Virus record (IMG/VR): IMGVR_UViG_3300032271_000563 | Coordinates: 1-52,850 of that record | Length of the DNA stretch: 52,850 nt | Direction: 5' to 3' (one strand) | Origin: a virus | Taxonomy: Duplodnaviria; Caudoviricetes | Shown here: positions 1 through 52,850 of the stretch, piece by piece | Layout: every line of letters starts with the position of its first letter | Numbering within the stretch: position 1 is the first letter of the stretch | Position numbers and translations under genes: made by a program | The notes under the pieces: model-generated | Seen by the model: only the letters and a program-made list of their open reading frames with translations | What the model was told of the DNA's origin: nothing | The model's database searches: none

Positions 1-16
1 AAAAGAACGTGAGGCG

Positions 17-247
17 GTGGCTAATTGGATTATGGGCAAAGGTTTTGCTACAGGTCATGGAGACACTACCGTTGATATGCTTAATGAGCTAGAGTGGCAA
101 GTAGCAGAGCGTGAGCGTGAGGCGTGTGCAAAGATTGCAGAAAATAGAATGTTGGATGATAAAAATGAAAATATAAAAAAAGGATATTTTTATGCCCAAC
201 AAAGCATTGCTCAAGATATTCGTGAGAGGAAAAGAACACATGACTGA
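17..247 (+). CDS. hypothetical phage protein (may be 5'-truncated by window edge)
   Basis: ORF overlapping the start of the next gene; EREACAKIAE motif typical of small phage early proteins. Confidence 0.55.
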   Translation: MANWIMGKGFATGHGDTTVDMLNELEWQVAEREREACAKIAENRMLDDKNENIKKGYFYAQQSIAQDIRERKRTHD

Positions 248-503
248 AGAAACAAATAAATGCACAGCCTGTTCTTGTGACTTTACAGATGATGAGGGTG
301 GCGTACATGGTGACTTTGGCATTCTTCCAATGTCTTTCTGTCCTACTTGCCTCTCTTGTATGCTAGACATGGCTGAACAGTTGAACCCTAAAGAATGGGT
401 AGGGCTGACAAATAAGGACAAACAAAAATTAGCCGCAGAACATCACGATTGGGAAAGTTTATGTTTTGCGGTTGAAGCCAAATTAAAGGAGAAAAACACA
501 TGA
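240..503 (+). CDS. small Cys-rich (CxxC...CxxC) hypothetical protein
   Basis: ATG at 240 after GAGGA; CTAC and CPTC pairs; ATGA overlap with next gene. Confidence 0.6.
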   Translation: MTEETNKCTACSCDFTDDEGGVHGDFGILPMSFCPTCLSCMLDMAEQLNPKEWVGLTNKDKQKLAAEHHDWESLCFAVEAKLKEKNT

Positions 504-844
504 CTGATAAATTAATTGATCCAAATGCCGCAGTTGATTTTATGTACAGCCACGCTGTGCAATTTGCTCAAGCCAAAGCAAACAGGTTTTACCTGGAAGA
601 GTACCGTAAGACATTAAAGGCAGAGCTATGCAAGACAGCATTGGAAGTTGGTTTTGAGGCTGTCAATGCCCAGGAGCGGGAGGCGTACTCCAGTCCCAAG
701 TACAAAGCGCACCTGACGGCCATTAAAGAGGCTATACAGCTTGAAGAGCAACTAAGGTGGCAACTGGTTGCCGCCCAGGCAAGAATCGACGTATGGCGGT
801 CCCAGGAGGCTAGCAACAGGGCATTTGATAAGGCGGTGGTATGA
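500..844 (+). CDS. conserved helical phage protein, function unknown
   Basis: AAGGAG RBS; coupled to both neighbours by ATGA overlaps. Confidence 0.7.
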   Translation: MTDKLIDPNAAVDFMYSHAVQFAQAKANRFYLEEYRKTLKAELCKTALEVGFEAVNAQEREAYSSPKYKAHLTAIKEAIQLEEQLRWQLVAAQARIDVWRSQEASNRAFDKAVV

Positions 845-1122
845 ACAACAGCCTAACAACAAAAGAGCGCGATTACGTTGGCCTGGTTAAGCTGTTGCCC
901 TGCTCTGTATGTGATGCGGCTGGTCCTAGCAGTGCCCACCACGTTAAACAGGGAAACCAATACACAGTGGTGGCCCTGTGCTGGGACTGTCACCAGGGTC
1001 CTATGCTGGGTTGGCACGGGCAGAAAAGAATGTGGGGCATTAAAAAAATGGACATGGATGATGCGTTAAATACAACAATTAAGCGGGTGATTGAATTAAT
1101 TAATAACCCTACAGTTGCGTAG
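841..1122 (+). CDS. Zn-binding HNH-like protein (DUF968/Ref-like)
   Basis: PCSVC...AHH...LCWDCH motif pattern. Confidence 0.65.
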   Translation: MNNSLTTKERDYVGLVKLLPCSVCDAAGPSSAHHVKQGNQYTVVALCWDCHQGPMLGWHGQKRMWGIKKMDMDDALNTTIKRVIELINNPTVA

Positions 1123-1178
1123 GATATTAACTTTGAGTTAAGATAGCGTTACTGCAACAGAGCAGTTTATTTGAAACA
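1115..1178 (+). promoter_or_regulatory. sigma70-type promoter with palindromic operator and leader hairpin, copy 1
   Basis: TTGCGT-18-TAAGAT; TTAAC-N5-GTTAA at 1127-1141; ACTGC/GCAGT hairpin; near-duplicate at 2273-2336. Confidence 0.7.
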
Positions 1179-1192
1179 CAAAGGAAAACACC

Positions 1193-1489
1193 ATGACAAC
1201 AGCAACATTAGTTACCCTCGCAATCGTTGACGAAATTGGTTTCTTGGAAGAAGAGATCAAAAACAAACAAGCAGAACTTGAGTCCAAAAAAGACGAACTC
1301 AAATTATTGGGTGCAGGCACATACGTTGGAGCCTTGTTTGTAACTAACATAACCAACACCCCAGAGAAGAAATCTGTATCCTGGGCCAAAGCCGCCAAAG
1401 AGGTAAACATACCCGCCGCAATTGTTGAAAAGCACACTACAGTGACTTACAACATTTTGTCAGCTACTACCAAAGCCCGTTCAAACTAA
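1193..1489 (+). CDS. hypothetical protein
   Basis: AAGGA RBS directly downstream of predicted promoter. Confidence 0.75.
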   Translation: MTTATLVTLAIVDEIGFLEEEIKNKQAELESKKDELKLLGAGTYVGALFVTNITNTPEKKSVSWAKAAKEVNIPAAIVEKHTTVTYNILSATTKARSN

Positions 1490-1499
1490 GGGGTACACA

Positions 1500-1769
1500 A
1501 TGACAAGAGCAATCATTAAATCAGCAATGTCAATTTCTGAATTGGCTTACACACTAGACAACATTTCTACTGATGACAAAAAAGAAATTGAAGACTATAC
1601 AGATGCTGAAATTTTGCATGAGGCTGAATATGTTTTAGGATTATTCACTGATCCTAACGAGACACATTGGAATGCAGAAGATTTGCGTGGAGAGAACGGT
1701 CCAGGACAAAAAAAATGGGCTAAAGCTGAAGTACGTAAACTGCAAGCATTCATTAAAAAATATAGTTAA
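1500..1769 (+). CDS. hypothetical acidic protein
   Basis: AAGGGG RBS; operon spacing. Confidence 0.75.
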   Translation: MTRAIIKSAMSISELAYTLDNISTDDKKEIEDYTDAEILHEAEYVLGLFTDPNETHWNAEDLRGENGPGQKKWAKAEVRKLQAFIKKYS

Positions 1770-1776
1770 ACCAACT

Positions 1777-1794
1777 GCCCCCTTAGGGGGGCTT
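1777..1794 (+). terminator. GC hairpin (weak terminator or processing stem)
   Basis: GCCCCC-TTAG-GGGGGC with only a short T tail. Confidence 0.4.
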
Positions 1795-1806
1795 AAAGGA
1801 ACCAAA

Positions 1807-2070
1807 ATGACATACTCATCAGCCTGCGGAACAATAGTCAGAACATCACGCAGAAATCGTGGAGTTGGATCAAACCCAAATGGTCGCAAAGAATGGATTG
1901 TGATTCGTAGAGACACATATGTTGGTGCATTGAAGTTGTGGAGGCCAACTATGCCAATGACTATCAAGCAAGCTTGCGAGGCTTTTGATCACCTCAGTCG
2001 TTGGGATGAGACAGAAGTAAAAATGATCACTGTAAAAGAGTGGGAACAAATGAAAAAGGAAATGGTATGA
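1807..2070 (+). CDS. hypothetical protein
   Basis: ATG at 1807 after AAGGA (track ORF 1672..2070 looks over-extended). Confidence 0.65.
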   Translation: MTYSSACGTIVRTSRRNRGVGSNPNGRKEWIVIRRDTYVGALKLWRPTMPMTIKQACEAFDHLSRWDETEVKMITVKEWEQMKKEMV

Positions 2071-2276
2071 ACGAAGAAATCGAAACAATCGTCCGCACCG
2101 AAGACGGTGTCCGCGTAGCAGTCTCCCAGTGGAGCAACGACAGCGTATGGTTAAGTCTTCAGGCTCACCATGCAACAATGCATGTAACCTTTACGCGAGC
2201 AGAAACCGAGCAATTGTTCGCTGGCTTAAAAGCCATTTTGGATTTACCTGTGGCCGAACAAAGCCCACAGAGTTGA
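2067..2276 (+). CDS. hypothetical protein
   Basis: ATGA overlap with previous stop; AAGGA upstream. Confidence 0.65.
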   Translation: MNEEIETIVRTEDGVRVAVSQWSNDSVWLSLQAHHATMHVTFTRAETEQLFAGLKAILDLPVAEQSPQS

Positions 2277-2336
2277 CAGGGCTATTAACTTTCTGTTAAG
2301 ATACCAATCACTGCATATCGCAGTTTATTTGAAACA
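2273..2336 (+). promoter_or_regulatory. sigma70-type promoter with palindromic operator and leader hairpin, copy 2
   Basis: TTGACA-18-TAAGAT with TGn extension; TTAAC-N5-GTTAA at 2285-2299; ACTGC/GCAGT hairpin then TTATTTGAAACA as in copy 1. Confidence 0.75.
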
Positions 2337-2354
2337 TTTTTAAAGGATTAAATC

Positions 2355-3203
2355 ATGTATCGTTTTTCAACTTCTTCCAAGCAATCAGCATATCGTTCAA
2401 ACAACCCTTTGTCGAATGAGCAGATTGCTCGCTTTGCGCCAAGCGTATTGGCCGACACTGCTCACCAGTCCCGCGGTGACCGTTACACATTCATCCCTAC
2501 ATTGCAAGTAATTGACGGTTTACGCAATGAGGGTTTCGAGGCTTTCGAGGTGCGCCAAACCAATTGCCGTGACCTGGCCAAACGCGAGTTCACCAAGCAC
2601 ATGGTCCGCCTGCGCCATCCTGATGCTATTGCATCCCAGGGTGAAGTGCCTGAGTTGGTGTTGATCAATAGCCATGACGGCACAAGCTCATACCAATTGT
2701 TGGCTGGCTTTTTCCGCTTTGTGTGCTCCAACGGTTTAATCGCTGGTGACATCCAGTCTGACGTTCGTGTACGCCACAGCGGCAATGTGGTCCATGACGT
2801 GATCGAGGGTTCATTCAAAGTATTGGACAACGTCAAGCAAATCAGCAACAGCATTGGTGAGTTCAAAAGTATTACATTGAACAGATCAGAGCAAGAGTTG
2901 TTTGCCAACACTGCATTGCAGTTGCGCTGGGACGATAAGGCGCCTGTGACTGCTGAGCGCGTTCTCCAGGCCAATCGCCACGAAGACGTAAGTTCTGACC
3001 TCTGGACCACGTTTAACCGCGTCCAAGAGAACATGATCAAAGGTGGGGTATCAGGAAGGACCACTACAGGCCGCAGGATGCACACAAGAGGCGTCTCAGG
3101 TGTCAATGAGAACGTCAAGCTCAATCGCGCCTTGTGGAGCCTTGCAGACGGCATGGCAAAGCTTAAAGCCAGCGTAATTGATGTAGAGGAAGTGTTCGCT
3201 TAA
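2355..3203 (+). CDS. DUF932/DUF945 family protein
   Basis: RYTFIPT, FTKHMVRLR, LINSHDGTSSY, FRFVCSNGLI, DLWTTFNRVQEN, KLNRALW motifs. Confidence 0.85.
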   Translation: MYRFSTSSKQSAYRSNNPLSNEQIARFAPSVLADTAHQSRGDRYTFIPTLQVIDGLRNEGFEAFEVRQTNCRDLAKREFTKHMVRLRHPDAIASQGEVPELVLINSHDGTSSYQLLAGFFRFVCSNGLIAGDIQSDVRVRHSGNVVHDVIEGSFKVLDNVKQISNSIGEFKSITLNRSEQELFANTALQLRWDDKAPVTAERVLQANRHEDVSSDLWTTFNRVQENMIKGGVSGRTTTGRRMHTRGVSGVNENVKLNRALWSLADGMAKLKASVIDVEEVFA

Positions 3204-3210
3204 CAACCAC

Positions 3211-3230
3211 GGGGCTACGGCCCCTTTTTT
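3211..3230 (+). terminator. Rho-independent terminator
   Basis: GGGGC-TACG-GCCCC followed by T6. Confidence 0.85.
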
Positions 3231-3242
3231 ATTGGACCCACA

Positions 3243-3425
3243 ATGAACTTTAAAGAATTAGAATTTTTCAATGCTGGTGAAGATTTCACTGCACACGCCG
3301 TGTTATCATATGCTTTACAAACAGGCCAGGACCTTACGGGGTTGTTGAACTATTTGGGTTATGACGTTGTAAATAACGAAACCCTGGTAGCAAACAGCAA
3401 CCTTTTAGGTATAATTAACAAATAG
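3243..3425 (+). CDS. possible small hypothetical protein
   Basis: 60-aa ORF filling the gap; weak RBS. Confidence 0.4.
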   Translation: MNFKELEFFNAGEDFTAHAVLSYALQTGQDLTGLLNYLGYDVVNNETLVANSNLLGIINK

Positions 3426-3429
3426 TTAA
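3388..3429 (+). promoter_or_regulatory. putative promoter with operator copy
   Basis: TAGCAA-16-TATAAT (3410-3415) followed by perfect TTAAC-AAATA-GTTAA (3415-3429). Confidence 0.55.
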
Positions 3430-3452
3430 TAATCTTAACCTGGAGTAAACAA

Positions 3453-3746
3453 ATGGCCAAAACCTTAATCGATACTGTCACAAAAAGAAAACGGACCCCA
3501 GTCGAGCCAAAAGAAGACAAGCTTTACCCAAAACAGAAGATAGTCAGCGCCCAGGGCACAAAGCCACCAGGACCGCCCAAGGCGCCCACCATGGAACAAG
3601 TACAAGACGTAGAGTGGATGAATTGGGTGGAATACGCCCAAAGCCGCATAAGATACCTGGAAAACAAATTGGCATTACAAGCAGATGAAATCGATTATCA
3701 CAAGCAGTCGATAAAACGCCTCAAGAATCGCATCTTGCAGGGATAA
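3453..3746 (+). CDS. hypothetical protein with C-terminal coiled coil
   Basis: GGAG RBS; 97-aa ORF. Confidence 0.65.
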   Translation: MAKTLIDTVTKRKRTPVEPKEDKLYPKQKIVSAQGTKPPGPPKAPTMEQVQDVEWMNWVEYAQSRIRYLENKLALQADEIDYHKQSIKRLKNRILQG

Positions 3747-3798
3747 ACCAAAATAGTTACACTTACTCGCAGTGCATAGGACTTTCGGAGAATAGGGA

Positions 3799-4314
3799 AT
3801 GCCTGACAAAAAGCTGACAACAACGCCGCCTAATAAACGTGGACGGCCATCAACATACACTGAACACATAGCCCAGGTCATATGTGTACGTATAGCTGAA
3901 GGGGAAAGCTTACGTAAGATAGTACTGGATGACAACATGCCCGATAGGGTGACGATTTACCGTTGGTTGTTGGATAAGCCAGATTTCTGCAACCAATACG
4001 CTCGCGCACGTGAAGACCAGGCTGAGACTCACGCTGACGAAATCGTGGACATTGCTGACCAACTGCCGTACCAGATCACTGACAAAGACGGCAACATTCG
4101 GATTGATTCTGCTTACGTACAGTGGCAAAAGAACCGCATAGACGCTCGCAAATGGGTTGCATCCAAGCTCAAGGCCACCAAGTATGGGGACGTGCTCAAA
4201 CACACTGGAGACGCGAATAACCCGCTTGTGGTGGACGTCATGGCCAAAGAGATTGTGACCAGCATGATCAAGAACGTCGAAATGAAACGTCAATTAGCCA
4301 GCAATGCAAGCTGA
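3799..4314 (+). CDS. terS: terminase small subunit (Sf6/P22-like)
   Basis: GRPSTY...ICVRIAEGESLRKI HTH, YARARE, RIDARKWVASKL; precedes terL. Confidence 0.9.
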   Translation: MPDKKLTTTPPNKRGRPSTYTEHIAQVICVRIAEGESLRKIVLDDNMPDRVTIYRWLLDKPDFCNQYARAREDQAETHADEIVDIADQLPYQITDKDGNIRIDSAYVQWQKNRIDARKWVASKLKATKYGDVLKHTGDANNPLVVDVMAKEIVTSMIKNVEMKRQLASNAS

Positions 4315-5740
4315 CATACTAGATGACATTGAGGCCAAACTAAAGGACCCAGAGATCCAGGAGACGCTGTCCAAGCTGGCGCCTGAGGACCTGGCCGCAT
4401 TCCAGTGGCGCATGAACTGGTTAGCAAGCGCTCACGATCACCAGATCGAGCCTACGGGGGAGTGGTGGTCCATATGGGCTGTCATTGCAGGCAGGGGGGC
4501 GGGTAAATCGAGGCTGGCCGCGGAGAATATGGCATGGTGGGCCTGGAGTATCCCTAAGTCACGCTGGCTTGTAGCGGCCCCCACAAGCGCCGACATACGC
4601 GGTACTTGCTTTGAGGGTGAGTCTGGCCTGCTTGCTGTCATCCCTGAAATACTGATCAAAGACTACAACAAAAGTATTAGCCAGATTACGTTGATCAATG
4701 GGTCAATCATTGGCGGCATACCAGCATCTGAGCCCAACAGGTTCAGGGGGCCGCAGTGGCATGGAGCCTGGCTGGATGAGTTGGCCGCATATGACTACAT
4801 CACAGAGACGTGGGACCAGGTGCAGTTTAGCGTCCGTCTGGGCCAGCGCACCAGGATCATAGTCACTACTACCCCCAGGCCAAAAGATTTGATTGTGGAC
4901 CTGATAGGACGGGCTGGTGATGATGTTGCGTTGACAACGGCGTCCACTTACACCAACTTGATGAATTTAAGCCCAAGCTTTAAGAAACAGATTCTTAGCT
5001 ATGAGGGCACCAAGCTGGGACGCCAGGAGATTTATGCGGAGGTGCTGGACCCAGAAGACACTGGCATTATCAAGCGTTCGATGTTCAGGTTGTGGCCGCC
5101 ACACAAAGAGTTCCCCAAGTTCGAGTACATATTAAGTTCCTATGATGTTGCTTTCACGGACAAGACGCAGAACGACGCGACAGCAAATATTGTGTTTGGG
5201 GTGTTCAAGCCCACTGATGGTCCAATGAGCGTGATGGTGATCGACTGCTGGCAAGACCGCTTACAGTATCCTGACCTGCGCCCCAAGGTGATCGAAGAGT
5301 TCGAGGTGGTCTACGGTGAGGGCAAAGACAAGAAGAGGGTTGACTTGATCCTGGTGGAGGACAAAGCCGCGGGTATCAGCCTTATACAGGACTTGCAACG
5401 CGCTCACTTGCCTGTTCGTGGGTACAACCCAGGCCGAGCCGACAAGACGCAACGGTTGAACATTGTGTCCAACATCATTGCCGCAGGACGTGTATGGGTG
5501 CCTGAAAGCTCCAAGAACAAGGGTTACGTGCGTGATTGGGCCGAAGGGATGATAAGCCAGGTGTGTTCATTCCCTGAGTCAGCACACGACGATTACGTGG
5601 ACGCAATGACCCAGGCATTGAGGTACTTGAGGGATTCACACTGGCTGGACATTGATGGGCCCGCACCAGAAGACTATGACGAGGATGATTTGATTGACGC
5701 TGGGATGGTCAAACGTCGCGGTAATCCATACGCTCAATGA
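4304..5740 (+). CDS. terL: terminase large subunit
   Basis: Walker A GRGAGKS, Walker B AWLDE, TTTPRP coupling motif, nuclease SYDVAF and HDDYVDA. Confidence 0.95.
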   Translation: MQADILDDIEAKLKDPEIQETLSKLAPEDLAAFQWRMNWLASAHDHQIEPTGEWWSIWAVIAGRGAGKSRLAAENMAWWAWSIPKSRWLVAAPTSADIRGTCFEGESGLLAVIPEILIKDYNKSISQITLINGSIIGGIPASEPNRFRGPQWHGAWLDELAAYDYITETWDQVQFSVRLGQRTRIIVTTTPRPKDLIVDLIGRAGDDVALTTASTYTNLMNLSPSFKKQILSYEGTKLGRQEIYAEVLDPEDTGIIKRSMFRLWPPHKEFPKFEYILSSYDVAFTDKTQNDATANIVFGVFKPTDGPMSVMVIDCWQDRLQYPDLRPKVIEEFEVVYGEGKDKKRVDLILVEDKAAGISLIQDLQRAHLPVRGYNPGRADKTQRLNIVSNIIAAGRVWVPESSKNKGYVRDWAEGMISQVCSFPESAHDDYVDAMTQALRYLRDSHWLDIDGPAPEDYDEDDLIDAGMVKRRGNPYAQ

Positions 5741-5752
5741 TTATGTGCTTAC

Positions 5753-5781
5753 TAGACCAAACCCCAAACCTTAGGCATAAT
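5753..5781 (+). promoter_or_regulatory. possible promoter for the virion operon
   Basis: TAGACC-17-CATAAT in the terL/giant-gene gap, flanked by an ACTAGAC...GTCTAGT inverted repeat. Confidence 0.35.
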
Positions 5782-5809
5782 GTGGTCAGTCTAGTCCTAC
5801 GAGGTCAAA

Positions 5810-8800
5810 ATGCCTGAAGGTTTACTTAGCGGTGTTCTACCCGCCTTATATTCTGCTGGAGACTATGCCAAGCGCCAGGTCAAAAACATTGCCTCTGACC
5901 CATTAGGCGTCATACAGCAGTCTTTGGGGCAAATGACCGATACCCGTAAACGGTTTGATGATTTAGCCCGTATGGCCTACGGTGACCCCAAGAATCCTGC
6001 AAAAGTTACAAACAAAGCCGCGCACGATCTGCTCCAAACAATGGCCACAGAACAAATGCTCAACATGAACATGGGCGTGTCTGGTGTGGTCAAACCACTG
6101 AAAGGTGGCGCCTGGCTGGACAAAACAGTAGATCGCATGATTGATGACATGAGGCCAATGTATTCAATAGACGATAAGTTGTCGTTAGAAAAGCAATTAA
6201 AAGGATACCAAGATTACGTAGAGCAAAATAAAAATTTACCTAATGCTGATTTAACTCATGTTGAGGCAGGAATAAGAGACATTGAAGACTTGCTCAAACG
6301 ACTGCCTGGTTATTCAGCAGTGCATGAATGGTTGAATAAGAACTTGCGTAATTATGTCAAGAATGAGATGGGCACACCTTTTGACCCATTGCGTAAGCAA
6401 GCTGATGAAAAAACTAAGATTCACCTTGAGCCAGATCAATTAGCACACCAACCTTACATTGAGGGTGTTAAGAATAGAAGGGAAGAAGTGGGTATGCCTG
6501 TTGAGGGTATGGCCAAAACCCCTATGGGTAAGTCATGGGAAGATCGTGCTGATTTGCACATTGAAAGTCAACCTGCATCTTATTACCAAAACAAACCATC
6601 GTATGTTGCTGATTTTGGACAATTTGGTTCTAACAAGTTTCATACTGAAGAAGAGGCTAAAAAATCAATTGAAAAATGGCATAAAGCTATTAGTAATTTA
6701 AGTGCAAATGGACCTCTTCGTAAAGTTGTACCAACAATTCAAAGAACAGGGCCCATGGTAGAACACCCATGGCTTGAAAAGAAAGCACCTAATGAACCCA
6801 TTTACAACCTTGATGGTGGACAGGCATTAAACTTCAGGCCAGTTACCGAAACATTGTTAAATGACATATTTGAAGGCAGGTTACCTGCTGAAAGCTTAAA
6901 AAATGTATCTGTGGCTCAAGCAGTGGCCAGGCATTCAGACTATCAAAAGGAGTTGGCCGCACAATTGGCAAAACTTGAGGCGGAGCAACAAAAAAAGAAT
7001 TTATCAGCCAATGTACATAAAAAGTATGATGATGAACATCAATGGATTGAATTGCCCGACACAATGTCATCGGCAGAAAACAAAGAGTTTTGCAAAGGTA
7101 TAGGTAAAACCCTTGGGTTGTGTACCCAGAACGATTGGGCGGCAGAGGACTACGGCAGGCATGACGTTGGTAATCGTTTGTATGCTTTGATTGACAAAGA
7201 AGGTAAGCCCCACGCCCAAATACAAACAAAACATCGTAATTTTAATTTGCGGGACATAGCTCAATTGCCCGCTGAAGATCAGAAATTGATCAATAAGCAG
7301 GTAACAGAATGGGCCCAAAATCAAGACGAGTACCCAACACATAGTCGAGTTGAACGTGCATATTCTGATGCGGCCAAGTCATTAGGGCATCAATTGCCCA
7401 CTGATGTATTGGAAATCAAGCCACCAAGCAATGACTGGAAAGGTCAGTATTCATTAGACCGTGAAGAGAAATACCCAGGGTATCAAGAAAAGTACAAGCC
7501 GTATTTGGATGACTTTGTAAGGTCAGGCAACTATGGGGACGTGGGTGATTTGTACAACACCAATTTGTTTGATCTTAACAATGTGTCAGATTATGCTAAC
7601 AAGTTAAAATCGCATGCAAATAAAGTTGGTTTAAATTTTCCCAGGTTCATTACTAATCAAGAAAGAGATATATTAGGCGAACATTCAATACACCACCAAG
7701 TTGCTGAAGCGGTTAACAATCCAGCAATTAGACCATTTCCTGAAATTCCTGAAGAGCTTAGAAAGTATCAAGTACAACCAGAACCACCCGTACAAGAGTA
7801 CAAAGTAGGCGGAGCAGTACAGCATTTTGATGATGGTGGGGAAGTAACCAGCCAGGACGATTTAAACAAACCATTCTTTGGTAACCCCAACATTCAGCGC
7901 CAGGGTGCCGCGGCAAGAGCCAATGCGGCAGAGCGTTCGCCACTGACCCTGCCTGACCCCAGGACGTATGCGGCGGCCACTACAGCCTTATCAGTGCCTG
8001 TGAACATGGCCAACATGTTTTACGGCGGTGCCCAGTCAGTAGCTAAAAGTATTCCTGAGGCAATTAAGACGGGCCAGCCCCCAGCACCAATTGCGGAAAG
8101 ATTGGCTGAGAAGTATTTCAGTCAAAACCCTGGGATGCAACCCGACACTCCATTGGCTGAAGAATACCAGGGTAACCTTGGTAAAGCTTTAAGCTGGGTG
8201 CCACCTGTTGTAGGTGATTTGATGTTTGCCAGAAACGTGGGGGAAGTATCAAACCCCATGAAGATGATGCTTAAAGACTACATGAAGGCCAACCCGCCAT
8301 CAGTAGGATTAAGCACTAAAAATGTTGGTGAGCCCATTGGAGAGGCAATAGCACCTAAAAAAGTAGGTATCAATGTAAACCAAGACAAAGATAATTTATA
8401 TGCTGACAAAATTATCAGCGGAGAAAAAACATTTGAAACTCGAGATAGCGACTCATTGAGGCCGTATGTTGGTACCAGGGTGCCAATTATTGCCACTGGT
8501 AGTGGACCTGCAAAAGCAATAGGTGAAGTGCATTTGGGTGAGCCAATTAAAGTAACTTCCAAAGAAGAATTTGACAAATATCGAGATCAACATTTGGTGC
8601 CAGAAGGTTCAACTTTCGATATAAAAAAAGGTGGCGAAAAATGGTTGTATCCTGTGAGCCAGCCAATTAGATATGGCACTCCAAAAGATGTAGCTAAATA
8701 TGGCATTGTGGCCAGGGAAGTTTATGGCCATGAAGACGGGCTAAAAGATCAGCCATTAAAAATGGATATGAAATCAGGTGATATTACTCAGCACAACTTG

Positions 8801-11800
8801 TTGACCCAACGCGAAGAACGTCAGATCGCCAACAGCGTTGAATTGACCAAGGATGAGTTAAAGATTATCAAGGAAGGCGCCAAAGCCGCTGGAGTTCCTG
8901 TATCTGAAATAGAAGAACGTGTGCGTCAACATAAGATTGACAACCCATCTGTTGGTGATGACCCCTGGGCACAGCTTGAATTGAGCAGAATTAAACAACT
9001 CAAAGACAAGCCAGGCGAGTATGAGATTGAGTACAAAAACGTCCCATACAGTTATGACCAAGATGCCCAAGGCAAAACGATTAAGCCTGGAACGACGGAG
9101 TATGACACGCACACGACATCATTGGCTGATAAGCTGAAGAATGAAGTGGTGGACATTTACAATCGTTTTAGGGGTGGTGATGAGGCGGCAGGAAACATTA
9201 TTCGCCAGGCTGGCTGGTATAAAGAAATGCGTAGCAGGTTACGCCAAGAGTTTGGGGGCTTGGGTGACTTGTTTGCTGACCTCTTGGGGGCAACATCCCC
9301 GAACACCCCTGTCCGCGAGAACTGGAAAAACGCCGTTGACTTGATCCGCAAGGCCAGCCAGGGTGACTTTGATGCTTTGGTTCCCCAGTGGGAAGATTGG
9401 TATAAGAATGTTGAAACCCAAGAGAAGAAACTAAATTCATTCTTTGCTGGCCAGTTGGCTGAAGGTAAGACCAAGGCGGCAATTAAAAGAATGCCTGAGT
9501 TTGAATCCCAGTATGAAGAACTTAAAAAGGCTAGGGAATTCCCTGATGAACTGTTGCCTTTAAAAGACAGCGGCAAGAAGTATGGGTTCAATGGCCAAAA
9601 CGGTGTTCGCGCATTGTTGGACTTGTTTAGAGTGGTTAAAGATCCAAACGCTGACATTGGTATTGGTACCACAGCGCCCAAGGCCATAACATTTTCTGGC
9701 AACCTTATTGGATTTAAAGACCGAGCAACCATTGACGTGTGGGCGGCTCGATTGCTCCAGCGCTTGGCTGAAAAGATCCGTGTGCCCTCAATGGCAGAAA
9801 CTGGGGTAAGTGGTGCCATGCTCCCAGGCGGGACCACCACGGGCCAATTTGGCATGGGCCAAGACGTGTTTAGAAAAGCTGTGGACCTTATCCGTAAGGA
9901 CCCTGAACTGTCTAAGCTGGATGTGCTCAAAAACATATCAGACGATGACTTACAAGCTTTGATTTGGTTTAAAGAAAAAGAATTGTGGACTAAAAAGAAT
10001 TGGACGTCCGCGGCTGGTGAAGGCGGATCGTTTGAGTTTGAGGCTGACCTTGCAGGTATCAGGGACCAGGCTGAAGTCAACCGTTTGCGTAAACTGATCG
10101 ATACTGGCGTGGCCACCACCAAAAAACAAAAAGAAATGGCACAGGCAGAAATCGAAGACATAGAAGCTCATAGGATGACCCTGAGGTCCTTGATGGAGCA
10201 AGCAGTTGATTCATTGAGCCCCCATGACCAGAAAGCCATGAAGAGCCACATTGATGATTTAAACAAATCAATCACTAGGCAAAAAGCAATTCTTTCTAAG
10301 CCTGATCCTGAAGAGTTGATGCAAACTAAGAAGGGCGCCCAGGAAAAATTAAATAAGATGGTTCGTCCGTTAGAACGTTATCAAGCTGGTTTGTCGCAAC
10401 AATCGCCTGACTTTACGCCTGCTAATGCTGACCAAGCCAGGCTGGCTGATACCATGCAAAAAGCCATTTATGCGGGCGATGACGGCGCTACAGTGATGGC
10501 CAGCAAGAGTATGCCTACCTTGGGCATTTACGGCGCCCCAGAGCATTCTATTGACCTGGAGGCCATTGTTCGCCAGGGATACAACCCAATACCTTTGCTT
10601 AAAGAAATCATTACTGAGGCCCAGGCGGCTAAACAGCACAGCACGTTTTTGTCTAAGGTATTGCGTAATGATGAGCCTGTTGACCCATTGCGTCATAGGC
10701 CAGGGGTTGAGATTTACTTTAGGGAAAAGGGTGATGTCAGCAAAATACAACCAATTCTTGATGACCTGAAAAAAGAAGGCATTCAGTTTTATACTGTGAT
10801 TGTGGATGGCCGTCGTAGTCCAAATGCTTTGGCTGGACAGATTCCACCTGCTGTCGGTGTACGTTTCCAATTGGTGCCTGAGTTTGAGCAGGCATTTGAC
10901 ATCCATGATTGGTCCAAGCTTACTGATGCCCAGATTGCGGCGGAAGTAGACAAGAGGGCCATACAAATGGCTGACCTTGCCGCTACGGTGGCAAAGAAAG
11001 TTCCAGGCGTGAGCAATGCTGGACAATATTGGTACGACACCGAAGTGTTATTTGACCATCAGTATCAGGAGAGATTAAATGAAATTGAAAACTCAAGCAG
11101 AACGCCTGGCGGAAATGCTACCAGCGCTGGAGAGAAAACATGGGGCGGAAAATCCATTCGTGAAGGGGTTAAAGGAGCAATTAGTGGGCCTCCAGAGACA
11201 ACAGGATCGACGGGAACAGTACCAAGTGGGGATGCAAGCACCCCAGCGGTAGACCGCATTAGCATGTCCCACAAGGACGTGACCAAACGAGTTCCTGAAT
11301 TAACCGAGGCCGCATTAAAGGTCCAAGCTGGCTTGATGTCCCGCGCTGAATACAACGACATTGTCAACAAATATAAACCTGTACTGCCGTATACATCAGC
11401 CCCCAAGCCAGCAACTGTTAAACAAATGACCGCGGCATTGTCTGAAGATAAGCGCCCACGTTTACTTGCCCCCAGGAATTTAGAAGAGGGACACAAGGTT
11501 GGCGTAAGGTTGGACATACCATCTTATTCAAACAGCGGCACCTGGATACCTACAATCCATGAGCAAAAGGCTGGGTTCCAGGCTGGGCCAACAATTGGGT
11601 ATGACAACCATTCGCATGTAATGAATGCAGAATTTGGTGTTCAGCCTAAAGCGGCCATCAACTATGCAACGGGCAAAACGGCTAAAAACACGTTTGCTAC
11701 AATCAAAGGCGATTGGCACAAAACAACGCCTGAAAAAGCATTTGCCGACGTGCAAAAACATTTGAACAGTTCTGAATGGACGCAAGTTGGTATGGACCCA

Positions 11801-11968
11801 GAGCGCCATTCATATTTTTATGATAGAAAGACTGGATTGCCTGTGACCCATGCGGATGAGGCCATCCAGGTTGGACCGTTAGTTTTGGCTCGAAATGCAA
11901 AGAACTTATCTAAACCTGGTGATTTTTCTTATAAACGCGGCGGCTTAGTTTCACACAAAGGACATTGA
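5810..11968 (+). CDS. giant multi-domain (polyvalent-type) protein: PcfJ-like, ASCH and HhH-glycosylase-like segments
   Basis: 2052-aa ORF with GAGG RBS; YADKIISGEKTFETR (ASCH); LCTQ...LYALIDKEGKPHAQI (PcfJ-like); ATSP...PK...TIDVWAAR...LQALIW. Confidence 0.75.
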   Translation: MPEGLLSGVLPALYSAGDYAKRQVKNIASDPLGVIQQSLGQMTDTRKRFDDLARMAYGDPKNPAKVTNKAAHDLLQTMATEQMLNMNMGVSGVVKPLKGGAWLDKTVDRMIDDMRPMYSIDDKLSLEKQLKGYQDYVEQNKNLPNADLTHVEAGIRDIEDLLKRLPGYSAVHEWLNKNLRNYVKNEMGTPFDPLRKQADEKTKIHLEPDQLAHQPYIEGVKNRREEVGMPVEGMAKTPMGKSWEDRADLHIESQPASYYQNKPSYVADFGQFGSNKFHTEEEAKKSIEKWHKAISNLSANGPLRKVVPTIQRTGPMVEHPWLEKKAPNEPIYNLDGGQALNFRPVTETLLNDIFEGRLPAESLKNVSVAQAVARHSDYQKELAAQLAKLEAEQQKKNLSANVHKKYDDEHQWIELPDTMSSAENKEFCKGIGKTLGLCTQNDWAAEDYGRHDVGNRLYALIDKEGKPHAQIQTKHRNFNLRDIAQLPAEDQKLINKQVTEWAQNQDEYPTHSRVERAYSDAAKSLGHQLPTDVLEIKPPSNDWKGQYSLDREEKYPGYQEKYKPYLDDFVRSGNYGDVGDLYNTNLFDLNNVSDYANKLKSHANKVGLNFPRFITNQERDILGEHSIHHQVAEAVNNPAIRPFPEIPEELRKYQVQPEPPVQEYKVGGAVQHFDDGGEVTSQDDLNKPFFGNPNIQRQGAAARANAAERSPLTLPDPRTYAAATTALSVPVNMANMFYGGAQSVAKSIPEAIKTGQPPAPIAERLAEKYFSQNPGMQPDTPLAEEYQGNLGKALSWVPPVVGDLMFARNVGEVSNPMKMMLKDYMKANPPSVGLSTKNVGEPIGEAIAPKKVGINVNQDKDNLYADKIISGEKTFETRDSDSLRPYVGTRVPIIATGSGPAKAIGEVHLGEPIKVTSKEEFDKYRDQHLVPEGSTFDIKKGGEKWLYPVSQPIRYGTPKDVAKYGIVAREVYGHEDGLKDQPLKMDMKSGDITQHNLLTQREERQIANSVELTKDELKIIKEGAKAAGVPVSEIEERVRQHKIDNPSVGDDPWAQLELSRIKQLKDKPGEYEIEYKNVPYSYDQDAQGKTIKPGTTEYDTHTTSLADKLKNEVVDIYNRFRGGDEAAGNIIRQAGWYKEMRSRLRQEFGGLGDLFADLLGATSPNTPVRENWKNAVDLIRKASQGDFDALVPQWEDWYKNVETQEKKLNSFFAGQLAEGKTKAAIKRMPEFESQYEELKKAREFPDELLPLKDSGKKYGFNGQNGVRALLDLFRVVKDPNADIGIGTTAPKAITFSGNLIGFKDRATIDVWAARLLQRLAEKIRVPSMAETGVSGAMLPGGTTTGQFGMGQDVFRKAVDLIRKDPELSKLDVLKNISDDDLQALIWFKEKELWTKKNWTSAAGEGGSFEFEADLAGIRDQAEVNRLRKLIDTGVATTKKQKEMAQAEIEDIEAHRMTLRSLMEQAVDSLSPHDQKAMKSHIDDLNKSITRQKAILSKPDPEELMQTKKGAQEKLNKMVRPLERYQAGLSQQSPDFTPANADQARLADTMQKAIYAGDDGATVMASKSMPTLGIYGAPEHSIDLEAIVRQGYNPIPLLKEIITEAQAAKQHSTFLSKVLRNDEPVDPLRHRPGVEIYFREKGDVSKIQPILDDLKKEGIQFYTVIVDGRRSPNALAGQIPPAVGVRFQLVPEFEQAFDIHDWSKLTDAQIAAEVDKRAIQMADLAATVAKKVPGVSNAGQYWYDTEVLFDHQYQERLNEIENSSRTPGGNATSAGEKTWGGKSIREGVKGAISGPPETTGSTGTVPSGDASTPAVDRISMSHKDVTKRVPELTEAALKVQAGLMSRAEYNDIVNKYKPVLPYTSAPKPATVKQMTAALSEDKRPRLLAPRNLEEGHKVGVRLDIPSYSNSGTWIPTIHEQKAGFQAGPTIGYDNHSHVMNAEFGVQPKAAINYATGKTAKNTFATIKGDWHKTTPEKAFADVQKHLNSSEWTQVGMDPERHSYFYDRKTGLPVTHADEAIQVGPLVLARNAKNLSKPGDFSYKRGGLVSHKGH

Positions 11969-11969
11969 A

Positions 11970-12860
11970 ATGACTTCTCCAAAATATGGTTATGAATATA
12001 CTAACACTGGGTGGCAACTAAAACCTGGTTTTTTTCTTGATAGCAATGGTGATGTAAAGCCTATACCACCAGAACCGCCAACAGCGCCACCAGGTTATTA
12101 CATAGATAATTATGGCAATGTGTTGCCTGTTCCGACTGCACCAAAGCCAATAACGCCATATCCTGAACCAGCTTATCCTAAAGCGCCAACACCTGAACCA
12201 ACTTATCCACGTGGTTACACTGTTGATAATAATGGTAACTTAAAATTAATGCCTGGTTATTATGACAATGGAAGCGGTATGGGACAACCAATACCTCCAA
12301 CTTATCCTCCTAATTTTCCACCGTCTGAAGTTTTTCCGCCAAACGTTGGTATAGATACATACCCACAACCTCCACGTAGCAACCCACAAAACTTGCAAAC
12401 TGATGACATCAGAGCATTTGTAAATGCAAATATTGGTGACCCAGCAACTATTGCTAGTGCCATGCAACAGTATGGTTTGAATGCAACTGACGTTGCCCAG
12501 GCCATGGGAGTTGATCCAAGCGTGGTTAGTAGCTATTTTAGTGGCAATAATATTGATTCAAATACTGGATTACCTCCCATGCATACAGAGACGCCACCAG
12601 AGATTTTACCAGTGCCACAAGTGCGTACAGAGACGCCACCAACATATTTAACGCCACCAAAATATTTAACGCCACCAACGCCACCTATACCTATTTACCC
12701 AACTTTTGATGATCCTCAATTATTTGAAGGACGTGTTCGAACACCTCAAGAATTTGAAGGACCTGTTCGGACACCTCAAGAAATTGAAGGACGTCCTAAC
12801 TATGACATGTCACAACTTGCTACTTTGCCAGACGGCAGTCAAGTTTATACAGGTCAATAA
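11970..12860 (+). CDS. proline-rich repeat protein
   Basis: AAGGA RBS; GY/FxxDxxGN repeats, small helical domain, tandem repeats near C-terminus. Confidence 0.7.
   Translation: MTSPKYGYEYTNTGWQLKPGFFLDSNGDVKPIPPEPPTAPPGYYIDNYGNVLPVPTAPKPITPYPEPAYPKAPTPEPTYPRGYTVDNNGNLKLMPGYYDNGSGMGQPIPPTYPPNFPPSEVFPPNVGIDTYPQPPRSNPQNLQTDDIRAFVNANIGDPATIASAMQQYGLNATDVAQAMGVDPSVVSSYFSGNNIDSNTGLPPMHTETPPEILPVPQVRTETPPTYLTPPKYLTPPTPPIPIYPTFDDPQLFEGRVRTPQEFEGPVRTPQEIEGRPNYDMSQLATLPDGSQVYTGQ
12723..12794 (+). repeat. 30-bp tandem repeat (about 2.4 copies), coding
   Basis: TTTGAAGGAC(G/C)TGTTCG(A/G)ACACCTCAAGAA twice plus a partial copy. Confidence 0.85.
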
Positions 12861-12870
12861 AGGATAAACC

Positions 12871-15453
12871 ATGGCAACAGAAATGCCCATTGAACAGGAT
12901 TATGACCGCCATATTGACGGCATGTCTGAGGAACCAGAAAGCAGTGTCACTGGATTACCTGATGGTGAACTAAACATTGAAGAAATGCCTGATGGTTCAG
13001 CCGTGGTAACCACAGAAGACTTTGAAGGTCCATCGGAAGATGAAGACTTTTACCAAAACTTGGCAGAAGAATTTGATCCATATGACTTGAACAAAGTGTG
13101 TATGCACTACATGGACCTGATCAAAAGCGACAAAATGAGTCGTGAAGACAGGGACAAGCAATATGAAGAAGGATTAAAACGTACTGGATTGGGTAAAGAC
13201 GCACCAGGCGGCGCTAATTTCTTAGGCGCATCTAAAGTGGTTCACCCCATTATGGCGGAGGCATGTGTTGATTTTGCATCCAGGGCAATCAAAGAGTTGT
13301 TTCCCCCAGATGGTCCCACACGCACAAAAATAATTGGTGACGTTGACAAAGACAAAATAGAAGTTGCTGAACGCAAGCGCGACTACATGAACTGGCAGTT
13401 GACCGAGCAAATTGAAGAGTTTAGGGATGAACAAGAGCAGTTGTTAACGCAACTACCCTTGGGTGGTTCTCAATACCTCAAGATGTGGTACGACGATAAC
13501 AAAAAGCGCCCTTGTACTGAATTTGTTCCTATTGACAAAATTTACTTGCCTTATGCCGCGGCAAATTTTTATACGGCACAACGGGTAACTGAAGAAAATA
13601 CCATTACGTCTTATGAGTTTGAAAGCAGGGTTCGTTCTGGTTTGTACCGTGACATTAATTTAATACGTGCCTCTGACCAACCTGAAATGAGTTATGCTGA
13701 AAAGGCAAACGTCAAGATTGAAGGTAAAAAATGGGAAAACAACGATGATGGCGTAAGAAACGTCTATCACGTGTATACCTGGATTGAATTTGATGAAGAC
13801 AAGCGGGCTAAAGGGGAAAGCGCGCCATACATCTTGATGATTGATGAACTCGACATGAAGTGTGTGGGTTTGTACCGTAACTGGGAAGAAGGCGATGACA
13901 CTAGAACAAAGCTTGATTGGCTTATTGAATTCAAGTTTATTCCATGGCGCGGCGCATATGCGATTGGTCTCCCTCATCTCATTGGTGGATTGTCCGCCGC
14001 CCTTACTGGTGCCTTACGTGCATTGTTGGATTCAGCCCATATCAACAATTCAGCCACCATGCTCAAAATCAAGGGCGCCAGAATGTCTGGCCAAACCCAG
14101 CAGGTGGAAGTTACCCAAGTTGCTGAAATAGAAGGCGCACCAGGCGTGGACGATGTCCGCAAAATTGCCATGCCCATGCCATTCAATCCCCCATCACCCG
14201 TGCTATTTCAGCTTCTGGGCTGGATTACAGACGCGGCCAAGGGGGTAGTGACCACCAGCGAAGAAAAGATTGCTGACGCCACAAATAACATGCCTGTGGG
14301 CACTGCCCAAGCTTTGATTGAACAAGGCGCCCATGTTTATTCAGCAATCCACGCTAGGTTGCATGAAAGCCAAGCCAGGGTATTAAAAGTATTGGGTAGA
14401 TTGAATCGCTGGTATTTGGATGACCAAAAACGCGGTGAGTTGGTGGCTGACCTGGACATCAAACGGGAAGACTTCAAACGTAGTACGGACGTTATTCCTG
14501 TTTCTGACCCACACATCTTTTCAGAAACCCAAAGGATGGCGCAAACACAAGCTGTAATGCAAATTATGGCTCAGTATCCCCACGCATTTAACCAGAAAGC
14601 GGTGCTTGAACGGTTCTTAAAACAAATGAAAGTGCCACAAATCAATGAGTTAATGGTCATGGAGCCTGAAGAGGACATGATTGATGTGGCTCAAGAGAAT
14701 GTATTGATGAGTACTGGCCAGCCAGCCAAAGCTTACAAAGAACAAGACCACCTGGCTCACGTGCAAGGACACTTAGATTTCTATCAAAACCCCATTTTTG
14801 GTGGCAAAAACCCATTGGTTATGCCTGCTTTGCTCCAACCCCTGGTCATTCATATCATGCAACACTTTGAAATGTGGTACCAGGCGCGTATGGATGAGTA
14901 CGTTACACAAGCTTTGGGTGAAAAATTGGACTATGACAACGTAAAAATTACCCACAGAATTGACAAGTTGTACGCTTTGGCATCCCAACACGTTGACCAG
15001 GATTCACAGCAGACGTTCTCTAAGATCATGCCTATATTCCAAGACATGATGCAACAGGTACAACAGCTTAAAAAGCAACAACAGCCCCCAATGGACGCTG
15101 ACGCACAAGCATTGGTGCAGACTGCAATGGCAGAAACCCAACGTAAAGCGGCTAAAGACCAAATTGATGGCAAGATGTCCCAAGCTAAGTTGCAGGCGGA
15201 TATTGCCATGGAGCAGGCCCGCTTACAGGCTGACCTGTCATTGGAACAAGCCAAGCTTAAAGCGGATGAAGACCGTTTTGGGGCTGACAAAAACCTTGAA
15301 ATAGCAATGAACGCGGAAAATAATCTTACGCGAGAGCGCATTGAATCAGCAAAGTTGTCGCATGACGCGAGCAAATTGCAACATGAGCAGGTGAAAACTG
15401 CACTGGGACTTGAAAATCAAGCCCAGTCATTCTTAGGAGGCCCAAATGGCTAA
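12871..15453 (+). CDS. portal protein (P22-like) with long C-terminal coiled coil
   Basis: 860 aa; position between terminase and scaffold; HPIMAEAC...ELFP, PVGTAQALIEQG; Q/A-rich tail. Confidence 0.85.
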   Translation: MATEMPIEQDYDRHIDGMSEEPESSVTGLPDGELNIEEMPDGSAVVTTEDFEGPSEDEDFYQNLAEEFDPYDLNKVCMHYMDLIKSDKMSREDRDKQYEEGLKRTGLGKDAPGGANFLGASKVVHPIMAEACVDFASRAIKELFPPDGPTRTKIIGDVDKDKIEVAERKRDYMNWQLTEQIEEFRDEQEQLLTQLPLGGSQYLKMWYDDNKKRPCTEFVPIDKIYLPYAAANFYTAQRVTEENTITSYEFESRVRSGLYRDINLIRASDQPEMSYAEKANVKIEGKKWENNDDGVRNVYHVYTWIEFDEDKRAKGESAPYILMIDELDMKCVGLYRNWEEGDDTRTKLDWLIEFKFIPWRGAYAIGLPHLIGGLSAALTGALRALLDSAHINNSATMLKIKGARMSGQTQQVEVTQVAEIEGAPGVDDVRKIAMPMPFNPPSPVLFQLLGWITDAAKGVVTTSEEKIADATNNMPVGTAQALIEQGAHVYSAIHARLHESQARVLKVLGRLNRWYLDDQKRGELVADLDIKREDFKRSTDVIPVSDPHIFSETQRMAQTQAVMQIMAQYPHAFNQKAVLERFLKQMKVPQINELMVMEPEEDMIDVAQENVLMSTGQPAKAYKEQDHLAHVQGHLDFYQNPIFGGKNPLVMPALLQPLVIHIMQHFEMWYQARMDEYVTQALGEKLDYDNVKITHRIDKLYALASQHVDQDSQQTFSKIMPIFQDMMQQVQQLKKQQQPPMDADAQALVQTAMAETQRKAAKDQIDGKMSQAKLQADIAMEQARLQADLSLEQAKLKADEDRFGADKNLEIAMNAENNLTRERIESAKLSHDASKLQHEQVKTALGLENQAQSFLGGPNG

Positions 15454-15601
15454 TGATGCAGAGCAAAAATCAATTCTTGTGCCACAACACAAGCGTATGG
15501 CCCAAGGCGAAAAGCTGGACGGTTCAAGTATGGGCTCAAAAGGCTCAGACGGTAAGAAACAAGGCGGTTTAAGCCACGCCTTGAAGAAAAAAAGTAAATG
15601 A
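15446..15601 (+). CDS. 51-aa basic peptide (not in ORF track)
   Basis: AGGAGG RBS; ATG 15446, TGA 15599-15601; overlaps both neighbours; MANDAEQK...KKQGGLSHALKKKSK. Confidence 0.65.
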   Translation: MANDAEQKSILVPQHKRMAQGEKLDGSSMGSKGSDGKKQGGLSHALKKKSK

Positions 15602-15792
15602 TTGGCATTAAAGATGTCATCGGGGTGATAAAAGCCAGGCAAGCTGAGATAGCGTTTTCTTTGGGTGCAGGCAACGCATCTACATGGGAAATCTATCAAC
15701 GGGTTGTGGGCATTTATTTGGGGCATCAAGAGGTTTTAGATGCCATTAACAAAATGTTAAACGAGGAACAAGAGAGAGAAAATGACAAATAA
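15598..15792 (+). CDS. small hypothetical head-region protein
   Basis: ATGA overlap; YQRVVGIYLG motif typical of the small gene preceding phage GroES. Confidence 0.7.
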   Translation: MIGIKDVIGVIKARQAEIAFSLGAGNASTWEIYQRVVGIYLGHQEVLDAINKMLNEEQERENDK

Positions 15793-16195
15793 CAACGATT
15801 TAGACTGGGCGTTTCCAAAAGTAGACCCAGGAGCCGAGCCACTCGGTGCAAGAATTCTTGTACAACTAAGAAGGTCCAAGAAGCAAACAGAAAGTGGATT
15901 GTGGTTGGTTGAAGAAACCAAAGAAACCGAAAAATGGCAAAACATGGTGGGTAAAGTCATCACGATTGGGCCATTGGCGTTTAAAAACAGGGAAACAATG
16001 GCCTCCTGGCCTGAAGGTTCCTGGTGCCAAGTCGGTGATTACGTCCGCGTACCCAAGTGGGGCGGAGATCGATGGGATATTGAAGTCCCAGGTGAAGATA
16101 GTCTTGAAGAAAAAGCTCTCTTTATGATTATCAATGACCATGAAGTTATCGCCAAGATAACTGGTAACCCCTTAGAAGTGAAAGCGTTTATATGA
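15782..16195 (+). CDS. groES: GroES/Cpn10-like co-chaperonin
   Basis: PLGARILV, TESGLWL, GKVITIGP, VGDYV, IINDHEVIAKI match the Cpn10 pattern. Confidence 0.85.
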   Translation: MTNNNDLDWAFPKVDPGAEPLGARILVQLRRSKKQTESGLWLVEETKETEKWQNMVGKVITIGPLAFKNRETMASWPEGSWCQVGDYVRVPKWGGDRWDIEVPGEDSLEEKALFMIINDHEVIAKITGNPLEVKAFI

Positions 16196-17112
16196 ACACG
16201 GAAACCAAAGATAAAGTCGAAGAACCGATTGACATTCATGTCAATGAGGAACTGGATGGATCTGCCACGGTTGAACTACCTGACGATTTAGCCCCCTCAA
16301 GCCATGAAGATGACGATCATCCAGATGACACGGACGAGGAGAGGCATGAGAAAAAAACAAAACGCAGAAATAAGCGTGATATTGCAAAGGCAACTACCTC
16401 CGAGAAACAAATTCAACTGGAACTGCTTAGAAAGCAAAACGAAGATTTGATGTCCAGGTTGGCAGTAGTGGAGAAAAGAACCCATTATGCTGACATAGCT
16501 CGAATCGATGCCGCCATCAAAGAGGCGGATATGAACCTTGAGTACCAAAAATTAAAGATGTCTGAGGCCATGCAACATGGAAACGGGGATGCATTTAATA
16601 TGGCCCAAGAGGGTTGGGATAAAGCCAAAACCACCATCAGGGACCTAAGAGCGCTCAAAGATTCACAAATTAGGCCGCAACAAACCAATAGTATTCCCGA
16701 TCCAAGGCTGACCAGAAATGCAAACGCCTGGATGGAAAAACATTCATGGTATGACCCCAGTGGTGGGGACCGTGATAGTCGAATTGCCAAAGTAATCGAT
16801 GAGGAGCTGGTTAAGGAGGGGTGGGACCCCACTTCAAATGATTATTGGGAAGAACTTGATAATCGCTTGTCAAAAACCATTTCTCATAGGTACAATGACG
16901 ATATGGACGTAAGACCGTCTGCTAAAAGACCAAGGAGTGTTGTTACAAGCACAGGACGCGAGAGCGTTAATGGTTCGTCAAATCGAAGCACTTTTGTACT
17001 TAAACCCGAACAGGTTAGAGCAATGAAAGATGCAGGTTTCTGGGATGACCAGGAAAAGCGAGCCAGAATGATCAAGCGCTACGCCCAAGAAGCACGTAAC
17101 AATTCATACTAA
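16192..17112 (+). CDS. putative scaffolding protein
   Basis: acidic N-terminus, coiled coil, position upstream of capsid genes. Confidence 0.6.
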   Translation: MNTETKDKVEEPIDIHVNEELDGSATVELPDDLAPSSHEDDDHPDDTDEERHEKKTKRRNKRDIAKATTSEKQIQLELLRKQNEDLMSRLAVVEKRTHYADIARIDAAIKEADMNLEYQKLKMSEAMQHGNGDAFNMAQEGWDKAKTTIRDLRALKDSQIRPQQTNSIPDPRLTRNANAWMEKHSWYDPSGGDRDSRIAKVIDEELVKEGWDPTSNDYWEELDNRLSKTISHRYNDDMDVRPSAKRPRSVVTSTGRESVNGSSNRSTFVLKPEQVRAMKDAGFWDDQEKRARMIKRYAQEARNNSY

Positions 17113-17123
17113 GGAAAAAGCAA

Positions 17124-17669
17124 ATGGAATCACGTTTAAAAAAATCTCTCAGTGCTGGTGGCCGAGAAAGTCGTTCTTCCGAGGACGAATCAAGAAAACC
17201 GCCTGAAGAAAAGTTCATCACGTCGCAGGAACGTCGCAGAATGTGGAGCGAGGAGTGGACACAGAGTGCTTTACCTAAAGTCCCAACAGTGCCAGGTTGG
17301 CATACATGTTGGCTCTCAACTACTAACAGTTATGACAGCATTGATAAGCGTATGCGACTAGGGTATGTTCCTGTAAAAGCGGAAGAAATGCCTGGATTCG
17401 ATAATTACCGCGTAAAAGCTGGAGAACACGTTGGTTTTGTTGCTTGCAATGAGATGCTCTTGTTTAAAATCCCTATGGATGTTTATCAAGACTACATGTT
17501 GCAGATGCACCATGATATGCCCAATGAGGAGTCCGACAAAATTCGGGTCCAAGTTGAGCAATTGCAAGGTGGACAAGACAGTTCAGGCAAAAACCTGGCT
17601 GAAGTTGAAGGCGATGGGTTAAAGCAATTAAGTAGGAGAAATGTACCTGATCCCGTTTTTCAAGGGTAG
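17124..17669 (+). CDS. conserved head-region protein, function unknown
   Basis: AAGGA RBS; 181 aa. Confidence 0.7.
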   Translation: MESRLKKSLSAGGRESRSSEDESRKPPEEKFITSQERRRMWSEEWTQSALPKVPTVPGWHTCWLSTTNSYDSIDKRMRLGYVPVKAEEMPGFDNYRVKAGEHVGFVACNEMLLFKIPMDVYQDYMLQMHHDMPNEESDKIRVQVEQLQGGQDSSGKNLAEVEGDGLKQLSRRNVPDPVFQG

Positions 17670-17692
17670 GGTTTTTTTAACAAGGAGTTAGT

Positions 17693-18280
17693 ATGTCTTC
17701 AACTAATGCTCCGTTCGGCCTACGTCCTGCGTTCCATCCCTCTGGTTTGGACCGCGCTCAAGCGTTGGCTGGCGGTATTGCGTCTGGATATTCATCGAAT
17801 ATCTTAAAAGGACAACCCGTTATATATAACGGTAGTGCTGGAACCATCGGAGTAGTAACAACTACTGGTGCATGGACTGGTGCTTTTGCTGGTGTCGAAT
17901 GGACTGATACTACTGGTCGTAGGCGTGTAAGTAACTATTGGCCTGCCAGTACTGCTTATATTGCTGGATCATGTGTTGCTTATTTCTACAACGATCAAAA
18001 CATCGTTTATGAAATTCAATCTGATGCAACAATGGCTCAAACTTCTTTGGGTAACGAGTACAACTTCACATCTGCCAATTTAGCCGCAGGTTCTACTACT
18101 ACTGGTTTGTCTGCTTGCACCTTAGGTGTATCAACAGCCGTTGGTAATGGCGCCCAGGGCCAAATGCGTGTCGTTGACATTGCTCCATATGTGGACAATG
18201 CATGGGGTGATGCCTATGTTATTGTTCGTGTCGTTAACTCACAGTCACAGTTCTTCGGTTCTGTAACTGCTATAGCATAA
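17693..18280 (+). CDS. putative capsid decoration/cement protein
   Basis: AAGGAG RBS; NAPFGLRP start; immediately precedes major capsid gene. Confidence 0.65.
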   Translation: MSSTNAPFGLRPAFHPSGLDRAQALAGGIASGYSSNILKGQPVIYNGSAGTIGVVTTTGAWTGAFAGVEWTDTTGRRRVSNYWPASTAYIAGSCVAYFYNDQNIVYEIQSDATMAQTSLGNEYNFTSANLAAGSTTTGLSACTLGVSTAVGNGAQGQMRVVDIAPYVDNAWGDAYVIVRVVNSQSQFFGSVTAIA

Positions 18281-18291
18281 GGGGGTAAATC

Positions 18292-19206
18292 ATGGCCGCA
18301 CCAATGCGAAGTACGGACTTTAGATCAATCGTTGAACCAATTCTTAATGAATGTTTTGATGGTGTCTATGATCTCCGCGAAGACGAATGGTCACGTGTTT
18401 TCCGTGAATCAGAGGGTATCCCCCGTAACTACCACGAAGAGCCCGTCCTTTATGGATTTGGCGCCGCACCTCAATTGCCTGATGGAACACCAGTGTCCTA
18501 TCAGCAAGGTGGTGTACTCTTCCTCCAACGCTACATTTACAATGTATATGGCCTGGCCTTTGCGTTGACAAAAGTGTTGGTTGAAGACGGTGACCATATT
18601 CGTATCGGTCAAGTGTATGCTCGACATCTCGCCCAATCATTGATTGAGACTAAAGAAACACTCTGTGCAAATATTTTGAACAGAGCATTCAATAGTTCTT
18701 ATGTTGGTGGTGACGGCGTATCGTTGATCAACACTGCTCACCCAATCGTGAGTGGATCTTTCAGCAACCAATTGACTACAGCCGCTGTTTTGTCTCAAAC
18801 ATCTCTCGAACAGATGTTGATTCAAGTCCGTCAAGCTGTGGACAACAACGGTAAGAAAATTCGTTTGGTTCCCCGCCAATTGGTGGTGGCTCCAGGCAAC
18901 ATTTTCCAAGCTGAAGTGTTGTTGAAATCAGTATTGCGTACTGGAACCGCAAACAATGACTTGAACCCTGTTAAGTCAATTGGTTTGTTGGATGAAGGCG
19001 CCGCAATCTTGTCACGTTTGACATCATCCACTGCATGGTGGGTTCAAACTGATGCGCCTGAAGGCATGAAGCTTTTGATGCGTAGACGTTTGGAGAAAAC
19101 CATGGAAGGTGACTTCGAGACTGACAGTATGCGTTACAAAGCAACGGAGCGTTACATCCCAGGATGGACAGATCCCCGCGCATTGTTCGGTACACCAGGC
19201 GCTTAA
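18292..19206 (+). CDS. major capsid protein (Mu gpT-like HK97 fold)
   Basis: GFGAAP, GGDGVSL...AHP, PRQLVVAP, RYKATERY...WTDPRALFG; followed by terminator. Confidence 0.85.
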   Translation: MAAPMRSTDFRSIVEPILNECFDGVYDLREDEWSRVFRESEGIPRNYHEEPVLYGFGAAPQLPDGTPVSYQQGGVLFLQRYIYNVYGLAFALTKVLVEDGDHIRIGQVYARHLAQSLIETKETLCANILNRAFNSSYVGGDGVSLINTAHPIVSGSFSNQLTTAAVLSQTSLEQMLIQVRQAVDNNGKKIRLVPRQLVVAPGNIFQAEVLLKSVLRTGTANNDLNPVKSIGLLDEGAAILSRLTSSTAWWVQTDAPEGMKLLMRRRLEKTMEGDFETDSMRYKATERYIPGWTDPRALFGTPGA

Positions 19207-19214
19207 TGCCTAGC

Positions 19215-19246
19215 GGGGAGGGGATAAAACCTCTCCCCATTTTTTT
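19215..19246 (+). terminator. Rho-independent terminator
   Basis: GGGGAGGGG...CCTCTCCCC then T-run. Confidence 0.8.
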
Positions 19247-19278
19247 AATGTTGTCATACTTTTCATGGAGCAGACAAA

Positions 19279-20526
19279 ATGCCACAATTTTCAGACGATC
19301 TATTTTTAGGCCCAGCCCAAACTTACATGGGTACGGGTGTTCGCCCTTACACTACTACTGCCACTGGTGGTACAGGTGGTGTATCCTCTTCAACCTTAAC
19401 AATTACTGCCCTTAATCAAGGTGCTCCAATTGTTGTTGGTATGTATGTAGACGGTTCAAGCGTAACCGACGGCACATATATCACTGCATTTGGCACTGGT
19501 AACGGTGGTGCAGGCACATATACGCTTAATCAAGCTATTAATATTGCCAACACAACTGCGTTGACATTTCATGGAAACATTGCATTTGATGATCCATCTC
19601 AAATGGATTTGGGTATTGGTCCTTTGGGCCGTATCTATGTTTGGGATGTAATTCCCCAAGCATTGGTAGCAAATAACATTGCCGCCTCACAAACACCCGT
19701 AGCATCAGGTTCTTTGACTTTGACAGCAGGTACATCAGTTAAATCTGTTATCCGTAATGACGGCACAACAGCATTACAAGTTGATTTGCCACGCGCTGTT
19801 AAAGTAACTACAGGTACTGCAACAGGTTCTGTATTGGCAAGTGTAATTATTGCTGGAACTGGGGGTCAAATTACTTTTACCTCTAACGCAAGCGTGTTCA
19901 CTGGTCAACGCATGACTATTTCTGGCACTTTAGGTGGTACAGGTACGATTACAGGTTATACCAACCCAACGACTTATATCCTGAGTGCAGTAACAGCAAC
20001 AAGCGCAACTTTGACAACAACCGCAGGTGGTGCAGTTGTTACAACAGCAGGTACACCAACTGGTTTGACTTACACTTTGGGTGCCGCACCACAGACAATT
20101 ACTGTGAGTGGTTATGACTATTATGGTCAAACTATGAGTGAGGCAATTACTTCTAGCGCCGCAGTTAGTACAGCAGTAAATGGTAAAAAAGCATTTTTCC
20201 AAATTACTTCTATTACAACAAGTGGTGCAACAGGTACGGCATTAACAGTAGGTACAACAGACATTCTTGGATTGCCTGTGCGAGTGTTTAACGTAGCATA
20301 TATTGCAAGCGTGAAAACCAACAGCACTTTGGCCCAGGATACTGGAACCTTTGTAGCCGCAGACACTGCAACAGCAACCACCACAACAGGTGATGTTCGT
20401 GGTACTTATGTACCAGGCACAGCATCAGACGGTATCAACCGTACAGTGATGGGAATTTTGTTACCTGGTATTGCCGTCGGTCCCAATGCTACACGCACTG
20501 GTGCTCTTGGCGTCACTCAAGCCTAA
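19279..20526 (+). CDS. Thr/Gly-rich beta-structured virion protein
   Basis: GGAG RBS; composition; position after capsid gene. Confidence 0.7.
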   Translation: MPQFSDDLFLGPAQTYMGTGVRPYTTTATGGTGGVSSSTLTITALNQGAPIVVGMYVDGSSVTDGTYITAFGTGNGGAGTYTLNQAINIANTTALTFHGNIAFDDPSQMDLGIGPLGRIYVWDVIPQALVANNIAASQTPVASGSLTLTAGTSVKSVIRNDGTTALQVDLPRAVKVTTGTATGSVLASVIIAGTGGQITFTSNASVFTGQRMTISGTLGGTGTITGYTNPTTYILSAVTATSATLTTTAGGAVVTTAGTPTGLTYTLGAAPQTITVSGYDYYGQTMSEAITSSAAVSTAVNGKKAFFQITSITTSGATGTALTVGTTDILGLPVRVFNVAYIASVKTNSTLAQDTGTFVAADTATATTTTGDVRGTYVPGTASDGINRTVMGILLPGIAVGPNATRTGALGVTQA

Positions 20527-20538
20527 TAGGAGAGACAC

Positions 20539-21888
20539 ATGGGACAATTTAAACCAATGGTAAAAATGGAAACAACTGAACCATCAGTTGAGTTAAAACT
20601 CAAAAAAGGTGGTCATGTTTCCATGAAAAAAGGTAAGAAAAGCGATAGTGGTCATCACATGATGGACGGCGGCATTATGAATGCCTTGTCTTCACCACGT
20701 CGCTCTATGGGTATGCCTCCAACTATGATGGGCGCCGCTCCTGCACGTCCTGCCATGGCTTTGCGTCGTAAGGCTATGGCGGCAATGCCAACACCTATGA
20801 TGAAAAAAGGTGGTGAGATGGAGTCCAAGCATGACCAGATGATGGAAGACAAGCGGATGTCCAAGCTTGAGGCTGAATTGAAAAAGCATGAAAAAATGCC
20901 TGCTCATTTAGCTCACAAAGGTATGGCATCAGGTGGTTCATCTGATGAGCGCATGAAAAATTTGGCAAAAGCCCGTGAGGCACTTCAAAAGTGTAAAGAA
21001 GGTGGTGGTATGCATCACTTAGACAAGTGCGAAATGCATTTGGCTAAATGTGGCGGTGGTTCCATGAAGAAAATGGCCACTGGCGGTGCTACTGGCAAAA
21101 ATCTTGATGCATTTGAAACCAAAACTACCGTAAAAGGCAATGTTAAGCCTTTTGAAAAAACTGAAATGCATACTGCCAAGAAAGATAGTGCTCATGGTAC
21201 TGGCGGAGTCAAAGAAGGTAATGGTGGTGGTTACAAAAAAGGTGGTTCAATTAATTCTGAAACATCTTACGGTGACTACGCTACTACCAAAGTTGACCAG
21301 GCTAAGCCTGATTCAGCACACGGTACTGGTGGCGTTTCTATGTCCAATGCTGGTGGTTTTAAAAAGGGTGGAAAAGCCAAATATAAAACTGGTGGTGGAG
21401 TAGAAAAGTACGCTGTTGATAATGTTGAGGGAACTCCTAAAGGCGTGACCAATACAACAACTGGTGAAGTCAAAGAGTCCAATGGTGGTGGTTACAAGAA
21501 AGGCGGTGCTTTAAAAAAGCATTTCGCCACGGGGGGCAGTGTTAATCGCACTGGTCACGCCGTGGTAATGCCCCAAGCAAGTAAGCCCGCATCTAAAGCA
21601 ACAGAAATCAATATGTTATCTGGTGTTTTTAAAAAGGGCGGTCACGTAAAAAAGTTTGATGGCGGTGGTTCAACTGGTGACAAGATCATTGATCAAGAAA
21701 ACCAGAAAAGACTAAATGAATTAAATACTACCAAGTATGAAAATCAACACCCATTTAAGACAATGTTTAACAATGTTAAAGAGTTTGTAATGGGGCCGCC
21801 TACAACTCCCGCGGGGAGCGTTACCAAGACTAAAGAGTCAGTCACGGTAGCACCACAAAAAAAAAGTGGTGGTAGTATCAAGCGTTAA
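20539..21888 (+). CDS. basic repeat protein with about 14 hydrophobic-x-x-GG motifs; putative -1 frameshift isoforms
   Basis: AGGAG RBS; LKKGG, MKKGG, YKKGG, FKKGG, FATGG etc.; in-frame A-AAA-AAG at 21513 and 21648. Confidence 0.8.
   Translation: MGQFKPMVKMETTEPSVELKLKKGGHVSMKKGKKSDSGHHMMDGGIMNALSSPRRSMGMPPTMMGAAPARPAMALRRKAMAAMPTPMMKKGGEMESKHDQMMEDKRMSKLEAELKKHEKMPAHLAHKGMASGGSSDERMKNLAKAREALQKCKEGGGMHHLDKCEMHLAKCGGGSMKKMATGGATGKNLDAFETKTTVKGNVKPFEKTEMHTAKKDSAHGTGGVKEGNGGGYKKGGSINSETSYGDYATTKVDQAKPDSAHGTGGVSMSNAGGFKKGGKAKYKTGGGVEKYAVDNVEGTPKGVTNTTTGEVKESNGGGYKKGGALKKHFATGGSVNRTGHAVVMPQASKPASKATEINMLSGVFKKGGHVKKFDGGGSTGDKIIDQENQKRLNELNTTKYENQHPFKTMFNNVKEFVMGPPTTPAGSVTKTKESVTVAPQKKSGGSIKR
21513..21566 (+). 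other. putative programmed -1 ribosomal frameshift signal
   Basis: A-AAA-AAG in frame, 6-nt spacer, stem GCCACGG/CCGTGGT with inner CAGTG/CACTG. Confidence 0.7.
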
Positions 21889-21891
21889 ATA

Positions 21892-21918
21892 AGGTGGGGG
21901 CTACGGCCCCTACTTTTT
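21892..21918 (+). terminator. Rho-independent terminator
   Basis: GTGGGGGC-TACG-GCCCCTAC followed by T5. Confidence 0.85.
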
Positions 21919-21929
21919 AAGGGATTATT

Positions 21930-22706
21930 ATGGGAACTTATTCTTCTGCAACTAGACAAGGTGCGTTTGAACCATTTGAATTGCAATTGAGCCGTGGACA
22001 AGTAGACGGTCATTCTTATTTATTTCAATTTGGTCAAACGTCTACTGTTACCACAAATCAATCTGTTTGGGCAACTACTGGAGTTTACGCATTTCCTGCG
22101 TCGGCAACAGTAATGAAAATTTCAAGCGCAAACACAAACGACACTTCTGCTGGCAGTGGCGCGCGCACAGTATTTATTTCAGGTTTAGATGCTAATTACG
22201 CACCAATTTCTGAAACAGTTATTTTGAATGGTCAAACAGCCGTTAACACAACAAACAGTTATTTGCGTATCAATGATTTTTATGTTTTGACTTGTGGTAG
22301 TGGTAACACTGCCGCAGGAATTATTTATGCTGGAACAGGCAATGTAACAACTGGTGTTCCTGCAACCATTTATTCATTGATGCCCGTTGCATACAATTCT
22401 CAAACACAGGCAATCTATACGGTTCCTGCTGGATATACGGCATACATTACCAGCTACACATTCACTTCCAATAATACAACTGCTAATACCATTTGTTCTG
22501 GGTTTTTGTATGTTTACTTGTATGGAAATAATTTTCCAACTATTGAAGCATCTGCTCGATTTAATGCTGGTAGCGTATTTGACAGGCACTTTGATTGTCC
22601 TTTGAAATTTGCTGAAAAAACCGATTTTGATATGCACGTTTCTGCTGGCGCGTCTGGTCAAATGACAGGCGAAATGCATATGATTTTGGTTAAAAATCCT
22701 GATTAA
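21930..22706 (+). CDS. putative virion structural protein
   Basis: [26 protein letters not shown] motif seen in phage virion proteins. Confidence 0.7.
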
Positions 22707-22708
22707 TC

Positions 22709-23227
22709 ATGCCAAGTAAATCACCTGCTCAACATCGACTGATGGAGGCCGCCGCGCATACCAAGGGTGGATATGGTGGCGTTCCACAAAAAGTTGGAAA
22801 AGAATTTGTCAAAGCCGATGAAGGCAAAAAAATGGCAAACGGTGGTTTGTATGCCAACATTCATGCAAAAAAAGAAAGAATAGCCCATGGTTCTGGTGAA
22901 AAAATGCGTAAGGTCGGTTCTAGTGGCGCACCGAGCGCTAAAGATTTTCGTGAATCAGCTAAAACTGCTAAACACAAAGAGGGTGGACCATCTTTAGCGG
23001 TAGGACGTGGTGAAAAGCTTTCAGTGGACCGCGGTGCGGGTTTGACGGCCAAGGGTAGGGCAAAGTACAACAGAGAGACTGGGAGCCATTTAAAGCCTCC
23101 ACAACCTCAAGGTGGTGCTAGAAAAGATTCGTTTTGTGCCAGGATGTCTGGCGTTGTGAAACATGCGTCTGGTGATGCCCCAAGAGCGAAAGCATCACTT
23201 AAACGCTGGGACTGTCCAGGATGGTAA
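22709..23227 (+). CDS. basic three-module protein, C-terminal part DUF6321-like
   Basis: modules [12 protein letters not shown].., [10 protein letters not shown].., [18 protein letters not shown] joined by MANGG and HKEGG. Confidence 0.65.
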
Positions 23228-23230
23228 AAA

Positions 23231-24304
23231 ATGTCATTTTCGGGAACCGTTAGTCAGACAGTTGTTAACACACAAACCGTCATCGATCATGCGGTGCGTC
23301 GGTGTGGAAAACTTGCTGAAGAAATATCTTCAGAACAACAAATAACGGCTAGGGAAAATTTGTATTTTCTTTTGTCCCATATGATGAACCGCGGAATACA
23401 GTATTTTGCTGTCAACAAGGTTGTTATAGGCTTAAATGCCAACCAGTATGAGTACACCCTGCCCAGTGGCGCAAACGACGCTCTAAACGTCTTATATCGC
23501 CAAATGGCACGGCCAAATGGTAGCTACACAACCAGTGCAAATGGTGTTGTGGCCAATATTTATGATGGCAACGTCGATACATATTGCCAGCAAACAACTG
23601 CAAATGGTAATTTCACGGTCAATTATGGTTCTACGGACCCACAATACATAGGATCAATTGGCATCATGCCTTATGTTTCTGGTGGTGGAAGTGCAACCTG
23701 GAGCTATTATTTGCAAGCATCCAGCGATGGAACTACCTGGAATAACATTTATACAGCTACTGCTGTGACGGTAACTGATGGCCAGTGGATATGGCAAGAC
23801 ATTGATCCTGGTTTTAACGTCATTTACTATCGAATTCAAGCATTTAGCAATACCACTTTGGCCCTGAGAGAGTGGTATTTGGGTAATAACAGCACAGAAA
23901 TTCAAATGTCACGTTTGAATCGTGATGATTACACCAATTTACCCAACAAAAACTTTACTGCTAACCAACCTTTTCAATTTTGGTTCAATCGGACCATACC
24001 AAATCCAACTTTAGTCCTTTGGCCTGTGCCAAGTACATCATTTGTACAGATGACGGTGTGGTATTCAGCCTATATTGAAGATGTTGGAGCGCTTTATCAG
24101 CAATTGGCTTTACCTCAAAGGTGGTATGAGGCAACAATCTTTATGCTAGCTCACCGTATGAGCTTGGAGTTGCCCCAAATTGACCCAGCACGAATTGCAT
24201 ATTTGGAAAAAATGGCGGATAAGTTCCTTTACGACGTAGAGCAAGAAGAGAGGGACAAATCGCCAGAGTATTTCGCACCAAATATTAGCGTTTACACAAG
24301 TTAA
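23231..24304 (+). CDS. putative head-tail adaptor/neck protein with inserted beta-sandwich domain
   Basis: helical N- and C-terminal parts; central QASSDGTTW...YYRI segment resembles F5/8 type C. Confidence 0.55.
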   Translation: MSFSGTVSQTVVNTQTVIDHAVRRCGKLAEEISSEQQITARENLYFLLSHMMNRGIQYFAVNKVVIGLNANQYEYTLPSGANDALNVLYRQMARPNGSYTTSANGVVANIYDGNVDTYCQQTTANGNFTVNYGSTDPQYIGSIGIMPYVSGGGSATWSYYLQASSDGTTWNNIYTATAVTVTDGQWIWQDIDPGFNVIYYRIQAFSNTTLALREWYLGNNSTEIQMSRLNRDDYTNLPNKNFTANQPFQFWFNRTIPNPTLVLWPVPSTSFVQMTVWYSAYIEDVGALYQQLALPQRWYEATIFMLAHRMSLELPQIDPARIAYLEKMADKFLYDVEQEERDKSPEYFAPNISVYTS

Positions 24305-24306
24305 CC

Positions 24307-24660
24307 ATGCCAATATTTCTTAATACGCTTGGAAATGCAACTTTATCAATTGCAATATGTGATCGTTGCAAGATGAAACGCGCCCATTCAGTAATGAGAA
24401 ATGACCCAAATTTTCCAGGATTACGGGTTTGTAATGAAGGCTGTGCGGACCAAAAAGATCCATATCGCCTGGCGGCCCGTAAAACTGAACGCATCAACAT
24501 TCGTTTTCCCAGGCCAGATACAAACATCAATGTGGTCCCAGATGCAATAATTTCTACTGGTTATGACCAGTGGGAGTTATCGCCTGAACAAAACACGCAA
24601 ATACCTGAGAATAATGGTAATCTTGATACTTTAAGTCCTAGTCCACCACAGAATCAATAG
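24307..24660 (+). CDS. small Cys-containing virion-region protein
   Basis: AICDRC...GLRVCxxxC-D..DP...RPD pattern. Confidence 0.65.
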   Translation: MPIFLNTLGNATLSIAICDRCKMKRAHSVMRNDPNFPGLRVCNEGCADQKDPYRLAARKTERINIRFPRPDTNINVVPDAIISTGYDQWELSPEQNTQIPENNGNLDTLSPSPPQNQ

Positions 24661-24662
24661 CC

Positions 24663-26714
24663 ATGGCAAATGTAACGATCACCCAATTACCAACCGCTGG
24701 TGCCTTAACGGGTAGTGAGGCTGTTCCTGTTGTACAAAACGGCGTAACAGTACAAACTACAACGGGGGCTATCCAGGCTACACCTGCGCTTAGTTCGTAC
24801 ACATTTATTACTGTGGGTACCACGGCGCCTTTGGCCTCCAGTAGGTACTTGGCCACGGGAACTGGTTTAGCTTTAGTTGATAACGGTGCTCAATCAAGCA
24901 TTCAAATTTCATTGAATGGATCTTCGGCATCCCTTGAATCTGTTGGTTATGGAATGCTTGCCAAAAGCGGTGCAAATACCATTGTCAACAGGACTATTTC
25001 AATTACGGGGAATGGATTATCTATTGCCAATGGTGATGGCATATCAGGCAACCCAACGCTATCTGTAAGCGGTGTATTGGCTAATTTTGCCAACACGTCG
25101 GGTACTGGCTTATTGACCATCAATGGCACAACTATCAGCCAGGCTACTTTGTCTGGTACTGCGGGTCAAATTACAGTTACAAACCCTAGTGGAATTGGGG
25201 GAAACCCTACCTTTTCATTAAATACTACTGGTGTTTCTGCTGGTACATACACAATTGCCACAGTTGCTGTTGATGTTTATGGCCGTGTAACTTCAGCGTC
25301 TAGCGCATCAACCACGGGTTCTGGTGCTGTAGTATTGCAGGCCAGCCCAACATTGACTGGTACTCCTATAGCGCCAACCGCATCAAATGGGACCAGCACA
25401 ACACAAATTGCAACTACAGCATTTGTTGCAAACGCTATTTCTTCAGGTACTGGGATAGTCAATTCATTCAGTGGTGGTTCAACGGGTTTAACGCCTGCTA
25501 CAGCAACTTCTGGAGCAATTACCCTCGCAGGTATTTTGGCTGTTGCAAACGGCGGTACAGGGGTCACTACAAGCACGGGCGCTGGTAGTAATGTTTTAAG
25601 TCAAAGCCCCACATTTACTGGTGTTCCTGCGGCCCCTACAGCGGCATTGAATACCAATACCACCCAACTGGCTACAACAGCATTTGTATTGCAACAGGTT
25701 AGTTCATCAGGCGGTGGTACGGTTACTTCAATTACTGCTGGAACAGGTTTATCTGGCGGAACAATTACTAACGCTGGAACAATTGCAATTGCAAATACGG
25801 CGGTAACTGCTGGTGCATATGGTTCAGCCACCCAAGTTGGCACGTTTACTGTTAATGCTCAAGGTCAATTGACTTTGGCTGGAAACACAACGGTAACCCC
25901 AGCCGTGGGCTCAATTACTGGTTTAGGCACCAATGTTGCCCTTGCTCTAGGAGTCAATGTAGGCACTGCTGGTGCTTTTGTGGTGAATGGTGGTGTTTTA
26001 GGGACCCCAAGTTCAGGCACATTAACAAATGCAACTGGGTTGCCGATTTCTACTGGTGTATCTGGTTTGGGAACTGGTGTAGCTACATTTTTGGCAACAC
26101 CATCAAGTACCAACCTGGCGGCGGCTGTAACGGATGAAACAGGTACAGGCTCGCTTGTATTTGCAAATACTCCCACCCTGGTTAGCCCAATATTGGGAAC
26201 GCCAACAAGTGGTACGTTGACAAATGCAACTGGGTTACCCTTAACTACAGGCGTCACAGGTACTTTGCCTGTAGGTAACGGTGGTACTGGTCAAACATCA
26301 TTGGCTGTAGGTGCTTTAGGGTATGGCGCAGGAACAAGCGCACATTCAACCCTGGCTATAGGTACTGCTGGCCAAGTCTTAACTGTTAATTCAGGTGCAA
26401 CAGCGCCACAATGGTCTACTTTAAGTGGTGTGGCGGTTACTACCCTATCTTTTGGTTCAACTGGATTGACGCCTGCTACAGCCACTGCTGGAGCAATTAC
26501 GGTGGCTGGAACACTGGCCACGGCAAATGGTGGAACTGGAGTTACAACAACCCCAGCAAACGGTGCTTTATTGATTGGAAATGGGACTGGTTATACAAGT
26601 GCCACATTGACTCAAGGTAGCAATATAAGCATTACAAATGCCAGTGGTAGCATTACAATTGCATCAACATCCAACCAATCATCTGCATATGCATATTCTT
26701 GGTTCATTTCCTGA
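24663..26714 (+). CDS. tail fibre-like protein
   Basis: two SPTxTGxPxAPTA...TTQxATTAFV fibre repeats; two GTPxSGTLTNATGLP repeats; ANGGTG repeats. Confidence 0.8.
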   Translation: MANVTITQLPTAGALTGSEAVPVVQNGVTVQTTTGAIQATPALSSYTFITVGTTAPLASSRYLATGTGLALVDNGAQSSIQISLNGSSASLESVGYGMLAKSGANTIVNRTISITGNGLSIANGDGISGNPTLSVSGVLANFANTSGTGLLTINGTTISQATLSGTAGQITVTNPSGIGGNPTFSLNTTGVSAGTYTIATVAVDVYGRVTSASSASTTGSGAVVLQASPTLTGTPIAPTASNGTSTTQIATTAFVANAISSGTGIVNSFSGGSTGLTPATATSGAITLAGILAVANGGTGVTTSTGAGSNVLSQSPTFTGVPAAPTAALNTNTTQLATTAFVLQQVSSSGGGTVTSITAGTGLSGGTITNAGTIAIANTAVTAGAYGSATQVGTFTVNAQGQLTLAGNTTVTPAVGSITGLGTNVALALGVNVGTAGAFVVNGGVLGTPSSGTLTNATGLPISTGVSGLGTGVATFLATPSSTNLAAAVTDETGTGSLVFANTPTLVSPILGTPTSGTLTNATGLPLTTGVTGTLPVGNGGTGQTSLAVGALGYGAGTSAHSTLAIGTAGQVLTVNSGATAPQWSTLSGVAVTTLSFGSTGLTPATATAGAITVAGTLATANGGTGVTTTPANGALLIGNGTGYTSATLTQGSNISITNASGSITIASTSNQSSAYAYSWFIS

Positions 26715-26726
26715 TAAGGGTTAGAA

Positions 26727-27188
26727 ATGCTAGTTTTAGACGCAACAACCAAATCAATTACAGTAGCGATGGCGGCAACCGCCACAACTACAAATCCAAG
26801 CTTTGTCACCGCTTATTCTGATGACACTGGAACTGCTTTTACTGAAGGTTCCAGCGATGGTGTTTTGAATGGTTCAACCCAGGTAACTTTGGTTTCGGCT
26901 CCTGCGGCATCAACAAGACGCCTGGTCAAAACCATTTACATAGAAAACAACGACACTGTAGCCAATACAATTACTGTCACCTACAACAACAATGGTACTT
27001 TGAGAATTATTGTCAAAGTAACTTTGCAAGTTGGAGATACCTGGTCTACTGATGGCACAACTGACACAAACGGAAATTTGAAAACAATTCAAGGGTCCGT
27101 AAATTTGGCCACTGGCGTGACTGGTATTTTGCCTATTGCAAACGGTGGTACGGCCACGGCTTATGGCGTAAACGGTGGAACTTTCTAA
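26727..27188 (+). CDS. virion/fibre-associated protein
   Basis: AAGGG RBS; LPIANGGT motif; ends GGTF like 35769..37004. Confidence 0.7.
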   Translation: MLVLDATTKSITVAMAATATTTNPSFVTAYSDDTGTAFTEGSSDGVLNGSTQVTLVSAPAASTRRLVKTIYIENNDTVANTITVTYNNNGTLRIIVKVTLQVGDTWSTDGTTDTNGNLKTIQGSVNLATGVTGILPIANGGTATAYGVNGGTF

Positions 27189-27222
27189 TGAATGAAATTA
27201 CAATGGTGAAAAGGATTTAATC

Positions 27223-27528
27223 ATGGCCCAAACAGGTTATACGCCCATATATCTCTACAACAGTGGAACAACCACTAACGTCCCTACCAACACCAATTTA
27301 GGTGCGGGTGAACTTGCAATTAACTACACCGATGGTAAATTGTTTTTCAAGAACAACAGTAATGTTGTAAAGGTAATGATGACCAACCCTGCTGGTTTGA
27401 ACTATCCAACAACAGACGGAAGTAGTGGTCAGGCAATTCTTACAAACGGTAGTGGTACGCTAAGTTTTGGTGCCGCTGGTATATCAACGGGTAAATCCAT
27501 CGCTATGGCGATGATCTTTGGATTCTAA
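27223..27528 (+). CDS. small fibre-associated protein
   Basis: LGAGELAINYTDGKLFFK and PTTDGSSGQAILTNGSGTLSF fibre motifs. Confidence 0.7.
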   Translation: MAQTGYTPIYLYNSGTTTNVPTNTNLGAGELAINYTDGKLFFKNNSNVVKVMMTNPAGLNYPTTDGSSGQAILTNGSGTLSFGAAGISTGKSIAMAMIFGF

Positions 27529-27538
27529 GGAGTTTTAA

Positions 27539-27964
27539 ATGGCAAATACAAACATAGTAGGCGTAACGCAAATTGTTGGCATAAGTGCCTATGTTACTCC
27601 TACATCCATCACACAAGCGGCAAACAATGCTACATGGATTACAGACACAAGTACTGCTGTAACAGGGTTGACTCCTGCATCTGGGATTGTCAATCGTGTT
27701 ACTTCAGTTGTGGCGTCAAATGTAACTTCTTCTGCGGCAACAGCAAGTTTGGCAATAGCCAATAATGCTACGTTTGCAAGTGGAACGCTGTATTACATTG
27801 CGTATCAAATTAGTATTCCACCAAACTCTTCAGTTATTTTGACTGATAAAACAACTTCGTTTTACATTACATCTGGACAGTCAGTTGGTGTAATTCCTGG
27901 TACAGCAAGTGCCATTAACTTCACCGCTACGCTAGAGTCGATTACAGGCACAGTGCCCACCTAA
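27539..27964 (+). CDS. small virion protein
   Basis: AAGGAG RBS; beta-rich composition. Confidence 0.7.
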   Translation: MANTNIVGVTQIVGISAYVTPTSITQAANNATWITDTSTAVTGLTPASGIVNRVTSVVASNVTSSAATASLAIANNATFASGTLYYIAYQISIPPNSSVILTDKTTSFYITSGQSVGVIPGTASAINFTATLESITGTVPT

Positions 27965-27977
27965 TTAGGAGCCTAAC

Positions 27978-28823
27978 GTGGCATTAACGCATACTGGCGG
28001 TGTAATCAGTGCTCAATACAATGGGCTGAACTATCCTGTAACAACGGTAGAGTATCTTGTTGTTGCTGGGGGTGGTGGAGGTGGTTATTCGGTTGGAGGA
28101 GGTGGTGGTGCTGGTGGCTTATTACAAGCTACTGGCTATGCAATCACGCTTGGTTCAGCCATTACAGTTACTATTGGCGCAGGGGGCGCTGGTGTATCTT
28201 CTGGTGGAAGTCCCGGAGGCAGTGGTGTTAATTCGGTGTTTGGATCAATAACTGCTACAGGGGGTGGTGGAGGTGGAACTGGATATACTGCTACAGCGCC
28301 CACATCTGGCGGTTCAGGCGGTGGCGGTGGTAATCTTGGAACAGGTGCATCAGGAACATCAGGACAAGGCAATGCTGGGGGGTCAAGTGGCGCTACTGCA
28401 ACTCCTTATGCTGGAGCGGGTGGAGGAGGAGCAGGTTCTATTGGCATATCTGCTGTAGGGAATAGTATTTCTGGTAGTGGTGGAACAGGAGTTGTTTCTT
28501 CTATTACAGGTTCGCCAATTCAATACGCTGGTGGAGGAGGTGGAGGAATATTTGCAAGCACAGGGACAGCAGGTTTAGCTAGTGCTGGTGGAGGTGCTGG
28601 GAATATAAATTCTGGTTATAGTGGTCTATCAAACACTGGAGGTGGAGGCGGAGGTGGTGGGTTAACCACTGTTTCAGGCGGCGCAGGCGGTTCAGGCATC
28701 GTAGTCATCAGATACCCATCCTATCTATCCCAAGCAACAAGCACAACAGGTTCACCTACTTATTACCAAGCAGGAGGATATAACGTCTATGTCTTCTACG
28801 CTTCTGGAACAATCACATTCTAA
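27978..28823 (+). CDS. glycine-rich domain protein (1 domain)
   Basis: GTG start after AGGAG; VEYLVVAGGGGG...GGSGIVVIRY. Confidence 0.8.
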   Translation: MALTHTGGVISAQYNGLNYPVTTVEYLVVAGGGGGGYSVGGGGGAGGLLQATGYAITLGSAITVTIGAGGAGVSSGGSPGGSGVNSVFGSITATGGGGGGTGYTATAPTSGGSGGGGGNLGTGASGTSGQGNAGGSSGATATPYAGAGGGGAGSIGISAVGNSISGSGGTGVVSSITGSPIQYAGGGGGGIFASTGTAGLASAGGGAGNINSGYSGLSNTGGGGGGGGLTTVSGGAGGSGIVVIRYPSYLSQATSTTGSPTYYQAGGYNVYVFYASGTITF

Positions 28824-28831
28824 GGTTAACA

Positions 28832-30526
28832 ATGGCAACAGGAATATTCAAACTTAGAGATCAATTGCTTGGACTTGTACAAGGCGCATGGTCAGGCGTA
28901 AGTAAAGCCACTGCTCCTCAGTATGTTGAATACCTTGTTGTAGCAGGTGGAGGTGGAGGTGGTGACTATGGAGGCGGTGGCGGTGCGGGCGGTTTACTCC
29001 AAGGCATTGTGCCTGTAACCAATGGCGCATCATACACAATTACTGTTGGGGCAGGGGGGAATGGTTCTGTAACTTCTACGTCTGGCGCTAATTCAGTTTT
29101 TGGTTCAATAACTGCAAAAGGTGGAGGCTATGGGGGCGCTAATGTAGCTGGTGCATCTGGTGGTTCAGGTGGTGGTGGTGGTTCATCTAATTTTCTTTTT
29201 GCTATTGCATCAGGTACTTTAGGACAAGGAAACAATGGCGGATATAACGATGTGACTGCTGGGCCTTATCCTAGTGGTGGAGGTGGAGGCGCTGGTACAG
29301 TAGGATTTAACGCTACATCATCTAGCAGTGGAAATGGTGGGGCAGGAATAGCTTCTTCAATATCAGGCGCTGTTGTTACTTATGCAGGAGGCGGTGGTGG
29401 GGGCATTAGAACGGGGACACTTTTTGGTATTGGTGGCGTTGGGGGTGGTGGTACTGGTTCTATAGGAGCAAACACTGCAACCGCTGGAACAGCTAACACA
29501 GGGGGAGGTGGCGGCGGAGCTGGCGCAACCGCACCCGGAACTTCAGGCGCAGGCGGTTCAGGCATCGTTATAGTTCGTTACTCTGGTTCTGTTCAATATT
29601 ACACAGGCGGTACTGTTACTTTGCAAGGTTCAAGTGGAAGTGGAACAGGCAATGGTTATTTTGTTGTTCACACATTTACCACTTCTGGTACTTTTTCTTT
29701 AGTACCAACAACACCAAGTGATTTAGCGCTTACATTGCCAGCTAACACAGCAATATTCTATTCTTCAGGTGTATGGACTGCACCCACAGGGGCAACATCT
29801 ATCCAATACTTAGTTGTAGCTGGAGGTGGTGGTGGCGGTTCAAATCGAGGTGGTGGGGGCGGTGCTGGCGGTTTATTGACTGCCACAGGAGTAAGCGTTA
29901 CTGCTGGAACAAGTTATCTTGTAACAGTAGGATCTGGTGGAATTGGTGCTCAACCTCCTAATTCAAATCCAGGTACAAACCCCATTGGAACAAATGGTGG
30001 AAATTCTTTAATTGGTTCATTAGTCAATGGTTCAACTGGTGCTGTAGGTGGTGGTGGCGGTGGATTTGGAAATGCCAATAACGCTTCAATTTCTGGACAA
30101 AATGGTGGTTCTGGAGGTGGTAACGGTGGTAATTCTGGATATAACACAGCATCAACAGGAACTTCAGGACAAGGTAATGCTGGTGGTATTAGTTATACAG
30201 TTGGCGCACCTTATGGTGGTGGAGGTGGCGGTGGAGCTACTTCTGTAGGATTGCCATCGGTTACAGGTGGTGGATCAGGCGGTGCGGGTACAGCATCTTC
30301 ATTGAGTGGCTCTTCTGTGACGTATGCAGGCGGTGGTGGAGGGGGCGCTGAATATGGCACATCTACTGGAGGTGCTGGTGGTGGAGGAGCAGGCGGTATT
30401 GGTTATAGCGGTGCAAATGGTACAAACGCTACGATTAACACAGGTGGTGGAGGCGGAGGCGCTGGAGAAACAAGTGGCAATGGTGGCAATGGTGGCTCAG
30501 GCATTGTGATTATTAAGTGGAGTTGA
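28832..30526 (+). CDS. glycine-rich domain protein (2 domains)
   Basis: two YLVVAGGGGG...GGSGIVI units. Confidence 0.8.
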   Translation: MATGIFKLRDQLLGLVQGAWSGVSKATAPQYVEYLVVAGGGGGGDYGGGGGAGGLLQGIVPVTNGASYTITVGAGGNGSVTSTSGANSVFGSITAKGGGYGGANVAGASGGSGGGGGSSNFLFAIASGTLGQGNNGGYNDVTAGPYPSGGGGGAGTVGFNATSSSSGNGGAGIASSISGAVVTYAGGGGGGIRTGTLFGIGGVGGGGTGSIGANTATAGTANTGGGGGGAGATAPGTSGAGGSGIVIVRYSGSVQYYTGGTVTLQGSSGSGTGNGYFVVHTFTTSGTFSLVPTTPSDLALTLPANTAIFYSSGVWTAPTGATSIQYLVVAGGGGGGSNRGGGGGAGGLLTATGVSVTAGTSYLVTVGSGGIGAQPPNSNPGTNPIGTNGGNSLIGSLVNGSTGAVGGGGGGFGNANNASISGQNGGSGGGNGGNSGYNTASTGTSGQGNAGGISYTVGAPYGGGGGGGATSVGLPSVTGGGSGGAGTASSLSGSSVTYAGGGGGGAEYGTSTGGAGGGGAGGIGYSGANGTNATINTGGGGGGAGETSGNGGNGGSGIVIIKWS

Positions 30527-30527
30527 A

Positions 30528-31400
30528 ATGAGTCAATCTTTATTAGGCGGTTATCTCAGCGCTACATTTAATCCCTTGACTAGCGGAGTTACAAGCACGG
30601 TTGAATACTTGGTTGTTGCTGGTGGGGGTGGAGGTGGTGGTTCTAATGGGGCAGGCGGGGGGGCTGGTGGCTTATTAACTTCTACAGGATATGTTGTAAC
30701 ACCCGGATCACCTATTACTGTAACTATTGGAAGTGGCGGAGCAGGAAGTGATTCAGTCTATGCGAGTAATGGTGTTAATTCTGTATTTGGATCTATTACT
30801 GCAACAGGTGGCGGAGGTGGAGGAGCATATCCAACGGTAGGAAGCGCACAAGCACAAGGACAAAATGGTGGATCAGGTGGAGGATCAGCTAGCGGAGGAT
30901 CATCTGGTGGAACAGCATCTCCTAGCGGACAAGGAAATAACGGTGGTGCAGGTGGAGGCACTAATGCTTCTGGTTACCCATCTGGAGGTGGAGGCGGCGC
31001 TGGTTCAGTAGGAACAAATGGTGTAGCCGCAAGTGCTGGTGGACAGGGTGGCACAGGACTTTGTTCTACTATTACTGGACAAAAAATATTTTATGCAGGT
31101 GGAGGAGGCGGTGGCGGTGGTACATCAGTTCAACAAGGACTCGGAGGAGCTGGTGGTGGCGGAAATGCCGTTAGTGGAGCTACTGGGCAAAATGGAACAG
31201 CCAATACAGGAGGCGGTGGTGGTGGATTCGGCTATGCTGGTACTTTGTATAACGGTGGCAACGGTGGTTCAGGCATAGTCATTATCCGTTACCCAGCTAA
31301 CTGCGCTCCCCCTGCATCAACAACAAATCTACAGCAAGTTTTGTACAATAACGGTTTTCAAATTTACGTTTTCACGTCCTCTGGGACAATCACTTTTTAA
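30528..31400 (+). CDS. glycine-rich domain protein (1 domain)
   Basis: paralogue of 27978..28823; both end SGTITF. Confidence 0.8.
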   Translation: MSQSLLGGYLSATFNPLTSGVTSTVEYLVVAGGGGGGGSNGAGGGAGGLLTSTGYVVTPGSPITVTIGSGGAGSDSVYASNGVNSVFGSITATGGGGGGAYPTVGSAQAQGQNGGSGGGSASGGSSGGTASPSGQGNNGGAGGGTNASGYPSGGGGGAGSVGTNGVAASAGGQGGTGLCSTITGQKIFYAGGGGGGGGTSVQQGLGGAGGGGNAVSGATGQNGTANTGGGGGGFGYAGTLYNGGNGGSGIVIIRYPANCAPPASTTNLQQVLYNNGFQIYVFTSSGTITF

Positions 31401-31412
31401 TGGAGTTTAAAC

Positions 31413-31793
31413 ATGGCACATTACGCACACATCACAAACGGAGTAGTTGATAACGTCATTGTTATCGATGCAGAAACACTTCAACTAGGACATTGGGGTG
31501 ATCCATCTGAATGGGTTCAGACAAGCTATCGAACACAAGGCGGTCAGCACCCTGAAGGTAGACCCTTGCACAAGAACTATGCGGGTATTGGTTACACATG
31601 GGACGGTACAGGCTTTGCACCCCCACAACCTTTTGCCTCATGGACAAAGAACGCAGATACATATTTGTGGGAAGCCCCAGTAGCCATGCCCTCAGATGCG
31701 GGTACAGGTACACCACCTAAGATGTACACATGGAATGAACAGACAGTAAACTGGGTTGAAGTGGTTCATACAGAAACAAATACACAGGCATAA
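31413..31793 (+). CDS. small partner protein of glycine-rich fibre genes
   Basis: MAHYAHI..VVDNVIV, WVQTSY, KNYAGIGYTW, FAPPQPFASW motifs. Confidence 0.7.
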   Translation: MAHYAHITNGVVDNVIVIDAETLQLGHWGDPSEWVQTSYRTQGGQHPEGRPLHKNYAGIGYTWDGTGFAPPQPFASWTKNADTYLWEAPVAMPSDAGTGTPPKMYTWNEQTVNWVEVVHTETNTQA

Positions 31794-31796
31794 ATC

Positions 31797-33455
31797 ATGG
31801 CTCAACTAAGCGGAATGTGGACTCTAAGTCAAGTAAGCCAAGCGGTAAAGGCTGGGCAGTGGATAGGCTTTCCGCAAACAGTTGAGTATCTGATAGTTGC
31901 TGGTGGAGGTGGTGCAGGATGTAGTTATTCTGGTGGAGGAGGTGCTGGAGGTTTAATTGCAGGTCAAACTTCGATTACTCAAGGAATAACTTGCTATGTC
32001 ACAGTAGGTAGTGGTGGGGCTGGCTCGACAAATCAATCCTCTGCGGGTTCAACTGGTGGTGCATCAGTATTGTTGGCTACATCGTCTGGAGCAACTACTG
32101 GTAATTTTGTTGCATCTGGTGGTGGTGGTGGTGGTAGTAATCTTTTAACTTCAGGAATTTCTGGTGGTTCTGGAGGTGGTGCATCGCAATCAACCACAGT
32201 TGGATCAGGAATATCAGGTCAAGGAAATGCAGGTGGTACAGGCACTACATCAGCGGCTTATGGAGCTGGTGGTGGTGGTGGTGCTGGCACAATTGGTCTA
32301 AATGGAGGAACAACCGTTGGCGGTAATGGTGGGGCAGGTATTGCTTCATCTATAAGCGGAGCAGTTGTCACTTACGCTGGCGGTGGTGGCGGTGGAATAA
32401 ATTCTGGTACAGGTGGCACAGGTGGAATTGGTGGGGGCGGTAGTGGAACAAGTTCAAGCGCTACTGGAGGATCAGGATCATCTAGCACTGGTGGCGGTGG
32501 TGGAGGTGCTGGCGGTACTGGATTAGGCGGTGCAGGTGGCTCTGGAATAGTCATCATACGTTATCAAAGTAATCTTCAATGGTTTATAGGCGGTTACGTT
32601 TCTTCTTATGGTGGATACATCATCCATCAATTTACGTCTTCTGGGTCATTGACTCCAACATCACCTATAAGCCTAAATAGCAATGTTGTTATCTTTACAG
32701 TTTCAGGCGTATGGACAGCACCCGCAGGTGCAACTCAAGTTCAATACTTAGTTGTTGGTGGCGGAGGTGGAGGTGCTAGGTATGGAGGAGGAGGTGGAGC
32801 TGGTGGATATAGAACAGCCACAGGGCTTTCTGTCACAGCTGGTACTACTTATTCTGTAACCGTTGGTGCTGGTGGTGCTGGTGGAACTGGAGGAGGTGGT
32901 GGTACTGGAATAGGACAAAATGGAACAAATTCTATATTTAGTTCAATTACTTCGACAGGTGGCGGTGGTGGTGGAAGTGGGCCATCCTATGATGGTTCAT
33001 CAAATGGGGTTGGACAGTCTGGTGGATCAGGTGGCGGTGGTGGATATTCTGCATCGTATTACACAGGAGGTGCGGCATCTCCAAGTGGTCAAGGAAATGC
33101 TGGCGGTGGAGGCGAAAATGGGGCTTCTTATGGGCTTGGTGGCGGTGGAGGAGGTGCTGGAGCCGCAGGACAAAGTTGGTCTTCTGGAAACACTCTTCAA
33201 AATGGTGGCGTTGGTTTAGCTAGTTCAATAACAGGAACATCCACTTACTATGCTGGTGGTGCTGGAGGCGGTGGTGGTATATCCAATGCAACTGGTGGAA
33301 CTGGTGGTTTAGGAGGTGGTGGTAATGGAGCAGGTTATTCCGCTAATAATGGCACAGCAGGAACCGCCAATACTGGTGGGGGTGGTGGAGGTCAAACTAC
33401 ATACGCAAATGGATATAACGGTGGTTCAGGTATCGTAATTATCAGGTGGAGTTAA
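31797..33455 (+). CDS. glycine-rich domain protein (2 domains)
   Basis: paralogue of 28832..30526; both end GIVII(K/R)WS. Confidence 0.8.
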   Translation: MAQLSGMWTLSQVSQAVKAGQWIGFPQTVEYLIVAGGGGAGCSYSGGGGAGGLIAGQTSITQGITCYVTVGSGGAGSTNQSSAGSTGGASVLLATSSGATTGNFVASGGGGGGSNLLTSGISGGSGGGASQSTTVGSGISGQGNAGGTGTTSAAYGAGGGGGAGTIGLNGGTTVGGNGGAGIASSISGAVVTYAGGGGGGINSGTGGTGGIGGGGSGTSSSATGGSGSSSTGGGGGGAGGTGLGGAGGSGIVIIRYQSNLQWFIGGYVSSYGGYIIHQFTSSGSLTPTSPISLNSNVVIFTVSGVWTAPAGATQVQYLVVGGGGGGARYGGGGGAGGYRTATGLSVTAGTTYSVTVGAGGAGGTGGGGGTGIGQNGTNSIFSSITSTGGGGGGSGPSYDGSSNGVGQSGGSGGGGGYSASYYTGGAASPSGQGNAGGGGENGASYGLGGGGGGAGAAGQSWSSGNTLQNGGVGLASSITGTSTYYAGGAGGGGGISNATGGTGGLGGGGNGAGYSANNGTAGTANTGGGGGGQTTYANGYNGGSGIVIIRWS

Positions 33456-33456
33456 G

Positions 33457-33651
33457 ATGACTGACACTGAAAAAGACTTAGCTGTCCACGTTGCAGTCTG
33501 TGATGAGCGTTACCGCAACATTGAGGAATCACTGAAAAGCGGAGAAAGGCGCATGACCAAGATTGAGTATTTGATCTATGCTGTAATGGTAATGGTTATG
33601 TTTGGCCCAGGCGTTGCGGCGCAATTCTTTCATAAATTCTTTGGAATCTAA
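33457..33651 (+). CDS. small coiled-coil plus TM protein (holin/antiholin-like)
   Basis: HVAVCDERYRNI coil then one hydrophobic helix; starts the lysis cluster. Confidence 0.55.
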   Translation: MTDTEKDLAVHVAVCDERYRNIEESLKSGERRMTKIEYLIYAVMVMVMFGPGVAAQFFHKFFGI

Positions 33652-34151
33652 TGGACCCAATCACTATTTTTGCGGCGTGTAAAGCGGCTCACGCAGGGAT
33701 TCGTGAGTGCATTGATCTTTACCAGGATTTTAAAAAAGACGGCAAAGATGTTGGTGACATTGTTGGTGACATTGGTAAAAATTTAGGTTCGTTCTTTACG
33801 CATCAAGAATCGTTTAAAGAGGCTGAAAAAGAGGCTAAAAATAATCCTTTGCCTAAAAATGTCAGTGTCAATGAAGAGGCAATGAATAGAATTTTGCGTC
33901 AACAACAAATTAGTCGCATGGAAATTGAATTGCGTGAAATGATCATTTACCAAATTGGTATGCCTGGTCTTTGGACTGAATTTGTACAAATGAGGGAAGT
34001 GGTTAAAAAAGAGCGCGAAAAAGTCGAGCGTGAACAAAAAAAGCACGTGAAGACGCCGCTTATAAAAGGCGTCAATTTATTGCCAAATGGGAATTTCGGG
34101 CGGCAATTTGTGTTGCAGTTTTTGCGTGGGTCATGGTCTTTAGCGTACTGA
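33651..34151 (+). CDS. lysis-region protein; -1 frameshift form would extend to 34195 with a TM helix
   Basis: MDPITIFAACKAA start; A-AAA-AAG at 34037-34043 plus hairpin. Confidence 0.7.
   Translation: MDPITIFAACKAAHAGIRECIDLYQDFKKDGKDVGDIVGDIGKNLGSFFTHQESFKEAEKEAKNNPLPKNVSVNEEAMNRILRQQQISRMEIELREMIIYQIGMPGLWTEFVQMREVVKKEREKVEREQKKHVKTPLIKGVNLLPNGNFGRQFVLQFLRGSWSLAY
34037..34073 (+). other. putative programmed -1 ribosomal frameshift signal
   Basis: in-frame A-AAA-AAG, 8-nt spacer, GACGCC/GGCGTC stem; -1 frame open to TAA 34193-34195. Confidence 0.7.
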
Positions 34152-34195
34152 TGTACGGCATCCACCTGGATTATCAAAAATCGAAAGGACAGTAA

Positions 34196-34690
34196 ATGGA
34201 TTGGCTGAAATCAATTGCTCCTACAATAGCCACAGCATTAGGAGGCCCACTAGCTGGCCTGGCTGTTAATGCCGTTTCATCTGCTTTGGGTATAGACCCT
34301 AGTAAAGTAGAAGAAACCATACAATCGGGCAAACTGTCTGCCGATCAAATAGCATCTATTCAACAAGCAGAACTTGGCCTTAAAGCTCGCGCACAAGAAC
34401 TTGGTCTTGACTTTGCTAAATTGGCTGTAGACGATAGAAAATCAGCCAGGGAACTTCAAGCAACAACCCGCAGTTTTATTCCCCCAGCTTTGGCCATTCT
34501 TGTTACGGTGGGTTTCTTCGGAATATTGGTGGGCATGATGATGGAAACATTTAGAACAAGTGAGGCTTTGATGCTGATGCTTGGGAGTTTAGGCACGGCT
34601 TGGACGGGGATCATTGCATTTTATTTCGGGTCTTCTGCTGGCTCACAGGCAAAAGATGATTTATTACACAAAAGCACACCTACAAAATGA
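34196..34690 (+). CDS. holin-like membrane protein (3TM, GTA-holin-like)
   Basis: IAPTIATALGGPLAG, DRKSARE, two C-terminal TMs, FYFGSSAGS; adjacent to endolysin. Confidence 0.7.
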   Translation: MDWLKSIAPTIATALGGPLAGLAVNAVSSALGIDPSKVEETIQSGKLSADQIASIQQAELGLKARAQELGLDFAKLAVDDRKSARELQATTRSFIPPALAILVTVGFFGILVGMMMETFRTSEALMLMLGSLGTAWTGIIAFYFGSSAGSQAKDDLLHKSTPTK

Positions 34691-35118
34691 CACAACTTAG
34701 CCCACATTTCTCTCTTGAAGAGTTAACAATCACTGAACATAGGGAGTTTGACAATGAACCTAATGAACTTGAAAGAGCAAATCTTGTCCGCCTTGCAAAC
34801 TTTTTGGAGCAAGTTAAAGAGCTATTGGGCGGCAAGCCTGTCATGGTTAACAGCGCGTTTCGGTCAGCCCAAGTAAATCAGGCAGTGGGGTCAGCTCCCA
34901 CGTCTCAACATAGGGTTGGCTGTGCGGCTGACTTGCGTGTGCCAGGCATGACACCAAATGAGGTGGTCCAAGCTATTATTTCAAGTGATTTGCCTTATGA
35001 CCAGTGCATAAGAGAATTTGACAGGTGGACCCATCTTTCTATAACAAACCATGAGGGCGAAAAGCCTAGACGGCAGGCTCTTATCATTGATAAAATGGGC
35101 ACAAGAGCTTACGCATAG
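34687..35118 (+). CDS. endolysin, peptidase M15A family
   Basis: LSPHFSLEEL, SAFRS, SQH..GCAAD, WTHLS Zn-ligand pattern. Confidence 0.9.
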   Translation: MTQLSPHFSLEELTITEHREFDNEPNELERANLVRLANFLEQVKELLGGKPVMVNSAFRSAQVNQAVGSAPTSQHRVGCAADLRVPGMTPNEVVQAIISSDLPYDQCIREFDRWTHLSITNHEGEKPRRQALIIDKMGTRAYA

Positions 35119-35127
35119 GGAATTATT

Positions 35128-35772
35128 ATGGCAACGTCAACATCGGTAATGACATATGACTCCTTAGTCAACAATGTCCAGGTTTACCTGGAGCGTACCG
35201 ACGCCACCACAATAGAGAATATTCCCCTTTTCATTATGTTGGCGGAACAGGTGATTGCCAGCCAAATCAAGTTTTTGGGCAATTTAACGGTCCAAGAATC
35301 AACAATGGTGGCAGGTAGCAATATTATTCCCAAGCCAGCCCGTTGGCATAAAACAGTTTCCATGAACCTTACGGTTGCATCGACAAACACTGACAATCCA
35401 GTATTGTTAAGAAAGTATGAGTATTTGAAAGAGTATTGGCCTATTCAATCAAATACTGCACAACCGCTTTATTACGCTGATTATGACTACGACAACTGGT
35501 TGGTGGCGCCGACACCAGATCAAAACTATTCATTTGAAGTTTTGTATTACCAGCGCGTTCAACCACTTGATTCTTACAACCAAACCAATTGGTTTACACA
35601 ATATGCCCCCCAGGCTTTATTGTTTGGCTCCCTACTCCAGGCAATGCCGTTTTTAAAGAATGACGAGCGTGGACCTATTTTCCAACAACAATACGATCTA
35701 ATCATGCAAACTCTGACAACAGAGGACAGGTTGCGGGTTGGTGATCGTCAAGCCGTAGTGGTGGATGCATGA
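35128..35772 (+). CDS. tail adaptor/tubular protein-like
   Basis: IPLFIMLAE, APTPDQNYSFEVLYY, TNWFT..AP.ALLFGSL motifs. Confidence 0.6.
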   Translation: MATSTSVMTYDSLVNNVQVYLERTDATTIENIPLFIMLAEQVIASQIKFLGNLTVQESTMVAGSNIIPKPARWHKTVSMNLTVASTNTDNPVLLRKYEYLKEYWPIQSNTAQPLYYADYDYDNWLVAPTPDQNYSFEVLYYQRVQPLDSYNQTNWFTQYAPQALLFGSLLQAMPFLKNDERGPIFQQQYDLIMQTLTTEDRLRVGDRQAVVVDA

Positions 35773-37004
35773 CAACTTATACCTCACCCTTTACGGGCAA
35801 CACAATTCAACCTACTGACGTAAGCTATGAGGCTTATCTCAATCAGACGGCAAATTTAACGCTGTTTTGGCCAATCAATGGCACAACGGGTAACCCTACG
35901 GCCAGGATTATGGACGTAAGCTTTACAACGGCTGGATTGTCCTTGTATATGCCTGACGCCACTCAAGTGTCAGTTGGCCAAGATGCGATGATTCGCAATA
36001 CAGGGTCAGTTGCTTTTACAGTCAAAGGTTATTCTGGAAACACAATTGTTTCTGTTCCAGCTAGTTCTGCCCAGTATATTTATTTGACCAGCAATGCTAC
36101 CCAAGGCGGTACCTGGGGCGTTTTAGCTTTTGGTACAGGTACATCTAGCGGGACGGCCTCAACGCTTGCTGGGTATGGTTTAGAGGCACTTTCAGCCACT
36201 TTAAACCAAGCATATACAGTTAATTCATTGATTACTGGATACACGTTTTTAGCGGCTGACCAGGCATCAATTTATGTATGGACTGGTGGAACGACAACTG
36301 TTACTTTGCCACTAGCAAATACTTTGGGTTCAAATTGGTTCTTTTTGTTTAAAAACAATGGGACGGGTACCGTTGATATAGCGTGTAGTGGATCGGACCT
36401 AATTGACAGTGGTACTTCAAAAACATTCCAGCCTGGTAATTCTGCATTTATTGTGTGTACAGGAACTGGGTATGTAACTGTTGGTTACGGTACAAGCTCT
36501 ACGTTTGTTTATTCTGTTTTGACATTGACATTAACTGGTGGGTCATACACATTAACTGCAAGTCAAGCCTCAAATACCATTCAAGAATATTCAGGAACTC
36601 TTTTATCCAATCAAACAATTATCTTCCCCCCTGTTGCTAACTTGTATGTAATCAGCAATCAAACATCGGGCAGTTTTACATTAACAGCAACAACAAATAT
36701 TGCTGGAAAAGCAACCGCTACCATTCCCTCTGGAGGGCAAGCTACATTAATTTGTGATGGACAAAACTTTTTTAATGCCAACACAACGCAGGCTGGAGCA
36801 ACAGCATTGAGTATTGCCAGTGGTTCACAATCAAATCCAACATTGAACTTCAGCGCTGAAACATCAACGGGTATATATCGTCCTGGTACAGGCAGATTTG
36901 GTATCACTGTTCTTGGTTCTTTGGTTGTTGACGTAAGCGCAACTGGTCAGACGGTAACTGGTTCAGGCACATTTACTACAGGTATTTCTGGTGGAACATT
37001 CTAA
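35769..37004 (+). CDS. tail-associated structural protein
   Basis: beta-rich; GSQSNPTLNFSAETSTGIYRPG fibre-type motif. Confidence 0.65.
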   Translation: MTTYTSPFTGNTIQPTDVSYEAYLNQTANLTLFWPINGTTGNPTARIMDVSFTTAGLSLYMPDATQVSVGQDAMIRNTGSVAFTVKGYSGNTIVSVPASSAQYIYLTSNATQGGTWGVLAFGTGTSSGTASTLAGYGLEALSATLNQAYTVNSLITGYTFLAADQASIYVWTGGTTTVTLPLANTLGSNWFFLFKNNGTGTVDIACSGSDLIDSGTSKTFQPGNSAFIVCTGTGYVTVGYGTSSTFVYSVLTLTLTGGSYTLTASQASNTIQEYSGTLLSNQTIIFPPVANLYVISNQTSGSFTLTATTNIAGKATATIPSGGQATLICDGQNFFNANTTQAGATALSIASGSQSNPTLNFSAETSTGIYRPGTGRFGITVLGSLVVDVSATGQTVTGSGTFTTGISGGTF

Positions 37005-39265
37005 TGACCAAACAAGTATTTCAATTAGATACCAAGGCTGGAATACAAAGGGACGGAACAGTCTTTGACAATCCTTTTTATACCGATGGTCTATGGGTAA
37101 GGTTTCAACGTGGCAGGCCCCGTAAGATATATGGTTACACTGAAATAACACCTAGCCTGGCTGGACCATCCAGGGGTATTTATGTAAGCCCCCAAAATGG
37201 TTTTACCAACGTATATAGTGGATATTCTGACGGTCTACAAGTAATTCCCATAAACAGCAGTGGAACTGGTGGTGGTATAAGTGATTTCACCTTATCCAAT
37301 TTCACTGCATCATCTCTTAATGTGTGGCAGTTTGATAATTTCTTTGACTCTTCGGGTTCAGGAAACAATTTGCTTTTGGCCCATCCAGGTCAAAATTTAG
37401 CGGCAATTGATAGCACAACAAATACGCCTGTTTTGGCTGGTGCATTAACGGGTACAACAGCATCAAAAGTTGGTGTTTTTACCCAAGCTGTTAATACAAC
37501 AAACGGCTCAGTCACCGCAACATTAAATTATCCTTTTACCAATCAATTTATTGTTGGCGCTGGCCAAACTATCACTGGCACTGGTATTCCATCTGGAACC
37601 ACGGTTACTGGGGTTGTGGCAAATACTTTGACCCTATCAGCCGCCGCTACAGCCACTACAGGAACAACTTTATCCACTGTTGCAGTAACTGGTACAGCGG
37701 GACAATGCTCATGTACAGCAACTACGCTAACTGTTGGCCAGTCAGTTTTTGTGACTGGTACAAATTCTGGTACAGAAACAGGCATAACAGCGGGTACCTA
37801 CTACATCATAGCTACCAACGGAACTACTACATTTACGCTATCTGGTAGCTATAGCGGTACGGCAATAACCACCACAGCAGGCACAACAACTGGATTGGCT
37901 TTTGTTGTAAACACTCCAATTACAGCAACATTTGACAACAACATTTCAGTTTCTGGTGGTGTCATTGTTCTTTTTCCATACGTTTTTGTTTATGGAAATA
38001 ATGGATTGATTCAAAATTCTGGTGCTGGTAATGTCAACGATTGGGTATCAGCTACAGCCAACGCTACAAATGTAGCTACAGGAAAGATTGTCCAGGGTTA
38101 TCCAATCCGTGGTGGTACTAATTCACCATCAGGATTATTTTGGAGCTTAGACAGCGTTATACGTGTGTCTTTCACTCCAACAACAACTACGGTTGGAAAT
38201 ACTTCTAGTACGTTTTACTGGCGGTATGACACGATTACAAGTCAGTCATCAATACTTTCATCACAATCTGTCATTGAATATGATGGTATTTTTTACTGGT
38301 GCGGTGTAGACAGATTTTTGTTATACAACGGTGTTGTCAAAGAAATTCCAAATGGATTAAATCAAAATTACTTTTTTGACAATTTGAATTATGCACAACG
38401 TCAAAAAGTATATGCAACAAAAGTTACTCGGTTTGGTGAAATTTGGTGGTTCTATCCAAACGGTTCAAGCACAGAGTGCAATAACGCAATTATTTATAAT
38501 GTTCGTGAAGGTACCTGGTATGACGCTGGTTTTGCCGCGGGTGCTAGGCGCAGTGCAGGTTATTTTTCCCAAGTTTTCCACTATCCAATCAATGCCGATT
38601 GGCAGGTCAATGCTAGTGGTGGCGTTAATTTGGTGACCATAGGAGCATCAGGAAGTTCTTATACAAATGGAACATATTCGTACTATTCTCTTACTGGCGG
38701 TACTGGCACTGGTGCTACAGCAACTATTACTGTTGCTGGTGGAGTGGTCACTGCTGTAGCCATTAAAAACCGTGGAATAAACTACACTGTTGGCGATACA
38801 TTAAGTGCAGTATTGCCTGCTGGTTCTGGGTTTAGACTGGTTGTTAATTCAACCATGACATTTGTTTCTTTGTATCAACATGAAATTGGTGTTGATGCAA
38901 TCACAGGCGGTCAAGTACTTGCAATACCAAGTTACTTTGAAACCAATAATTTGGGTTTTGTCAGTGGTGGTCCAGCACAAGAAACACCTGTATCAACTAA
39001 CAAGTGGTTAAGGGTTGAGCGTGTTGAGCCTGATTTTGTTATGTCAGGCCAAATGCAAATGTACATTACTGGACCGTCATATGCTCAAGGTGAAGATAAG
39101 TTGTCTGGCCCATATCTATTTGATCCAAACACTACAAAAATTGATCTTAAAGAACAACGACGTCAAATGAGAATTAAATTTGTTTCCAACGTACAAGGTG
39201 GAAATTATTTTTTAGGTAAGTTGTTATTGGACGCAGACTTCGGTGATGTAAGGGGGTATTCGTGA
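37004..39265 (+). CDS. tail nozzle/stabilisation protein (P22 gp10-like) with inserted beta modules
   Basis: VRFQRGRPRK N-terminus; FYWCG..RFLLYNG; FGEIWWFYP; position before ejection genes. Confidence 0.6.
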   Translation: MTKQVFQLDTKAGIQRDGTVFDNPFYTDGLWVRFQRGRPRKIYGYTEITPSLAGPSRGIYVSPQNGFTNVYSGYSDGLQVIPINSSGTGGGISDFTLSNFTASSLNVWQFDNFFDSSGSGNNLLLAHPGQNLAAIDSTTNTPVLAGALTGTTASKVGVFTQAVNTTNGSVTATLNYPFTNQFIVGAGQTITGTGIPSGTTVTGVVANTLTLSAAATATTGTTLSTVAVTGTAGQCSCTATTLTVGQSVFVTGTNSGTETGITAGTYYIIATNGTTTFTLSGSYSGTAITTTAGTTTGLAFVVNTPITATFDNNISVSGGVIVLFPYVFVYGNNGLIQNSGAGNVNDWVSATANATNVATGKIVQGYPIRGGTNSPSGLFWSLDSVIRVSFTPTTTTVGNTSSTFYWRYDTITSQSSILSSQSVIEYDGIFYWCGVDRFLLYNGVVKEIPNGLNQNYFFDNLNYAQRQKVYATKVTRFGEIWWFYPNGSSTECNNAIIYNVREGTWYDAGFAAGARRSAGYFSQVFHYPINADWQVNASGGVNLVTIGASGSSYTNGTYSYYSLTGGTGTGATATITVAGGVVTAVAIKNRGINYTVGDTLSAVLPAGSGFRLVVNSTMTFVSLYQHEIGVDAITGGQVLAIPSYFETNNLGFVSGGPAQETPVSTNKWLRVERVEPDFVMSGQMQMYITGPSYAQGEDKLSGPYLFDPNTTKIDLKEQRRQMRIKFVSNVQGGNYFLGKLLLDADFGDVRGYS

Positions 39266-39543
39266 GTTACAATACCGCCTCTAATAATCAAACAAATCTT
39301 ACTTCATTAATTTATGATCCACGACATCATACCTTTGATTCATGGGCTAGTCTCATGTGCGAGGCTTTTGCCGCTAATCAATTGGAAATACCTGATCCAC
39401 AAACAAATTGGCAAGGCTGGGCATCAGGATTAAAAGCAATCGCTTTATTTGATAATTCGGGTACTCCTGATCCATATGCGTATGAGGACTGGAGTGATTG
39501 GGCAACAGCTCTTGTTAATAACTACCAGCCGAGCCCACAATGA
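39262..39543 (+). CDS. small Trp-rich hypothetical protein
   Basis: GTGA overlap; AGGGGG RBS. Confidence 0.65.
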   Translation: MSYNTASNNQTNLTSLIYDPRHHTFDSWASLMCEAFAANQLEIPDPQTNWQGWASGLKAIALFDNSGTPDPYAYEDWSDWATALVNNYQPSPQ

Positions 39544-42500
39544 GTGATCCAGCATCCCTTGTTAGCGAATACTTTGCCGCCAATCCTAAGGCATCGCCTG
39601 AACAAGTGGCACAGGCTGTTCAATCCATAGGTGGTTTGGACGCTAATCCTGGACTTGCAAGTGCATTGGCTGGCCACTATGGCAACAGTGTTGGGGACAT
39701 CAGTTCAGCATACAGCCAATTAATCAATACGGCTCCAGCAACACCTACAGCAACTGTTGCGGCTCCTCTATCAACTCCTGTATCTGCACCCGTATATTCA
39801 TCAGCCGCTGACGTTTTAAGTGGTTTACAAAGTGGTGCCTTAAACCAAACAACGGCAATAGGTGCCTTACAACAAGCAAATTCTTCATTTGGGCAAAACG
39901 CTCCTCCTGCTCCAGTTGCACCAATTGCTCCTGCACAACCTGCAACAACAATTGCTCAGGCTCCAGCACCAGCGGCACCAATTGCACCATCTGTTTTGAA
40001 TGCAGATCAAATATGGCATGATTCAAGCGATGAATTTAAAAATACTTATGACACTATCCAAACAGGCAAAGCAACAATAAAAAATGCTCTGGTTGATGAT
40101 GGTGAAGGCAACTTTGTAAACCAATTTGGATTAAGAGATGCAAGTGGAAATTTAATTACAGATTATGTAAAAAATCTTGGTAATAACATATATCAAATAC
40201 CGTCAAGTTCCACTGGCGGAACCATGAATACATTTGTTTATGTAGATCCAAAAACTGGCTTGGTCAACCCAGTTGCAGATCCATCTAAACAAGTTATTTA
40301 TGGTGGAGGAAACTCAGGATCATGGGCAAAAGGTGTTGTAAGAGATTTAGGTCCAATACCTGCTATTTTTGCCACAGTTACGGGTAACCCTGAATTAATA
40401 CCTTATATCAATGCGGCCTCAACGGCAATCAACGGCGGCAACATTGGGGATATTGGTAAATCATTTGTACTTGGTAATGTAGCCTCGGCCCTTGGATCTG
40501 CGGCAGGTGATATTGTTGGTGGAGCCACTGGAAGTACTATTCTTAGTGGAGGTGCTCAAAACCTGGTTAGTTCAGAAATTTCAAGCGGTGGAAAAGCTGA
40601 TCCAGTAAAAGCTTTTGCTTACGGTGGTATTGGTTCTGCTGTGCCTATTATTGCAGGTGAAATTGAAGGTTATTCAAATTTAAGTTCTTCACAACAACAA
40701 ATTGTTAATAACGTAATTGCTGGGGCATTGTCTGGACAAAAGCCAACACAAATAGCTATTAACACGGCTACAGCAGTTGCCAAAGATCAAGTCAATACGT
40801 TTAATGAAATAAACAACAATGACGCTTTGCTTGATACAAAAACAACTCCAGGAGCCTCAAATACTCAAGTTGCCAATCAATTAATTTTTGATGCCTCTAA
40901 AGCTCCTGATGTCACTACAGCACAAAAATTGGCAGATGATGCTGGATACCATCAATTCAAATTTGACGGTAAAACATACACAATAAATCCTGCAAGCCCA
41001 ACTGAAGTTGATGTTGCAGACGCAACCAGGACTGGTAATTTATTCCAAGCAATTGGATATACGGACCCAACTAAGGCCATGCAAGCCGCTTTGGCGGCAG
41101 ACCCAAATGCAACGGGTTTTGTGATGGGTGGAAAAGAGTATTCAATACCAAAGGCGCCAACAACAGGGATTGGAGCAACCACTCCATCTACAGCAGACGC
41201 TCTAACAAATTTAATTAATCAGTCTTACGCAACAATTCCAGGCGGTTCAATAACAGGTGAAGGCCCTCAGAAACCTTTAACGCAACTTAATGCTCCTATA
41301 CCTACAACACCTGTAGTAAAACCTGTATCTGAATGGGATAACAATTCCAAGGCTACTGTGCCTGGAATGAATTTAACGCCTATTTTAAGTGCTAGAGATC
41401 AAGCAATTAAAGATTTGGGTGGAATAGATGCAATCACTGATAAAAACACAGGACAAATATTTGTAACTTTACCGCCTGAAACACCCGTAGCAAAACCTGC
41501 ATCTGAATGGGACAATAGTTCTAAAGCAACTGTGCCTGGGATGAATTTAACACCTATTGTGCCTAAAGAAATTCCTTTAAGCGCCAGGGATCAAATGATC
41601 AAGGACCTGGGTGGTCCAGATGCAATTATTGATCCATTCACAGGAAAAATATCTGTTACTTTGCCGCATGAAGACAAAATGGGTGCATCAGATATCACAA
41701 ATGTAAAAGGAACTGTAAGCAATATTTTAAATACTACTGGTAACAATTTAACTGGTGTAGGACTTGCTGGCGCTCAATTGGTTGGAAGTGCTTTGGGTGC
41801 TGATACATCCTATCTGAATAATTTGCAAAATGCAATTCAACAAAATCAACAGACATCAATTTCCAAATTGAATAACAGTGAGCAAAATGTTGCTCTAGGA
41901 TTATCAAATGCATTGACTACTTTTGCTCTAGGAACCCTGGGTGGACCCGCGGCGGCAATTATGGGCAACACTGCAATTGTTGGAAATAATACATTTCAAG
42001 AAGGTGTAAAAGCTGGACTTACTCCAATACAAAATGGCACTAGAACAGCCATGATGATGGGAGCAGAAACAATTGGTGAAATGCTGGGATTGCCTGGTTT
42101 AAATGTAGTTCTTAAAGGTTTACCCATAGGCGCATCACCATCACAAATGATTAATGCTGTTGGTAAATTTATTGGTGCCAATGTAAACGAACAATTTGCT
42201 GAAGCTGTTACCACCACCATGCAAATGGGAATTGATAAAATTGAAGGCATTGGATTAAATCCAAAAGCAACAGTTGATGATTGGATTGGGGCTTTAAAAG
42301 ACACGGCGGTTCAAACATTGTTTGCTGTTGGTGGCGGGCACAGTGGGGCAACTGCAATTAATTCTGTTGGCAAAGGCGGGTCAAATTATGTTGATACAAC
42401 TGACCAAACCAATACACCCACCACAGCACCATCAATAACCAATGTAGGTACCAATGCCACGATTACAGGCCCTGTTGCCGCCAATGAGCCCATCAATACC

Positions 42501-44204
42501 TCTGGTGGTAATGTTACCCCCATAGGTAATGCACCAAGCAGTTTGGCGTCTGCTGTATCAGCAATTGGCTCTTCAAATGGAACTTACAACCAGGCGCCTA
42601 CTTCAGGTGCAACCGCATTAGCCCCAAGCTTGGTATCAAACCCTGAGTTGTATACCCAAGGACAAGTTACTGTTGATGTCAACCCTGAAACCAATGTCAA
42701 AACTGAAGTAAAAGTTGACCCTGTAACCCAACAACAAACCAAAGTGGTAACTGACCCAAACAATGGTTTAACAACGCAAACATTTTTAAATCCATCAACT
42801 AATGTTTCTAGGGTCAACACGTACAACCAAAATACTGGTATTCAATCGTATGAAGTTACAAATCCTGCAACTAATTCAATTACCAAAACAATTACTGATC
42901 CAAATTCAAAAGTAGAGATCAAAACACAATCAAATACTGAAACAGGCAAGGTTGTTACCACGGTCACCAATTTAGCAACTGGGAAGATTACTTCAAGTGA
43001 ATCAGTAAACCCTGACATTGTGGTTAAACCTGTTGTAGCTCCTGCGGTAGCTCCCGCTGTTGCGCCTGCGGTGGCCCCTGTCGTTGCTCCAGTCGTTAAC
43101 CCAGTGGTCAATCCCGTTGTTAATCCTGTAGTCAATCCCGTGGTCAATCCAGTGGTCAATCCAGTGGTTAACCCTGTCGTTAATCCTGTAGTAAATCCAG
43201 TGGTTAATCCTGTGGTTAACCCAGTAGTAAATCCCGTTGTTAACCCAGTAGTAAATCCCGTTGTTAACCCAGTAGTGAATCCAGTAGTAAATCCAGTAGT
43301 TAATCCACCTGTTATTACAAATCCACCTGTTAATCCTCCTGGACCACCTGTAACACCGCCAGTGGTGCCTCCTGGGCCTCCACCTGGGCCTCCACCTGGA
43401 CCTCCACCTGGACCTCCTCCAAAACCACCAGAACCCCCAGTGGTAAAACCTCCTGTAGTTGTTAACCCTGTAGTTGTTCCCCCTGTGGTAACTCCACCAA
43501 CAACTACAACCACAACAGTAATTGACCCTAAAGTAACGGTAAAACCTCCAACCACTACCACAACTGGCGGCGGTGAGGTACCATCCTATACGCCCACGGG
43601 TGGTCCAGGGCACAAACCAAACCCAATTGTTGAGTCGTTGTTAAAAACGTACATGACAAAACAAAAGTTTATGAGCCCATTGGAAAAAATGGCGTTCCTA
43701 GCACATATTCAAGAGAAAACAGGCCAAGATATGACTGATCCATATATAACCTCCTTATTGTCAGGTAACTCATCAACCTCACAAACGACGTCTCCATCGT
43801 CAAATTACTATAAATATGGCGTTGAAACTCCAACAGTCAGTGACCAATTGGCTACCAAAGATACTGCTCAACCCCTTAAAACAGGGGGTGCGCCTGACCC
43901 TTATTACGCTGGTGGTGGATTGCCTACAATCAAAGGACGCAAGGATTTTAGAAATGGCGCCCATGTTGCTGGACCTGGCCACGGCACCTCAGACGATATT
44001 CCTGCCATGTTGGCGGATGGTGAGTTTGTGTTCCCTGCTGATGTGGTTTCTGCCCTGGGTAATGGGTCCACAAAAGCTGGTACGGAAAAGCTGTATCAAA
44101 TGATGCATGAAATTAGAGCCAGAGCAAGATCAGCAAAACCAGGTGATTTGGCGCCAGATGCACTAAAATCTCCTTTAGATTACCTGAAAGGTAGGAAAAA
44201 ATAA
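39540..44204 (+). CDS. large internal virion/ejection-type protein with tape-measure-like C-terminal domain
   Basis: 1554 aa; GPGHGTSDDIPAMLADGEFV domain; PVVN and PPPG repeats. Confidence 0.7.
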   Translation: MSDPASLVSEYFAANPKASPEQVAQAVQSIGGLDANPGLASALAGHYGNSVGDISSAYSQLINTAPATPTATVAAPLSTPVSAPVYSSAADVLSGLQSGALNQTTAIGALQQANSSFGQNAPPAPVAPIAPAQPATTIAQAPAPAAPIAPSVLNADQIWHDSSDEFKNTYDTIQTGKATIKNALVDDGEGNFVNQFGLRDASGNLITDYVKNLGNNIYQIPSSSTGGTMNTFVYVDPKTGLVNPVADPSKQVIYGGGNSGSWAKGVVRDLGPIPAIFATVTGNPELIPYINAASTAINGGNIGDIGKSFVLGNVASALGSAAGDIVGGATGSTILSGGAQNLVSSEISSGGKADPVKAFAYGGIGSAVPIIAGEIEGYSNLSSSQQQIVNNVIAGALSGQKPTQIAINTATAVAKDQVNTFNEINNNDALLDTKTTPGASNTQVANQLIFDASKAPDVTTAQKLADDAGYHQFKFDGKTYTINPASPTEVDVADATRTGNLFQAIGYTDPTKAMQAALAADPNATGFVMGGKEYSIPKAPTTGIGATTPSTADALTNLINQSYATIPGGSITGEGPQKPLTQLNAPIPTTPVVKPVSEWDNNSKATVPGMNLTPILSARDQAIKDLGGIDAITDKNTGQIFVTLPPETPVAKPASEWDNSSKATVPGMNLTPIVPKEIPLSARDQMIKDLGGPDAIIDPFTGKISVTLPHEDKMGASDITNVKGTVSNILNTTGNNLTGVGLAGAQLVGSALGADTSYLNNLQNAIQQNQQTSISKLNNSEQNVALGLSNALTTFALGTLGGPAAAIMGNTAIVGNNTFQEGVKAGLTPIQNGTRTAMMMGAETIGEMLGLPGLNVVLKGLPIGASPSQMINAVGKFIGANVNEQFAEAVTTTMQMGIDKIEGIGLNPKATVDDWIGALKDTAVQTLFAVGGGHSGATAINSVGKGGSNYVDTTDQTNTPTTAPSITNVGTNATITGPVAANEPINTSGGNVTPIGNAPSSLASAVSAIGSSNGTYNQAPTSGATALAPSLVSNPELYTQGQVTVDVNPETNVKTEVKVDPVTQQQTKVVTDPNNGLTTQTFLNPSTNVSRVNTYNQNTGIQSYEVTNPATNSITKTITDPNSKVEIKTQSNTETGKVVTTVTNLATGKITSSESVNPDIVVKPVVAPAVAPAVAPAVAPVVAPVVNPVVNPVVNPVVNPVVNPVVNPVVNPVVNPVVNPVVNPVVNPVVNPVVNPVVNPVVNPVVNPVVNPVVNPPVITNPPVNPPGPPVTPPVVPPGPPPGPPPGPPPGPPPKPPEPPVVKPPVVVNPVVVPPVVTPPTTTTTTVIDPKVTVKPPTTTTTGGGEVPSYTPTGGPGHKPNPIVESLLKTYMTKQKFMSPLEKMAFLAHIQEKTGQDMTDPYITSLLSGNSSTSQTTSPSSNYYKYGVETPTVSDQLATKDTAQPLKTGGAPDPYYAGGGLPTIKGRKDFRNGAHVAGPGHGTSDDIPAMLADGEFVFPADVVSALGNGSTKAGTEKLYQMMHEIRARARSAKPGDLAPDALKSPLDYLKGRKK
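41307..41670 (+). repeat. internal duplication of about 58-64 codons
   Basis: TPVxKPxSEWDNxSKATVPGMNLTPI...SARDQxIKDLGGxDAI occurs twice. Confidence 0.85.
43089..43304 (+). repeat. 18 tandem 12-bp units encoding PVVN
   Basis: 216 bp; amino acids identical, third codon positions variable. Confidence 0.9.
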
Positions 44205-45310
44205 TGTCCGTACTTGGCGATATGACCTCTGGTGCATTTCAAGGCATTGCACCCCCCAACGTAAATACAACTCAATCTACTACTACTCAGGCGCCTGCAC
44301 AGTACCTGGGCTATTTAAGTGCTCTAGGCGATGTTGGCTTACAGCAAATGAACACGCCTGCTCAACAAATGGTTGCGCCTTTGAGTACATTGCAAAAAGA
44401 TGTTTTTGGTTCGCCATCTGGGGTTGCAAACACTGAAAGTTTATTGACGGGAGCAATGTCTCCTCTTAATGCCGCATCTAAAACAGTGGGTGCAGATCAA
44501 ATCAATAACTACCTCAATCCGTACATTGGGGACGTTAACAATGCTTTAGCAACATCAACTGCACAAAACATTAATCAAAACATATTGCCATCTTTACAAG
44601 CCATGGGTGCATCCAGTGGAAACATGGGTTCGTCCAGGCTTACAAATGCTACAGGTCAAACCCTGGCAAACATTCAATCTGGCCTTGGTGCCCAACAAAG
44701 TCAAAACTTGGCCACTGGGTACAAAGATGCATTGGCGGCGGCTTTACAAGAACAACAAAATCTGGGCACTATTGGTAGTCAAAACATGACATCAACCATT
44801 GCAGGTTTAAATGCGGCATCTGGTCTTGGAGCACAAGCTCAAGCGCAAAATCAAGCTATTATTGATGCTCCACTAAAGACCGCAGGCAATGCGTCTCAAT
44901 TGATAAAAGGGCTTACTATCCCTACGTCAACAACTCAAACGTATTCTGGTCCTGCGTCAAGTTATGGCCCATCCCCACTTTCTCAAATTGCTGGATTGGC
45001 ATCATTGTTTGCCGCACCATCTGGTGGAACTAGTGCTTATGAAGGTATCAAAAAAGGAATAAATGATGTTTTTGGAAGTAACGCACCAATTGATTTGACT
45101 GGATTTAAAATTCCAACTCCAACTTGGGCTACAGGGGCAACTACGCCTGATACTACAACTAGCTTGGGTTCAGGTAATTTCACAATACCAGCGCCCCTAG
45201 CCTCAACAGATAACAGTCCTACAATTGCTAATGCCAATACTGCATTGGGTTCTGGAAATAATACAACATATGATTTAAGTAATTTATGGGGTAATACTCT
45301 TTTAAGGTAA
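44204..45310 (+). CDS. putative DNA ejection/pilot protein
   Basis: Q/A/G-rich; YLNPYI motif; position. Confidence 0.55.
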   Translation: MSVLGDMTSGAFQGIAPPNVNTTQSTTTQAPAQYLGYLSALGDVGLQQMNTPAQQMVAPLSTLQKDVFGSPSGVANTESLLTGAMSPLNAASKTVGADQINNYLNPYIGDVNNALATSTAQNINQNILPSLQAMGASSGNMGSSRLTNATGQTLANIQSGLGAQQSQNLATGYKDALAAALQEQQNLGTIGSQNMTSTIAGLNAASGLGAQAQAQNQAIIDAPLKTAGNASQLIKGLTIPTSTTQTYSGPASSYGPSPLSQIAGLASLFAAPSGGTSAYEGIKKGINDVFGSNAPIDLTGFKIPTPTWATGATTPDTTTSLGSGNFTIPAPLASTDNSPTIANANTALGSGNNTTYDLSNLWGNTLLR

Positions 45311-45313
45311 AAC

Positions 45314-47035
45314 ATGTTAGCACCTCTTGCCCAATCAGTTTTAGGAGCACCACCACCCACGTTTCCAGCAACGGGTCAGGCTCCTGCACCCATTCAAACA
45401 TCCAATGAAATAGCTGGTGGCTTACCTGGTATGGGTGGTCCAATAGGGCAACCTCCTATGCAGTCGGGTCTTTCTGCACCCATGACTGCACCTGCAATGG
45501 CGGGTATTTCAAACATACCAACTGCACCAGCGCCAGAGGCCGTTAAAGCACCATTGAGCGAGCCAAAACAATTCCGCAGTAAGTACGACGATATTTTTGA
45601 AAAAGCAGAAGGTATCCTTTCAGAAACACTGCAAAAGAAACAAGGTATTGATCCTGTTGGCTTGGCAATGATCCAGGGGTTCTTATCACCTACCAAGACG
45701 GGCTCTTTCGGTGAATCAATTTCTAATGTTGCTGGCAGGGTTCGTGAGGCTCAGAATGAAGAAAGCCGTGGCGATGTAAGCCGTTTACAAGCACAAATGC
45801 AATTGGCCAGCGCAGGCTCATTGCGTGAGCGTGAGAATGAAGTCCAGCGTTTGATGGGTTCCTTGTATGAGAAAACACCACAAGGATTAAAAACCAATGT
45901 TGAAATTGCAAAACAATTGTCTGGAATTACCAAAGATCCAAGATTTGTACAGCAAGCAATAGCTGAAGAACAACAAACGGCCATGAGAAATGTTGGCATG
46001 AACATGTTCAAGCCTAAGATTGTTCCAGGTAAAGAAGGACAACCAAGCCGAACAGTGATGGAATTCAACCCCAATGCTGTTTATGAATTGATGAAAATTT
46101 CACCTGATCCAATGAAAGCCATTTCTGATTACGCTAAAACAATTCCTGAATTGCGTAAAGCTGGATTAATTGAAGGATTGAAAGAAGAAAGCAACCCATT
46201 TGATATATTGGCAATGATGGGACCAACTGATTTAATAAAAGCGCAAGCTCAGAAAAATGCTGATTTGTATTCAAAAGGACTGCTTGATCCTGATAAAGCC
46301 ACGCAAATGGCAACTACCATGTTGACCATGGCCACTGCACATATGGATAGGGAATCACAAAATAAATTCCACCAGATGGTGTCTGGCATGATGATGTCAA
46401 TGAAACAAGATTCTGCCAAATTGATGCGTGAAAAATTTGAGGAAACGCAAAAAGAAAACATGAAGAAATACTCTGATCAAGAGAAAATTCTTTATAAAAA
46501 TTCTGTCATACCAATTATTAATCAAGGTGCTAAAGCCTCTGAGGCATTGGTTGCCTTGTCTCAAATTCAAGACGTTGTATCAAATGCACCTAGTGGTGTG
46601 TTTGCTGGACTTAAAGCAAATAGTGTTGGTGCGTTGTTTGGTACAGATGACAATACAGCATTGAGAAACTTGCAATCAATGAGTCGTTCTTTGTTGCCTT
46701 TAGTACCAAGATTGCCTGGTTCAGCCTCTAATTTGGATGCTAAAAATTTACTTCAAAGTATTGGAGAGTTGGAAAATCCAATGCTTACAAACAAACAACG
46801 TGTTGATATTATTCACAAAGTTGCTGTTGGGTTTCAAGCTTTGCAAAATAGAGCAAATGAAGTTGAAACTACTTGGGAGTCAAGCCGTAAGTTGCCAACA
46901 TGGGCAACGCCAACTAACCTTGGTTTAACACAGCCTGGCGCCCCAGCAACACCAGCCCCTGCACCTAGTTCTAGTCAACCTATAGGTTCAGGTAATTACA
47001 TCATTCAAAATGGCAAGCTAGTGCCTGCCCCATAA
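45314..47035 (+). CDS. putative internal virion/ejection protein
   Basis: GFLSPTKTGSFGESI; LPGSASNLDAK helical domain. Confidence 0.55.
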   Translation: MLAPLAQSVLGAPPPTFPATGQAPAPIQTSNEIAGGLPGMGGPIGQPPMQSGLSAPMTAPAMAGISNIPTAPAPEAVKAPLSEPKQFRSKYDDIFEKAEGILSETLQKKQGIDPVGLAMIQGFLSPTKTGSFGESISNVAGRVREAQNEESRGDVSRLQAQMQLASAGSLRERENEVQRLMGSLYEKTPQGLKTNVEIAKQLSGITKDPRFVQQAIAEEQQTAMRNVGMNMFKPKIVPGKEGQPSRTVMEFNPNAVYELMKISPDPMKAISDYAKTIPELRKAGLIEGLKEESNPFDILAMMGPTDLIKAQAQKNADLYSKGLLDPDKATQMATTMLTMATAHMDRESQNKFHQMVSGMMMSMKQDSAKLMREKFEETQKENMKKYSDQEKILYKNSVIPIINQGAKASEALVALSQIQDVVSNAPSGVFAGLKANSVGALFGTDDNTALRNLQSMSRSLLPLVPRLPGSASNLDAKNLLQSIGELENPMLTNKQRVDIIHKVAVGFQALQNRANEVETTWESSRKLPTWATPTNLGLTQPGAPATPAPAPSSSQPIGSGNYIIQNGKLVPAP

Positions 47036-47037
47036 TC

Positions 47038-48768
47038 ATGGCAACAGTACAAGTACCTGGTGTAGGAAACGTCACTTTTGCTGACGATATGCCTCAGTCT
47101 GAGGTGTTAAAGGTTATACAAGATTTTCAAGCGGCAAACAAAGCCCCTGCAACTGAAGGAGGAGCCGCTACAGGCGTTTATCCTCAGATGACAGGGCGTA
47201 GGTCCCAACAGGACCCAGAACGCGCTAAAAACATCCCTCAAGCGCTTTTGGAGGCTGGTGCCGCAGGTGTAGGTTCTATCCCTGCCGCAATTATGCAAAT
47301 CATGGGTTCTGATGCTGGCAATCAAATGGTCAACAAGGTCAAGCAACATGCGTCGGATATTTCTTATCCTGCTGTTTCTGAGATTGGTTCAGCCGCGGGC
47401 CAAATGATGGGGCTTGGAGCACCTGTAGCAGGGACCATGAAACTTGCTAGCAAAATTCCTTATGCAGGGGCCTCTGAGCTACTCAAAGGTGGCGTGGGTG
47501 GGATGACCGCGGGCATGTTGACGCCCACTAAAGACACTGAAAATTATGGGCAATTTGTTGAAGAAAAAATGAATCAACTGCCCCAGGCTACTTTGAGTGG
47601 TGCATTGTTAAATAAGCTAACTCAGATGACCATGAACCCCAAGGTTTCCCCTGACGTTAAAAAGTTGATGGATTTGGGTATGACCAAATTCACTCCTGGC
47701 CAACTTATGAGCGATGTAAATGTCCTGGGTGTACCTGTTGGAAAAGGGCTACAAACGGCTGAAAAAAGCGCCACCAGCGTACCATTTTTGGGTGACATCA
47801 TTGGTAATGGTTTGCGTACTTCATTCAAAGATTTCAACAAAGCTATGGCCAACAAAGCTTTGGAGCCTTTGGGCATCAAAGTTCCCAAAAATGTTGCTGA
47901 AGGCGAGGCAACAAATACATTTATTCAACAGCAAATTGATGATGCCTATACTTTAGCCAGGAACAACGCCATGTTCAGATCAAATGCTATAGACAATCAT
48001 GGCAGGGACGTTGCTAAAAGGCTTGAAGATTTGGCTGACCTAATTAAACCAGTGGCTGGTTCGTTGGCCAAAGAATTCAATTCAAAAATCAAATCTGATT
48101 TGTTGGAGCCATTGCGTGGACCATTTAAGATTGTCAGTGGTGATACATTCAGGCAATTAGAGGAGCAATTGGGCGCCTTGGCCACAGATGGTTATGCAAA
48201 GAATGCTACCCTGGGCGGTGCTTATGAAAAGATGCTCAAAGCATTGCGGCAAGAACTTGCCAACCAAAACCCAGATGTTGCTGATTATTTAAAGAAAACG
48301 CACGAAGTATTTAAGAATTCAAAAGTAATTTCTACAGCAAGCGGTAGACGTCCAAACATAGAAGGTATATTTAACCCTGAACAATTCAGCAGTGCGGTCA
48401 AAGCCAGCGCTGGTGCAAAACAAACATCCCAGGGTATGGGAAGGTTCATGGACGAGGCCAAAGCGGCCACCAACGTGCTGGGTAACAGCGTACCCAATTC
48501 AGGTACAGCAGGCCGTGCAATGGTGGGTGCTGGTTTATTGGGGGGTGCCACTGCCATGCCCATGCTTGGACCACTCGCGGCAAAGAGCCTGGTTGCTGGT
48601 GCCGCATACTCTCCATTGGGTATGAGGGTGTTGACCAACATGGCCACCAAGCGCCCAGAAATGATGAAAAAACTTCAACCCGCAGTTTCGGCTGGGCTTA
48701 CAGGATTAGGCGGAAGTCAAGGGGCCATGGCGGCATCGCCACAGCCTGAACTTGATATGCCACAGTAA
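47038..48768 (+). CDS. putative internal virion/ejection protein
   Basis: VPGVGNVTFADDM start; TPGQL; VPNSGTAGR; last gene of late operon. Confidence 0.55.
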   Translation: MATVQVPGVGNVTFADDMPQSEVLKVIQDFQAANKAPATEGGAATGVYPQMTGRRSQQDPERAKNIPQALLEAGAAGVGSIPAAIMQIMGSDAGNQMVNKVKQHASDISYPAVSEIGSAAGQMMGLGAPVAGTMKLASKIPYAGASELLKGGVGGMTAGMLTPTKDTENYGQFVEEKMNQLPQATLSGALLNKLTQMTMNPKVSPDVKKLMDLGMTKFTPGQLMSDVNVLGVPVGKGLQTAEKSATSVPFLGDIIGNGLRTSFKDFNKAMANKALEPLGIKVPKNVAEGEATNTFIQQQIDDAYTLARNNAMFRSNAIDNHGRDVAKRLEDLADLIKPVAGSLAKEFNSKIKSDLLEPLRGPFKIVSGDTFRQLEEQLGALATDGYAKNATLGGAYEKMLKALRQELANQNPDVADYLKKTHEVFKNSKVISTASGRRPNIEGIFNPEQFSSAVKASAGAKQTSQGMGRFMDEAKAATNVLGNSVPNSGTAGRAMVGAGLLGGATAMPMLGPLAAKSLVAGAAYSPLGMRVLTNMATKRPEMMKKLQPAVSAGLTGLGGSQGAMAASPQPELDMPQ

Positions 48769-48801
48769 TCTCTTGCGGTTGCCATATTGCAGAGAGACTT
48801 T

Positions 48802-48828
48802 GGGGGGGTTTCGGCCCCCCCGTTTTTT
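48802..48828 (+). terminator. terminator between convergent operons
   Basis: G7-TTTCGG-C7 then T6; preceded by a second hairpin at about 48769-48797. Confidence 0.8.
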
Positions 48829-49054
48829 AAACCAAATACTCGAATGCTTTTTTGTCCAGCATTTCGTCAAAGCTTTCCATTTCTAAACGGTTTCTAGGGT
48901 CCGTATTGAATGAAATGGTTTTGGCGTAATCCCTGACAAAAGCGTATCGTTGTGCATCTTTTAATGATTTTTTAACGTGCTCAAGCAGGTGCGGCAAAAG
49001 AATATCGTCCCACCCTTGGCCTACAATTTCGTTGATAAAATCATCTGAAGTCAT
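48827..49054 (-). CDS. hypothetical protein
   Basis: KDAQRYAFVRD motif; coupled to upstream ORF. Confidence 0.65.
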   Translation of the reverse strand: MTSDDFINEIVGQGWDDILLPHLLEHVKKSLKDAQRYAFVRDYAKTISFNTDPRNRLEMESFDEMLDKKAFEYLV

Positions 49055-49281
49055 AGGGCGCCGCGCTTTTCCCTTAATGCTTTGGCCACTTCAGTGTTGA
49101 GTGTTTCTACATATTCAATGCAAAGCTCTCTTTCACGCCTGGCAATATCCATGGTGGCAACCATAATGACTTTGTCGGCAAAATCCAACAGTTCATCTAA
49201 GTCATACCCCTCAGGGTTGTCCATCTTGGATTGAAAGAAAATTTGCTTGACGTCGTTTTCTGATAAATATTCGTTCAACAT
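49051..49281 (-). CDS. hypothetical protein
   Basis: GAGG RBS; ATGA overlap. Confidence 0.7.
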   Translation of the reverse strand: MLNEYLSENDVKQIFFQSKMDNPEGYDLDELLDFADKVIMVATMDIARRERELCIEYVETLNTEVAKALREKRGAL

Positions 49282-49288
49282 GTTTACC

Positions 49289-50044
49289 TCACTTGTGTCC
49301 TGTTTTTGCCTGCCAATAAGCCAGCAATGAATTAAACATTAGCCAACCACGTTTTAACTCCTCCTCTGGCCACTCAATGACCTTGACAAGGCCAGGATCG
49401 GTCACAGAGACATAAACATTCGCGCACCTGGCATTGGGTAGTCCAAGACCAATACGGTATGCCGCAAGCTGTAAAAGCTGGTCATCATATGCATCTACCT
49501 TGGATGGATCGGTAAATTCTTTTGTTTTAAAGTCAATTACCACCCCATTGCCACCCTTAGAGTGCAGGTCCACCTTACCGCCAAAGCCCAACTCATGGCA
49601 AAAGCTTTTCTCAACGGACCACTCTGGGGTACCAAAGACTTCCACAACCGCCTTGTCCACCCCATTTTGGTAGTCCATGAAGTCAGCCAGGGAAACTCCC
49701 TCATAAAAGCTTTCTAATGCTCCATGAATGATGGTGCCCCGTTCTGCCGCTTTTTTACCCTGCTCTTTGGAATCTTTGATAATTCGCTCAATAAAACGCT
49801 CTTCTGTCTCTCCCTCTACTTTTGGTAGGGTTAGGCAGGCATACATCATTTGATTGAGTTTCCAAAGCTCTAAAGCGGGCTTGGCGGCCACAGAAAGGAT
49901 GGTGGTAACCGAAGGTACCAGGTTTAATTTCCGTGCGTCACGGAGCGTTGTAGCCCGTTGTTCACCGTTTTTAGCGGTAACAGTGTAAGCAGGCTGGCCT
50001 GCCCTGTCGTACCAATGTTGTGATTCTGATGCTCTTACTATCAT
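49289..50044 (-). CDS. PD-(D/E)XK (Cas4/RecB-like) exonuclease
   Basis: PSVTTIL, RGTIIH, E..F, GKVDL, IDFKT, QLAAY; start taken at ATG 50044. Confidence 0.85.
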   Translation of the reverse strand: MIVRASESQHWYDRAGQPAYTVTAKNGEQRATTLRDARKLNLVPSVTTILSVAAKPALELWKLNQMMYACLTLPKVEGETEERFIERIIKDSKEQGKKAAERGTIIHGALESFYEGVSLADFMDYQNGVDKAVVEVFGTPEWSVEKSFCHELGFGGKVDLHSKGGNGVVIDFKTKEFTDPSKVDAYDDQLLQLAAYRIGLGLPNARCANVYVSVTDPGLVKVIEWPEEELKRGWLMFNSLLAYWQAKTGHK

Positions 50045-50051
50045 GGTTGCC

Positions 50052-50387
50052 TTAAAAAAGTTCAAATTGTTTTACTTTTGGGTTAATTTTTCTAAATTCA
50101 AAGAAGTCTTTGGCCTCTGGGTGAATCAAGACAAACAACCTACTGAGATAGGGAATGCTGTTGCTGTTGATTTTCCACGTGCCGCCCTTTTCACTTATGG
50201 TGGAATGGTGCCGTAAAAATTCAACAATTGTTCTTGCAGAGTAATGGTTCCGCCCCCTTGCTCTGATGTTTTGCGCCTCACGCTCGAAGGCGTACCAAAT
50301 GTGCATGTTGTCCCCAAGCCAGTCTTCAAAGTCAATTACAAACTGGCCTGGGTTATCTCGAACAATTTTTAATATGTCCATGGTCAA
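50052..50387 (-). CDS. conserved phage hypothetical protein
   Basis: HYSARTIVEFLR...WKIN...YLSRLF...FFEFR. Confidence 0.7.
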   Translation of the reverse strand: MTMDILKIVRDNPGQFVIDFEDWLGDNMHIWYAFEREAQNIRARGRNHYSARTIVEFLRHHSTISEKGGTWKINSNSIPYLSRLFVLIHPEAKDFFEFRKINPKVKQFELF

Positions 50388-51016
50388 AAAGGTATATCGT
50401 CATCCATTTCTTCAATGGACGGGGTGCTCTTTACGCCGCTTGAATTACGCATAGCCCATTCTGGTGAACTGGTAATTTTCTCTTTTAAACCCTGGCCAAA
50501 TGTCTCAAACAAAGCCATGTCGGGCTCCGTAATCATAAACAGGTGGTTGGGGTTAAATGGCTTGGGTAAGCCTGCCTGCTTGATCAATGAGGGCACTGGA
50601 GAGATTGTGGCCACGTTTGCGTAGGTTTTGCCGCCTGACTCTCTGTGAATGACGTTAAGCATACAGTAGGCGCCCAAGATTGTTTTCAAATCAAAGCGCC
50701 TGGCCTCGGCATCCGTCCAGGGTTTATTTCTCCAGGATTGCAAGTCTTTACGCAAGTTGGCATTCTCAGACCAGCTTAACGTGTAGTTCTTCCAAATTGC
50801 CATGGGCTTACCGTCATCAGTAAGTAGGGGTGCTCCGCTGTCATCCTCACCAAACAACTCCCAGTAAACCGTGATCTTGCGCTGGACCTTGACTTCACCC
50901 ATGTACTCGGAACGCTGACTACCCAAATCAACTATGCGGTAGCAACGGCCCAAATGGGAACCTGTTGGTACATTTTTAAAATTACGTTCTTGATTGCTTT
51001 CTACGTAAAAACTCAT
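50384..51016 (-). CDS. single-stranded DNA-binding protein (phage type)
   Basis: AAGGAG RBS; acidic C-terminal DDDIPF; next to exonuclease. Confidence 0.75.
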   Translation of the reverse strand: MSFYVESNQERNFKNVPTGSHLGRCYRIVDLGSQRSEYMGEVKVQRKITVYWELFGEDDSGAPLLTDDGKPMAIWKNYTLSWSENANLRKDLQSWRNKPWTDAEARRFDLKTILGAYCMLNVIHRESGGKTYANVATISPVPSLIKQAGLPKPFNPNHLFMITEPDMALFETFGQGLKEKITSSPEWAMRNSSGVKSTPSIEEMDDDIPF

Positions 51017-51123
51017 TTTGTTTCTCCTTGTTGTTTCAATAATTGTTCAATTAACCACTTGTCATATTCACCTGTTTTTTCTACTTCTTTTTGCCATTCC
51101 TTGTATTCATCTTGATGTTCCAT
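51013..51123 (-). CDS. 36-aa peptide (not in ORF track)
   Basis: AAGGA RBS; MEHQDEYKEWQ...QQGETK; ATGA overlap with the SSB start. Confidence 0.6.
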   Translation of the reverse strand: MEHQDEYKEWQKEVEKTGEYDKWLIEQLLKQQGETK

Positions 51124-51139
51124 TGTGTTTCCTTAAATT

Positions 51140-51523
51140 TTATAAAAGCTTTTCTGTTTCTTCCTGTAACGGAACTCTTCTAAATACTTCCAATCCCATA
51201 GACGTCATGTGGGTGGTAACTATACCAGCACCATACAACTCACAGCCTACAGTGGATGCAATGCTTTGTATGTCTTTGGGTTCAAATTCACCGTAAGGAA
51301 TTAATTTAATTTGTTTTTCCTGCAAGGTTAAAAGGTGTGGTTTTACTATGCTGGTTAACAATCCACGGGGATATTTAAATTCTTTTTTTGGCGGCAGAAT
51401 TTGCAAATCACCATGTGTATCACCATCTGGATCAATCACACAATATTTGCAATTTAAAGAGTTAAGCATTCTTAAAGCTTTAATAAATTCTTTTTTGGCA
51501 ATTTCCTGCATCATGGCCTCCAA
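51140..51523 (-). CDS. hypothetical protein
   Basis: ORF in leftward operon; true start possibly 51514 or 51511 after GGAGG. Confidence 0.65.
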   Translation of the reverse strand: MEAMMQEIAKKEFIKALRMLNSLNCKYCVIDPDGDTHGDLQILPPKKEFKYPRGLLTSIVKPHLLTLQEKQIKLIPYGEFEPKDIQSIASTVGCELYGAGIVTTHMTSMGLEVFRRVPLQEETEKLL

Positions 51524-51729
51524 ACAAAAAAGTCTAAGAGCATGACAACCACAGCAACAAAGTAAACAGCAACTAAAACTTTTTCAATTAAAGGTTGTTT
51601 TTGTTTGTTAGATTGACCAAGCAAAAAATCTTGAATGGTTTCTTCATCTTTGCTCATGGGCTTGGCTGGGGGTATGTACCCACCGCCGATTTTTATACCA
51701 GTACTGGTAACGTGATATTCTTTTTCCAA
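51511..51729 (-). CDS. small protein with C-terminal TM helix
   Basis: GGAG RBS, TTG start; VLVAVYFVAVVVMLLDFFVW. Confidence 0.6.
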   Translation of the reverse strand: MEKEYHVTSTGIKIGGGYIPPAKPMSKDEETIQDFLLGQSNKQKQPLIEKVLVAVYFVAVVVMLLDFFVWRP

Positions 51730-51765
51730 TTGTGTTCTCCATTAAACGGCATATACCGCACAAGA

Positions 51766-51794
51766 ATTTTATGTTTGTTTTAACTTTTAGTAAA
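51766..51794 (-). promoter_or_regulatory. leftward promoter with operator-like site
   Basis: TTTACT-17-TAAAAT on minus strand; TTAAC-N5-GTAAA at 51780-51794. Confidence 0.6.
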
Positions 51795-51818
51795 TATATT
51801 GTTGACTGGATTGTAGGG

Positions 51819-51847
51819 TTGTTCTTAATCATAAGTTAATGTACAAT
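51819..51847 (+). promoter_or_regulatory. rightward promoter with operator-like site
   Basis: TTGTTC-17-TACAAT; TTAAT-N5-GTTAA at 51825-51839 in the spacer. Confidence 0.6.
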
Positions 51848-51852
51848 CGATT

Positions 51853-52136
51853 GGTTGGTGAAAGCAGATGTTAAGCTGAGAAGATGAAAACTCATTCTTG
51901 ATGGAGCGAGTAGCCAACCCCAAGAAGTGTAGAGATTGGTGGGTATGAAGTCGGTCAACGGCGCTCTGAACTGCAACGTCTGGCCAGCCAGTTGTAGTTA
52001 ACGCTTTCATCCCGATGCTCCACGGGGGTCATGTCCTCAAACAGTCTCTACTCTTGTTGGCGAAACGGGTTAGTGCCGTGGCAAGAAGATATTAAAGAGT
52101 GTTGTTATGCCGCCCCTGCTTTATGGGAGCGCCAAC
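51853..52136 (+). ncRNA. three abutting structured RNA domains (leader or sRNA precursor)
   Basis: closing stems GGTTGGT/GCCAACC, GTAGAGATTG/CAGTCTCTAC, GTTGGCG/CGCCAAC, each with internal helices. Confidence 0.55.
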
Positions 52137-52156
52137 ATTTAACAAGGAATGATTGA

Positions 52157-52363
52157 ATGAAATTGAAAGAATATTTTGCTGAAGAGCCCCTGGGGGCCAT
52201 CAACGAAATGGCGAATCACCTAGGTATTACTCCATCATGGATGTCACTGTTGATCCATGGCCACAGAGTACCCAGCCCCAAGCTTGCTGTTGCAATTGAG
52301 TTTGCTACACAAGGTTTGGTTACCAGGAAAGTGTTGCGTCCAGATATTTTTTCTGTAGAATAA
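52157..52363 (+). CDS. Cro/YdaS-like HTH regulator
   Basis: MANHLGITPSWMS HTH; AVAIEFATQGLVTRKVLRPDIF signature. Confidence 0.85.
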   Translation: MKLKEYFAEEPLGAINEMANHLGITPSWMSLLIHGHRVPSPKLAVAIEFATQGLVTRKVLRPDIFSVE

Positions 52364-52368
52364 ATTTA

Positions 52369-52437
52369 GAACATGGCTAGGGTAGCTCCCGAAAAGACGA
52401 TTCGTTACCGTCCTGCCAATGTTTTTTCCAGTAACGA
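52369..52437 (+). ncRNA. c4-like three-way-junction RNA with downstream complementary site
   Basis: AACATGGC/GCCAATGTT closing stem; GGG-TAGCT-CCC and GACG-loop-CGTC arms; loop TCGTTAC complementary to GTAACGA at 52431-52437. Confidence 0.55.
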
Positions 52438-52460
52438 TGACCGAAAAACGTAAGGTTGTT

Positions 52461-52850
52461 ATGCATTATTACCAGTTCAATATTGGTGACTATCAAAGTC
52501 ACACTGCTCATTTATCCCTTGAAGAAGATTTAGCTTATAGGCGCCTGCTCGATTGGTGTTATTTGCATGAGCGGCCGTTGCCGAAAGACCACAAACAGAT
52601 TGCCAGATTGATTCGTATGCCAACGCATAGCGAATGCATTGCCATTGTTTTGCTAGAGTTTTTTCAAGAGACTGATGAGGGTTACTTTTCCACCAGGGTA
52701 GAACAAGAGGTACAGAGGGTAAACGATAAGGCAGAAAAAGCCCGTTGTTCTGCAAGGAAAAGATGGGATGCGAACGCATTGCAAACGCAATCCAAAAGCA
52801 ATGCTACCCAAGACACAATACCCAAGACACATAACACAATACCCATTAGA
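52461..52850 (+). CDS. DUF1376/YdaU-like replication initiator, N-terminal part (runs off window)
   Basis: MHYYQFNIGDY...HLSLEEDLAYRRLLD; TAAGG RBS; no stop before window end. Confidence 0.8.
   Translation, partial: MHYYQFNIGDYQSHTAHLSLEEDLAYRRLLDWCYLHERPLPKDHKQIARLIRMPTHSECIAIVLLEFFQETDEGYFSTRVEQEVQRVNDKAEKARCSARKRWDANALQTQSKSNATQDTIPKTHNTIPIR
52768..52847 (+). repeat. iteron-like 11-bp and 7-bp periodic repeats (putative origin)
   Basis: ATGCGAACGCA/TTGCAAACGCA/ATCCAAAAGCA, then ACCCAAG/ACACAAT units. Confidence 0.55.

Follow-up and report, generated by a model that had tools for sequence, protein, structure and literature searches.

The genome of an uncultured freshwater phage raises the question of why one short Gly-Gly peptide recurs in late proteins that are otherwise unrelated, and whether it marks them for packaging or processing. 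The window analyzed here is the IMG/VR record IMGVR_UViG_3300032271_000563 at its full length (52,850 nucleotides), a whole phage record of 52.85 kb. In an initial annotation, a hydrophobic-x-x-Gly-Gly tag had been proposed either as a genome-wide address for loading cargo into the head or as a cleavage site that releases modules from polyproteins. Among 39 proteins scanned with Pfam and PHROGs, none fell into a family of tail tubes, sheaths, chaperones, or tape measures, whereas matches to an SU10-type adaptor (E 4.2e-22) and to nozzle-like proteins were obtained. The SU10-type adaptor, together with the absence of recognized tail tube and tape measure genes, suggests that the phage is probably a podovirus. 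Its capsid protein shared 79% identity with the capsid protein of Caulobacter phage RW. In phage RW, tagged cargo proteins are missing, and the tape-measure-type module described below is carried by gp066c, with MARGG and a terminal YMDGGRV. The sole tblastn match of the 449-aa protein was MW202545, and no cultured phages with tagged cargo proteins were found. In the parts of distant cultured relatives that were covered, the motif was not enriched (HTVC023P, four copies against 1.6 expected, three of them in Gly-rich fiber domains; CRP-901, none against 1.6).

All peptides listed in the initial annotation were located where it had placed them (Table 1), although KKQGG carries Lys at the key position rather than a hydrophobic residue, and HKEGG counts as a tag only through relatives that read MKEGG or LKEGG at that joint. 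The genome-wide signal was not sustained, as hydrophobic-x-x-GG occurred 32 times against 31.4 expected from 2000 within-protein shuffles when the 449-aa protein and four Gly-rich fiber proteins were left out. A logo of 120 homologues of the 449-aa protein, counted from the first Gly, showed Y/F/M/L at -3, K/A/N at -2, and K/A/T at -1, with V/I/A as the second residue past GG. The strict motif comprises seven residues, [FYM]-[KA]-x-G-G-x-[VI].

Table 1. Features of the window that bear on the Gly-Gly motif
Feature	Position (nt)	Strand	Context
2052-aa multidomain ('polyvalent'-type) protein	5810..11968	+	between large terminase and portal genes
YKVGGAV	7799-7819	+	2052-aa protein, residues 664-670
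FDDGGEV	7826-7846	+	2052-aa protein, residues 673-679
YKRGGLV	11930-11950	+	2052-aa protein, residues 2041-2047, five residues before stop
51-aa basic protein	15446..15601	+	KKQGGLS at 15554-15574; weak, atypical instance
181-aa conserved head-module protein	17124..17669	+	protease candidate of the initial annotation
449-aa Lys/Gly/Met-rich, net basic protein	20539..21888	+	motif-rich
Conserved tail ending KKSGGSIKR	21859-21885	+	449-aa protein
172-aa composite	22709..23227	+	three small basic modules, the last DUF6321; ends CPGW; joints MANGG and HKEGG
MANGG	22832-22846	+	172-aa protein, joint
HKEGG	22973-22987	+	172-aa protein, joint, residues 89-93
1554-aa protein	39540..44204	+	downstream of adaptor and nozzle genes
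C-terminal tape-measure-type module	43875-44201	+	1554-aa protein; tandem motif, GEFV, predicted terminal helix
LKTGG	from 43875	+	1554-aa module
YAGGG	from 43905	+	1554-aa module
GEFV	44019-44030	+	1554-aa module

The protein families were surveyed in 160 related IMG/VR loci (2,095 ORFs), with expectations taken from composition. The tagged families held 10 to 28 times the expected number of strict motifs, with 47 against 2.6 in the giant (2052-aa) family, 500 against 18 in the 449-aa family, 67 against 3.0 in the 172-aa family, and 137 against 13.2 in the 1554-aa family. ORFs without a homologue in the window had 104 against 15.7, and many of those that bear the motif were further large portal-adjacent ORFs and small basic ORFs. 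All other recognized families together contained five copies against 36.4 +/- 6.0 in shuffles of 977 unique proteins, and of 3,021 GG sites in untagged families five had the [FYM][KA] context, where 37.1 would be expected. This apparent avoidance outside the tagged families rests on related sequences; in one genome alone, the expectation would be only about 0.8 copies. Restriction to four or five families does not agree with a genome-wide address, and the motif was absent from the portal, capsid, scaffold-neighbor, adaptor, nozzle, and fiber families and from three other putative ejection-protein families.

We consider it very probable that the motif is the core of a short cassette, a joint or tail that marks module C-termini in a limited number of proteins. 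The placement proposed at the outset, with copies at module boundaries or just ahead of stop codons, was borne out by homology breakpoints, gene splits, and C-terminal placement. Motif codons differed between copies, which points to selection at the peptide level with no DNA-level recombination signal kept, and the idea of such a signal was dropped. Motif positions were conserved in alignments, and the conservation of an aromatic residue or Met at -3 and of Val/Ile suggests a peptide that is read by a binding pocket and is not merely flexible.

In the 2052-aa protein, [FYM]..GG.[VI] occurred three times against 0.10 expected, a number reached in one of 2000 shuffles and equivalent to p of about 0.02 once corrected for the 44 proteins tested. 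The strict motif was present in 43 of 51 unique large ORFs at the position of the giant gene, and the last motif lay within 60 residues of the C-terminus in 17 of these 43 large proteins (5.8 expected). Across 44 large proteins, a motif lay no more than 15 residues away from 52 of 175 homology breakpoints (13.2 expected; none of 2000 random placements reached 52), an association that is inflated by the tendency of BLAST alignments to stop at low-complexity linkers. Besides the motif, the linkers have a second conserved element, x-M-[RK]-x-[AEQ]-[LMV], which was found 30 times against 2.4 expected, a 12-fold excess. An ASCH domain was the only one to pass its cut-off in the 2052-aa protein, and only when the piece was scanned alone (23.2 bits against a cut-off of 21.2); matches to DUF7178 and an L5 gp82-like protein were weak and below cut-off. 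Polyvalent proteins are characterized by at least two recognizable effector domains in a single polypeptide. Similar to the polyvalent proteins (Iyer et al. 2017, PMC5512222), the protein is large and multidomain, lies beside packaging genes, and has domains shuffled among relatives. In the available text of that paper, polyvalent proteins are predicted to be packaged and injected, and their proposed processing uses embedded metallopeptidase domains, whereas such domains were not found here; the words 'linker' and 'glycine' do not occur in that text.

In the 449-aa protein, about 14 copies had been counted initially; 12 were recovered by the earlier definition and nine by the strict form [FYM][KA].GG, among 20 GG sites in total. 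Its family comprised more than 4,860 homologues (E <= 0.001) among 8,000 scored candidates, none of them named informatively, and the protein had no Pfam, PHROG, or NCBIfam match and nothing named in the ESM Atlas. Homologues contained 5-12 strict copies (median 8), which in places repeat every 8-11 residues, and the last GG was 2-5 residues ahead of the stop in 116 of 120 homologues. Additionally, 13 of the 33 invariant columns of the family fell within motif windows (6.2 expected).

In the 172-aa composite, DUF6321 (PF19846) was assigned to residues 107-167 (E 1.1e-16, 61.6 bits against a cut-off of 28.5), and separate PHROGs covered residues 1-42, 42-90, and 84-169. Its relatives have five module types linked through [FML][KA].GG, with the motif after module A in 37 of 39 cases and ..GG after module B in 31 of 35. 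The same modules are encoded by relatives either fused or as separate genes; where genes of this family were split, the upstream half terminated at the joint in all 12 unique cases, and seven of these 12 stand-alone halves retained the motif at the C-terminus. In T7-like cyanophages and pelagiphages the modules stand alone and the joint is absent, and stand-alone module B proteins in other phages start with M-A-K-[KR]-G-L-Y. A phiKZ-like match of module A was a stand-alone 58-aa ORF and uninformative, and T7 gp6.7 and gp7.3 were set aside as loose likenesses only. The 51-aa protein lies outside the strict motif with Lys at -3, and among its nine listed homologues seven keep GG and two read SG.

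The 1554-aa protein is a probable internal or ejection protein, and its C-terminal module belongs to a family of 13,399 cluster representatives at E <= 0.001. Among 150 representatives listed, the module was invariably C-terminal, the motif was located 85-150 residues from the C-terminus in 149, and 257 of 265 strict motifs fell within this zone. Upstream of the zone there were eight strict motifs in 168,663 residues against 16.2 expected, and the strict or loose hits at residues 359, 527, and 928 of the 1554-aa protein are probably due to chance. In the 75 residues preceding DGE[FY]V, each of the 73 unique relatives carried one or more motifs, and 56 of them carried two or more. A fixed order of aromatic-type followed by Met-type copies was rejected, as the GEFV family showed no bias (35 versus 31).

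Tape measure families accounted for 10 of the 16 PHROG matches to a 154-residue piece of the module (best phrog_6090, E 2.5e-7). The best PDB sequence match was the JBD30 tape measure protein (8rk3_A, residues 1002-1054, E 1.3e-4), and a pairwise BLASTP comparison with the C-terminal region of lambda gpH gave an E value of 0.004. By sequence similarity the module groups with tape measure C-terminal modules, whereas the 1554-aa protein is not recognized by the TIGR01541 profile (tape_meas_lam_C), as it matched no NCBIfam family at E <= 0.1 and lambda gpH matched TIGR01541 at E 1.1e-134 (448.7 bits). With no recognized tail tube or chaperone genes, the 1554-aa protein also falls outside the tape measure functional class. 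The AlphaFold2 monomer of the module was of low confidence (mean pLDDT 61, pTM 0.35) and had no globular core, with a C-terminal helix predicted at residues 112-131 of the piece (pLDDT about 80). A trimeric C-terminal coiled coil is resolved in T5, lambda, JBD30, and 80alpha; the helix predicted here comes from a monomer model. The motif and GEFV stretches were modeled as coil (pLDDT 43-55) with no predicted mutual contact.

The module was next compared with siphophage tape measure proteins. The gpH motifs cited in the initial annotation were confirmed (FATGG at 733-737, GEFV at 754-757, and YATGG at 778-782), and alignment agreed with its statement that the motif is shared with the proteolytically processed region of this protein. 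In a three-way alignment, A-x-G-G ... E-x-V was in register for the 1554-aa protein, lambda gpH, and T5 pb2; all have a bulky residue and A-x-G-G, with G-E-x-V 15-40 residues on. According to the accessible part of Linares et al. (2023, PMC10038345), T5 pb2 is cleaved after R1127 into pb2* and pb2C. In the aligned motif-like site, this places the cut directly before A-x-G-G, with R1127 three residues ahead of the Gly-Gly; T5 pb2 has Arg at -3 instead of an aromatic residue and is a single mapped site. For lambda, the portion available of PMC12617516 describes conversion of gpH into gpH* and gpHC with a loss of about 14 kDa from a glycine-rich region, by a catalyst and at a site given as unknown. 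A gpH cut at F733 would give 12.5 kDa compared with the reported 14 kDa or so, and residues 712-722 fit better. A dedicated phage protease is known for neither maturation in these sources, as far as their available text goes. Our phage differs from T5 and lambda in that no tail tube or tape measure was recognized and the module terminates the 1554-aa protein among the clustered ejection genes. A further difference is that the motif is found with no GE.V element, also in proteins of the head module, and that a single protein can have as many as 12 copies.

Two further virion proteins resemble the cassette in part. JBD30 gp46 (PDB 8RK3) has F-A-S-G-G-H-I followed by G-P-G-T-G-T-S-D-S-I-P and D-E-F-M, similar to the module. 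According to the text available of Valentova et al. (2024, PMC11445458), no more of gp46 is resolved than its last 33 residues, which leaves the motif region without structure, and cleavage at residue 1066 is proposed by analogy and not measured. In TP901-1 Tal, the glycine-rich junction of linker and catalytic domain is processed, and Gly-to-Arg changes block processing (PMC11409707, in the part available). Like the joints studied here, this junction is a glycine-rich peptide between virion-protein modules; unlike them, it is a Gly/Asn/Ser run without the aromatic, Lys/Ala, and Val positions, in a different protein with no homology. The literature searched on tape measure and ejection proteins and on glycine-rich or Gly-Gly motifs contained no description of the motif, and searches by peptide strings gave only noise.

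As the motif matches the region in which T5 pb2 and lambda gpH are cut, it is probably a signal for either cutting or docking, and the T5 and lambda data lend cleavage circumstantial support. We tentatively favor, at somewhat less than even chances, a signal for maturation processing (cleavage) or for a junction. Tagged proteins would travel inside the particle, and the cassette would be the recognition site for a maturation cut at or beside the motif, placed between the -3 residue and Lys/Ala if the register with T5 pb2 holds. Such a cut would separate modules or trim tails, as in the siphophage tape measure proteins, and a polyprotein logic of this kind is suggested by relatives that encode the modules fused or separate. 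The catalyst would not be recognizably phage-encoded, and could be a host protease or an unrecognized phage protein.

The search for a protease speaks against cleavage. The M15 endolysin was the only protease family in the record (58 ORFs against Pfam, 39 proteins against PHROGs, and 10 against NCBIfam), which by Pfam also has no peptidase domain of clan CE or C39. The 181-aa protein, suggested earlier as a protease, was found in 75 of 81 loci but remained unmatched in searches of Pfam, PHROGs, NCBIfam, PDB sequences, and the ESM Atlas and is kept in Caulobacter phage RW, where the tagged cargo is missing, so that this candidacy is unsupported. The GEFV domain, the other candidate, would appear from its coreless, low-confidence model to be unlike an autonomous protease domain. 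A 195-aa protein gave only chance-level matches to PDB sequences. A role in GroEL binding was also dropped, as the GroES-like protein of the phage has a different loop, and the motif has no counterpart of what we take to be the hydrophobic triplet of the co-chaperonin mobile loop.

Short peptide signals are known from other systems, including the capsid targeting sequence of T4 with its gp21 sites and the gp175 sites of phiKZ-type phages. In adenovirus and ASFV (Gly-Gly-X cysteine proteases) and in double-glycine leaders, cleavage sites of basic virion core proteins are marked by a hydrophobic residue before Gly-Gly, at position -2 from the first Gly compared with -3 here. P1 DarB has an N-terminal localization signal (PMC9024508, in the part available). 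With these short T4, phiKZ, and P1 DarB signals, proteins are marked for the inside of the head, for cutting by a maturation protease, or for both, in which they resemble the roles proposed for the motif. However, they are N-terminal and of other sequences, and T4 and phiKZ need a recognizable prohead protease, whereas none was recognizable here.

Another possible but less likely explanation is that the motif is a docking or tether tag, namely a short linear motif that fits into a pocket of a partner or contributes a strand to it. Candidate partners are the GE(F/Y)V module of the ejection protein, the interior of the capsid, and the portal. In this case tagged modules would be loaded into the head and exit together with the DNA, and the 9-12 copies in the 449-aa protein would make it a multivalent hub. 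The tight repeats in the 449-aa family and the position of its last GG mean that cutting would yield tiny peptides or trim almost nothing, and a docking tag therefore fits better than cleavage there. C-terminal placement in the 449-aa tails and the large proteins, retention of the motif by upstream halves that stand alone, copies in tandem and multiples, conserved hydrophobic positions flanking a Gly-Gly turn, and adjacency to the GE(F/Y)V element in nearly all listed representatives are also consistent with docking. In addition, three phages with joint-less DUF6321 modules had no GEFV module by profile and MW202545 had both, and the GEFV and 449-aa families co-occurred in complete relatives (5/5 and 5/5), although these counts cover a single phage group and a few outgroups. 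Against docking, a receptor was not found, the monomer model shows motif and GEFV as coil without mutual contact, and the same motif occurs in tape measure proteins of the tail lumen, which makes a capsid-specific address unlikely.

We regard it as unlikely that the motif is only a flexible hinge, inherited from the tape-measure-type module and read by nothing, which persists because it tolerates domain insertion or in-frame fusion and so marks recombination or gene-fusion joins. Glycine linkers are common between domains, module swaps and gene fusions or splits occurred exactly at the cassette, and the M-A-K-[KR]-G-L-Y start of stand-alone module B suggests that some Met-type joints may be remnants of former N-termini. 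However, a start codon does not explain aromatic residues at -3, which are conserved together with Val/Ile after GG across four unrelated families, and a bare hinge needs no fixed place 2-5 residues from a stop. The variable codons, the enrichment of the second linker element, and the apparent avoidance of the motif elsewhere also argue against a passive joint. Lastly, it is highly improbable that the copies are chance products of Gly- or Lys-rich low-complexity sequence, because, although the loose pattern was at expectation outside the 449-aa protein and KKQGG and the three upstream hits in the 1554-aa protein lack support from family data, this is largely refuted by shuffles that keep composition within each protein and still leave the 10- to 28-fold excess, by the rarity of the [FYM][KA] context at untagged GG sites, and by alignments in which the positions are conserved.

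It is conceivable, though rather improbable, that one peptide code is used in internal proteins of many tailed phages, tying cargo, basic proteins, and the 449-aa hub to the ejection module as a train, serving later as a cut site, and also determining the maturation of gpH and pb2. If this were true, a seven-residue tag could send any protein into a host cell. To our knowledge, the cutting of gpH has lacked an explanation since the 1970s. A 2025 paper, in its available text, still calls the cleavage site and catalyst unknown (PMC12617516), and the alignable motif at the sole mapped site, that of T5, provides a concrete and mutable candidate for this question. Caulobacter phage RW, which is cultured and has a laboratory host (C. 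vibrioides CB15), carries the module, and the question is partly testable at the bench. Should the motif prove to be a signal for cutting or loading, it would be useful for annotating internal and ejected proteins and for engineering phage cargo. Because the joints occur in very large families (more than 4,860 homologues and 13,399 representatives), the motif may define a class of particle cargo, and with it the set of internal proteins in the particles of abundant freshwater phages and the manner of their release.

Nearly all genes of the 52,850-base window, which is the entire IMG/VR virus record and has an estimated completeness of 94%, were located on the + strand, and the record terminates inside an ORF, consistent with this estimate. 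Gene identities were assigned using Pfam and PHROGs. Neither database recognised a tail tube, sheath, chaperone, or tape measure family among the window proteins, and the phage is therefore likely a podovirus. The nearest GenBank records included MW202545, an uncultured phage from a Florida spring, and by capsid protein (79% identity) the nearest were the cultured Caulobacter phages RW, RLK, KcrB, and GB2A, members of the proposed genus Riverwalkvirus according to PMC11053796. A close capsid relative was encoded in more than 596 IMG/VR stretches. The GroES-like gene lies within the head module, and such a gene is likewise found beside portal/scaffold genes in Phage DSL-LC05, Caulobacter phage RW, HTVC023P, and CRP-901. 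In the fibre region, which shows a strong GC skew (0.25-0.31), the four paralogous Gly_rich_2 (PF21722) fibre-like genes encode 33-36% glycine, and two are duplicated in tandem inside one ORF.

Features of the window and the basis of their assignment
Feature	Coordinates	Assigned by
DUF932 protein (near left end)	2355-3203	
Sf6-type small terminase	3799-4314	Pfam/PHROGs
Large terminase	4304-5740	Pfam/PHROGs
Giant multidomain protein, 2052 aa	5810-11968	Pfam/PHROGs
Portal	12871-15453	Pfam/PHROGs
GroES-like protein	15782-16195	Pfam/PHROGs
Scaffold-like protein, 306 aa	16192-17112	Pfam/PHROGs
Conserved 181-aa and 195-aa proteins, function unassigned	17124-17669 and 17693-18280	
Major capsid protein	18292-19206	Pfam/PHROGs
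Lys/Gly/Met-rich protein, 449 aa	20539-21888	
DUF6321 protein, 172 aa	22709-23227	Pfam/PHROGs
Fibre genes, including four Gly_rich_2 paralogues	27978-33455	Pfam/PHROGs
M15 endolysin	34687-35118	Pfam/PHROGs
SU10-type adaptor	35128-35772	Pfam/PHROGs
Nozzle-like protein	37004-39265	Pfam/PHROGs
1554-aa protein, then three further large ORFs	39540-44204	
YdaS-like HTH protein and DUF1376 protein (right end)	52157-52850	

The peptides quoted in the initial annotation were all found at their positions, and its statement on the lambda tape measure protein gpH was right (FATGG at 733-737, GEFV at 754-757, and YATGG at 778-782). The loose hydrophobic-x-x-Gly-Gly pattern that it proposed as a shared signal was not enriched, with 32 copies against 31.4 expected from 2000 within-protein shuffles, counted after exclusion of the 449-aa protein and of the four fibre proteins rich in Gly. 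A sharper motif was derived from 120 homologues of the 449-aa protein, with no other protein used. Counted from the first Gly, its logo consists of Y/F/M/L at -3, K/A/N at -2, and K/A/T at -1, followed by Gly-Gly and by V/I/A as the second residue past the pair. The 449-aa protein contained nine copies of the strict form, [FYM][KA].GG; the giant protein contained three copies of the sharper motif (0.10 expected; 1 of 2000 shuffles), and the 1554-aa protein showed an excess of [FY]..GG (5 against 0.55 expected). The codons of the motif vary from copy to copy, so that conservation concerns the peptide and not the underlying DNA. Searches of published articles returned no earlier account of the motif.

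For a census, ORFs were called in 160 related IMG/VR loci (2.3 Mb, 2,095 ORFs) and assigned to window proteins by BLASTP, and strict motifs were compared with a composition-based expectation. Where a motif-bearing ORF had no window homologue, it encoded in many cases another large protein next to the portal gene or a small basic one next to the 172-aa gene. All other recognised families (terminase, portal, GroES-like, 181-aa, 195-aa, capsid, fibres, adaptor, nozzle, and the three other large ORFs that follow the 1554-aa gene) together held five strict copies in 977 unique proteins, compared with 36.4 +/- 6.0 in shuffles, and the [FYM][KA] context preceded 5 of 3,021 GG sites, compared with 37.1 expected. 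This is suggestive of depletion only, since the pooled proteins are interrelated and a single genome is expected to hold about 0.8 copies in these families (sum of per-family expectations).

Strict motif in protein families of the related loci
Family	Observed	Expected	Proteins with motif
Giant	47	2.6	16/17
449-aa	500	18	65/65
172-aa	67	3.0	51/75
1554-aa	137	13.2	75/79
Scaffold-like	8	0.4	8/65
ORFs without window homologue	104	15.7	54/724

The initial annotation placed copies at module boundaries or shortly before stop codons, and both placements held. Of 120 homologues in the 449-aa family, 116 have their final Gly pair 2-5 residues ahead of the stop. The motif windows contain 13 of the 33 invariant alignment columns (6.2 expected), and motif sites also take up insertions, for instance His-rich cassettes of about 50 residues in some homologues; the family overall is Met- and His-rich. 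Among large proteins beside the portal gene, the strict motif was present in 43 of 51 unique ORFs of at least 200 residues. Of 175 homology breakpoints between pairs of these proteins, 52 were no more than 15 residues from a motif (13.2 expected; 0 of 2000 random placements gave as many), an association that is partly technical because BLAST alignments often halt at low-complexity linkers; conversely, 70 of 116 motifs had a breakpoint within 30 residues. The last motif was at most 60 residues from the C-terminus in 17 of the 43 proteins (5.8 expected), and the giant protein's terminal module, which is L5 gp82-like, has a motif on either side in one relative and one after it in five others. Additionally, a second linker element, x-M-[RK]-x-[AEQ]-[LMV] (e.g., D-x-M-R-x-E-L), occurred 30 times in the large portal-side ORFs of loci L002-L081 (2.4 expected), 10 of them at most 35 residues past a Gly-Gly motif; it often stands 8-35 residues after the motif or right before a basic C-terminus.

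The 172-aa family is composed of five small basic module types in variable order, joined by [FML][KA].GG. The motif came next after module A in 37 of 39 cases, and ..GG after module B in 31 of 35. Where genes of this type are split, the joint ends all 12 unique upstream halves, seven stopping 5-8 residues past the Gly pair and five just ahead of it, and the seven unique downstream halves start at most a few residues from the next module. In T7-like cyanophages, pelagiphages, and a lake phage, two of the module types are encoded on their own as small ORFs that lack the joint; 485 phage records matched in all. Small basic ORFs between the 449-aa and 357-aa genes of L002-L081 end in Trp in 74 of 166 unique cases, compared with 88 of 1,938 overall, with tails that resemble GG-x-[IV]-S ... 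C-K-V-S-T ... basic ... [CNS]-W; the 172-aa protein ends in CPGW (23216-23224) and is the sole window protein with a terminal W. Two small proteins that T7 injects, gp6.7 and gp7.3, likewise have Gly-Gly pairs near basic C-termini, but these pairs are out of motif register and the likeness is only loose.

The 154 C-terminal residues of the 1554-aa protein, a tape-measure-type region named here the GEFV module, matched 13,399 cluster representatives at E <= 0.001. Among the 150 representatives listed, the match was always C-terminal, in proteins of 120 to 2,985 residues, and 257 of 265 strict motifs lay 85-150 residues from the end, in 149 proteins. Usually a tandem motif pair stands directly ahead of a conserved G-x-S-D-D-I-P-A-x-L-A-D-G-E-F-V element, and the same arrangement was found in 73 of 73 unique relatives from IMG/VR loci. 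Used alone as a query, the module matched tape measure families in PHROGs (ten of them, best E 2.5e-7) and, in PDB, the tape measure of JBD30 (E 1.3e-4), which has F-A-S-G-G-H-I ahead of the same element; the match to lambda gpH was weak (E 0.004). The 1554-aa protein had no match to TIGR01541, and in 26 family members scanned with Pfam a tape measure domain was found in none, an upstream GDSL lipase in two, and an upstream beta-helix domain in one. In a three-way alignment of the window protein, gpH, and the T5 tape measure protein pb2, A-x-G-G is invariant, as is E-x-V further on. Cleavage of pb2 occurs after R1127 (PMC10038345). In the pb2 translation, F-V-P-R is followed by A-E-G-G-M-M, placing the cut directly before the aligned A-x-G-G. 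The host is reportedly involved in this cleavage, according to the title of a 1973 paper. For gpH, the computed release is 12.5 kDa for a cut at F733 and 13.7-14.4 kDa for cuts at 712-722; the loss of about 14 kDa reported for this protein (PMC12617516) thus allows the motif without singling it out. In lambda, T5, and JBD30, the resolved part is limited to the last 25-35 residues and so does not extend to the motif region (PMC10721106, PMC10038345, and PMC11445458). Just upstream of the module, about 18 tandem copies of a 12-base (P)VVN unit followed by PPGP repeats (43088-43307 and 43371-43417) look like an extended spacer.

Family profile searches, including Pfam, recognised no peptidase other than the endolysin in the whole record. 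The 181-aa protein, one of two protease candidates put forward earlier, had no match in Pfam, PHROGs, NCBIfam, PDB sequences, or the ESM Atlas. It was present in 75 of 81 loci, and its conserved N-terminal L-K-K-S-L-x-A-G-G-R-E (17148-17168) fits only the loose pattern. The AlphaFold2 model of the other candidate, the GEFV module, was unlike a stand-alone protease, although a model of such low confidence (mean pLDDT 61, pTM 0.35, 39 sequences) is weak evidence; the motif and GEFV stretches were coil (pLDDT 43-55), and only helix 112-131 reached about 80. Equally weakly, the model is as would be expected of a segment that folds only within an assembly. Caulobacter phage RW keeps the 181-aa protein and the remaining head and tail core and is without the giant protein, the 449-aa protein, and the 172-aa composite; the conserved head genes are thus not specific companions of the tagged cargo. 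The only strict motif of RW lies directly ahead of the element in its GEFV-type protein gp066c, which terminates in Y-M-D-G-G-R-V. The GEFV module was present in 5/5 complete relatives reached via the capsid gene, and the 449-aa family in 5/5 reached via the GEFV module, as expected within one group. By profile, the module was absent from three phages whose DUF6321 modules are jointless, and the examined portions of two more distant cultured relatives showed no motif excess. These co-occurrence counts are too small to carry weight.

Taken together, these results show that a conserved joint/tail cassette, of the type seen in tape measure modules, marks the ends of modules in a limited number of proteins; gene position and composition make it probable that the particle carries these proteins inside. 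That the motif may be a cleavage signal is tentatively suggested by the site in T5, the region in lambda, the TP901-1 Tal precedent (PMC11409707), and the way in which modules occur interchangeably fused or separate. A docking tag, possible though rather unlikely, would account better for the multivalent 449-aa protein and the tails a few residues from the stop, and is compatible with cleavage, as both can hold. That the motif is a passive joint is doubtful: swapping of modules and splitting of genes at the joint agree with this, whereas conservation of the flanking positions does not. Chance is highly improbable, being largely excluded by the shuffles and alignments. For the cassette itself, this analysis newly contributes the multi-copy 449-aa family, the family-by-family census with apparent avoidance elsewhere, the gene splits at the joint, and a cultured Caulobacter relative retaining only the module.

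Follow-up and report, generated by a model that had tools for sequence, protein, structure and literature searches.

A candidate dnaX-type -1 ribosomal frameshift cassette conserved in a head-module gene of uncultured freshwater phages

The locus and its gene

The window analyzed here (the whole stretch of 52,850 nucleotides) comes from an uncultured freshwater phage, and the relatives of this phage constitute an abundant family of uncultured freshwater phages. No tRNA genes are encoded in the window. The gene order around the site of interest is a capsid gene (18292..19206), a gene for a protein of 415 amino acids, and then the gene in which the putative frameshift lies (20539..21888), hereafter the frameshift gene. 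The features of this gene are listed below. The heptamer, the 6-nt spacer, the stem-loop and the peptides read in the two frames (KKHFATGGSV in frame 0 and AFRHGGQC-stop in frame -1) are all located where an earlier, sequence-only reading of the window had placed them.

20539..21888, plus strand: 0-frame open reading frame of 449 codons (449 aa, 47.5 kDa, pI 9.9 [9.86])
21513..21519, plus strand: slippery heptamer A_AAA_AAG (codons TT-A AAA AAG, Lys326-Lys327)
21519..21545, plus strand: predicted -1 tail, GCA TTT CGC CAC GGG GGG CAG TGT TAA (AFRHGGQC-stop)
21520..21525, plus strand: 6-nt spacer CATTTC between heptamer and stem
21520..21885, plus strand: 0-frame codons 328-449, the 122 residues present in the long product only
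21526..21566, plus strand: putative 41-nt stimulatory stem-loop (closed hairpin, -22.6 kcal/mol), with outer helix GCCACGG/CCGTGGT (21526-21532 with 21560-21566) and inner helix CAGTGT/GCACTG
21648..21654, plus strand: second in-phase A_AAA_AAG (GTA AAA AAG TTT GAT; in the -1 frame Val, then TGA)

The translated open reading frame (ORF) consists of 14.9% Lys and 14.7% Gly and carries GG[YF]KKGG and HGTGG repeats, which are also visible in alignments of its homologues. The AlphaFold2 model, built from a 55-sequence alignment, is mostly disordered (mean pLDDT 49, pTM 0.27); its sole confident part consists of helices at about residues 97-171, and the repeat region (177-336) falls below 50 pLDDT. 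The 449-aa product is most likely a basic, mostly disordered protein of the head module. No family was assigned to it in Pfam-A (E<=0.01) or PHROG, and searches of PHROGs, Pfam and the ESM Atlas with the 449-aa protein returned unnamed viral clusters only. The protein family is large, with at least 4847 proteins at E<=1e-5 among the 8000 candidates scored. Functional names are absent among the 120 relatives listed, a "translation initiation factor 1" label on one listed relative being regarded as spurious, and the single relative in the public phage genome collection, MW202545.1, is annotated as "hypothetical protein". We found no published description of a frameshift in this phage gene.

In frame 0 the sequence around the heptamer reads GCT TTA AAA AAG CAT TTC GCC ACG GGG GGC AGT GTT AAT, and A_AAA_AAG sits in the X_XXY_YYZ phase of the ORF; with the preceding GCT, T_TTA_AAA can also be read at 21510-21516. 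The string AAAAAAG occurs 31 times on the two strands of the window, as compared to 22 +/- 5 expected (6 of 100 shuffles reach 31), and in-phase A_AAA_AAG occurs at 4 sites in the 44 plus-strand ORFs (15,709 codons), 2 of them in the frameshift gene. Seven of the 31 copies fall inside this Lys-rich gene, which also encodes many KK dipeptides, and both features lend some weight to the view that the site is a chance by-product, i.e., that the coding of a conserved Lys/Gly-rich peptide produced a heptamer and a G/C-rich palindrome by accident, both of which were then spread by common descent. On its own, the window provides only suggestive evidence for a heptamer beyond chance; it is the conservation in relatives that lifts the site above that level.

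Conservation of the heptamer in homologous genes

Homologues were taken as distinct ORFs from viral and metagenome contigs, of which 189 are complete: 108 in a first set and 81 in a second set that samples more distant relatives, both sets resting on the best 80 loci per scan out of several hundred. Clustering of these 189 ORFs yields 73 groups at 80% identity, 36 at 70% and 12 at 60%, and since the sequences are related to one another, the raw counts given here overstate the number of independent events. In the first set (108 distinct ORFs), 104 of the 107 sites that match KK[HA][FY]AxGG carry an in-phase heptamer, which is A_AAA_AAG in 84 and A_AAA_AAA in 20. The three exceptions (L033 copy 2, L042 and L045), as well as two ORFs that lack a match to this expression (L054 and L163), have the heptamer at a neighboring or duplicated motif instead, in each case with its own hairpin and early -1 stop; upon duplication of the motif the heptamer and hairpin relocate jointly. 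The heptamer is present in all 81 complete distinct ORFs of the second set, in 24 of them as A_AAA_AAA, and the two ORFs without it are fragments at contig ends.

As a check, the sequence-only reading had proposed looking for homologues in which synonymous substitutions disrupt the heptamer and the stem. The homologues collected here point the opposite way: an in-phase A_AAA_AAR is kept at the equivalent motif in 189 of 189, the rare codons are frozen, and the changes in the stem are compensatory. The codon preceding the heptamer is NNA in every one of the 189 and specifies seven amino acids (GCA 53, TCA 23, TTA 12, GTA 9, ACA 5 and CCA 2 in the first set; GCA 27, ACA 27, TCA 14, GTA 4, ATA 3, TTA 3 and CCA 3 in the second). 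The baseline for NNA is about 20%, with 16-24% of the codons for these amino acids being NNA in the remainder of the genes. Other KK dipeptides in these genes form a heptamer in 56 of 858 cases. In the 5' arm of the stem, Thr is encoded by ACG in 96 of 101 (95%, baseline 6.8%), the first Gly by GGG in 84 of 104 (81%, baseline 2.2%) and Ala by GCC in 85 of 104 (baseline 25%), and synonymous diversity dips at codons 325-331. The KKHFATGG peptide motif is itself highly conserved, a point in favor of a chance by-product, and the nucleotide conservation is thus partly a protein constraint; the choice of GGG, ACG and NNA codons, on the other hand, opposes the usage of these very genes and is not accounted for by a conserved peptide that merely happens to spell the signal.

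The putative stimulatory hairpin

RNAfold assigned to 21520-21570 a minimum free energy of -23.4 kcal/mol, with a z of -3.80; 1 shuffle in 200 did equally well. As a discriminator, hairpin free energy was tried and rejected: the median of the cassettes is -25.8 kcal/mol versus -18.1 kcal/mol at random in-gene positions, and 25% of random in-gene controls reach the cassette median when a liberal hairpin finder is used. Folds of the first-set homologues have a 5' arm that begins 6 nt past the heptamer, and the two arms have changed together, as exemplified by the 5'/3' arm pairs GCCACGGG/CCCGTGGC, GCTACGGG/CCCGTAGC, GCGACGGG/CCCGTCGC and GCCACAGG/CCTGTGGC, which are compensatory types drawn from all 108 first-set sites. 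The same 5' arm is paired always, in some lineages with a 3' arm at a distance of about 41 nt and in others with one at about 75 nt. All 27 aligned short-hairpin relatives (27 of 35 sequences were re-aligned) have the outer helix paired, 6 of them with a CG<->UA exchange, and all 31 long-hairpin relatives have a paired 8-bp equivalent, which includes two compensatory positions; the rows of these alignments were pre-selected by an arm search (8/8 pairs in A3, at least 7/8 in A4), so that pairing of 100% is partly by construction. When the partners are slid, at most 54% of the cells are paired, and the covariation score of the outer helix is reached by 0 of 500 shuffles. The inner helix occurs in two registers and is no single homologous helix. 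The mixed short-hairpin alignment (A2) contains three relocated cassettes and a 3-nt loop indel that were out of register, and RNAalifold gave a poor consensus for this reason. The curated frameshift elements in Rfam include the DnaX element; a cmscan of 21300-21800 against Rfam (E<=10) returned three chance-level matches, none of them at the cassette.

That random positions in these genes often fold well would suit a chance origin of the palindrome. Chance leaves no reason, however, for stem changes to be compensatory, nor for a replacement cassette to be present upstream where the heptamer has been lost, and together with the contrary codon usage these observations make a chance by-product scarcely credible. 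The comparisons of homologous sequences establish instead that the putative frameshift signal is under strong selection, both at synonymous sites and at base pairs, across a large phage family.

An upstream Shine-Dalgarno-like element in some relatives

The ORFs of the first set differ in the linker that precedes the heptamer, and a Shine-Dalgarno (SD)-like element in this family comes and goes with linker length. Of the 63 ORFs with a three-residue linker, 52 have GGAGG at a distance of 9 nt upstream of the heptamer, as compared to 0 of the 45 with a two-residue linker; the window is among the latter and reads GGC GGT upstream of its heptamer, with no GGAGG. As background, 1.1% of the other [KRH]GG sites are encoded by GGA-GGN, and 148,845 nt from elsewhere hold 47 copies of GGAGG. 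The spacing at which such elements stimulate -1 shifts is given as 9-14 nt in the relevant section of the Atkins 2016 review (PMC5009743). The SD-like element has the character of an enhancer and not of an obligatory part of the -1 cassette.

A conserved hairpin structure would also be expected if hairpin and A-run served some other purpose at the RNA level without productive frameshifting, such as a pause for co-translational assembly, a site for an RNase or an RNA-binding protein, or the control of mRNA stability, and hairpins can indeed pause ribosomes. A role of this kind would have no need for an A at the end of the preceding codon in all homologues, would require neither the X_XXY_YYZ phase nor a 6-nt spacer nor GGAGG at 9 nt, and would leave the joint relocation of heptamer and hairpin in duplicated motifs unexplained; we consider it improbable.

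A different source for a shortened product would be slippage of RNA polymerase on the A-run. Runs of seven A (A_AAA_AAA) are found in the 20 first-set and 24 second-set ORFs already mentioned, and the dnaX gene of Thermus relies on transcriptional slippage, as noted in the review (PMC5009743). The run in the window consists of six A followed by G, whereas the bacterial cases described in that part of the review involve runs of 9 A or T (PMC5009743). A hairpin spaced by 6 nt and an SD-like sequence 9 nt away are, moreover, elements that stimulate slippage by the ribosome. Contigs from two RNA-library runs and two DNA runs were also compared (gaps in the cover of the RNA runs carry no meaning). 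These contigs are free of indels, though rare variants would be missed and frameshifting would leave no trace in them; they include one RNA-library contig that covers 21257-21678, which is no proof of transcription. Polymerase slippage is, on balance, very unlikely to be the origin of a shortened form, and slippage by the ribosome is the reading that we adopt.

The two predicted products

The predicted -1 product has 335 aa (35.3 kDa), with TAA at 21543-21545 after eight codons. A -1 stop within 2-9 codons occurs in 108 of 108 first-set ORFs, and also at 57.6% of random positions; the early stop was rejected as evidence, since the -1 frame of these genes is rich in stops everywhere. Many of the -1 tails are merely VC, SC, RAS or ALRHGR before the stop. 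The part that is present only in the long product measures 41-265 residues in relatives (median 123) and holds a conserved MPQ..KP.S...LSG[TV]FKKGG segment and a C-terminal motif, PAGSVTKT..SVTV.P.KK.GGS.K., and alignments A1 and A5 of the homologues have invariant and near-invariant columns past residue 327. This region is conserved as protein, which makes both products plausible. The earlier proposal of a Gly-Gly "tag" under selection in both frames is not supported by the family: GG is found in just 108 of the 189 -1 tails and is absent from 29 of the 73 clusters at 80% identity. Where it does occur in the -1 tail, it is there because of the G-run in the 5' arm of the stem (0-frame ACG GGG GGN).

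Proposed mechanism and comparison with known systems

Taken together, the conserved features very probably identify the site as a dnaX-type cassette for programmed -1 ribosomal frameshifting in a phage head-module gene, and conservation in relatives thus supports the original suggestion that a classic bacterial -1 signal adds a 335-aa isoform to the 449-aa protein. Ribosomes decoding Lys326-Lys327 (AAA AAG) would meet the 41-nt hairpin 6 nt downstream, and in a fraction of them the two tRNA-Lys would slip back by one base onto AAA AAA. After the slip, translation would run through the eight -1 codons (AFRHGGQC) to the TAA at 21543-21545, such that one mRNA would give rise to two proteins with a common first 327 residues, one of 449 aa and one of 335 aa, the latter without the conserved 122-residue C-terminal part. 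From the pattern of sequence conservation, we infer that slipping does occur, and our guess for its efficiency, by analogy with dnaX and CsoS2, is 10-50%. By further analogy with CsoS2A/B and tau/gamma, the phage may need a fixed ratio of the two forms during capsid assembly or DNA packaging, in which case the long form would bear a C-terminal attachment module that the short form would lack.

The IS3-family (IS911) transposase likewise combines A_AAA_AAG with a structure on its 3' side; in that case the outcome is an OrfAB fusion instead of a truncation and the genetic context is different; the frameshift structure of IS911 is mentioned in the review (PMC5009743). As described in the same source, E. 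coli dnaX (tau/gamma) resembles the phage site in its A_AAA_AAG heptamer, its 3' stem-loop and an early -1 stop that yields a C-terminally truncated product, and its SD-like element has a counterpart at stimulatory distance in about half of the phage relatives, the window not being one of them (PMC5009743). Unlike dnaX, to which it is unrelated, the phage gene encodes a head-module protein without a Pfam or Rfam match, and its -1 tail in the window has 8 codons as compared to one codon in dnaX.

Another system that invites comparison is CsoS2 (CsoS2A/CsoS2B) of alpha-carboxysomes, a protein described as repetitive and intrinsically disordered and as acting together with an icosahedral shell (PMC11481516), in which a -1 frameshift in the repeat region leads to a short isoform without the C-terminal shell-binding part (PMC11481516; PMC5009743). 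The phage protein is similarly basic (pI 9.9), repetitive and mostly disordered, is encoded near a capsid gene, and has its cassette at the end of the repeat region. No sequence relationship to CsoS2 was detected (no Pfam family at E<=0.01), and the resemblance would be one of functional analogy. The CsoS2 site also differs from the phage cassette in its more complex 3' structure and, in the review's account of it, the lack of an SD-like element (PMC5009743). Within phages, -1 shifts in structural modules also set a fixed ratio between two related products in the tail assembly chaperone G/GT (PMC10885494) and in T7 gene 10A/10B, the latter mentioned in the review (PMC5009743). Both G/GT and 10A/10B extend into a long -1 ORF, which for the chaperone overlaps and lies upstream of the tape-measure gene, whereas at the site described here a stop is reached in the -1 frame after 8 codons and the outcome is a shorter protein. 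No match to a tail chaperone or capsid family was found for the frameshift gene, which lies two genes past the capsid gene.

To our knowledge, truncating, dnaX-style -1 frameshifts are rare, and the programmed frameshifts known to us in tailed phages are confined almost entirely to tail assembly chaperones and a small number of capsid genes, in which the product is lengthened. All three of the classical bacterial stimulators are present within the one phage family considered here, in a gene that carries no annotation anywhere. The natural variation recorded for these cassettes, which includes two hairpin architectures built on one 5' arm and cassettes that have relocated after duplication of the motif, makes the family well suited to work on the evolution of recoding signals. 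With respect to phage biology, the findings suggest that head assembly involves a disordered protein in two isoforms, which would be reminiscent of CsoS2 in carboxysomes, and with respect to annotation, the genes of this family should list a second, frameshift-derived product.

A second heptamer and the terminal cysteines

The second in-phase heptamer of the gene, at 21648-21654, has no compact hairpin in the window. At the equivalent spot in relatives, V-K-K is encoded by GTA AAA AAG in 38 of 41 distinct ORFs, GTA accounting for 18% of Val codons. This sequence pattern makes it possible that 21648-21654 is a weaker, facultative second shift site, from which a form of about 372 aa would result.

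A Cys at the C-terminus is shared more often than GG, though not universally. Of the 189 ORFs, 145 have a -1 tail with Cys as its last residue, as compared to 9.8% of all -1 stops in these genes that are preceded by Cys, and 121 encode a full-length protein with a terminal Cys, the median Cys content of these proteins being only 1-2. Two or more distinct 0-frame contexts give rise to the codon for the tail Cys, and each of the three stop codons is represented directly after it. No Cys-ended tail is found in 23 of the 73 clusters at 80% identity, the C-terminal residue of the long form encoded in the window is Arg, and the T that creates the TGT codon of the tail is, in short-hairpin lineages, also part of the inner stem. 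We offer only tentatively, and with considerable doubt, the idea that selection keeps a Cys at the C-terminus of the -1 product, mirroring that of the full-length protein, and that the heptamer at 21648 adds a third isoform in part of the family. If so, both isoforms would share a reactive end that could serve, for example, in a disulfide or other covalent linkage or in metal binding inside the capsid.

The gene and its relatives

The gene that carries the slippery site (ORF 20539..21888) lies near the capsid gene of a 52,850-base viral record that is estimated to be 94% complete and whose long ORFs are nearly all on the + strand. Its surroundings are as follows:

4304..5740, terminase
12871..15453, portal
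18292..19206, major capsid protein (Pfam Phage_capsid_4)
between the major capsid protein gene and ORF 20539..21888, a 415-aa Thr/Gly/Ala-rich protein
farther 3', a protein called "tail adaptor" in the annotation of MW202545.1, then tail-fibre-like proteins

A 2052-aa ORF between terminase and portal (5810-11968) has just two weak PHROG matches, both to families of unknown function. The 449-aa protein itself matches no Pfam or PHROG family; it has a pI of 9.86, 14.9% Lys and 14.7% Gly, carries the repeated motifs GG[YF]KKGG and HGTGG, and is predicted by AlphaFold2 to be mostly disordered (mean pLDDT 49), with confident helices only at about residues 97-171. Of 8000 scored candidates, 4847 belong to its family at E<=1e-5; no functional name occurs among the matches listed. 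A single relative, in MW202545.1 (42% identity), is present in the public phage genome collection, annotated as a plain single CDS for a "hypothetical protein".

Relatives were collected by scanning contigs for the best 80 of 287 relatives (viral) and the best 80 of 207 (metagenome), and the 170 loci used, together with the window, gave a first set of 108 distinct ORF nucleotide sequences (103 distinct proteins with a median pairwise identity of 53%, in 43 clusters at 80% identity). A second sampling, seeded with the two most divergent members (loci L163 and L054), added 83 more distinct ORFs. Family members are about 276 to 584 aa long and vary in the number of repeat units and in insertions of His-rich tracts (HHKHH, HEHHKHMAKHH; loci L010/L033, L011/L062, L042 and others).

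The site in the window

21508-21569, site sequence, GCT TTA AAA AAG CAT TTC GCC ACG GGG GGC AGT GTT AAT CGC ACT GGT CAC GCC GTG GTA
21513-21519, + strand, heptamer A_AAA_AAG in the canonical X_XXY_YYZ phase within ORF 20539..21888
21526-21566, closed stem-loop, beginning 6 nt 3' of the heptamer
21543-21545, -1 frame stop TAA, ending the tail AFRHGGQC

Each structural detail of the sequence-only reading was confirmed at these positions: the in-phase heptamer, the 6-nt spacer, the stem-loop, the readings of both frames (KKHFATGGSV in the 0 frame) and the -1 stop. The predicted -1 product has 335 aa (35.3 kDa) and the 0-frame product 449 aa (47.5 kDa). When 21520-21570 is folded, RNAfold assigns the hairpin an energy of -23.4 kcal/mol (z = -3.80), and 1 of 200 shuffles does as well. 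T_TTA_AAA is also present at 21510-21516, so that the window and other relatives with GCT TTA have overlapping slippery heptamers (T_TTA_AAA_AAG).

On the window's own evidence, the site is only weakly beyond chance. Both strands together have 31 copies of AAAAAAG as against 22 +/- 5 expected; 31 is reached by 6 of 100 shuffles, and seven of the copies fall within the Lys-rich ORF 20539..21888. The 44 plus-strand ORFs (15,709 codons) contain four in-phase A_AAA_AAG sites, at 6991, 21513, 21648 and 34037, among which the 60-nt downstream fold is strongest at 21513 (-24.0, versus -6.4, -10.2 and -15.3 at the other three).

Conservation of the heptamer and of codon choice

Of the 107 KK[HA][FY]AxGG sites of the first set, 104 have an in-phase heptamer, either A_AAA_AAG (84) or A_AAA_AAA (20). 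The three exceptions, copy 2 in locus L033 (TCT AAG AAA) and the sites in loci L042 and L045 (AGT AAG AAG), are each the downstream copy of a duplicated KK..A.GG motif whose upstream copy reads KKAFADGG or KKGLAKGG:

L033 (=L010), 3745-3811
L042, 3628-3694
L045, 650-716

In the upstream copies A_AAA_AAA is followed, after a 6-nt spacer, by a strong hairpin of other sequence (GCTGACGGGGG.../...CCCCCGTTGGC or GCTAAGGGGGG.../...CCCCTCTTGGC), and the -1 frame stops 3 codons on. The downstream copies have neither heptamer nor hairpin; since both elements are found upstream and both are lost downstream, the cassette has moved as a unit. L054 and L163, which the motif expression missed, have the heptamer at SKKAVDG and AKKFAEGG. 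It is present in 81 of 81 complete ORFs of the second set (the 2 ORFs that lack it are fragments cut at contig ends). The sequence-only reading had looked to conservation in homologues, and the heptamer is found in 189 of 189 distinct complete ORFs. These form 73, 36 and 12 clusters at 80%, 70% and 60% identity, none of which lacks it.

The codon preceding Lys-Lys specifies seven different amino acids and has A as its third base every time (GCA 53, TCA 23, TTA 12, GTA 9, ACA 5 and CCA 2 in the first set; GCA 27, ACA 27, TCA 14, GTA 4, ATA 3, TTA 3 and CCA 3 in the second), as compared to 16-24% NNA for those amino acids elsewhere in the same genes. Just 56 of 858 other KK dipeptides in these genes are encoded as an in-phase heptamer. 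Within the 5' arm of the hairpin, ACG encodes Thr in 96/101 (6.8% elsewhere), GGG the first Gly in 84/104 (2.2% elsewhere) and GCC Ala in 85/104 (25% elsewhere); pairwise synonymous diversity is 0.07-0.36 at codons 325-331 and about 0.5 in the flanks. That the site arose through chance or codon bias is scarcely credible, being contradicted by its NNA, ACG, GGG and GCC codons when these are set against the usage of the same genes.

The hairpin

In folds of 83 distinct cassette sequences the stem begins 6 nt 3' of the heptamer, and a search for complementary arms at the 108 first-set sites found 8/8 or 7/8 complementarity at 107. The arm pairs include GCCACGGG/CCCGTGGC, GCTACGGG/CCCGTAGC (17 sequences), GCGACGGG/CCCGTCGC (1) and GCCACAGG/CCTGTGGC (5), together with GU intermediates. 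Two architectures exist, a hairpin of about 41 nt, which is the window's type, and one spanning about 75 nt, where the same 5' arm pairs with a more distant 3' arm and an internal hairpin lies between them.

The stem is likewise conserved in homologues, with compensatory exchanges: the 8-bp outer helix of the long-form hairpin is paired in 31/31 sequences (CG<->UA in 4, GC<->AU in 4) and the 7-bp outer helix of the short form in 27/27 (CG<->UA in 6), figures of 100% that are partly by construction because the rows were chosen by the arm search (8/8 pairs for the long set, at least 7/8 for the short). Seven sequences were excluded at this selection, and a second short-form alignment excluded 8/35 more, of which three have a relocated cassette and five a loop that is shorter by 3 nt. 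The covariation and slid-partner controls are not by construction; in the 31 long-form sequences 98.3% of cells are paired, versus at most 50.9% with slid partners, and the covariation score was reached by 0 of 500 shuffles. The inner helix of the short form has two registers.

Hairpin stability alone does not discriminate the cassette from controls. A liberal hairpin finder gave a cassette median of -25.8 kcal/mol versus -18.1 at 125 random in-gene positions, 25% of which were at least as stable as the cassette median. An early -1 stop is uninformative as well, because 57.6% of 46,051 background positions stop within 9 codons.

An upstream Shine-Dalgarno-like element and the mechanism

A GG dipeptide lies directly 5' of the site. 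Where the linker has three residues (GG-x-x-x-KK), the dipeptide is encoded by GGA GGN in 52 of 63 ORFs, which places GGAGG 9 nt 5' of the heptamer, and 3 more have GGGGG; with a two-residue linker, which would put GGAGG too close to the heptamer, it occurs in 0 of 45 ORFs, the window included. The baseline is GGA-GGN at 1.1% of 917 other [KRH]GG sites and GGAGG 47 times in 148,845 nt elsewhere. Internal Shine-Dalgarno sequences are described as stimulating -1 shifts at 9-14 nt spacing (Atkins et al. 2016, PMC5009743), and dnaX as 50% efficient on A_AAA_AAG (PMC5009743). That the element is present only where its distance from the heptamer is suitable favours a ribosomal mechanism in particular.

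Transcriptional slippage on the A-run is very improbable: it is unlikely with six or seven A, and the matching contigs, including an RNA-library contig across 21257-21678, have no inserted or deleted bases, although rare variants may escape contigs. That RNA-library contig has the loop variant of locus L013, with pairing kept. Some other RNA role of the hairpin and A-run, without productive shifting, is unlikely too, as it leaves unexplained the NNA rule, the phase, the Shine-Dalgarno-like spacing and the move of the heptamer together with its hairpin. The site is very probably a dnaX-type -1 programmed ribosomal frameshift, which would yield a truncated isoform beside the full-length protein. 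Sequence comparison establishes that there is a signal and that selection acts on it, and to this extent the proposal of a -1 isoform made alongside the 449-aa protein stands; the slipping, its efficiency and its purpose we infer. Judged by its sequence, the cassette is real and strongly conserved; it adds a case from a phage protein family that lacks annotation to the dnaX-type -1 frameshifts already known. Open-access papers and preprints searched in full text gave frameshifting reviews and tools and phage tail-chaperone cases, and no account of the site or its protein family.

The two predicted products

The sequence-only reading regarded Gly-Gly as a functional tag encoded in both frames. 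The -1 tail has GG in 78/108 first-set and 30/81 second-set ORFs, and in 29 of 73 clusters (80% identity) no member has it; GG in the tail is an automatic consequence of 0-frame ACG GGG GGN. Neither a tag selected in both frames nor dual GG coding across homologues is supported. The tail ends in Cys in 145/189 ORFs, the baseline being 9.8% of 5590 -1 stops in these genes. The Cys comes from at least two 0-frame contexts: NNT GTT AAY/GAY yields TGT TAA or TGA, as in the window (21540-21545), and TTT or TAT, with GCT and then GAN, AGG or AAN after it, yields TGC TGA, TAG or TAA. Cys-ended tails precede all three stop codons. Full-length proteins end in Cys in 121/189, with a median Cys content of 1-2. 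A Cys-ended tail is absent from 23/73 clusters (80% identity), and Arg is the last residue of the window's long form.

The C-terminal part that the short form would lack is conserved and spans 41 to 265 residues in relatives (median 123), the smallest ending ...LSGTFKKGGxV. The closest functional analogue of the putative two-isoform protein is CsoS2 of alpha-carboxysomes, described as a disordered repeat protein in which a -1 frameshift within the repeats gives CsoS2A, without the shell-binding C-terminus (PMC11481516, PMC5009743). This analogy leads us to propose that head assembly or DNA packaging might involve a fixed ratio between a long form that is attached and a short form that is free. 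Neither dnaX nor CsoS2 has sequence homology to the phage gene, and no Rfam model matched at the cassette.

Other slippery sites and contig depth

21648-21654, second in-phase A_AAA_AAG in ORF 20539..21888, GTA AAA AAG TTT GAT; -1 frame Val, then TGA
34037-34043, in-phase A_AAA_AAG in ORF 33651..34151 (166 aa, function unknown), two genes 5' of the endolysin

The first of these could serve as an additional, facultative shift site. Relatives with V-K-K at this spot use GTA AAA AAG in 38/41 distinct ORFs (GTA is 18% of Val codons), and a subfamily resembling locus L227 has a small hairpin 5 nt downstream; KK is missing in many relatives, and the 0-frame ORFs of some naturally stop here, ending ...FKKGGRV. 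At 34037, the 60-nt downstream fold is -15.3 kcal/mol and the -1 frame is open for 50 codons, until just before the next ORF (34196), with 38 codons remaining in the 0 frame; a shift would extend the product.

Summed contig depth in two lake metagenome runs has an about ten-fold peak over the cassette, at 21484-21573 (153-183 and 66-134, versus 10-25 elsewhere in the gene), with loose contig ends at 21513, 21545 and 21577. The peak suggests that many co-occurring relatives have contigs whose match to the window is confined to the cassette stretch.

Follow-up and report, generated by a model that had tools for sequence, protein, structure and literature searches.

The window analyzed here, an IMG/VR virus record of 52,850 bases (estimated to be 94% complete), carries almost all of its long open reading frames on the + strand, and no tRNA genes were found in it. 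In + strand order, the region of interest encodes a 552-aa protein, a 64-aa protein, the protein studied here (whose gene is split between two reading frames and is termed the frameshifted gene), a 164-aa holin-like protein, an M15 endolysin and an SU10-type adaptor (Table 1). The 552-aa glycine-rich protein is probably a fibre-like structural protein. The 64-aa protein has the appearance of a tail-anchored protein, and its TAATG junction represents translational coupling to the frameshifted gene. Searches of Pfam and PHROG gave no family match for this small protein; it is related to an 81-aa protein at the equivalent position of L149, a relative in which the frame is continuous (50% identity over 30 aa, E 7e-07), and a conserved H.AVC.ERY motif is common to the N-termini of the two. 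The holin-like protein is likewise related to the product of the gene at the equivalent L149 position (33% identity, E 1e-14), and its counterpart stretch in MW202701.1 carries the annotation 'holin'. When INPHARED phages were searched, blastn returned a single weak match (to the holin), tblastn returned nothing, and no annotated isolate with the frameshifted gene was found. In a close relative, parts of the holin-like gene (34356-34700) are covered by contigs from X20, a metatranscriptome library of a lake, with 3-10 differing letters; this library may contain DNA, and the contigs are no demonstration of transcription. Coverage by RNA-library contigs was restricted to 34356-34700, and the slippery heptamer described below was not covered.

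Table 1. Features of the frameshifted gene and its neighbors, in positions of the window.
Feature	Position	Strand	Remark
552-aa glycine-rich protein	31797-33455	+	GGxGG-type repeats; directly upstream of lysis cassette
64-aa protein with hydrophobic C-terminal helix	33457-33651	+	Stop overlaps start of frameshifted gene (TAATG)
Frameshifted gene as called, 166 aa	33651-34151	+	Through the -1 frame: 33651-34195
Zero-frame part, codons 1-131: N-terminal helical domain ending ..EREQKK	33651-34043	+	Near-invariant to K131 (19 aligned homologues)
Slippery heptamer A_AAA_AAG	34037-34043	+	X_XXY_YYZ phase
Putative -1-frame extension, 50 codons + TAA: basic helix, TM helix, short tail	34043-34195	+	Codon-phase switch; alignment to P0123
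Hairpin GACGCC 34052-34057 / 10-nt loop / GGCGTC 34068-34073	34052-34073	+	Candidate stimulator; MFE fold
Predicted transmembrane (TM) segment AAICVAVFAWVMVFSVLMYGI, 21 aa	34100-34162	+	-1 frame; counterpart TM in continuous-frame relatives
Zero-frame stop TGA	34149-34151	+	Tail 34044-34148 (35 aa) not conserved
Holin-like membrane protein, 164 aa	34196-34690	+	phrog_1544 (unknown function), E 1.8e-17
Endolysin, Peptidase_M15_3	34687-35118	+	Pfam PF08291, E 9.8e-19; phrog_894 endolysin, E 1.1e-35
SU10-type adaptor	35128-35772	+	Pfam/PHROG searches

The frameshifted gene contains a run of seven A residues (34036-34042) followed by G at 34043, and the zero-frame codons at this site are CAA (34035-37), AAA (34038-40) and AAG (34041-43). 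Two other copies of AAAAAAG within the gene (33732 and 34005) are both in the wrong phase. The whole record has 31 copies of this heptamer versus 22 ± 5 expected, a number reached by 6 of 100 shuffles, and its occurrence is by itself unremarkable against chance. The -1 frame is closed by a TGA at 34031-33 and opens at 34034, one codon before the heptamer; between this opening and the 21-residue hydrophobic helix it reads KKAREDAAYKRRQFIAKWEFR. The order of the -1-frame peptide is TKKAREDAAYKRRQFIAKWEFR, AAICVAVFAWVMVFSVLMYGI and HLDYQKSKGQ, after which a TAA (34193-34195) abuts the ATG of the holin-like gene at 34196. The zero frame gives a product of 166 aa, and slippage would give one of 131 + 50 = 181 aa. 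An 8-nt spacer (34044-34051) separates the heptamer from the stem of the candidate hairpin. An earlier note on this DNA, made from the sequence alone, had given exactly these coordinates for the heptamer, together with the 8-nt spacer and the stem, and the anatomy that it described, with a -1 frame that continues into a transmembrane C-terminus and ends before the holin ATG to give 181 versus 166 aa, was reproduced. No open reading frame of at least 30 aa with its own start codon was found in the -1 frame. Independent initiation of the TM peptide was considered and ruled out, because the -1 frame has no start codon.

The frameshifted gene was then compared with its close relatives at the protein and DNA levels. 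A protein search gave 220 homologues; the 120 listed have lengths of 157-173 aa, with none near 181 aa. Alignment of 19 homologues revealed a sequence that is almost invariant up to ..EREQKK, after which conservation collapses and the tails end variably. All 120 of the listed close homologues have the KK junction, and a TM-like stretch after residue 90 was detected in none of these 120. For DNA comparison, the best 80 of 176 IMG/VR relatives' loci were taken together with the record itself. The heptamer is kept in all 81 of these sequences, which include 45 distinct 127-nt versions, and an identical frame break is present in 79 of the 80 loci, from many samples and with nucleotide divergence nearby of up to ~30%. 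In these 79 loci the -1 frame reads KKA.E.A..KRRQFI.KW..R, a TM helix and LMYGIHLDYQKSK. Logan contigs from three other studies, which omit rare variants, run across the heptamer without any insertion or deletion. The gene is split between two frames at the A run in well over a hundred related phages, and the degree to which relatives keep the heptamer, the break and the peptide of the -1 frame is far above chance.

Two sequences depart from this pattern. The sole exception among the 80 loci, L063 (1136-1750), carries one additional base ~20 nt before the heptamer, by which the N-domain and TM tail come to lie in one frame, though separated by an in-frame TGA; this base may stem from faulty sequencing of an old sample, or the locus may be a variant dependent on readthrough. 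The 95-aa fragment P0145 follows the zero frame for nine residues past KK (PWSWLRSKG) and then has the conserved tail (RQFIDKWQVR plus TM); a second indel here restores the frame without slippage, and the fragment could represent either compensation that arose naturally or an assembly chimera.

To recover distant relatives, representatives at 50% identity were searched exhaustively without a profile, which gave 127 hits. A length of 140 aa or more was found for 104 of these; a single frame with a strong TM segment at the C-terminus is present in 80, while 7 are intermediate and 17 are without TM. A continuous frame with the basic stretch, TM segment and LMYG[IV]H.DY was found in P0123, P0126, P0128, P0131, P0139 and P0152, and the continuous forms of ~220 aa have an extra outside domain of ~50 aa with two conserved Cys residues. 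The -1 tail of the frameshifted gene aligned to residues 134-179 of P0123 (43% identity, E 2e-11) and the N-domain to residues 1-136; since the tail aligns directly after the match of the N-domain, the shifted product would be colinear with the ancestral full-length protein.

In nine of the 17 TM-less representatives (P0122, P0125, P0127, P0129, P0151, P0153, P0155, P0164 and P0212), the KK junction is followed by unrelated sequence, and this junction falls in a single alignment column. The P0125 clade, at ~41% identity to the 166-aa protein, has GCA AAA AAG in all eight loci read, the P0129 clade has GAA AAA AAG in 3/3 loci, the P0164 clade (L168, positions 1880-1910, and L169) has A9G in 2/2, and L171 (P0151-like; positions 1870-1900) has an A9 run at the junction, each with a TM-containing -1 tail. 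In at least four further clades, at about 30-40% identity, the frame is thus interrupted at this junction, the run being A7G or A9. On a rough tree, forms with a broken and with a continuous frame are intermingled, with 6 changes of state, at least 4 of which are forced by well-supported branches; this tree was built from 36 of 128 rows, 92 having been dropped by a strict motif/length filter, so the count of changes is rough.

The explanation that the A7 run was wrongly sequenced or assembled, in a gene that is truly one continuous frame, has virtually no chance of being correct, since, for all that homopolymers are error-prone, that L063 has its extra base nearby and that P0145 is back in the tail frame after nine residues, the same break recurs in 79/80 loci despite divergence of up to ~30%, in three independent assemblies without an indel, in 120/120 listed close homologues and, at the same junction, in other clades at about 40% identity. 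The alternative that the earlier note had kept in reserve is thereby refuted, and its main proposal, that -1 recoding at a real and conserved site supplies a C-terminus with a transmembrane segment, is borne out by the 81/81 heptamers and 79/80 frame breaks.

Codon-position analysis was performed on 51 distinct 390-nt segments. Upstream of the heptamer, entropy by codon position in the zero frame was 0.49/0.30/1.14; downstream it was 0.75/0.46/1.30, and this pattern was found in the -1 phase only. The ratio of synonymous to non-synonymous codon differences downstream was 19145/20532 in the -1 frame compared to 4462/37090 in the zero frame. By this approach, purifying selection moves to the -1 frame at the heptamer, with the -1 tail behaving as coding sequence. 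The -1 stop is followed at once by ATG in 14 of the 81 sequences, as in the record, and lies in a TGAG[T/C]TGG context in 45 more; in L063, L089 and L091, loci that were read through, this context is an ATGA overlap with the start of the next gene. The zero-frame tails stop 28-43 codons after the heptamer across relatives.

These data bear on two further explanations. By the first, phase variation at the DNA level, A7 and A8 variants coexist and the A8 minority alone makes the anchored protein. The site is a homopolymer, the A9 runs of the sister clades are more mutable and rare variants are omitted from contigs; against this, no A8 or continuous variant was found among the 81 sequences of the clade or the 120 listed close proteins, and expression by a minority only would not sustain purifying selection in every lineage. 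We consider this explanation very improbable. Only a shade less improbable is the second, that the gene is decaying or split, such that the N-domain alone is functional and the TM-coding region is an untranslated remnant. Gene callers do predict the zero-frame open reading frame, and the interspersion of broken and continuous forms on the tree is compatible with decay. An untranslated remnant, however, would have gathered stops and indels; instead, the -1 tail has a coding-type substitution pattern across the 51 distinct sequences, retains the motifs of the family (TM and LMYG[IV]H.DY) and has a stop that stays coupled to the start of the next gene.

The region downstream of the heptamer was analyzed for RNA structure. 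Taken alone, the stem of the record falls short of significance: its z is -1.46, and 16 of 200 shuffles fold equally well. Among 39 distinct downstream segments, a hairpin starts 3-12 nt past the heptamer in every one, and comparison to dinucleotide shuffles gave a mean z of -2.2, with z < -2 in 26/39; because the sequences are related, such shuffle statistics overstate the support. Under a synonymous-codon null in which the -1 peptide was kept, the mean MFE was -13.0 versus -8.4 kcal/mol (mean z -1.53; p<=0.05 in 16/40), and none of the other windows along the gene, of 17 tested in all, was as extreme as the segment after the heptamer. A control window of 48 nt within the N-domain coding region (33882-33929) had a nearly as strong mean z of -1.42 across 40 relatives, which may reflect a second RNA structure or a lenient test.

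RNAalifold gave an empty consensus on the 39 distinct sequences. The GACGCC/GGCGTC pairs are kept only in near relatives of the record (65.6% paired family-wide versus 68.2% for a slid control), and most relatives have a different hairpin 8-10 nt downstream of the heptamer. The majority helix, GGCUGC/GCAGUU plus three inner pairs, lies 3 nt further on and is 74.9% paired versus 25-59% when slid; its covariation is modest (0.160 versus 0.117; 3/500 shuffles). Outside the clade of the record, strong hairpins (p<=0.03) were detected in 4 of 6 distinct sequences of the P0125 clade, and hairpin enrichment was found in 0/2 sequences of the P0129 clade and in 0/3 of the A9 clades (L171, z +0.33). Among A7G sequences, L082, L089, L159 and L161 had no enrichment (p 0.13-0.40). 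Hairpin enrichment in the A7G clades is moderate, and suggests that a suitably spaced hairpin of one kind or another is selected for, which would favor ribosomal frameshifting in these clades. Of the features that the earlier note had proposed to look for in homologues, the broken frame (79/80) and the heptamer (81/81 with the record) were found together with a hairpin that is common at a similar distance, but the specific GACGCC/GGCGTC stem proved to be specific to a clade. No conserved Shine-Dalgarno (SD)-like stimulator was found upstream in the 81 sequences of the record's clade or in the P0125 clade loci.

Taken together, these results make it very likely that recoding of some kind occurs at A_AAA_AAG. 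With the gene broken at the A run in over a hundred phages, the membrane anchor would be made only by programmed slippage, and we propose with good confidence that this is one gene in two frames, for which programmed -1 recoding, probably ribosomal in the A7G clades, is needed to generate a tail-anchored full-length form. Standard decoding would yield the 166-aa protein, composed of the conserved 131-aa helical N-domain and an unconserved 35-aa tail, and a -1 shift at the heptamer would yield the 181-aa protein, corresponding to the full-length form of the family; both products would be expected to accumulate. If the shift is ribosomal, it would proceed by tandem slippage of tRNA-Lys aided by the hairpin 8-10 nt downstream. 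According to the review of Atkins et al. (PMC5009743), no heptamer shifts more readily in E. coli than A_AAA_AAG, which is also the site of dnaX; only one tRNA-Lys is present in about half of bacteria, and shifting is easiest when CC follows on the 3' side. Here the consensus of the family at the site is AAAAAAGCC, and the record itself has CA in place of CC. Given recoding, we regard a ribosomal mechanism as reasonably probable in the clade of the record.

The main alternative, especially for the A9 sister clades, is transcriptional slippage, in which RNA polymerase adds one A within the A7 run and the resulting A8 mRNA is translated normally into the same 181-aa protein. To our knowledge, polymerase slippage has no hairpin requirement, and the enrichment of a downstream hairpin in the A7G clades argues against it there. 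Every broken clade uses a homopolymeric A run and never another type of heptamer, which speaks for polymerase slippage, as does the presence of A9 without hairpin enrichment in two clades (L168/L169 and L171). Runs of 9 A/T are described in the relevant part of PMC5009743 as slipping efficiently by bacterial polymerase, and Ebola GP, where slippage switches between soluble and transmembrane forms, is a precedent from the same source. Such a run of about nine is found in L168/L169 and L171, but the record and the 80 loci of its clade have only A7, fixed in 81/81 sequences, and the efficient bacterial cases quoted in that text use 9. The G closing the run never varies, which also counts against polymerase slippage, though this G is forced as well by a conserved Ala codon of the -1 frame. 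Overall, transcriptional slippage appears unlikely as the explanation; the A9 clades, in which the lack of hairpin enrichment fits this mechanism, may rely on it.

Under the proposed -1 recoding, the full-length product would be a membrane protein of a family without assigned function. The 166-aa protein matched phrog_32327 (function uncharacterised; E 1.2e-6 over residues 1-132), as did 7/10 continuous relatives. Pfam searches of the 166-aa protein and 10 continuous relatives gave sub-threshold noise only and no holin family, and matches were limited to unnamed viral clusters in the ESM Atlas and to uncharacterised proteins of uncultured phages in BFVD. The continuous relative P0123 was modeled by AlphaFold2 from 70 aligned sequences (pLDDT 91.9). 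In this model, helices 3-30, 35-68 and 77-106 form a three-helix bundle, and a long helix (111-199) runs through the basic stretch and TM segment. Foldseek gave no match with E < 0.7 against the PDB, and a wide search with VIA found generic three-helix bundles, including syntaxin Habc domains, at Z 8-11, which is below a meaningful level for helical proteins. Based on the model, the 181-aa form is predicted to comprise a three-helix bundle in the cytoplasm, followed by a long helix of basic character, a single TM segment near the C-terminus and a 10-residue outside tail, and would with this architecture be a tail-anchored membrane protein. The N-in/C-out topology is predicted from the basic residues before the TM segment and from the Cys pair after it in the longer relatives. 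A unimolecular spanin or lipoprotein, with IFAAC as lipobox, was also considered and rejected because the N-terminal Cys is not conserved: Cys10 is invariant among close homologues only, and is replaced (mostly by Q, also by K, G and S) in 21 of 26 distant relatives read. The N-in/C-out topology likewise speaks against this assignment.

The frameshifted gene belongs to a lysis cassette, as had been proposed from the record, with the holin-like gene and M15 endolysin downstream and with synteny shared by a continuous-frame relative. Gene order in this relative, L149, is as in the record: an 81-aa small TM protein, the gene itself, a holin-like protein, an M15 endolysin and an adaptor. In L153 the gene adjoins a 118-aa TM protein, a 171-aa protein that looks holin-like by eye and a protein that looks lysozyme-like by eye. 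A different context was found for continuous relatives of ~217 aa in L121, L141, L143, L150 and L155, where the gene is followed by a secreted protein of 150-176 aa. The five relatives also have a different outside domain (PELG.CFIPKG..GY....LRWV.C) and no holin or endolysin downstream. With a secreted protein in place of holin and endolysin, the gene family is not confined to recognizable lysis cassettes. Of the features expected for a holin or antiholin, the frameshifted gene has the cassette position, and its protein gave no holin family match (Pfam; phrog_32327 only).

A role of the frameshifted gene in lysis, including its timing, is plausible from gene position alone. That the ratio of soluble to anchored forms is regulatory and acts on lysis is a tentative proposal, which we hold at low confidence. 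With similarly low confidence, recoding may serve as the rheostat of a new device for lysis timing, acting through the neighboring holin-like protein. Lineages of the family would then have switched repeatedly among three routes to the anchored form, namely an uninterrupted frame, frameshifting by the ribosome at A7G with its hairpin, and slippage of the polymerase at A9. By such a rheostat, the efficiency of the slip would fix the ratio of the soluble three-helix bundle to the tail-anchored form.

The site resembles the -1 programmed frameshifts of E. coli dnaX and the IS3 family, which have A_AAA_AAG in the same phase and a conserved site (PMC5009743). A hairpin 8-10 nt downstream, in the phage gene a predicted one, and a -1 open reading frame without its own start are likewise common to these systems and the phage gene. 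Unlike dnaX and IS3, the phage gene has no conserved upstream SD-like element, and its hairpin is short and varies between clades. The shifted product would be the long, ancestral form in the phage gene, as for IS3 OrfAB, and is the short form in dnaX. In addition, the zero frame of the phage gene runs for 28-43 unconserved codons past the site, whereas the classic cases stop soon after it. Among phages, tail chaperone and capsid frameshifts of the lambda G/GT type rely on a conserved -1 slip in a late gene to add a C-terminal extension at a fixed ratio. The phage gene differs from these in belonging to another family and to a lysis cassette, in having as extension a predicted membrane anchor rather than a binding domain, and in that many relatives of its family have a continuous frame. 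For this comparison we drew in part on the PRFect paper.

Slippage likewise selects a soluble versus transmembrane C-terminus in Ebola GP (sGP versus transmembrane GP) and PRRSV nsp2TF, as outlined in the corresponding passages of PMC5009743. Ebola GP involves polymerase slippage and PRRSV a protein-stimulated -2/-1 shift; both are eukaryotic RNA viruses, and there is no homology to the phage gene. The known MS2 case, as treated in the same text, works differently from the frameshift of the phage gene. The modeled phage protein is similar in layout to tail-anchored proteins of the syntaxin type, with an Habc bundle, long helix and C-terminal TM segment. Structural matches to Habc domains were 1lvf_A (Z 10.2), 2dnx (Z 9.9) and 1s94_B (Z 9.6), Z values that are common for helical bundles; the likeness is a resemblance only, with no sequence similarity and nothing at E < 0.7 by Foldseek. 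Lambda S105/S107 are a holin/antiholin pair made from one gene by dual starts. The likeness to this pair is a functional analogy only, in that timing could be governed by two lysis-cassette products of unlike membrane topology; the lambda pair uses alternative starts instead of frameshifting, and the phage protein matched no holin family in Pfam.

In the literature covered, no account was found of frameshifting that equips a protein from a dsDNA phage's lysis cassette with a membrane anchor. The mechanism is classical; the gene family and its use of recoding are new, and provide a well-supported case of recoding beyond the classes familiar from phages, namely tail chaperone, capsid, transposase and dnaX. 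Gene callers truncate the frameshifted gene in relatives, and with all 120 listed homologues being zero-frame artefacts with a junk tail, the membrane anchor of the family is invisible in annotation. The interspersed broken and continuous forms, with A7G and A9 at one junction, represent a natural series in which to study why and how recoding arises, and the compact cassette is well suited to asking whether the efficiency of the slip tunes lysis.

Follow-up and report, generated by a model that had tools for sequence, protein, structure and literature searches.

The viral record IMGVR_UViG_3300032271_000563 is a whole linear record of 52,850 bases (completeness rated at 94%), all of which was analyzed here and is referred to as the window. 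Its two divergent early operons are separated by an intergenic gap of 427 bases (51730-52156), and the question raised by this locus is what the gap carries and how its contents act. In the original prediction, three back-to-back structured RNAs were placed at 51853-52136, where a cI repressor would be expected, and RNA-based immunity was among the roles suggested for them. The explanation that we favor, at a probability of roughly 45%, is that these RNAs are portable modules which make up the leader at the 5' end of the rightward early transcript and act on the neighboring message via a common partner.

The gap between the early operons

Pfam and PHROG scans located the genes for the small and large terminase subunits at 3799-5740 and portal, head, tail-fiber and endolysin genes on the + strand. 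An ORF of 2,052 aa (5810-11968, +), situated between the genes for the large terminase and the portal protein, had no PHROG match at 1e-5. The leftward early operon, which includes a PD-(D/E)XK exonuclease, runs on the - strand from 51729 down to 48827, and its first gene (51511-51729, 72 aa) had no family match in either scan. The rightward early operon begins with a cro-like helix-turn-helix gene of the Cro/YdaS type (52157-52363, +, 68 aa; Pfam PF15943, 6.4e-11; PHROG 35), preceded by the ribosome-binding site AAGGAA (52144-52149, +) and followed by a gene for a DUF1376 replication protein. Between these two genes is an int-alpA RNA (Rfam RF02996; 52370-52437, +; 40.5 bits against a gathering score of 35.8), ahead of the likely DUF1376 start codon (ATG, 52461), which makes it a fourth RNA element on the same transcript. 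One contig from a DNA run joins 52148 to 52370, i.e., it has the third module followed directly by int-alpA, without cro.

Neither an integrase nor a cI-type repressor was found in the record by the Pfam and PHROG scans, and none of 13 divergent ORFs from related loci has a Pfam repressor domain. The premise that a cI gene should be expected here was therefore not borne out, and the modules are not supported as a substitute for a cI repressor.

A promoter-like site for the rightward transcript (51819-51847, +) comprises a -35-like TTGTTC (51819-51824), a 17-nt spacer and a -10-like TACAAT (51842-51847) that ends 5 nt upstream of the first base of the first module. This + strand site is below the threshold of the promoter scan, and so was not listed by it; related loci have TATAAT or a similar hexamer at the same place, 5-7 nt before their first module. 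Between the -35 and -10 elements (51819-51841), as at the same place in L002-L004, L024, L036 and L100, there is a conserved TTAAC-containing stretch. It is a partial palindrome in L003 and could serve the Cro-like protein as an operator. The region 51853-52136 would be the 5' untranslated region of the rightward early transcript, which continues into the cro-like gene. That it is on the + strand, is non-coding and begins at or close to the predicted start site agrees with the complex leader that had been envisaged.

Predicted fold of the leader

The minimum free energy fold of 51853-52136 (+) reproduced the three closed domains that had been described, namely module a (51853-51919), module b (approximately 51925-52055) and module c (52056-52136), with gaps of 0-5 nt between neighbors. 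The fold energy was -95.8 kcal/mol (z -2.32), which one of 200 shuffled sequences matched, compared with z -1.00 and 36 of 200 shuffles for the minus strand. Each module is predicted to fold independently and to be closed by its own stem. When a longer context was folded (51853-52200, cro included), the closing stem of c was exchanged for an extended stem of b, in which CCAA (51920-51923) pairs with UUGG (52057-52060). The UUGG segment can close either b or c, and the arrangement in three domains is thus one of two folds predicted to compete.

Module c is a conserved four-way junction

Module c (52056-52136, +) scored 101.7 bits with covariance model R1 and 90.9 bits with model R2, in both cases over 52054-52138. 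A stem of 7 bp, P1 (52056-52062 with 52130-52136), closes the junction and covaries at all seven pairs. It encloses P2 (4 bp), with the 7-nt loop L2 (NUUAGCN; GUUAGUG at 52069-52075 in the window), a variable helix, P3, and P4 (3 bp), with the loop L4 (UGCUUUAU). The linkers are two or three unpaired A residues after P1, two unpaired letters before P4, and AG before the 3' strand of P1. No tRNA or tmRNA gene was found by ARAGORN in the window or in 36 related loci, in agreement with the earlier description of c as a cloverleaf that lacks tRNA consensus loops.

A pattern scan for c returned 116 viral stretches, and 91 of the 117 sequences (window included) also have the P2 hairpin; these 91 represent 55 distinct 85-nt sequences. 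Matches in L029/031/095, L050/068/087/135, L125, L134 and L136 were rejected as chance. A covariance model was built from 37 in-register copies and run over 84 of 138 sources (the distinct copies plus L002-L021), yielding 71 matches, 68 of them distinct, in viral contigs. A weak R1 match at 2652-2734 (15 bits), inside an ORF of 282 aa, was also taken as chance. Standard pairs occupied 96.1% of the 1,211 pair cells in the 71 matches, against 35-43% when the 3' partners were slid, figures that are flattered by an alignment fitted to the model, with a margin that is still large. Fourteen of the 18 pairs were changed on both sides, and none of 500 shuffles reached the covariation score.

The alignment contains 57 G.U cells, and the fold is therefore specific to the + strand; together with the strand difference in fold energy, this agrees with the strand preference that had been read from G-U pairs. 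The same cells bear on whether the repeats act as DNA, i.e., as operators, recombination sites or an origin formed from GTTGG/CCAAC inverted repeats. A function of this kind would suit the repeated use of GTTGG...CCAAC and GGGGATTG...CAGTCCCC in the stems and the exchange of modules at these borders. However, the internal stems covary with many G.U pairs, which are A.C mismatches on the other strand, and in every locus read c has the same orientation as the genes that flank it, so that a DNA-level feature is most improbable.

The loops of c are close to invariant. L4 reads UGCUUUAU in 67 of the 68 distinct copies and L2 keeps UUAGC, an invariance that is partly ascertainment, the scan pattern having demanded the L4 letters and AGUGUUGU; copies found via b (L203, L207 and L208) or via the model (L218) keep L2 and L4 and are without AGUGUUGU. 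The sole L2 change at a position that could pair with L4 is C to U, which retains a G.U pair. The first and last letters of L2 are mostly identical (G/G in 37, U/U in 14 and C/C in 7 of 68; A/A also occurs), a co-variation that is non-Watson-Crick.

A conserved peptide, which had been named as the outcome that would speak against structured RNAs, does not account for c. Twenty of the 68 distinct copies have no open + frame, the open frames of the others are spread over three registers, and no frame is consistently open. An ORF of 41 aa in the window (52031-52156) was rejected as such a peptide, as it is not kept in relatives. In the sister strain L001 (2375-2707), a G-to-T change at window position 52155 removes the stop codon of this ORF and creates an in-frame fusion with cro, of 110 aa.

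Modules b and a

Module b (51920-52060, +; core 51925-52055) was delimited by a pattern scan, a consensus fold and pair counts. Searching with a pattern of 21 letters identified 15 viral loci, which represent 11 distinct sequences, the window among them; the consensus fold of the 11 has 44 pairs, 11 of which are changed on both sides. Pair cells were paired in 98.8% of cases, against 37-51% with the partners slid, although these figures flatter a structure derived from the same 11 sequences on which it is scored. The family is approximately 140 nt in length and is defined by a long closing stem (roughly 19 bp), the conserved stretch GAAGUCGGUCA..GG.GC.CUGAAC and two covarying hairpins, all of which are present in the window copy. 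The inner hairpin AACUGCAAC/GUUGUAGUU of the original prediction belongs to this covarying structure. Compensatory changes are thus present in b as well as in c.

Module a (51853-51919, +), which begins at the predicted transcription start, has a closing stem of 7 bp, an internal loop and an apical hairpin. Folded alone, it gave z -2.66, with 3 of 200 shuffles as good, and the GAA/AGUA internal loop noticed previously appeared as GAAA/GAGUA. Near-identical strains (L001, L222 and L223) carry the module, and strain variants convert a U.G pair to U-A at 51859/51913 in its stem. Its one independent relative, in L002, has one compensatory change in the closing stem, the same internal loop and a different apical part. 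Two viral scans and one metagenome scan returned only this strain, L002 and one chance match, and the sequence evidence for conservation of a is thin. Models R1 and R2 detect neither a nor b, and the idea that either is a disguised c was rejected; a is a rare relative that shares the outer frame of c, i.e., the closing stem and the flanking unpaired letters.

Database comparisons and processing

With Rfam 15 at gathering scores, int-alpA was the only match in the whole window, and no family matched a, b or c in 51600-52400 at E values up to 10. The only matches in 25 related loci were Betaproteobacteria-1, int-alpA and sub-threshold rows elsewhere; the single ribozyme row, a RAGATH-1 hammerhead in L075 that scored 28.8 bits where the cut-off is 56.3, lies away from the modules. 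BLAST of the 431-nt gap and two c copies against 50,697 GenBank phage records gave no match, even at E 1, and a literature search found no description of the modules. Judged by sequence comparison, b and c are two conserved RNA families absent from Rfam 15 and from GenBank phages. Mimicry of 16S rRNA, or pairing with it, was rejected, as 9, 98 and 26 of 300 shuffles aligned as well as a, b and c, respectively, and antisense alignments were no better.

These searches also bear on whether the modules are processing signals, either new self-cleaving ribozymes or substrates of RNase III, RNase P or RNase E that punctuate polycistronic transcripts. The b stem is long enough to be a candidate RNase III substrate, the modules are separated by near-zero gaps (0-1 nt) and occupy intergenic and tandem positions, and most copies of a G+C-rich class of c have ACCA after the closing stem. 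Yet a, b and c matched none of the Rfam self-cleaving ribozymes (hammerhead, twister, twister-sister, hatchet, pistol and HDV-like), nor any Rfam tRNA or RNase P substrate family, and the ARAGORN searches were likewise negative. The c stem is too short for RNase III, and several unrelated module types would hardly all be ribozymes. We consider it improbable that the modules are signals of this kind.

Modules are exchanged as cassettes

A protein search with Cro returned 21 viral loci. One (L001) is from the same strain, at 98.6% identity over the gap, and three others (L002, L003 and L004), with Cro proteins 74-77% identical, have parts of the gap in common with the window. The arrangement of modules differs among these: c precedes b in L003, L002 has a, another module and then c, and L004 has c only. 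A further locus, L200, has b alone before cro, and the model search found c in none of L005-L021.

Other loci carry the modules as units of their own. L207 has a promoter, b, c and a run of eight T residues (T8), with no ORF, and a new promoter 16 nt further on; identical promoter-b-c-T8 units are present in L210, L212 and L213. In L208 (715-1256, -), an ORF-free array of 542 nt and six modules is situated between two terminator-like hairpins, in the order b, three further module types, one repeat type and c (z -4.76, with none of 100 shuffles as good). L205 has a minimal hairpin (approximately 1262-1291, -), directly after a promoter and before b, that consists of the frame of c only (closing stem, AAAC and AUGGGAG) without P2-P4. 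A Betaproteobacteria-1 RNA (RF02932, 91-95 bits) was found at L203 1587-1704, L207 1583-1700 and L042 882-999, approximately 190 nt downstream of the b-c unit and behind its own promoter-like site; these phages therefore carry several RNA genes in a row.

Closing stems are of two alternating types, GTTGG...CCAAC and GGGGATTG...CAGTCCCC. When extended, a stem of the latter type draws on the GTTGG/CCAAC letters of the former, and neighboring modules therefore compete. This competition could be that of a riboswitch or attenuator: UUGG (52057-52060) would pair either in the extended b stem or in the closing stem of c, and downstream events would be controlled by whichever ligand or factor stabilizes one of the two folds. 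Each helix has support within its own family (b pairs 9-12 with 148-151; P1 for c), the predicted fold flips with sequence context, the competition recurs in the L208 array, and P1 followed by T8 in L207 resembles a terminator. However, the cro ribosome-binding site is in neither helix and most loci have c without b. A riboswitch would be associated with genes of one pathway, whereas the genes found downstream (TerL, Cro-like, PHROGs 1123, 13900 and 5086) are unrelated, and gene context suggests no ligand. A switch of this type is therefore unlikely.

Genomic positions of module c

Positions were counted for 67 c loci, using first copies only. A -10-like hexamer is present in 25 of the 67 and ends 5-7 nt before P1 in 23 of these 25, such that P1 begins at the likely first transcribed base. 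In 23 loci, a Shine-Dalgarno sequence and an ORF of at least 40 aa follow within 45 nt downstream; 18 loci are at the terS/terL junction, and 13 belong to a G+C-rich class located between ORFs, before small proteins (PHROG 1123 and others). The genes downstream of c (TerL, PHROGs 35, 1123, 13900 and 5086) are unrelated to one another, which argues against a gene-specific regulator.

In the terS/terL class (e.g., L032 1457-1541 and L051 1457-1541), the terS reading frame extends into c, where the UAG of L2 terminates it. Of 24 distinct copies, 22 have the L4 AUG in frame with terL, and the sixth codon, 8 nt after the GGGAG of P4, is always AUG, UUG or GUG. The spacing between GGGAG and this codon indicates that c carries the terL ribosome-binding site. 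Translation of terS would likely open the fold over the terL start, i.e., the two genes would be translationally coupled.

The positions and the loops together bear on RNA immunity of the type found in P1 c4 or P4 CI, with the modules replacing the missing cI. An early-operon leader beside divergent promoters, a cloverleaf-like fold and the lack of cI in the record are what such a system would present. An immunity determinant should, however, differ between phages and be situated only in the immunity region. L2 and L4 are the same in dozens of different phages (heteroimmunity would call for differing loops, and for loops able to pair with boxes on the transcript that carries them, and the identity of L4 in 67 of 68 copies is partly ascertainment), and the same module is found at terS/terL and before unrelated genes. 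No match to Rfam C4 (RF01695) was obtained in 51600-52400 at E values up to 10. The relatives are also without cI, and the record, in which no integrase was matched, has no recognized lysogeny genes. The proposal of RNA-based immunity is thus very unlikely to be correct.

Distribution, transcription and host

A scan of one genome per species with the c pattern returned 61 stretches, about the number expected by chance. One of these, L147, which is titled as an uncultured Burkholderiales MAG, reached a full model score; the second, L176, reached only 20.4 bits (E 0.0057). The c model found matches in 3 of 151 Burkholderiales-order genomes, one of them after a small HTH gene. L218 (1240-1587; genome G010) has divergent c sequence (36-42 bits) after an HTH ORF of 73 aa in a Burkholderiales-order chromosome, and this copy is probably in a prophage. 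The window is present in sequencing runs labeled freshwater or lake, and its host is probably a freshwater betaproteobacterium.

Additional contigs, derived from other organisms, accumulate over c in two DNA runs, with the depth there increasing from 12.7 to 88 and from 21 to 175; int-alpA shows an accumulation of such contigs as well. In an RNA-library run (X18), contigs cover 51883-52070 and 52074-52221, a weak indication of transcription given that DNA can occur in such libraries. The same run has no further contig on 51400-52850 outside 51883-52221, which is not evidence for absent transcription; nor is run X20, which is probably DNA. The contig break at 52071-52073 in X18 was considered as a cleavage site and rejected, as it falls in a stretch common to many phages.

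Proposed role of the modules

The comparisons above show the folds of the modules, their conservation, strand, portability and positions. A role on the transcript that carries them is ranked first, since about two thirds of the copies directly adjoin a start codon and many of them begin at +1. The modules would act there as RNA. Their invariant loops, L2 (NUUAGCN) and L4 (UGCUUUAU), would be recognized by one partner that all these phages share, most probably a factor of the host (e.g., an RNase, the ribosome or RNA polymerase), or else would contact each other. Through this partner, the modules would set the processing, stability or translation of the neighboring message. Loops that do not vary would be superfluous in a simple stabilizer or insulator, which counts against this explanation.

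Action in trans is ranked second, on account of the stand-alone units and ORF-free arrays, and is possible, if somewhat less probable than action on the transcript. The modules would then be decoys or sponges for host proteins, or RNA-only assemblies held together by loop-loop contacts; their leader position would serve only to ensure early, strong synthesis, and they would be cut from longer transcripts. Units with no downstream ORF on the same transcript (the L207 type, L208 and L035) fit better with a trans-acting RNA than with a leader. The shuffling of modules and the invariance of the loops are also in accord with such a role: AGC in L2 is complementary to GCU in L4, and the one substitution at a pairing position of L2 keeps the pair as G.U. 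Two reports offer precedents, in which small phage-linked motifs that were formerly regarded as cis-regulatory form kissing-loop cages (bioRxiv 10.64898/2026.07.01.735769) and GOLLD and ROOL form homo-oligomers (PMC12286853). Against this, the copies that abut a start codon have no terminator in between, the terS/terL module is translated into and supplies the Shine-Dalgarno sequence of terL, and L2 and L4, both being nearly invariant, show no covariation with each other.

A bolder version, which we regard as doubtful, is that the arrays are not ordinary leaders but a novel type of multi-domain RNA device made right after infection, either a conformational switch or a self-assembling particle, assembled from combinatorial cassettes. 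At least seven module types, framed by the two alternating kinds of closing stem, would in that case be combined, and the overlap between stems would give each array two mutually exclusive global folds. The carriers of these cassettes would be lake phages, probably of betaproteobacteria.

The leader explanation remains our preferred one, and the families are of interest beyond this locus. For very few of the structured RNAs conserved in phages has a function been established, and most known ones are from cultured hosts. In viral contigs from lakes, modules b and c occur commonly, and they recur at the start of transcripts, ahead of ribosome-binding sites and within the packaging operon; their portability and invariant loops suggest a general interaction with the RNA machinery of the host that is exploited early in infection. 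Both families are small (85 and approximately 140 nt) and have many natural variants, and can therefore be tested directly by experiment.

Comparison with known systems

The c4 RNA of P1 and P7 and the CI RNA of P4 are antisense immunity RNAs that are cut from an early leader (Rfam C4, RF01695). Like them, the modules are small structured RNAs in the leader of an early operon, each closed by a stem in which its two ends pair. They differ in having no Rfam match, in loops that are constant between phages and, for c, in locations outside the early region.

The early and late transcripts of T7 carry hairpins that are processed by RNase III (R0.3, R1.1 and others). The modules resemble these as self-contained folds that follow early promoters and lie between polycistronic genes, and the long stem of b is of suitable length for RNase III. 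However, the T7 elements are irregular single hairpins, whereas the modules are multi-helix junctions with invariant loops.

The put RNAs of HK022 and nut sites are elements of the nascent early transcript that make RNA polymerase resist terminators. The modules share with them a location just downstream of early promoters and conserved unpaired letters that a host machine could read, and L4 may resemble boxA. The architecture is different, and modules also occur at terS/terL and in units that end in a T-run; 25 of 67 c copies follow a -10-like hexamer, whereas others are internal or end in a T-run.

A catalog drawn from IMG/VR, the same data source as used here, lists more than 10,000 candidate structured RNAs, 14 of them upstream of large-terminase genes (PMC10690425). 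Modules b or c may already be among these candidates, to which the available part of that report assigns no function of the present kind. Another parallel is with the ornate RNAs associated with phages, GOLLD, ROOL and the manA motif (PMC12286853; bioRxiv 10.64898/2026.07.01.735769; PMC5737381). These too are conserved, covarying phage RNAs of no assigned function that are mostly metagenomic, and the multi-domain arrays described here reach approximately 540 nt (L208). The present modules differ in having no Rfam match and no tRNA genes nearby (36 loci), whereas GOLLD and ROOL frequently have tRNA neighbors. In place of one fixed large fold, the RNAs of this locus are small, interchangeable modules.
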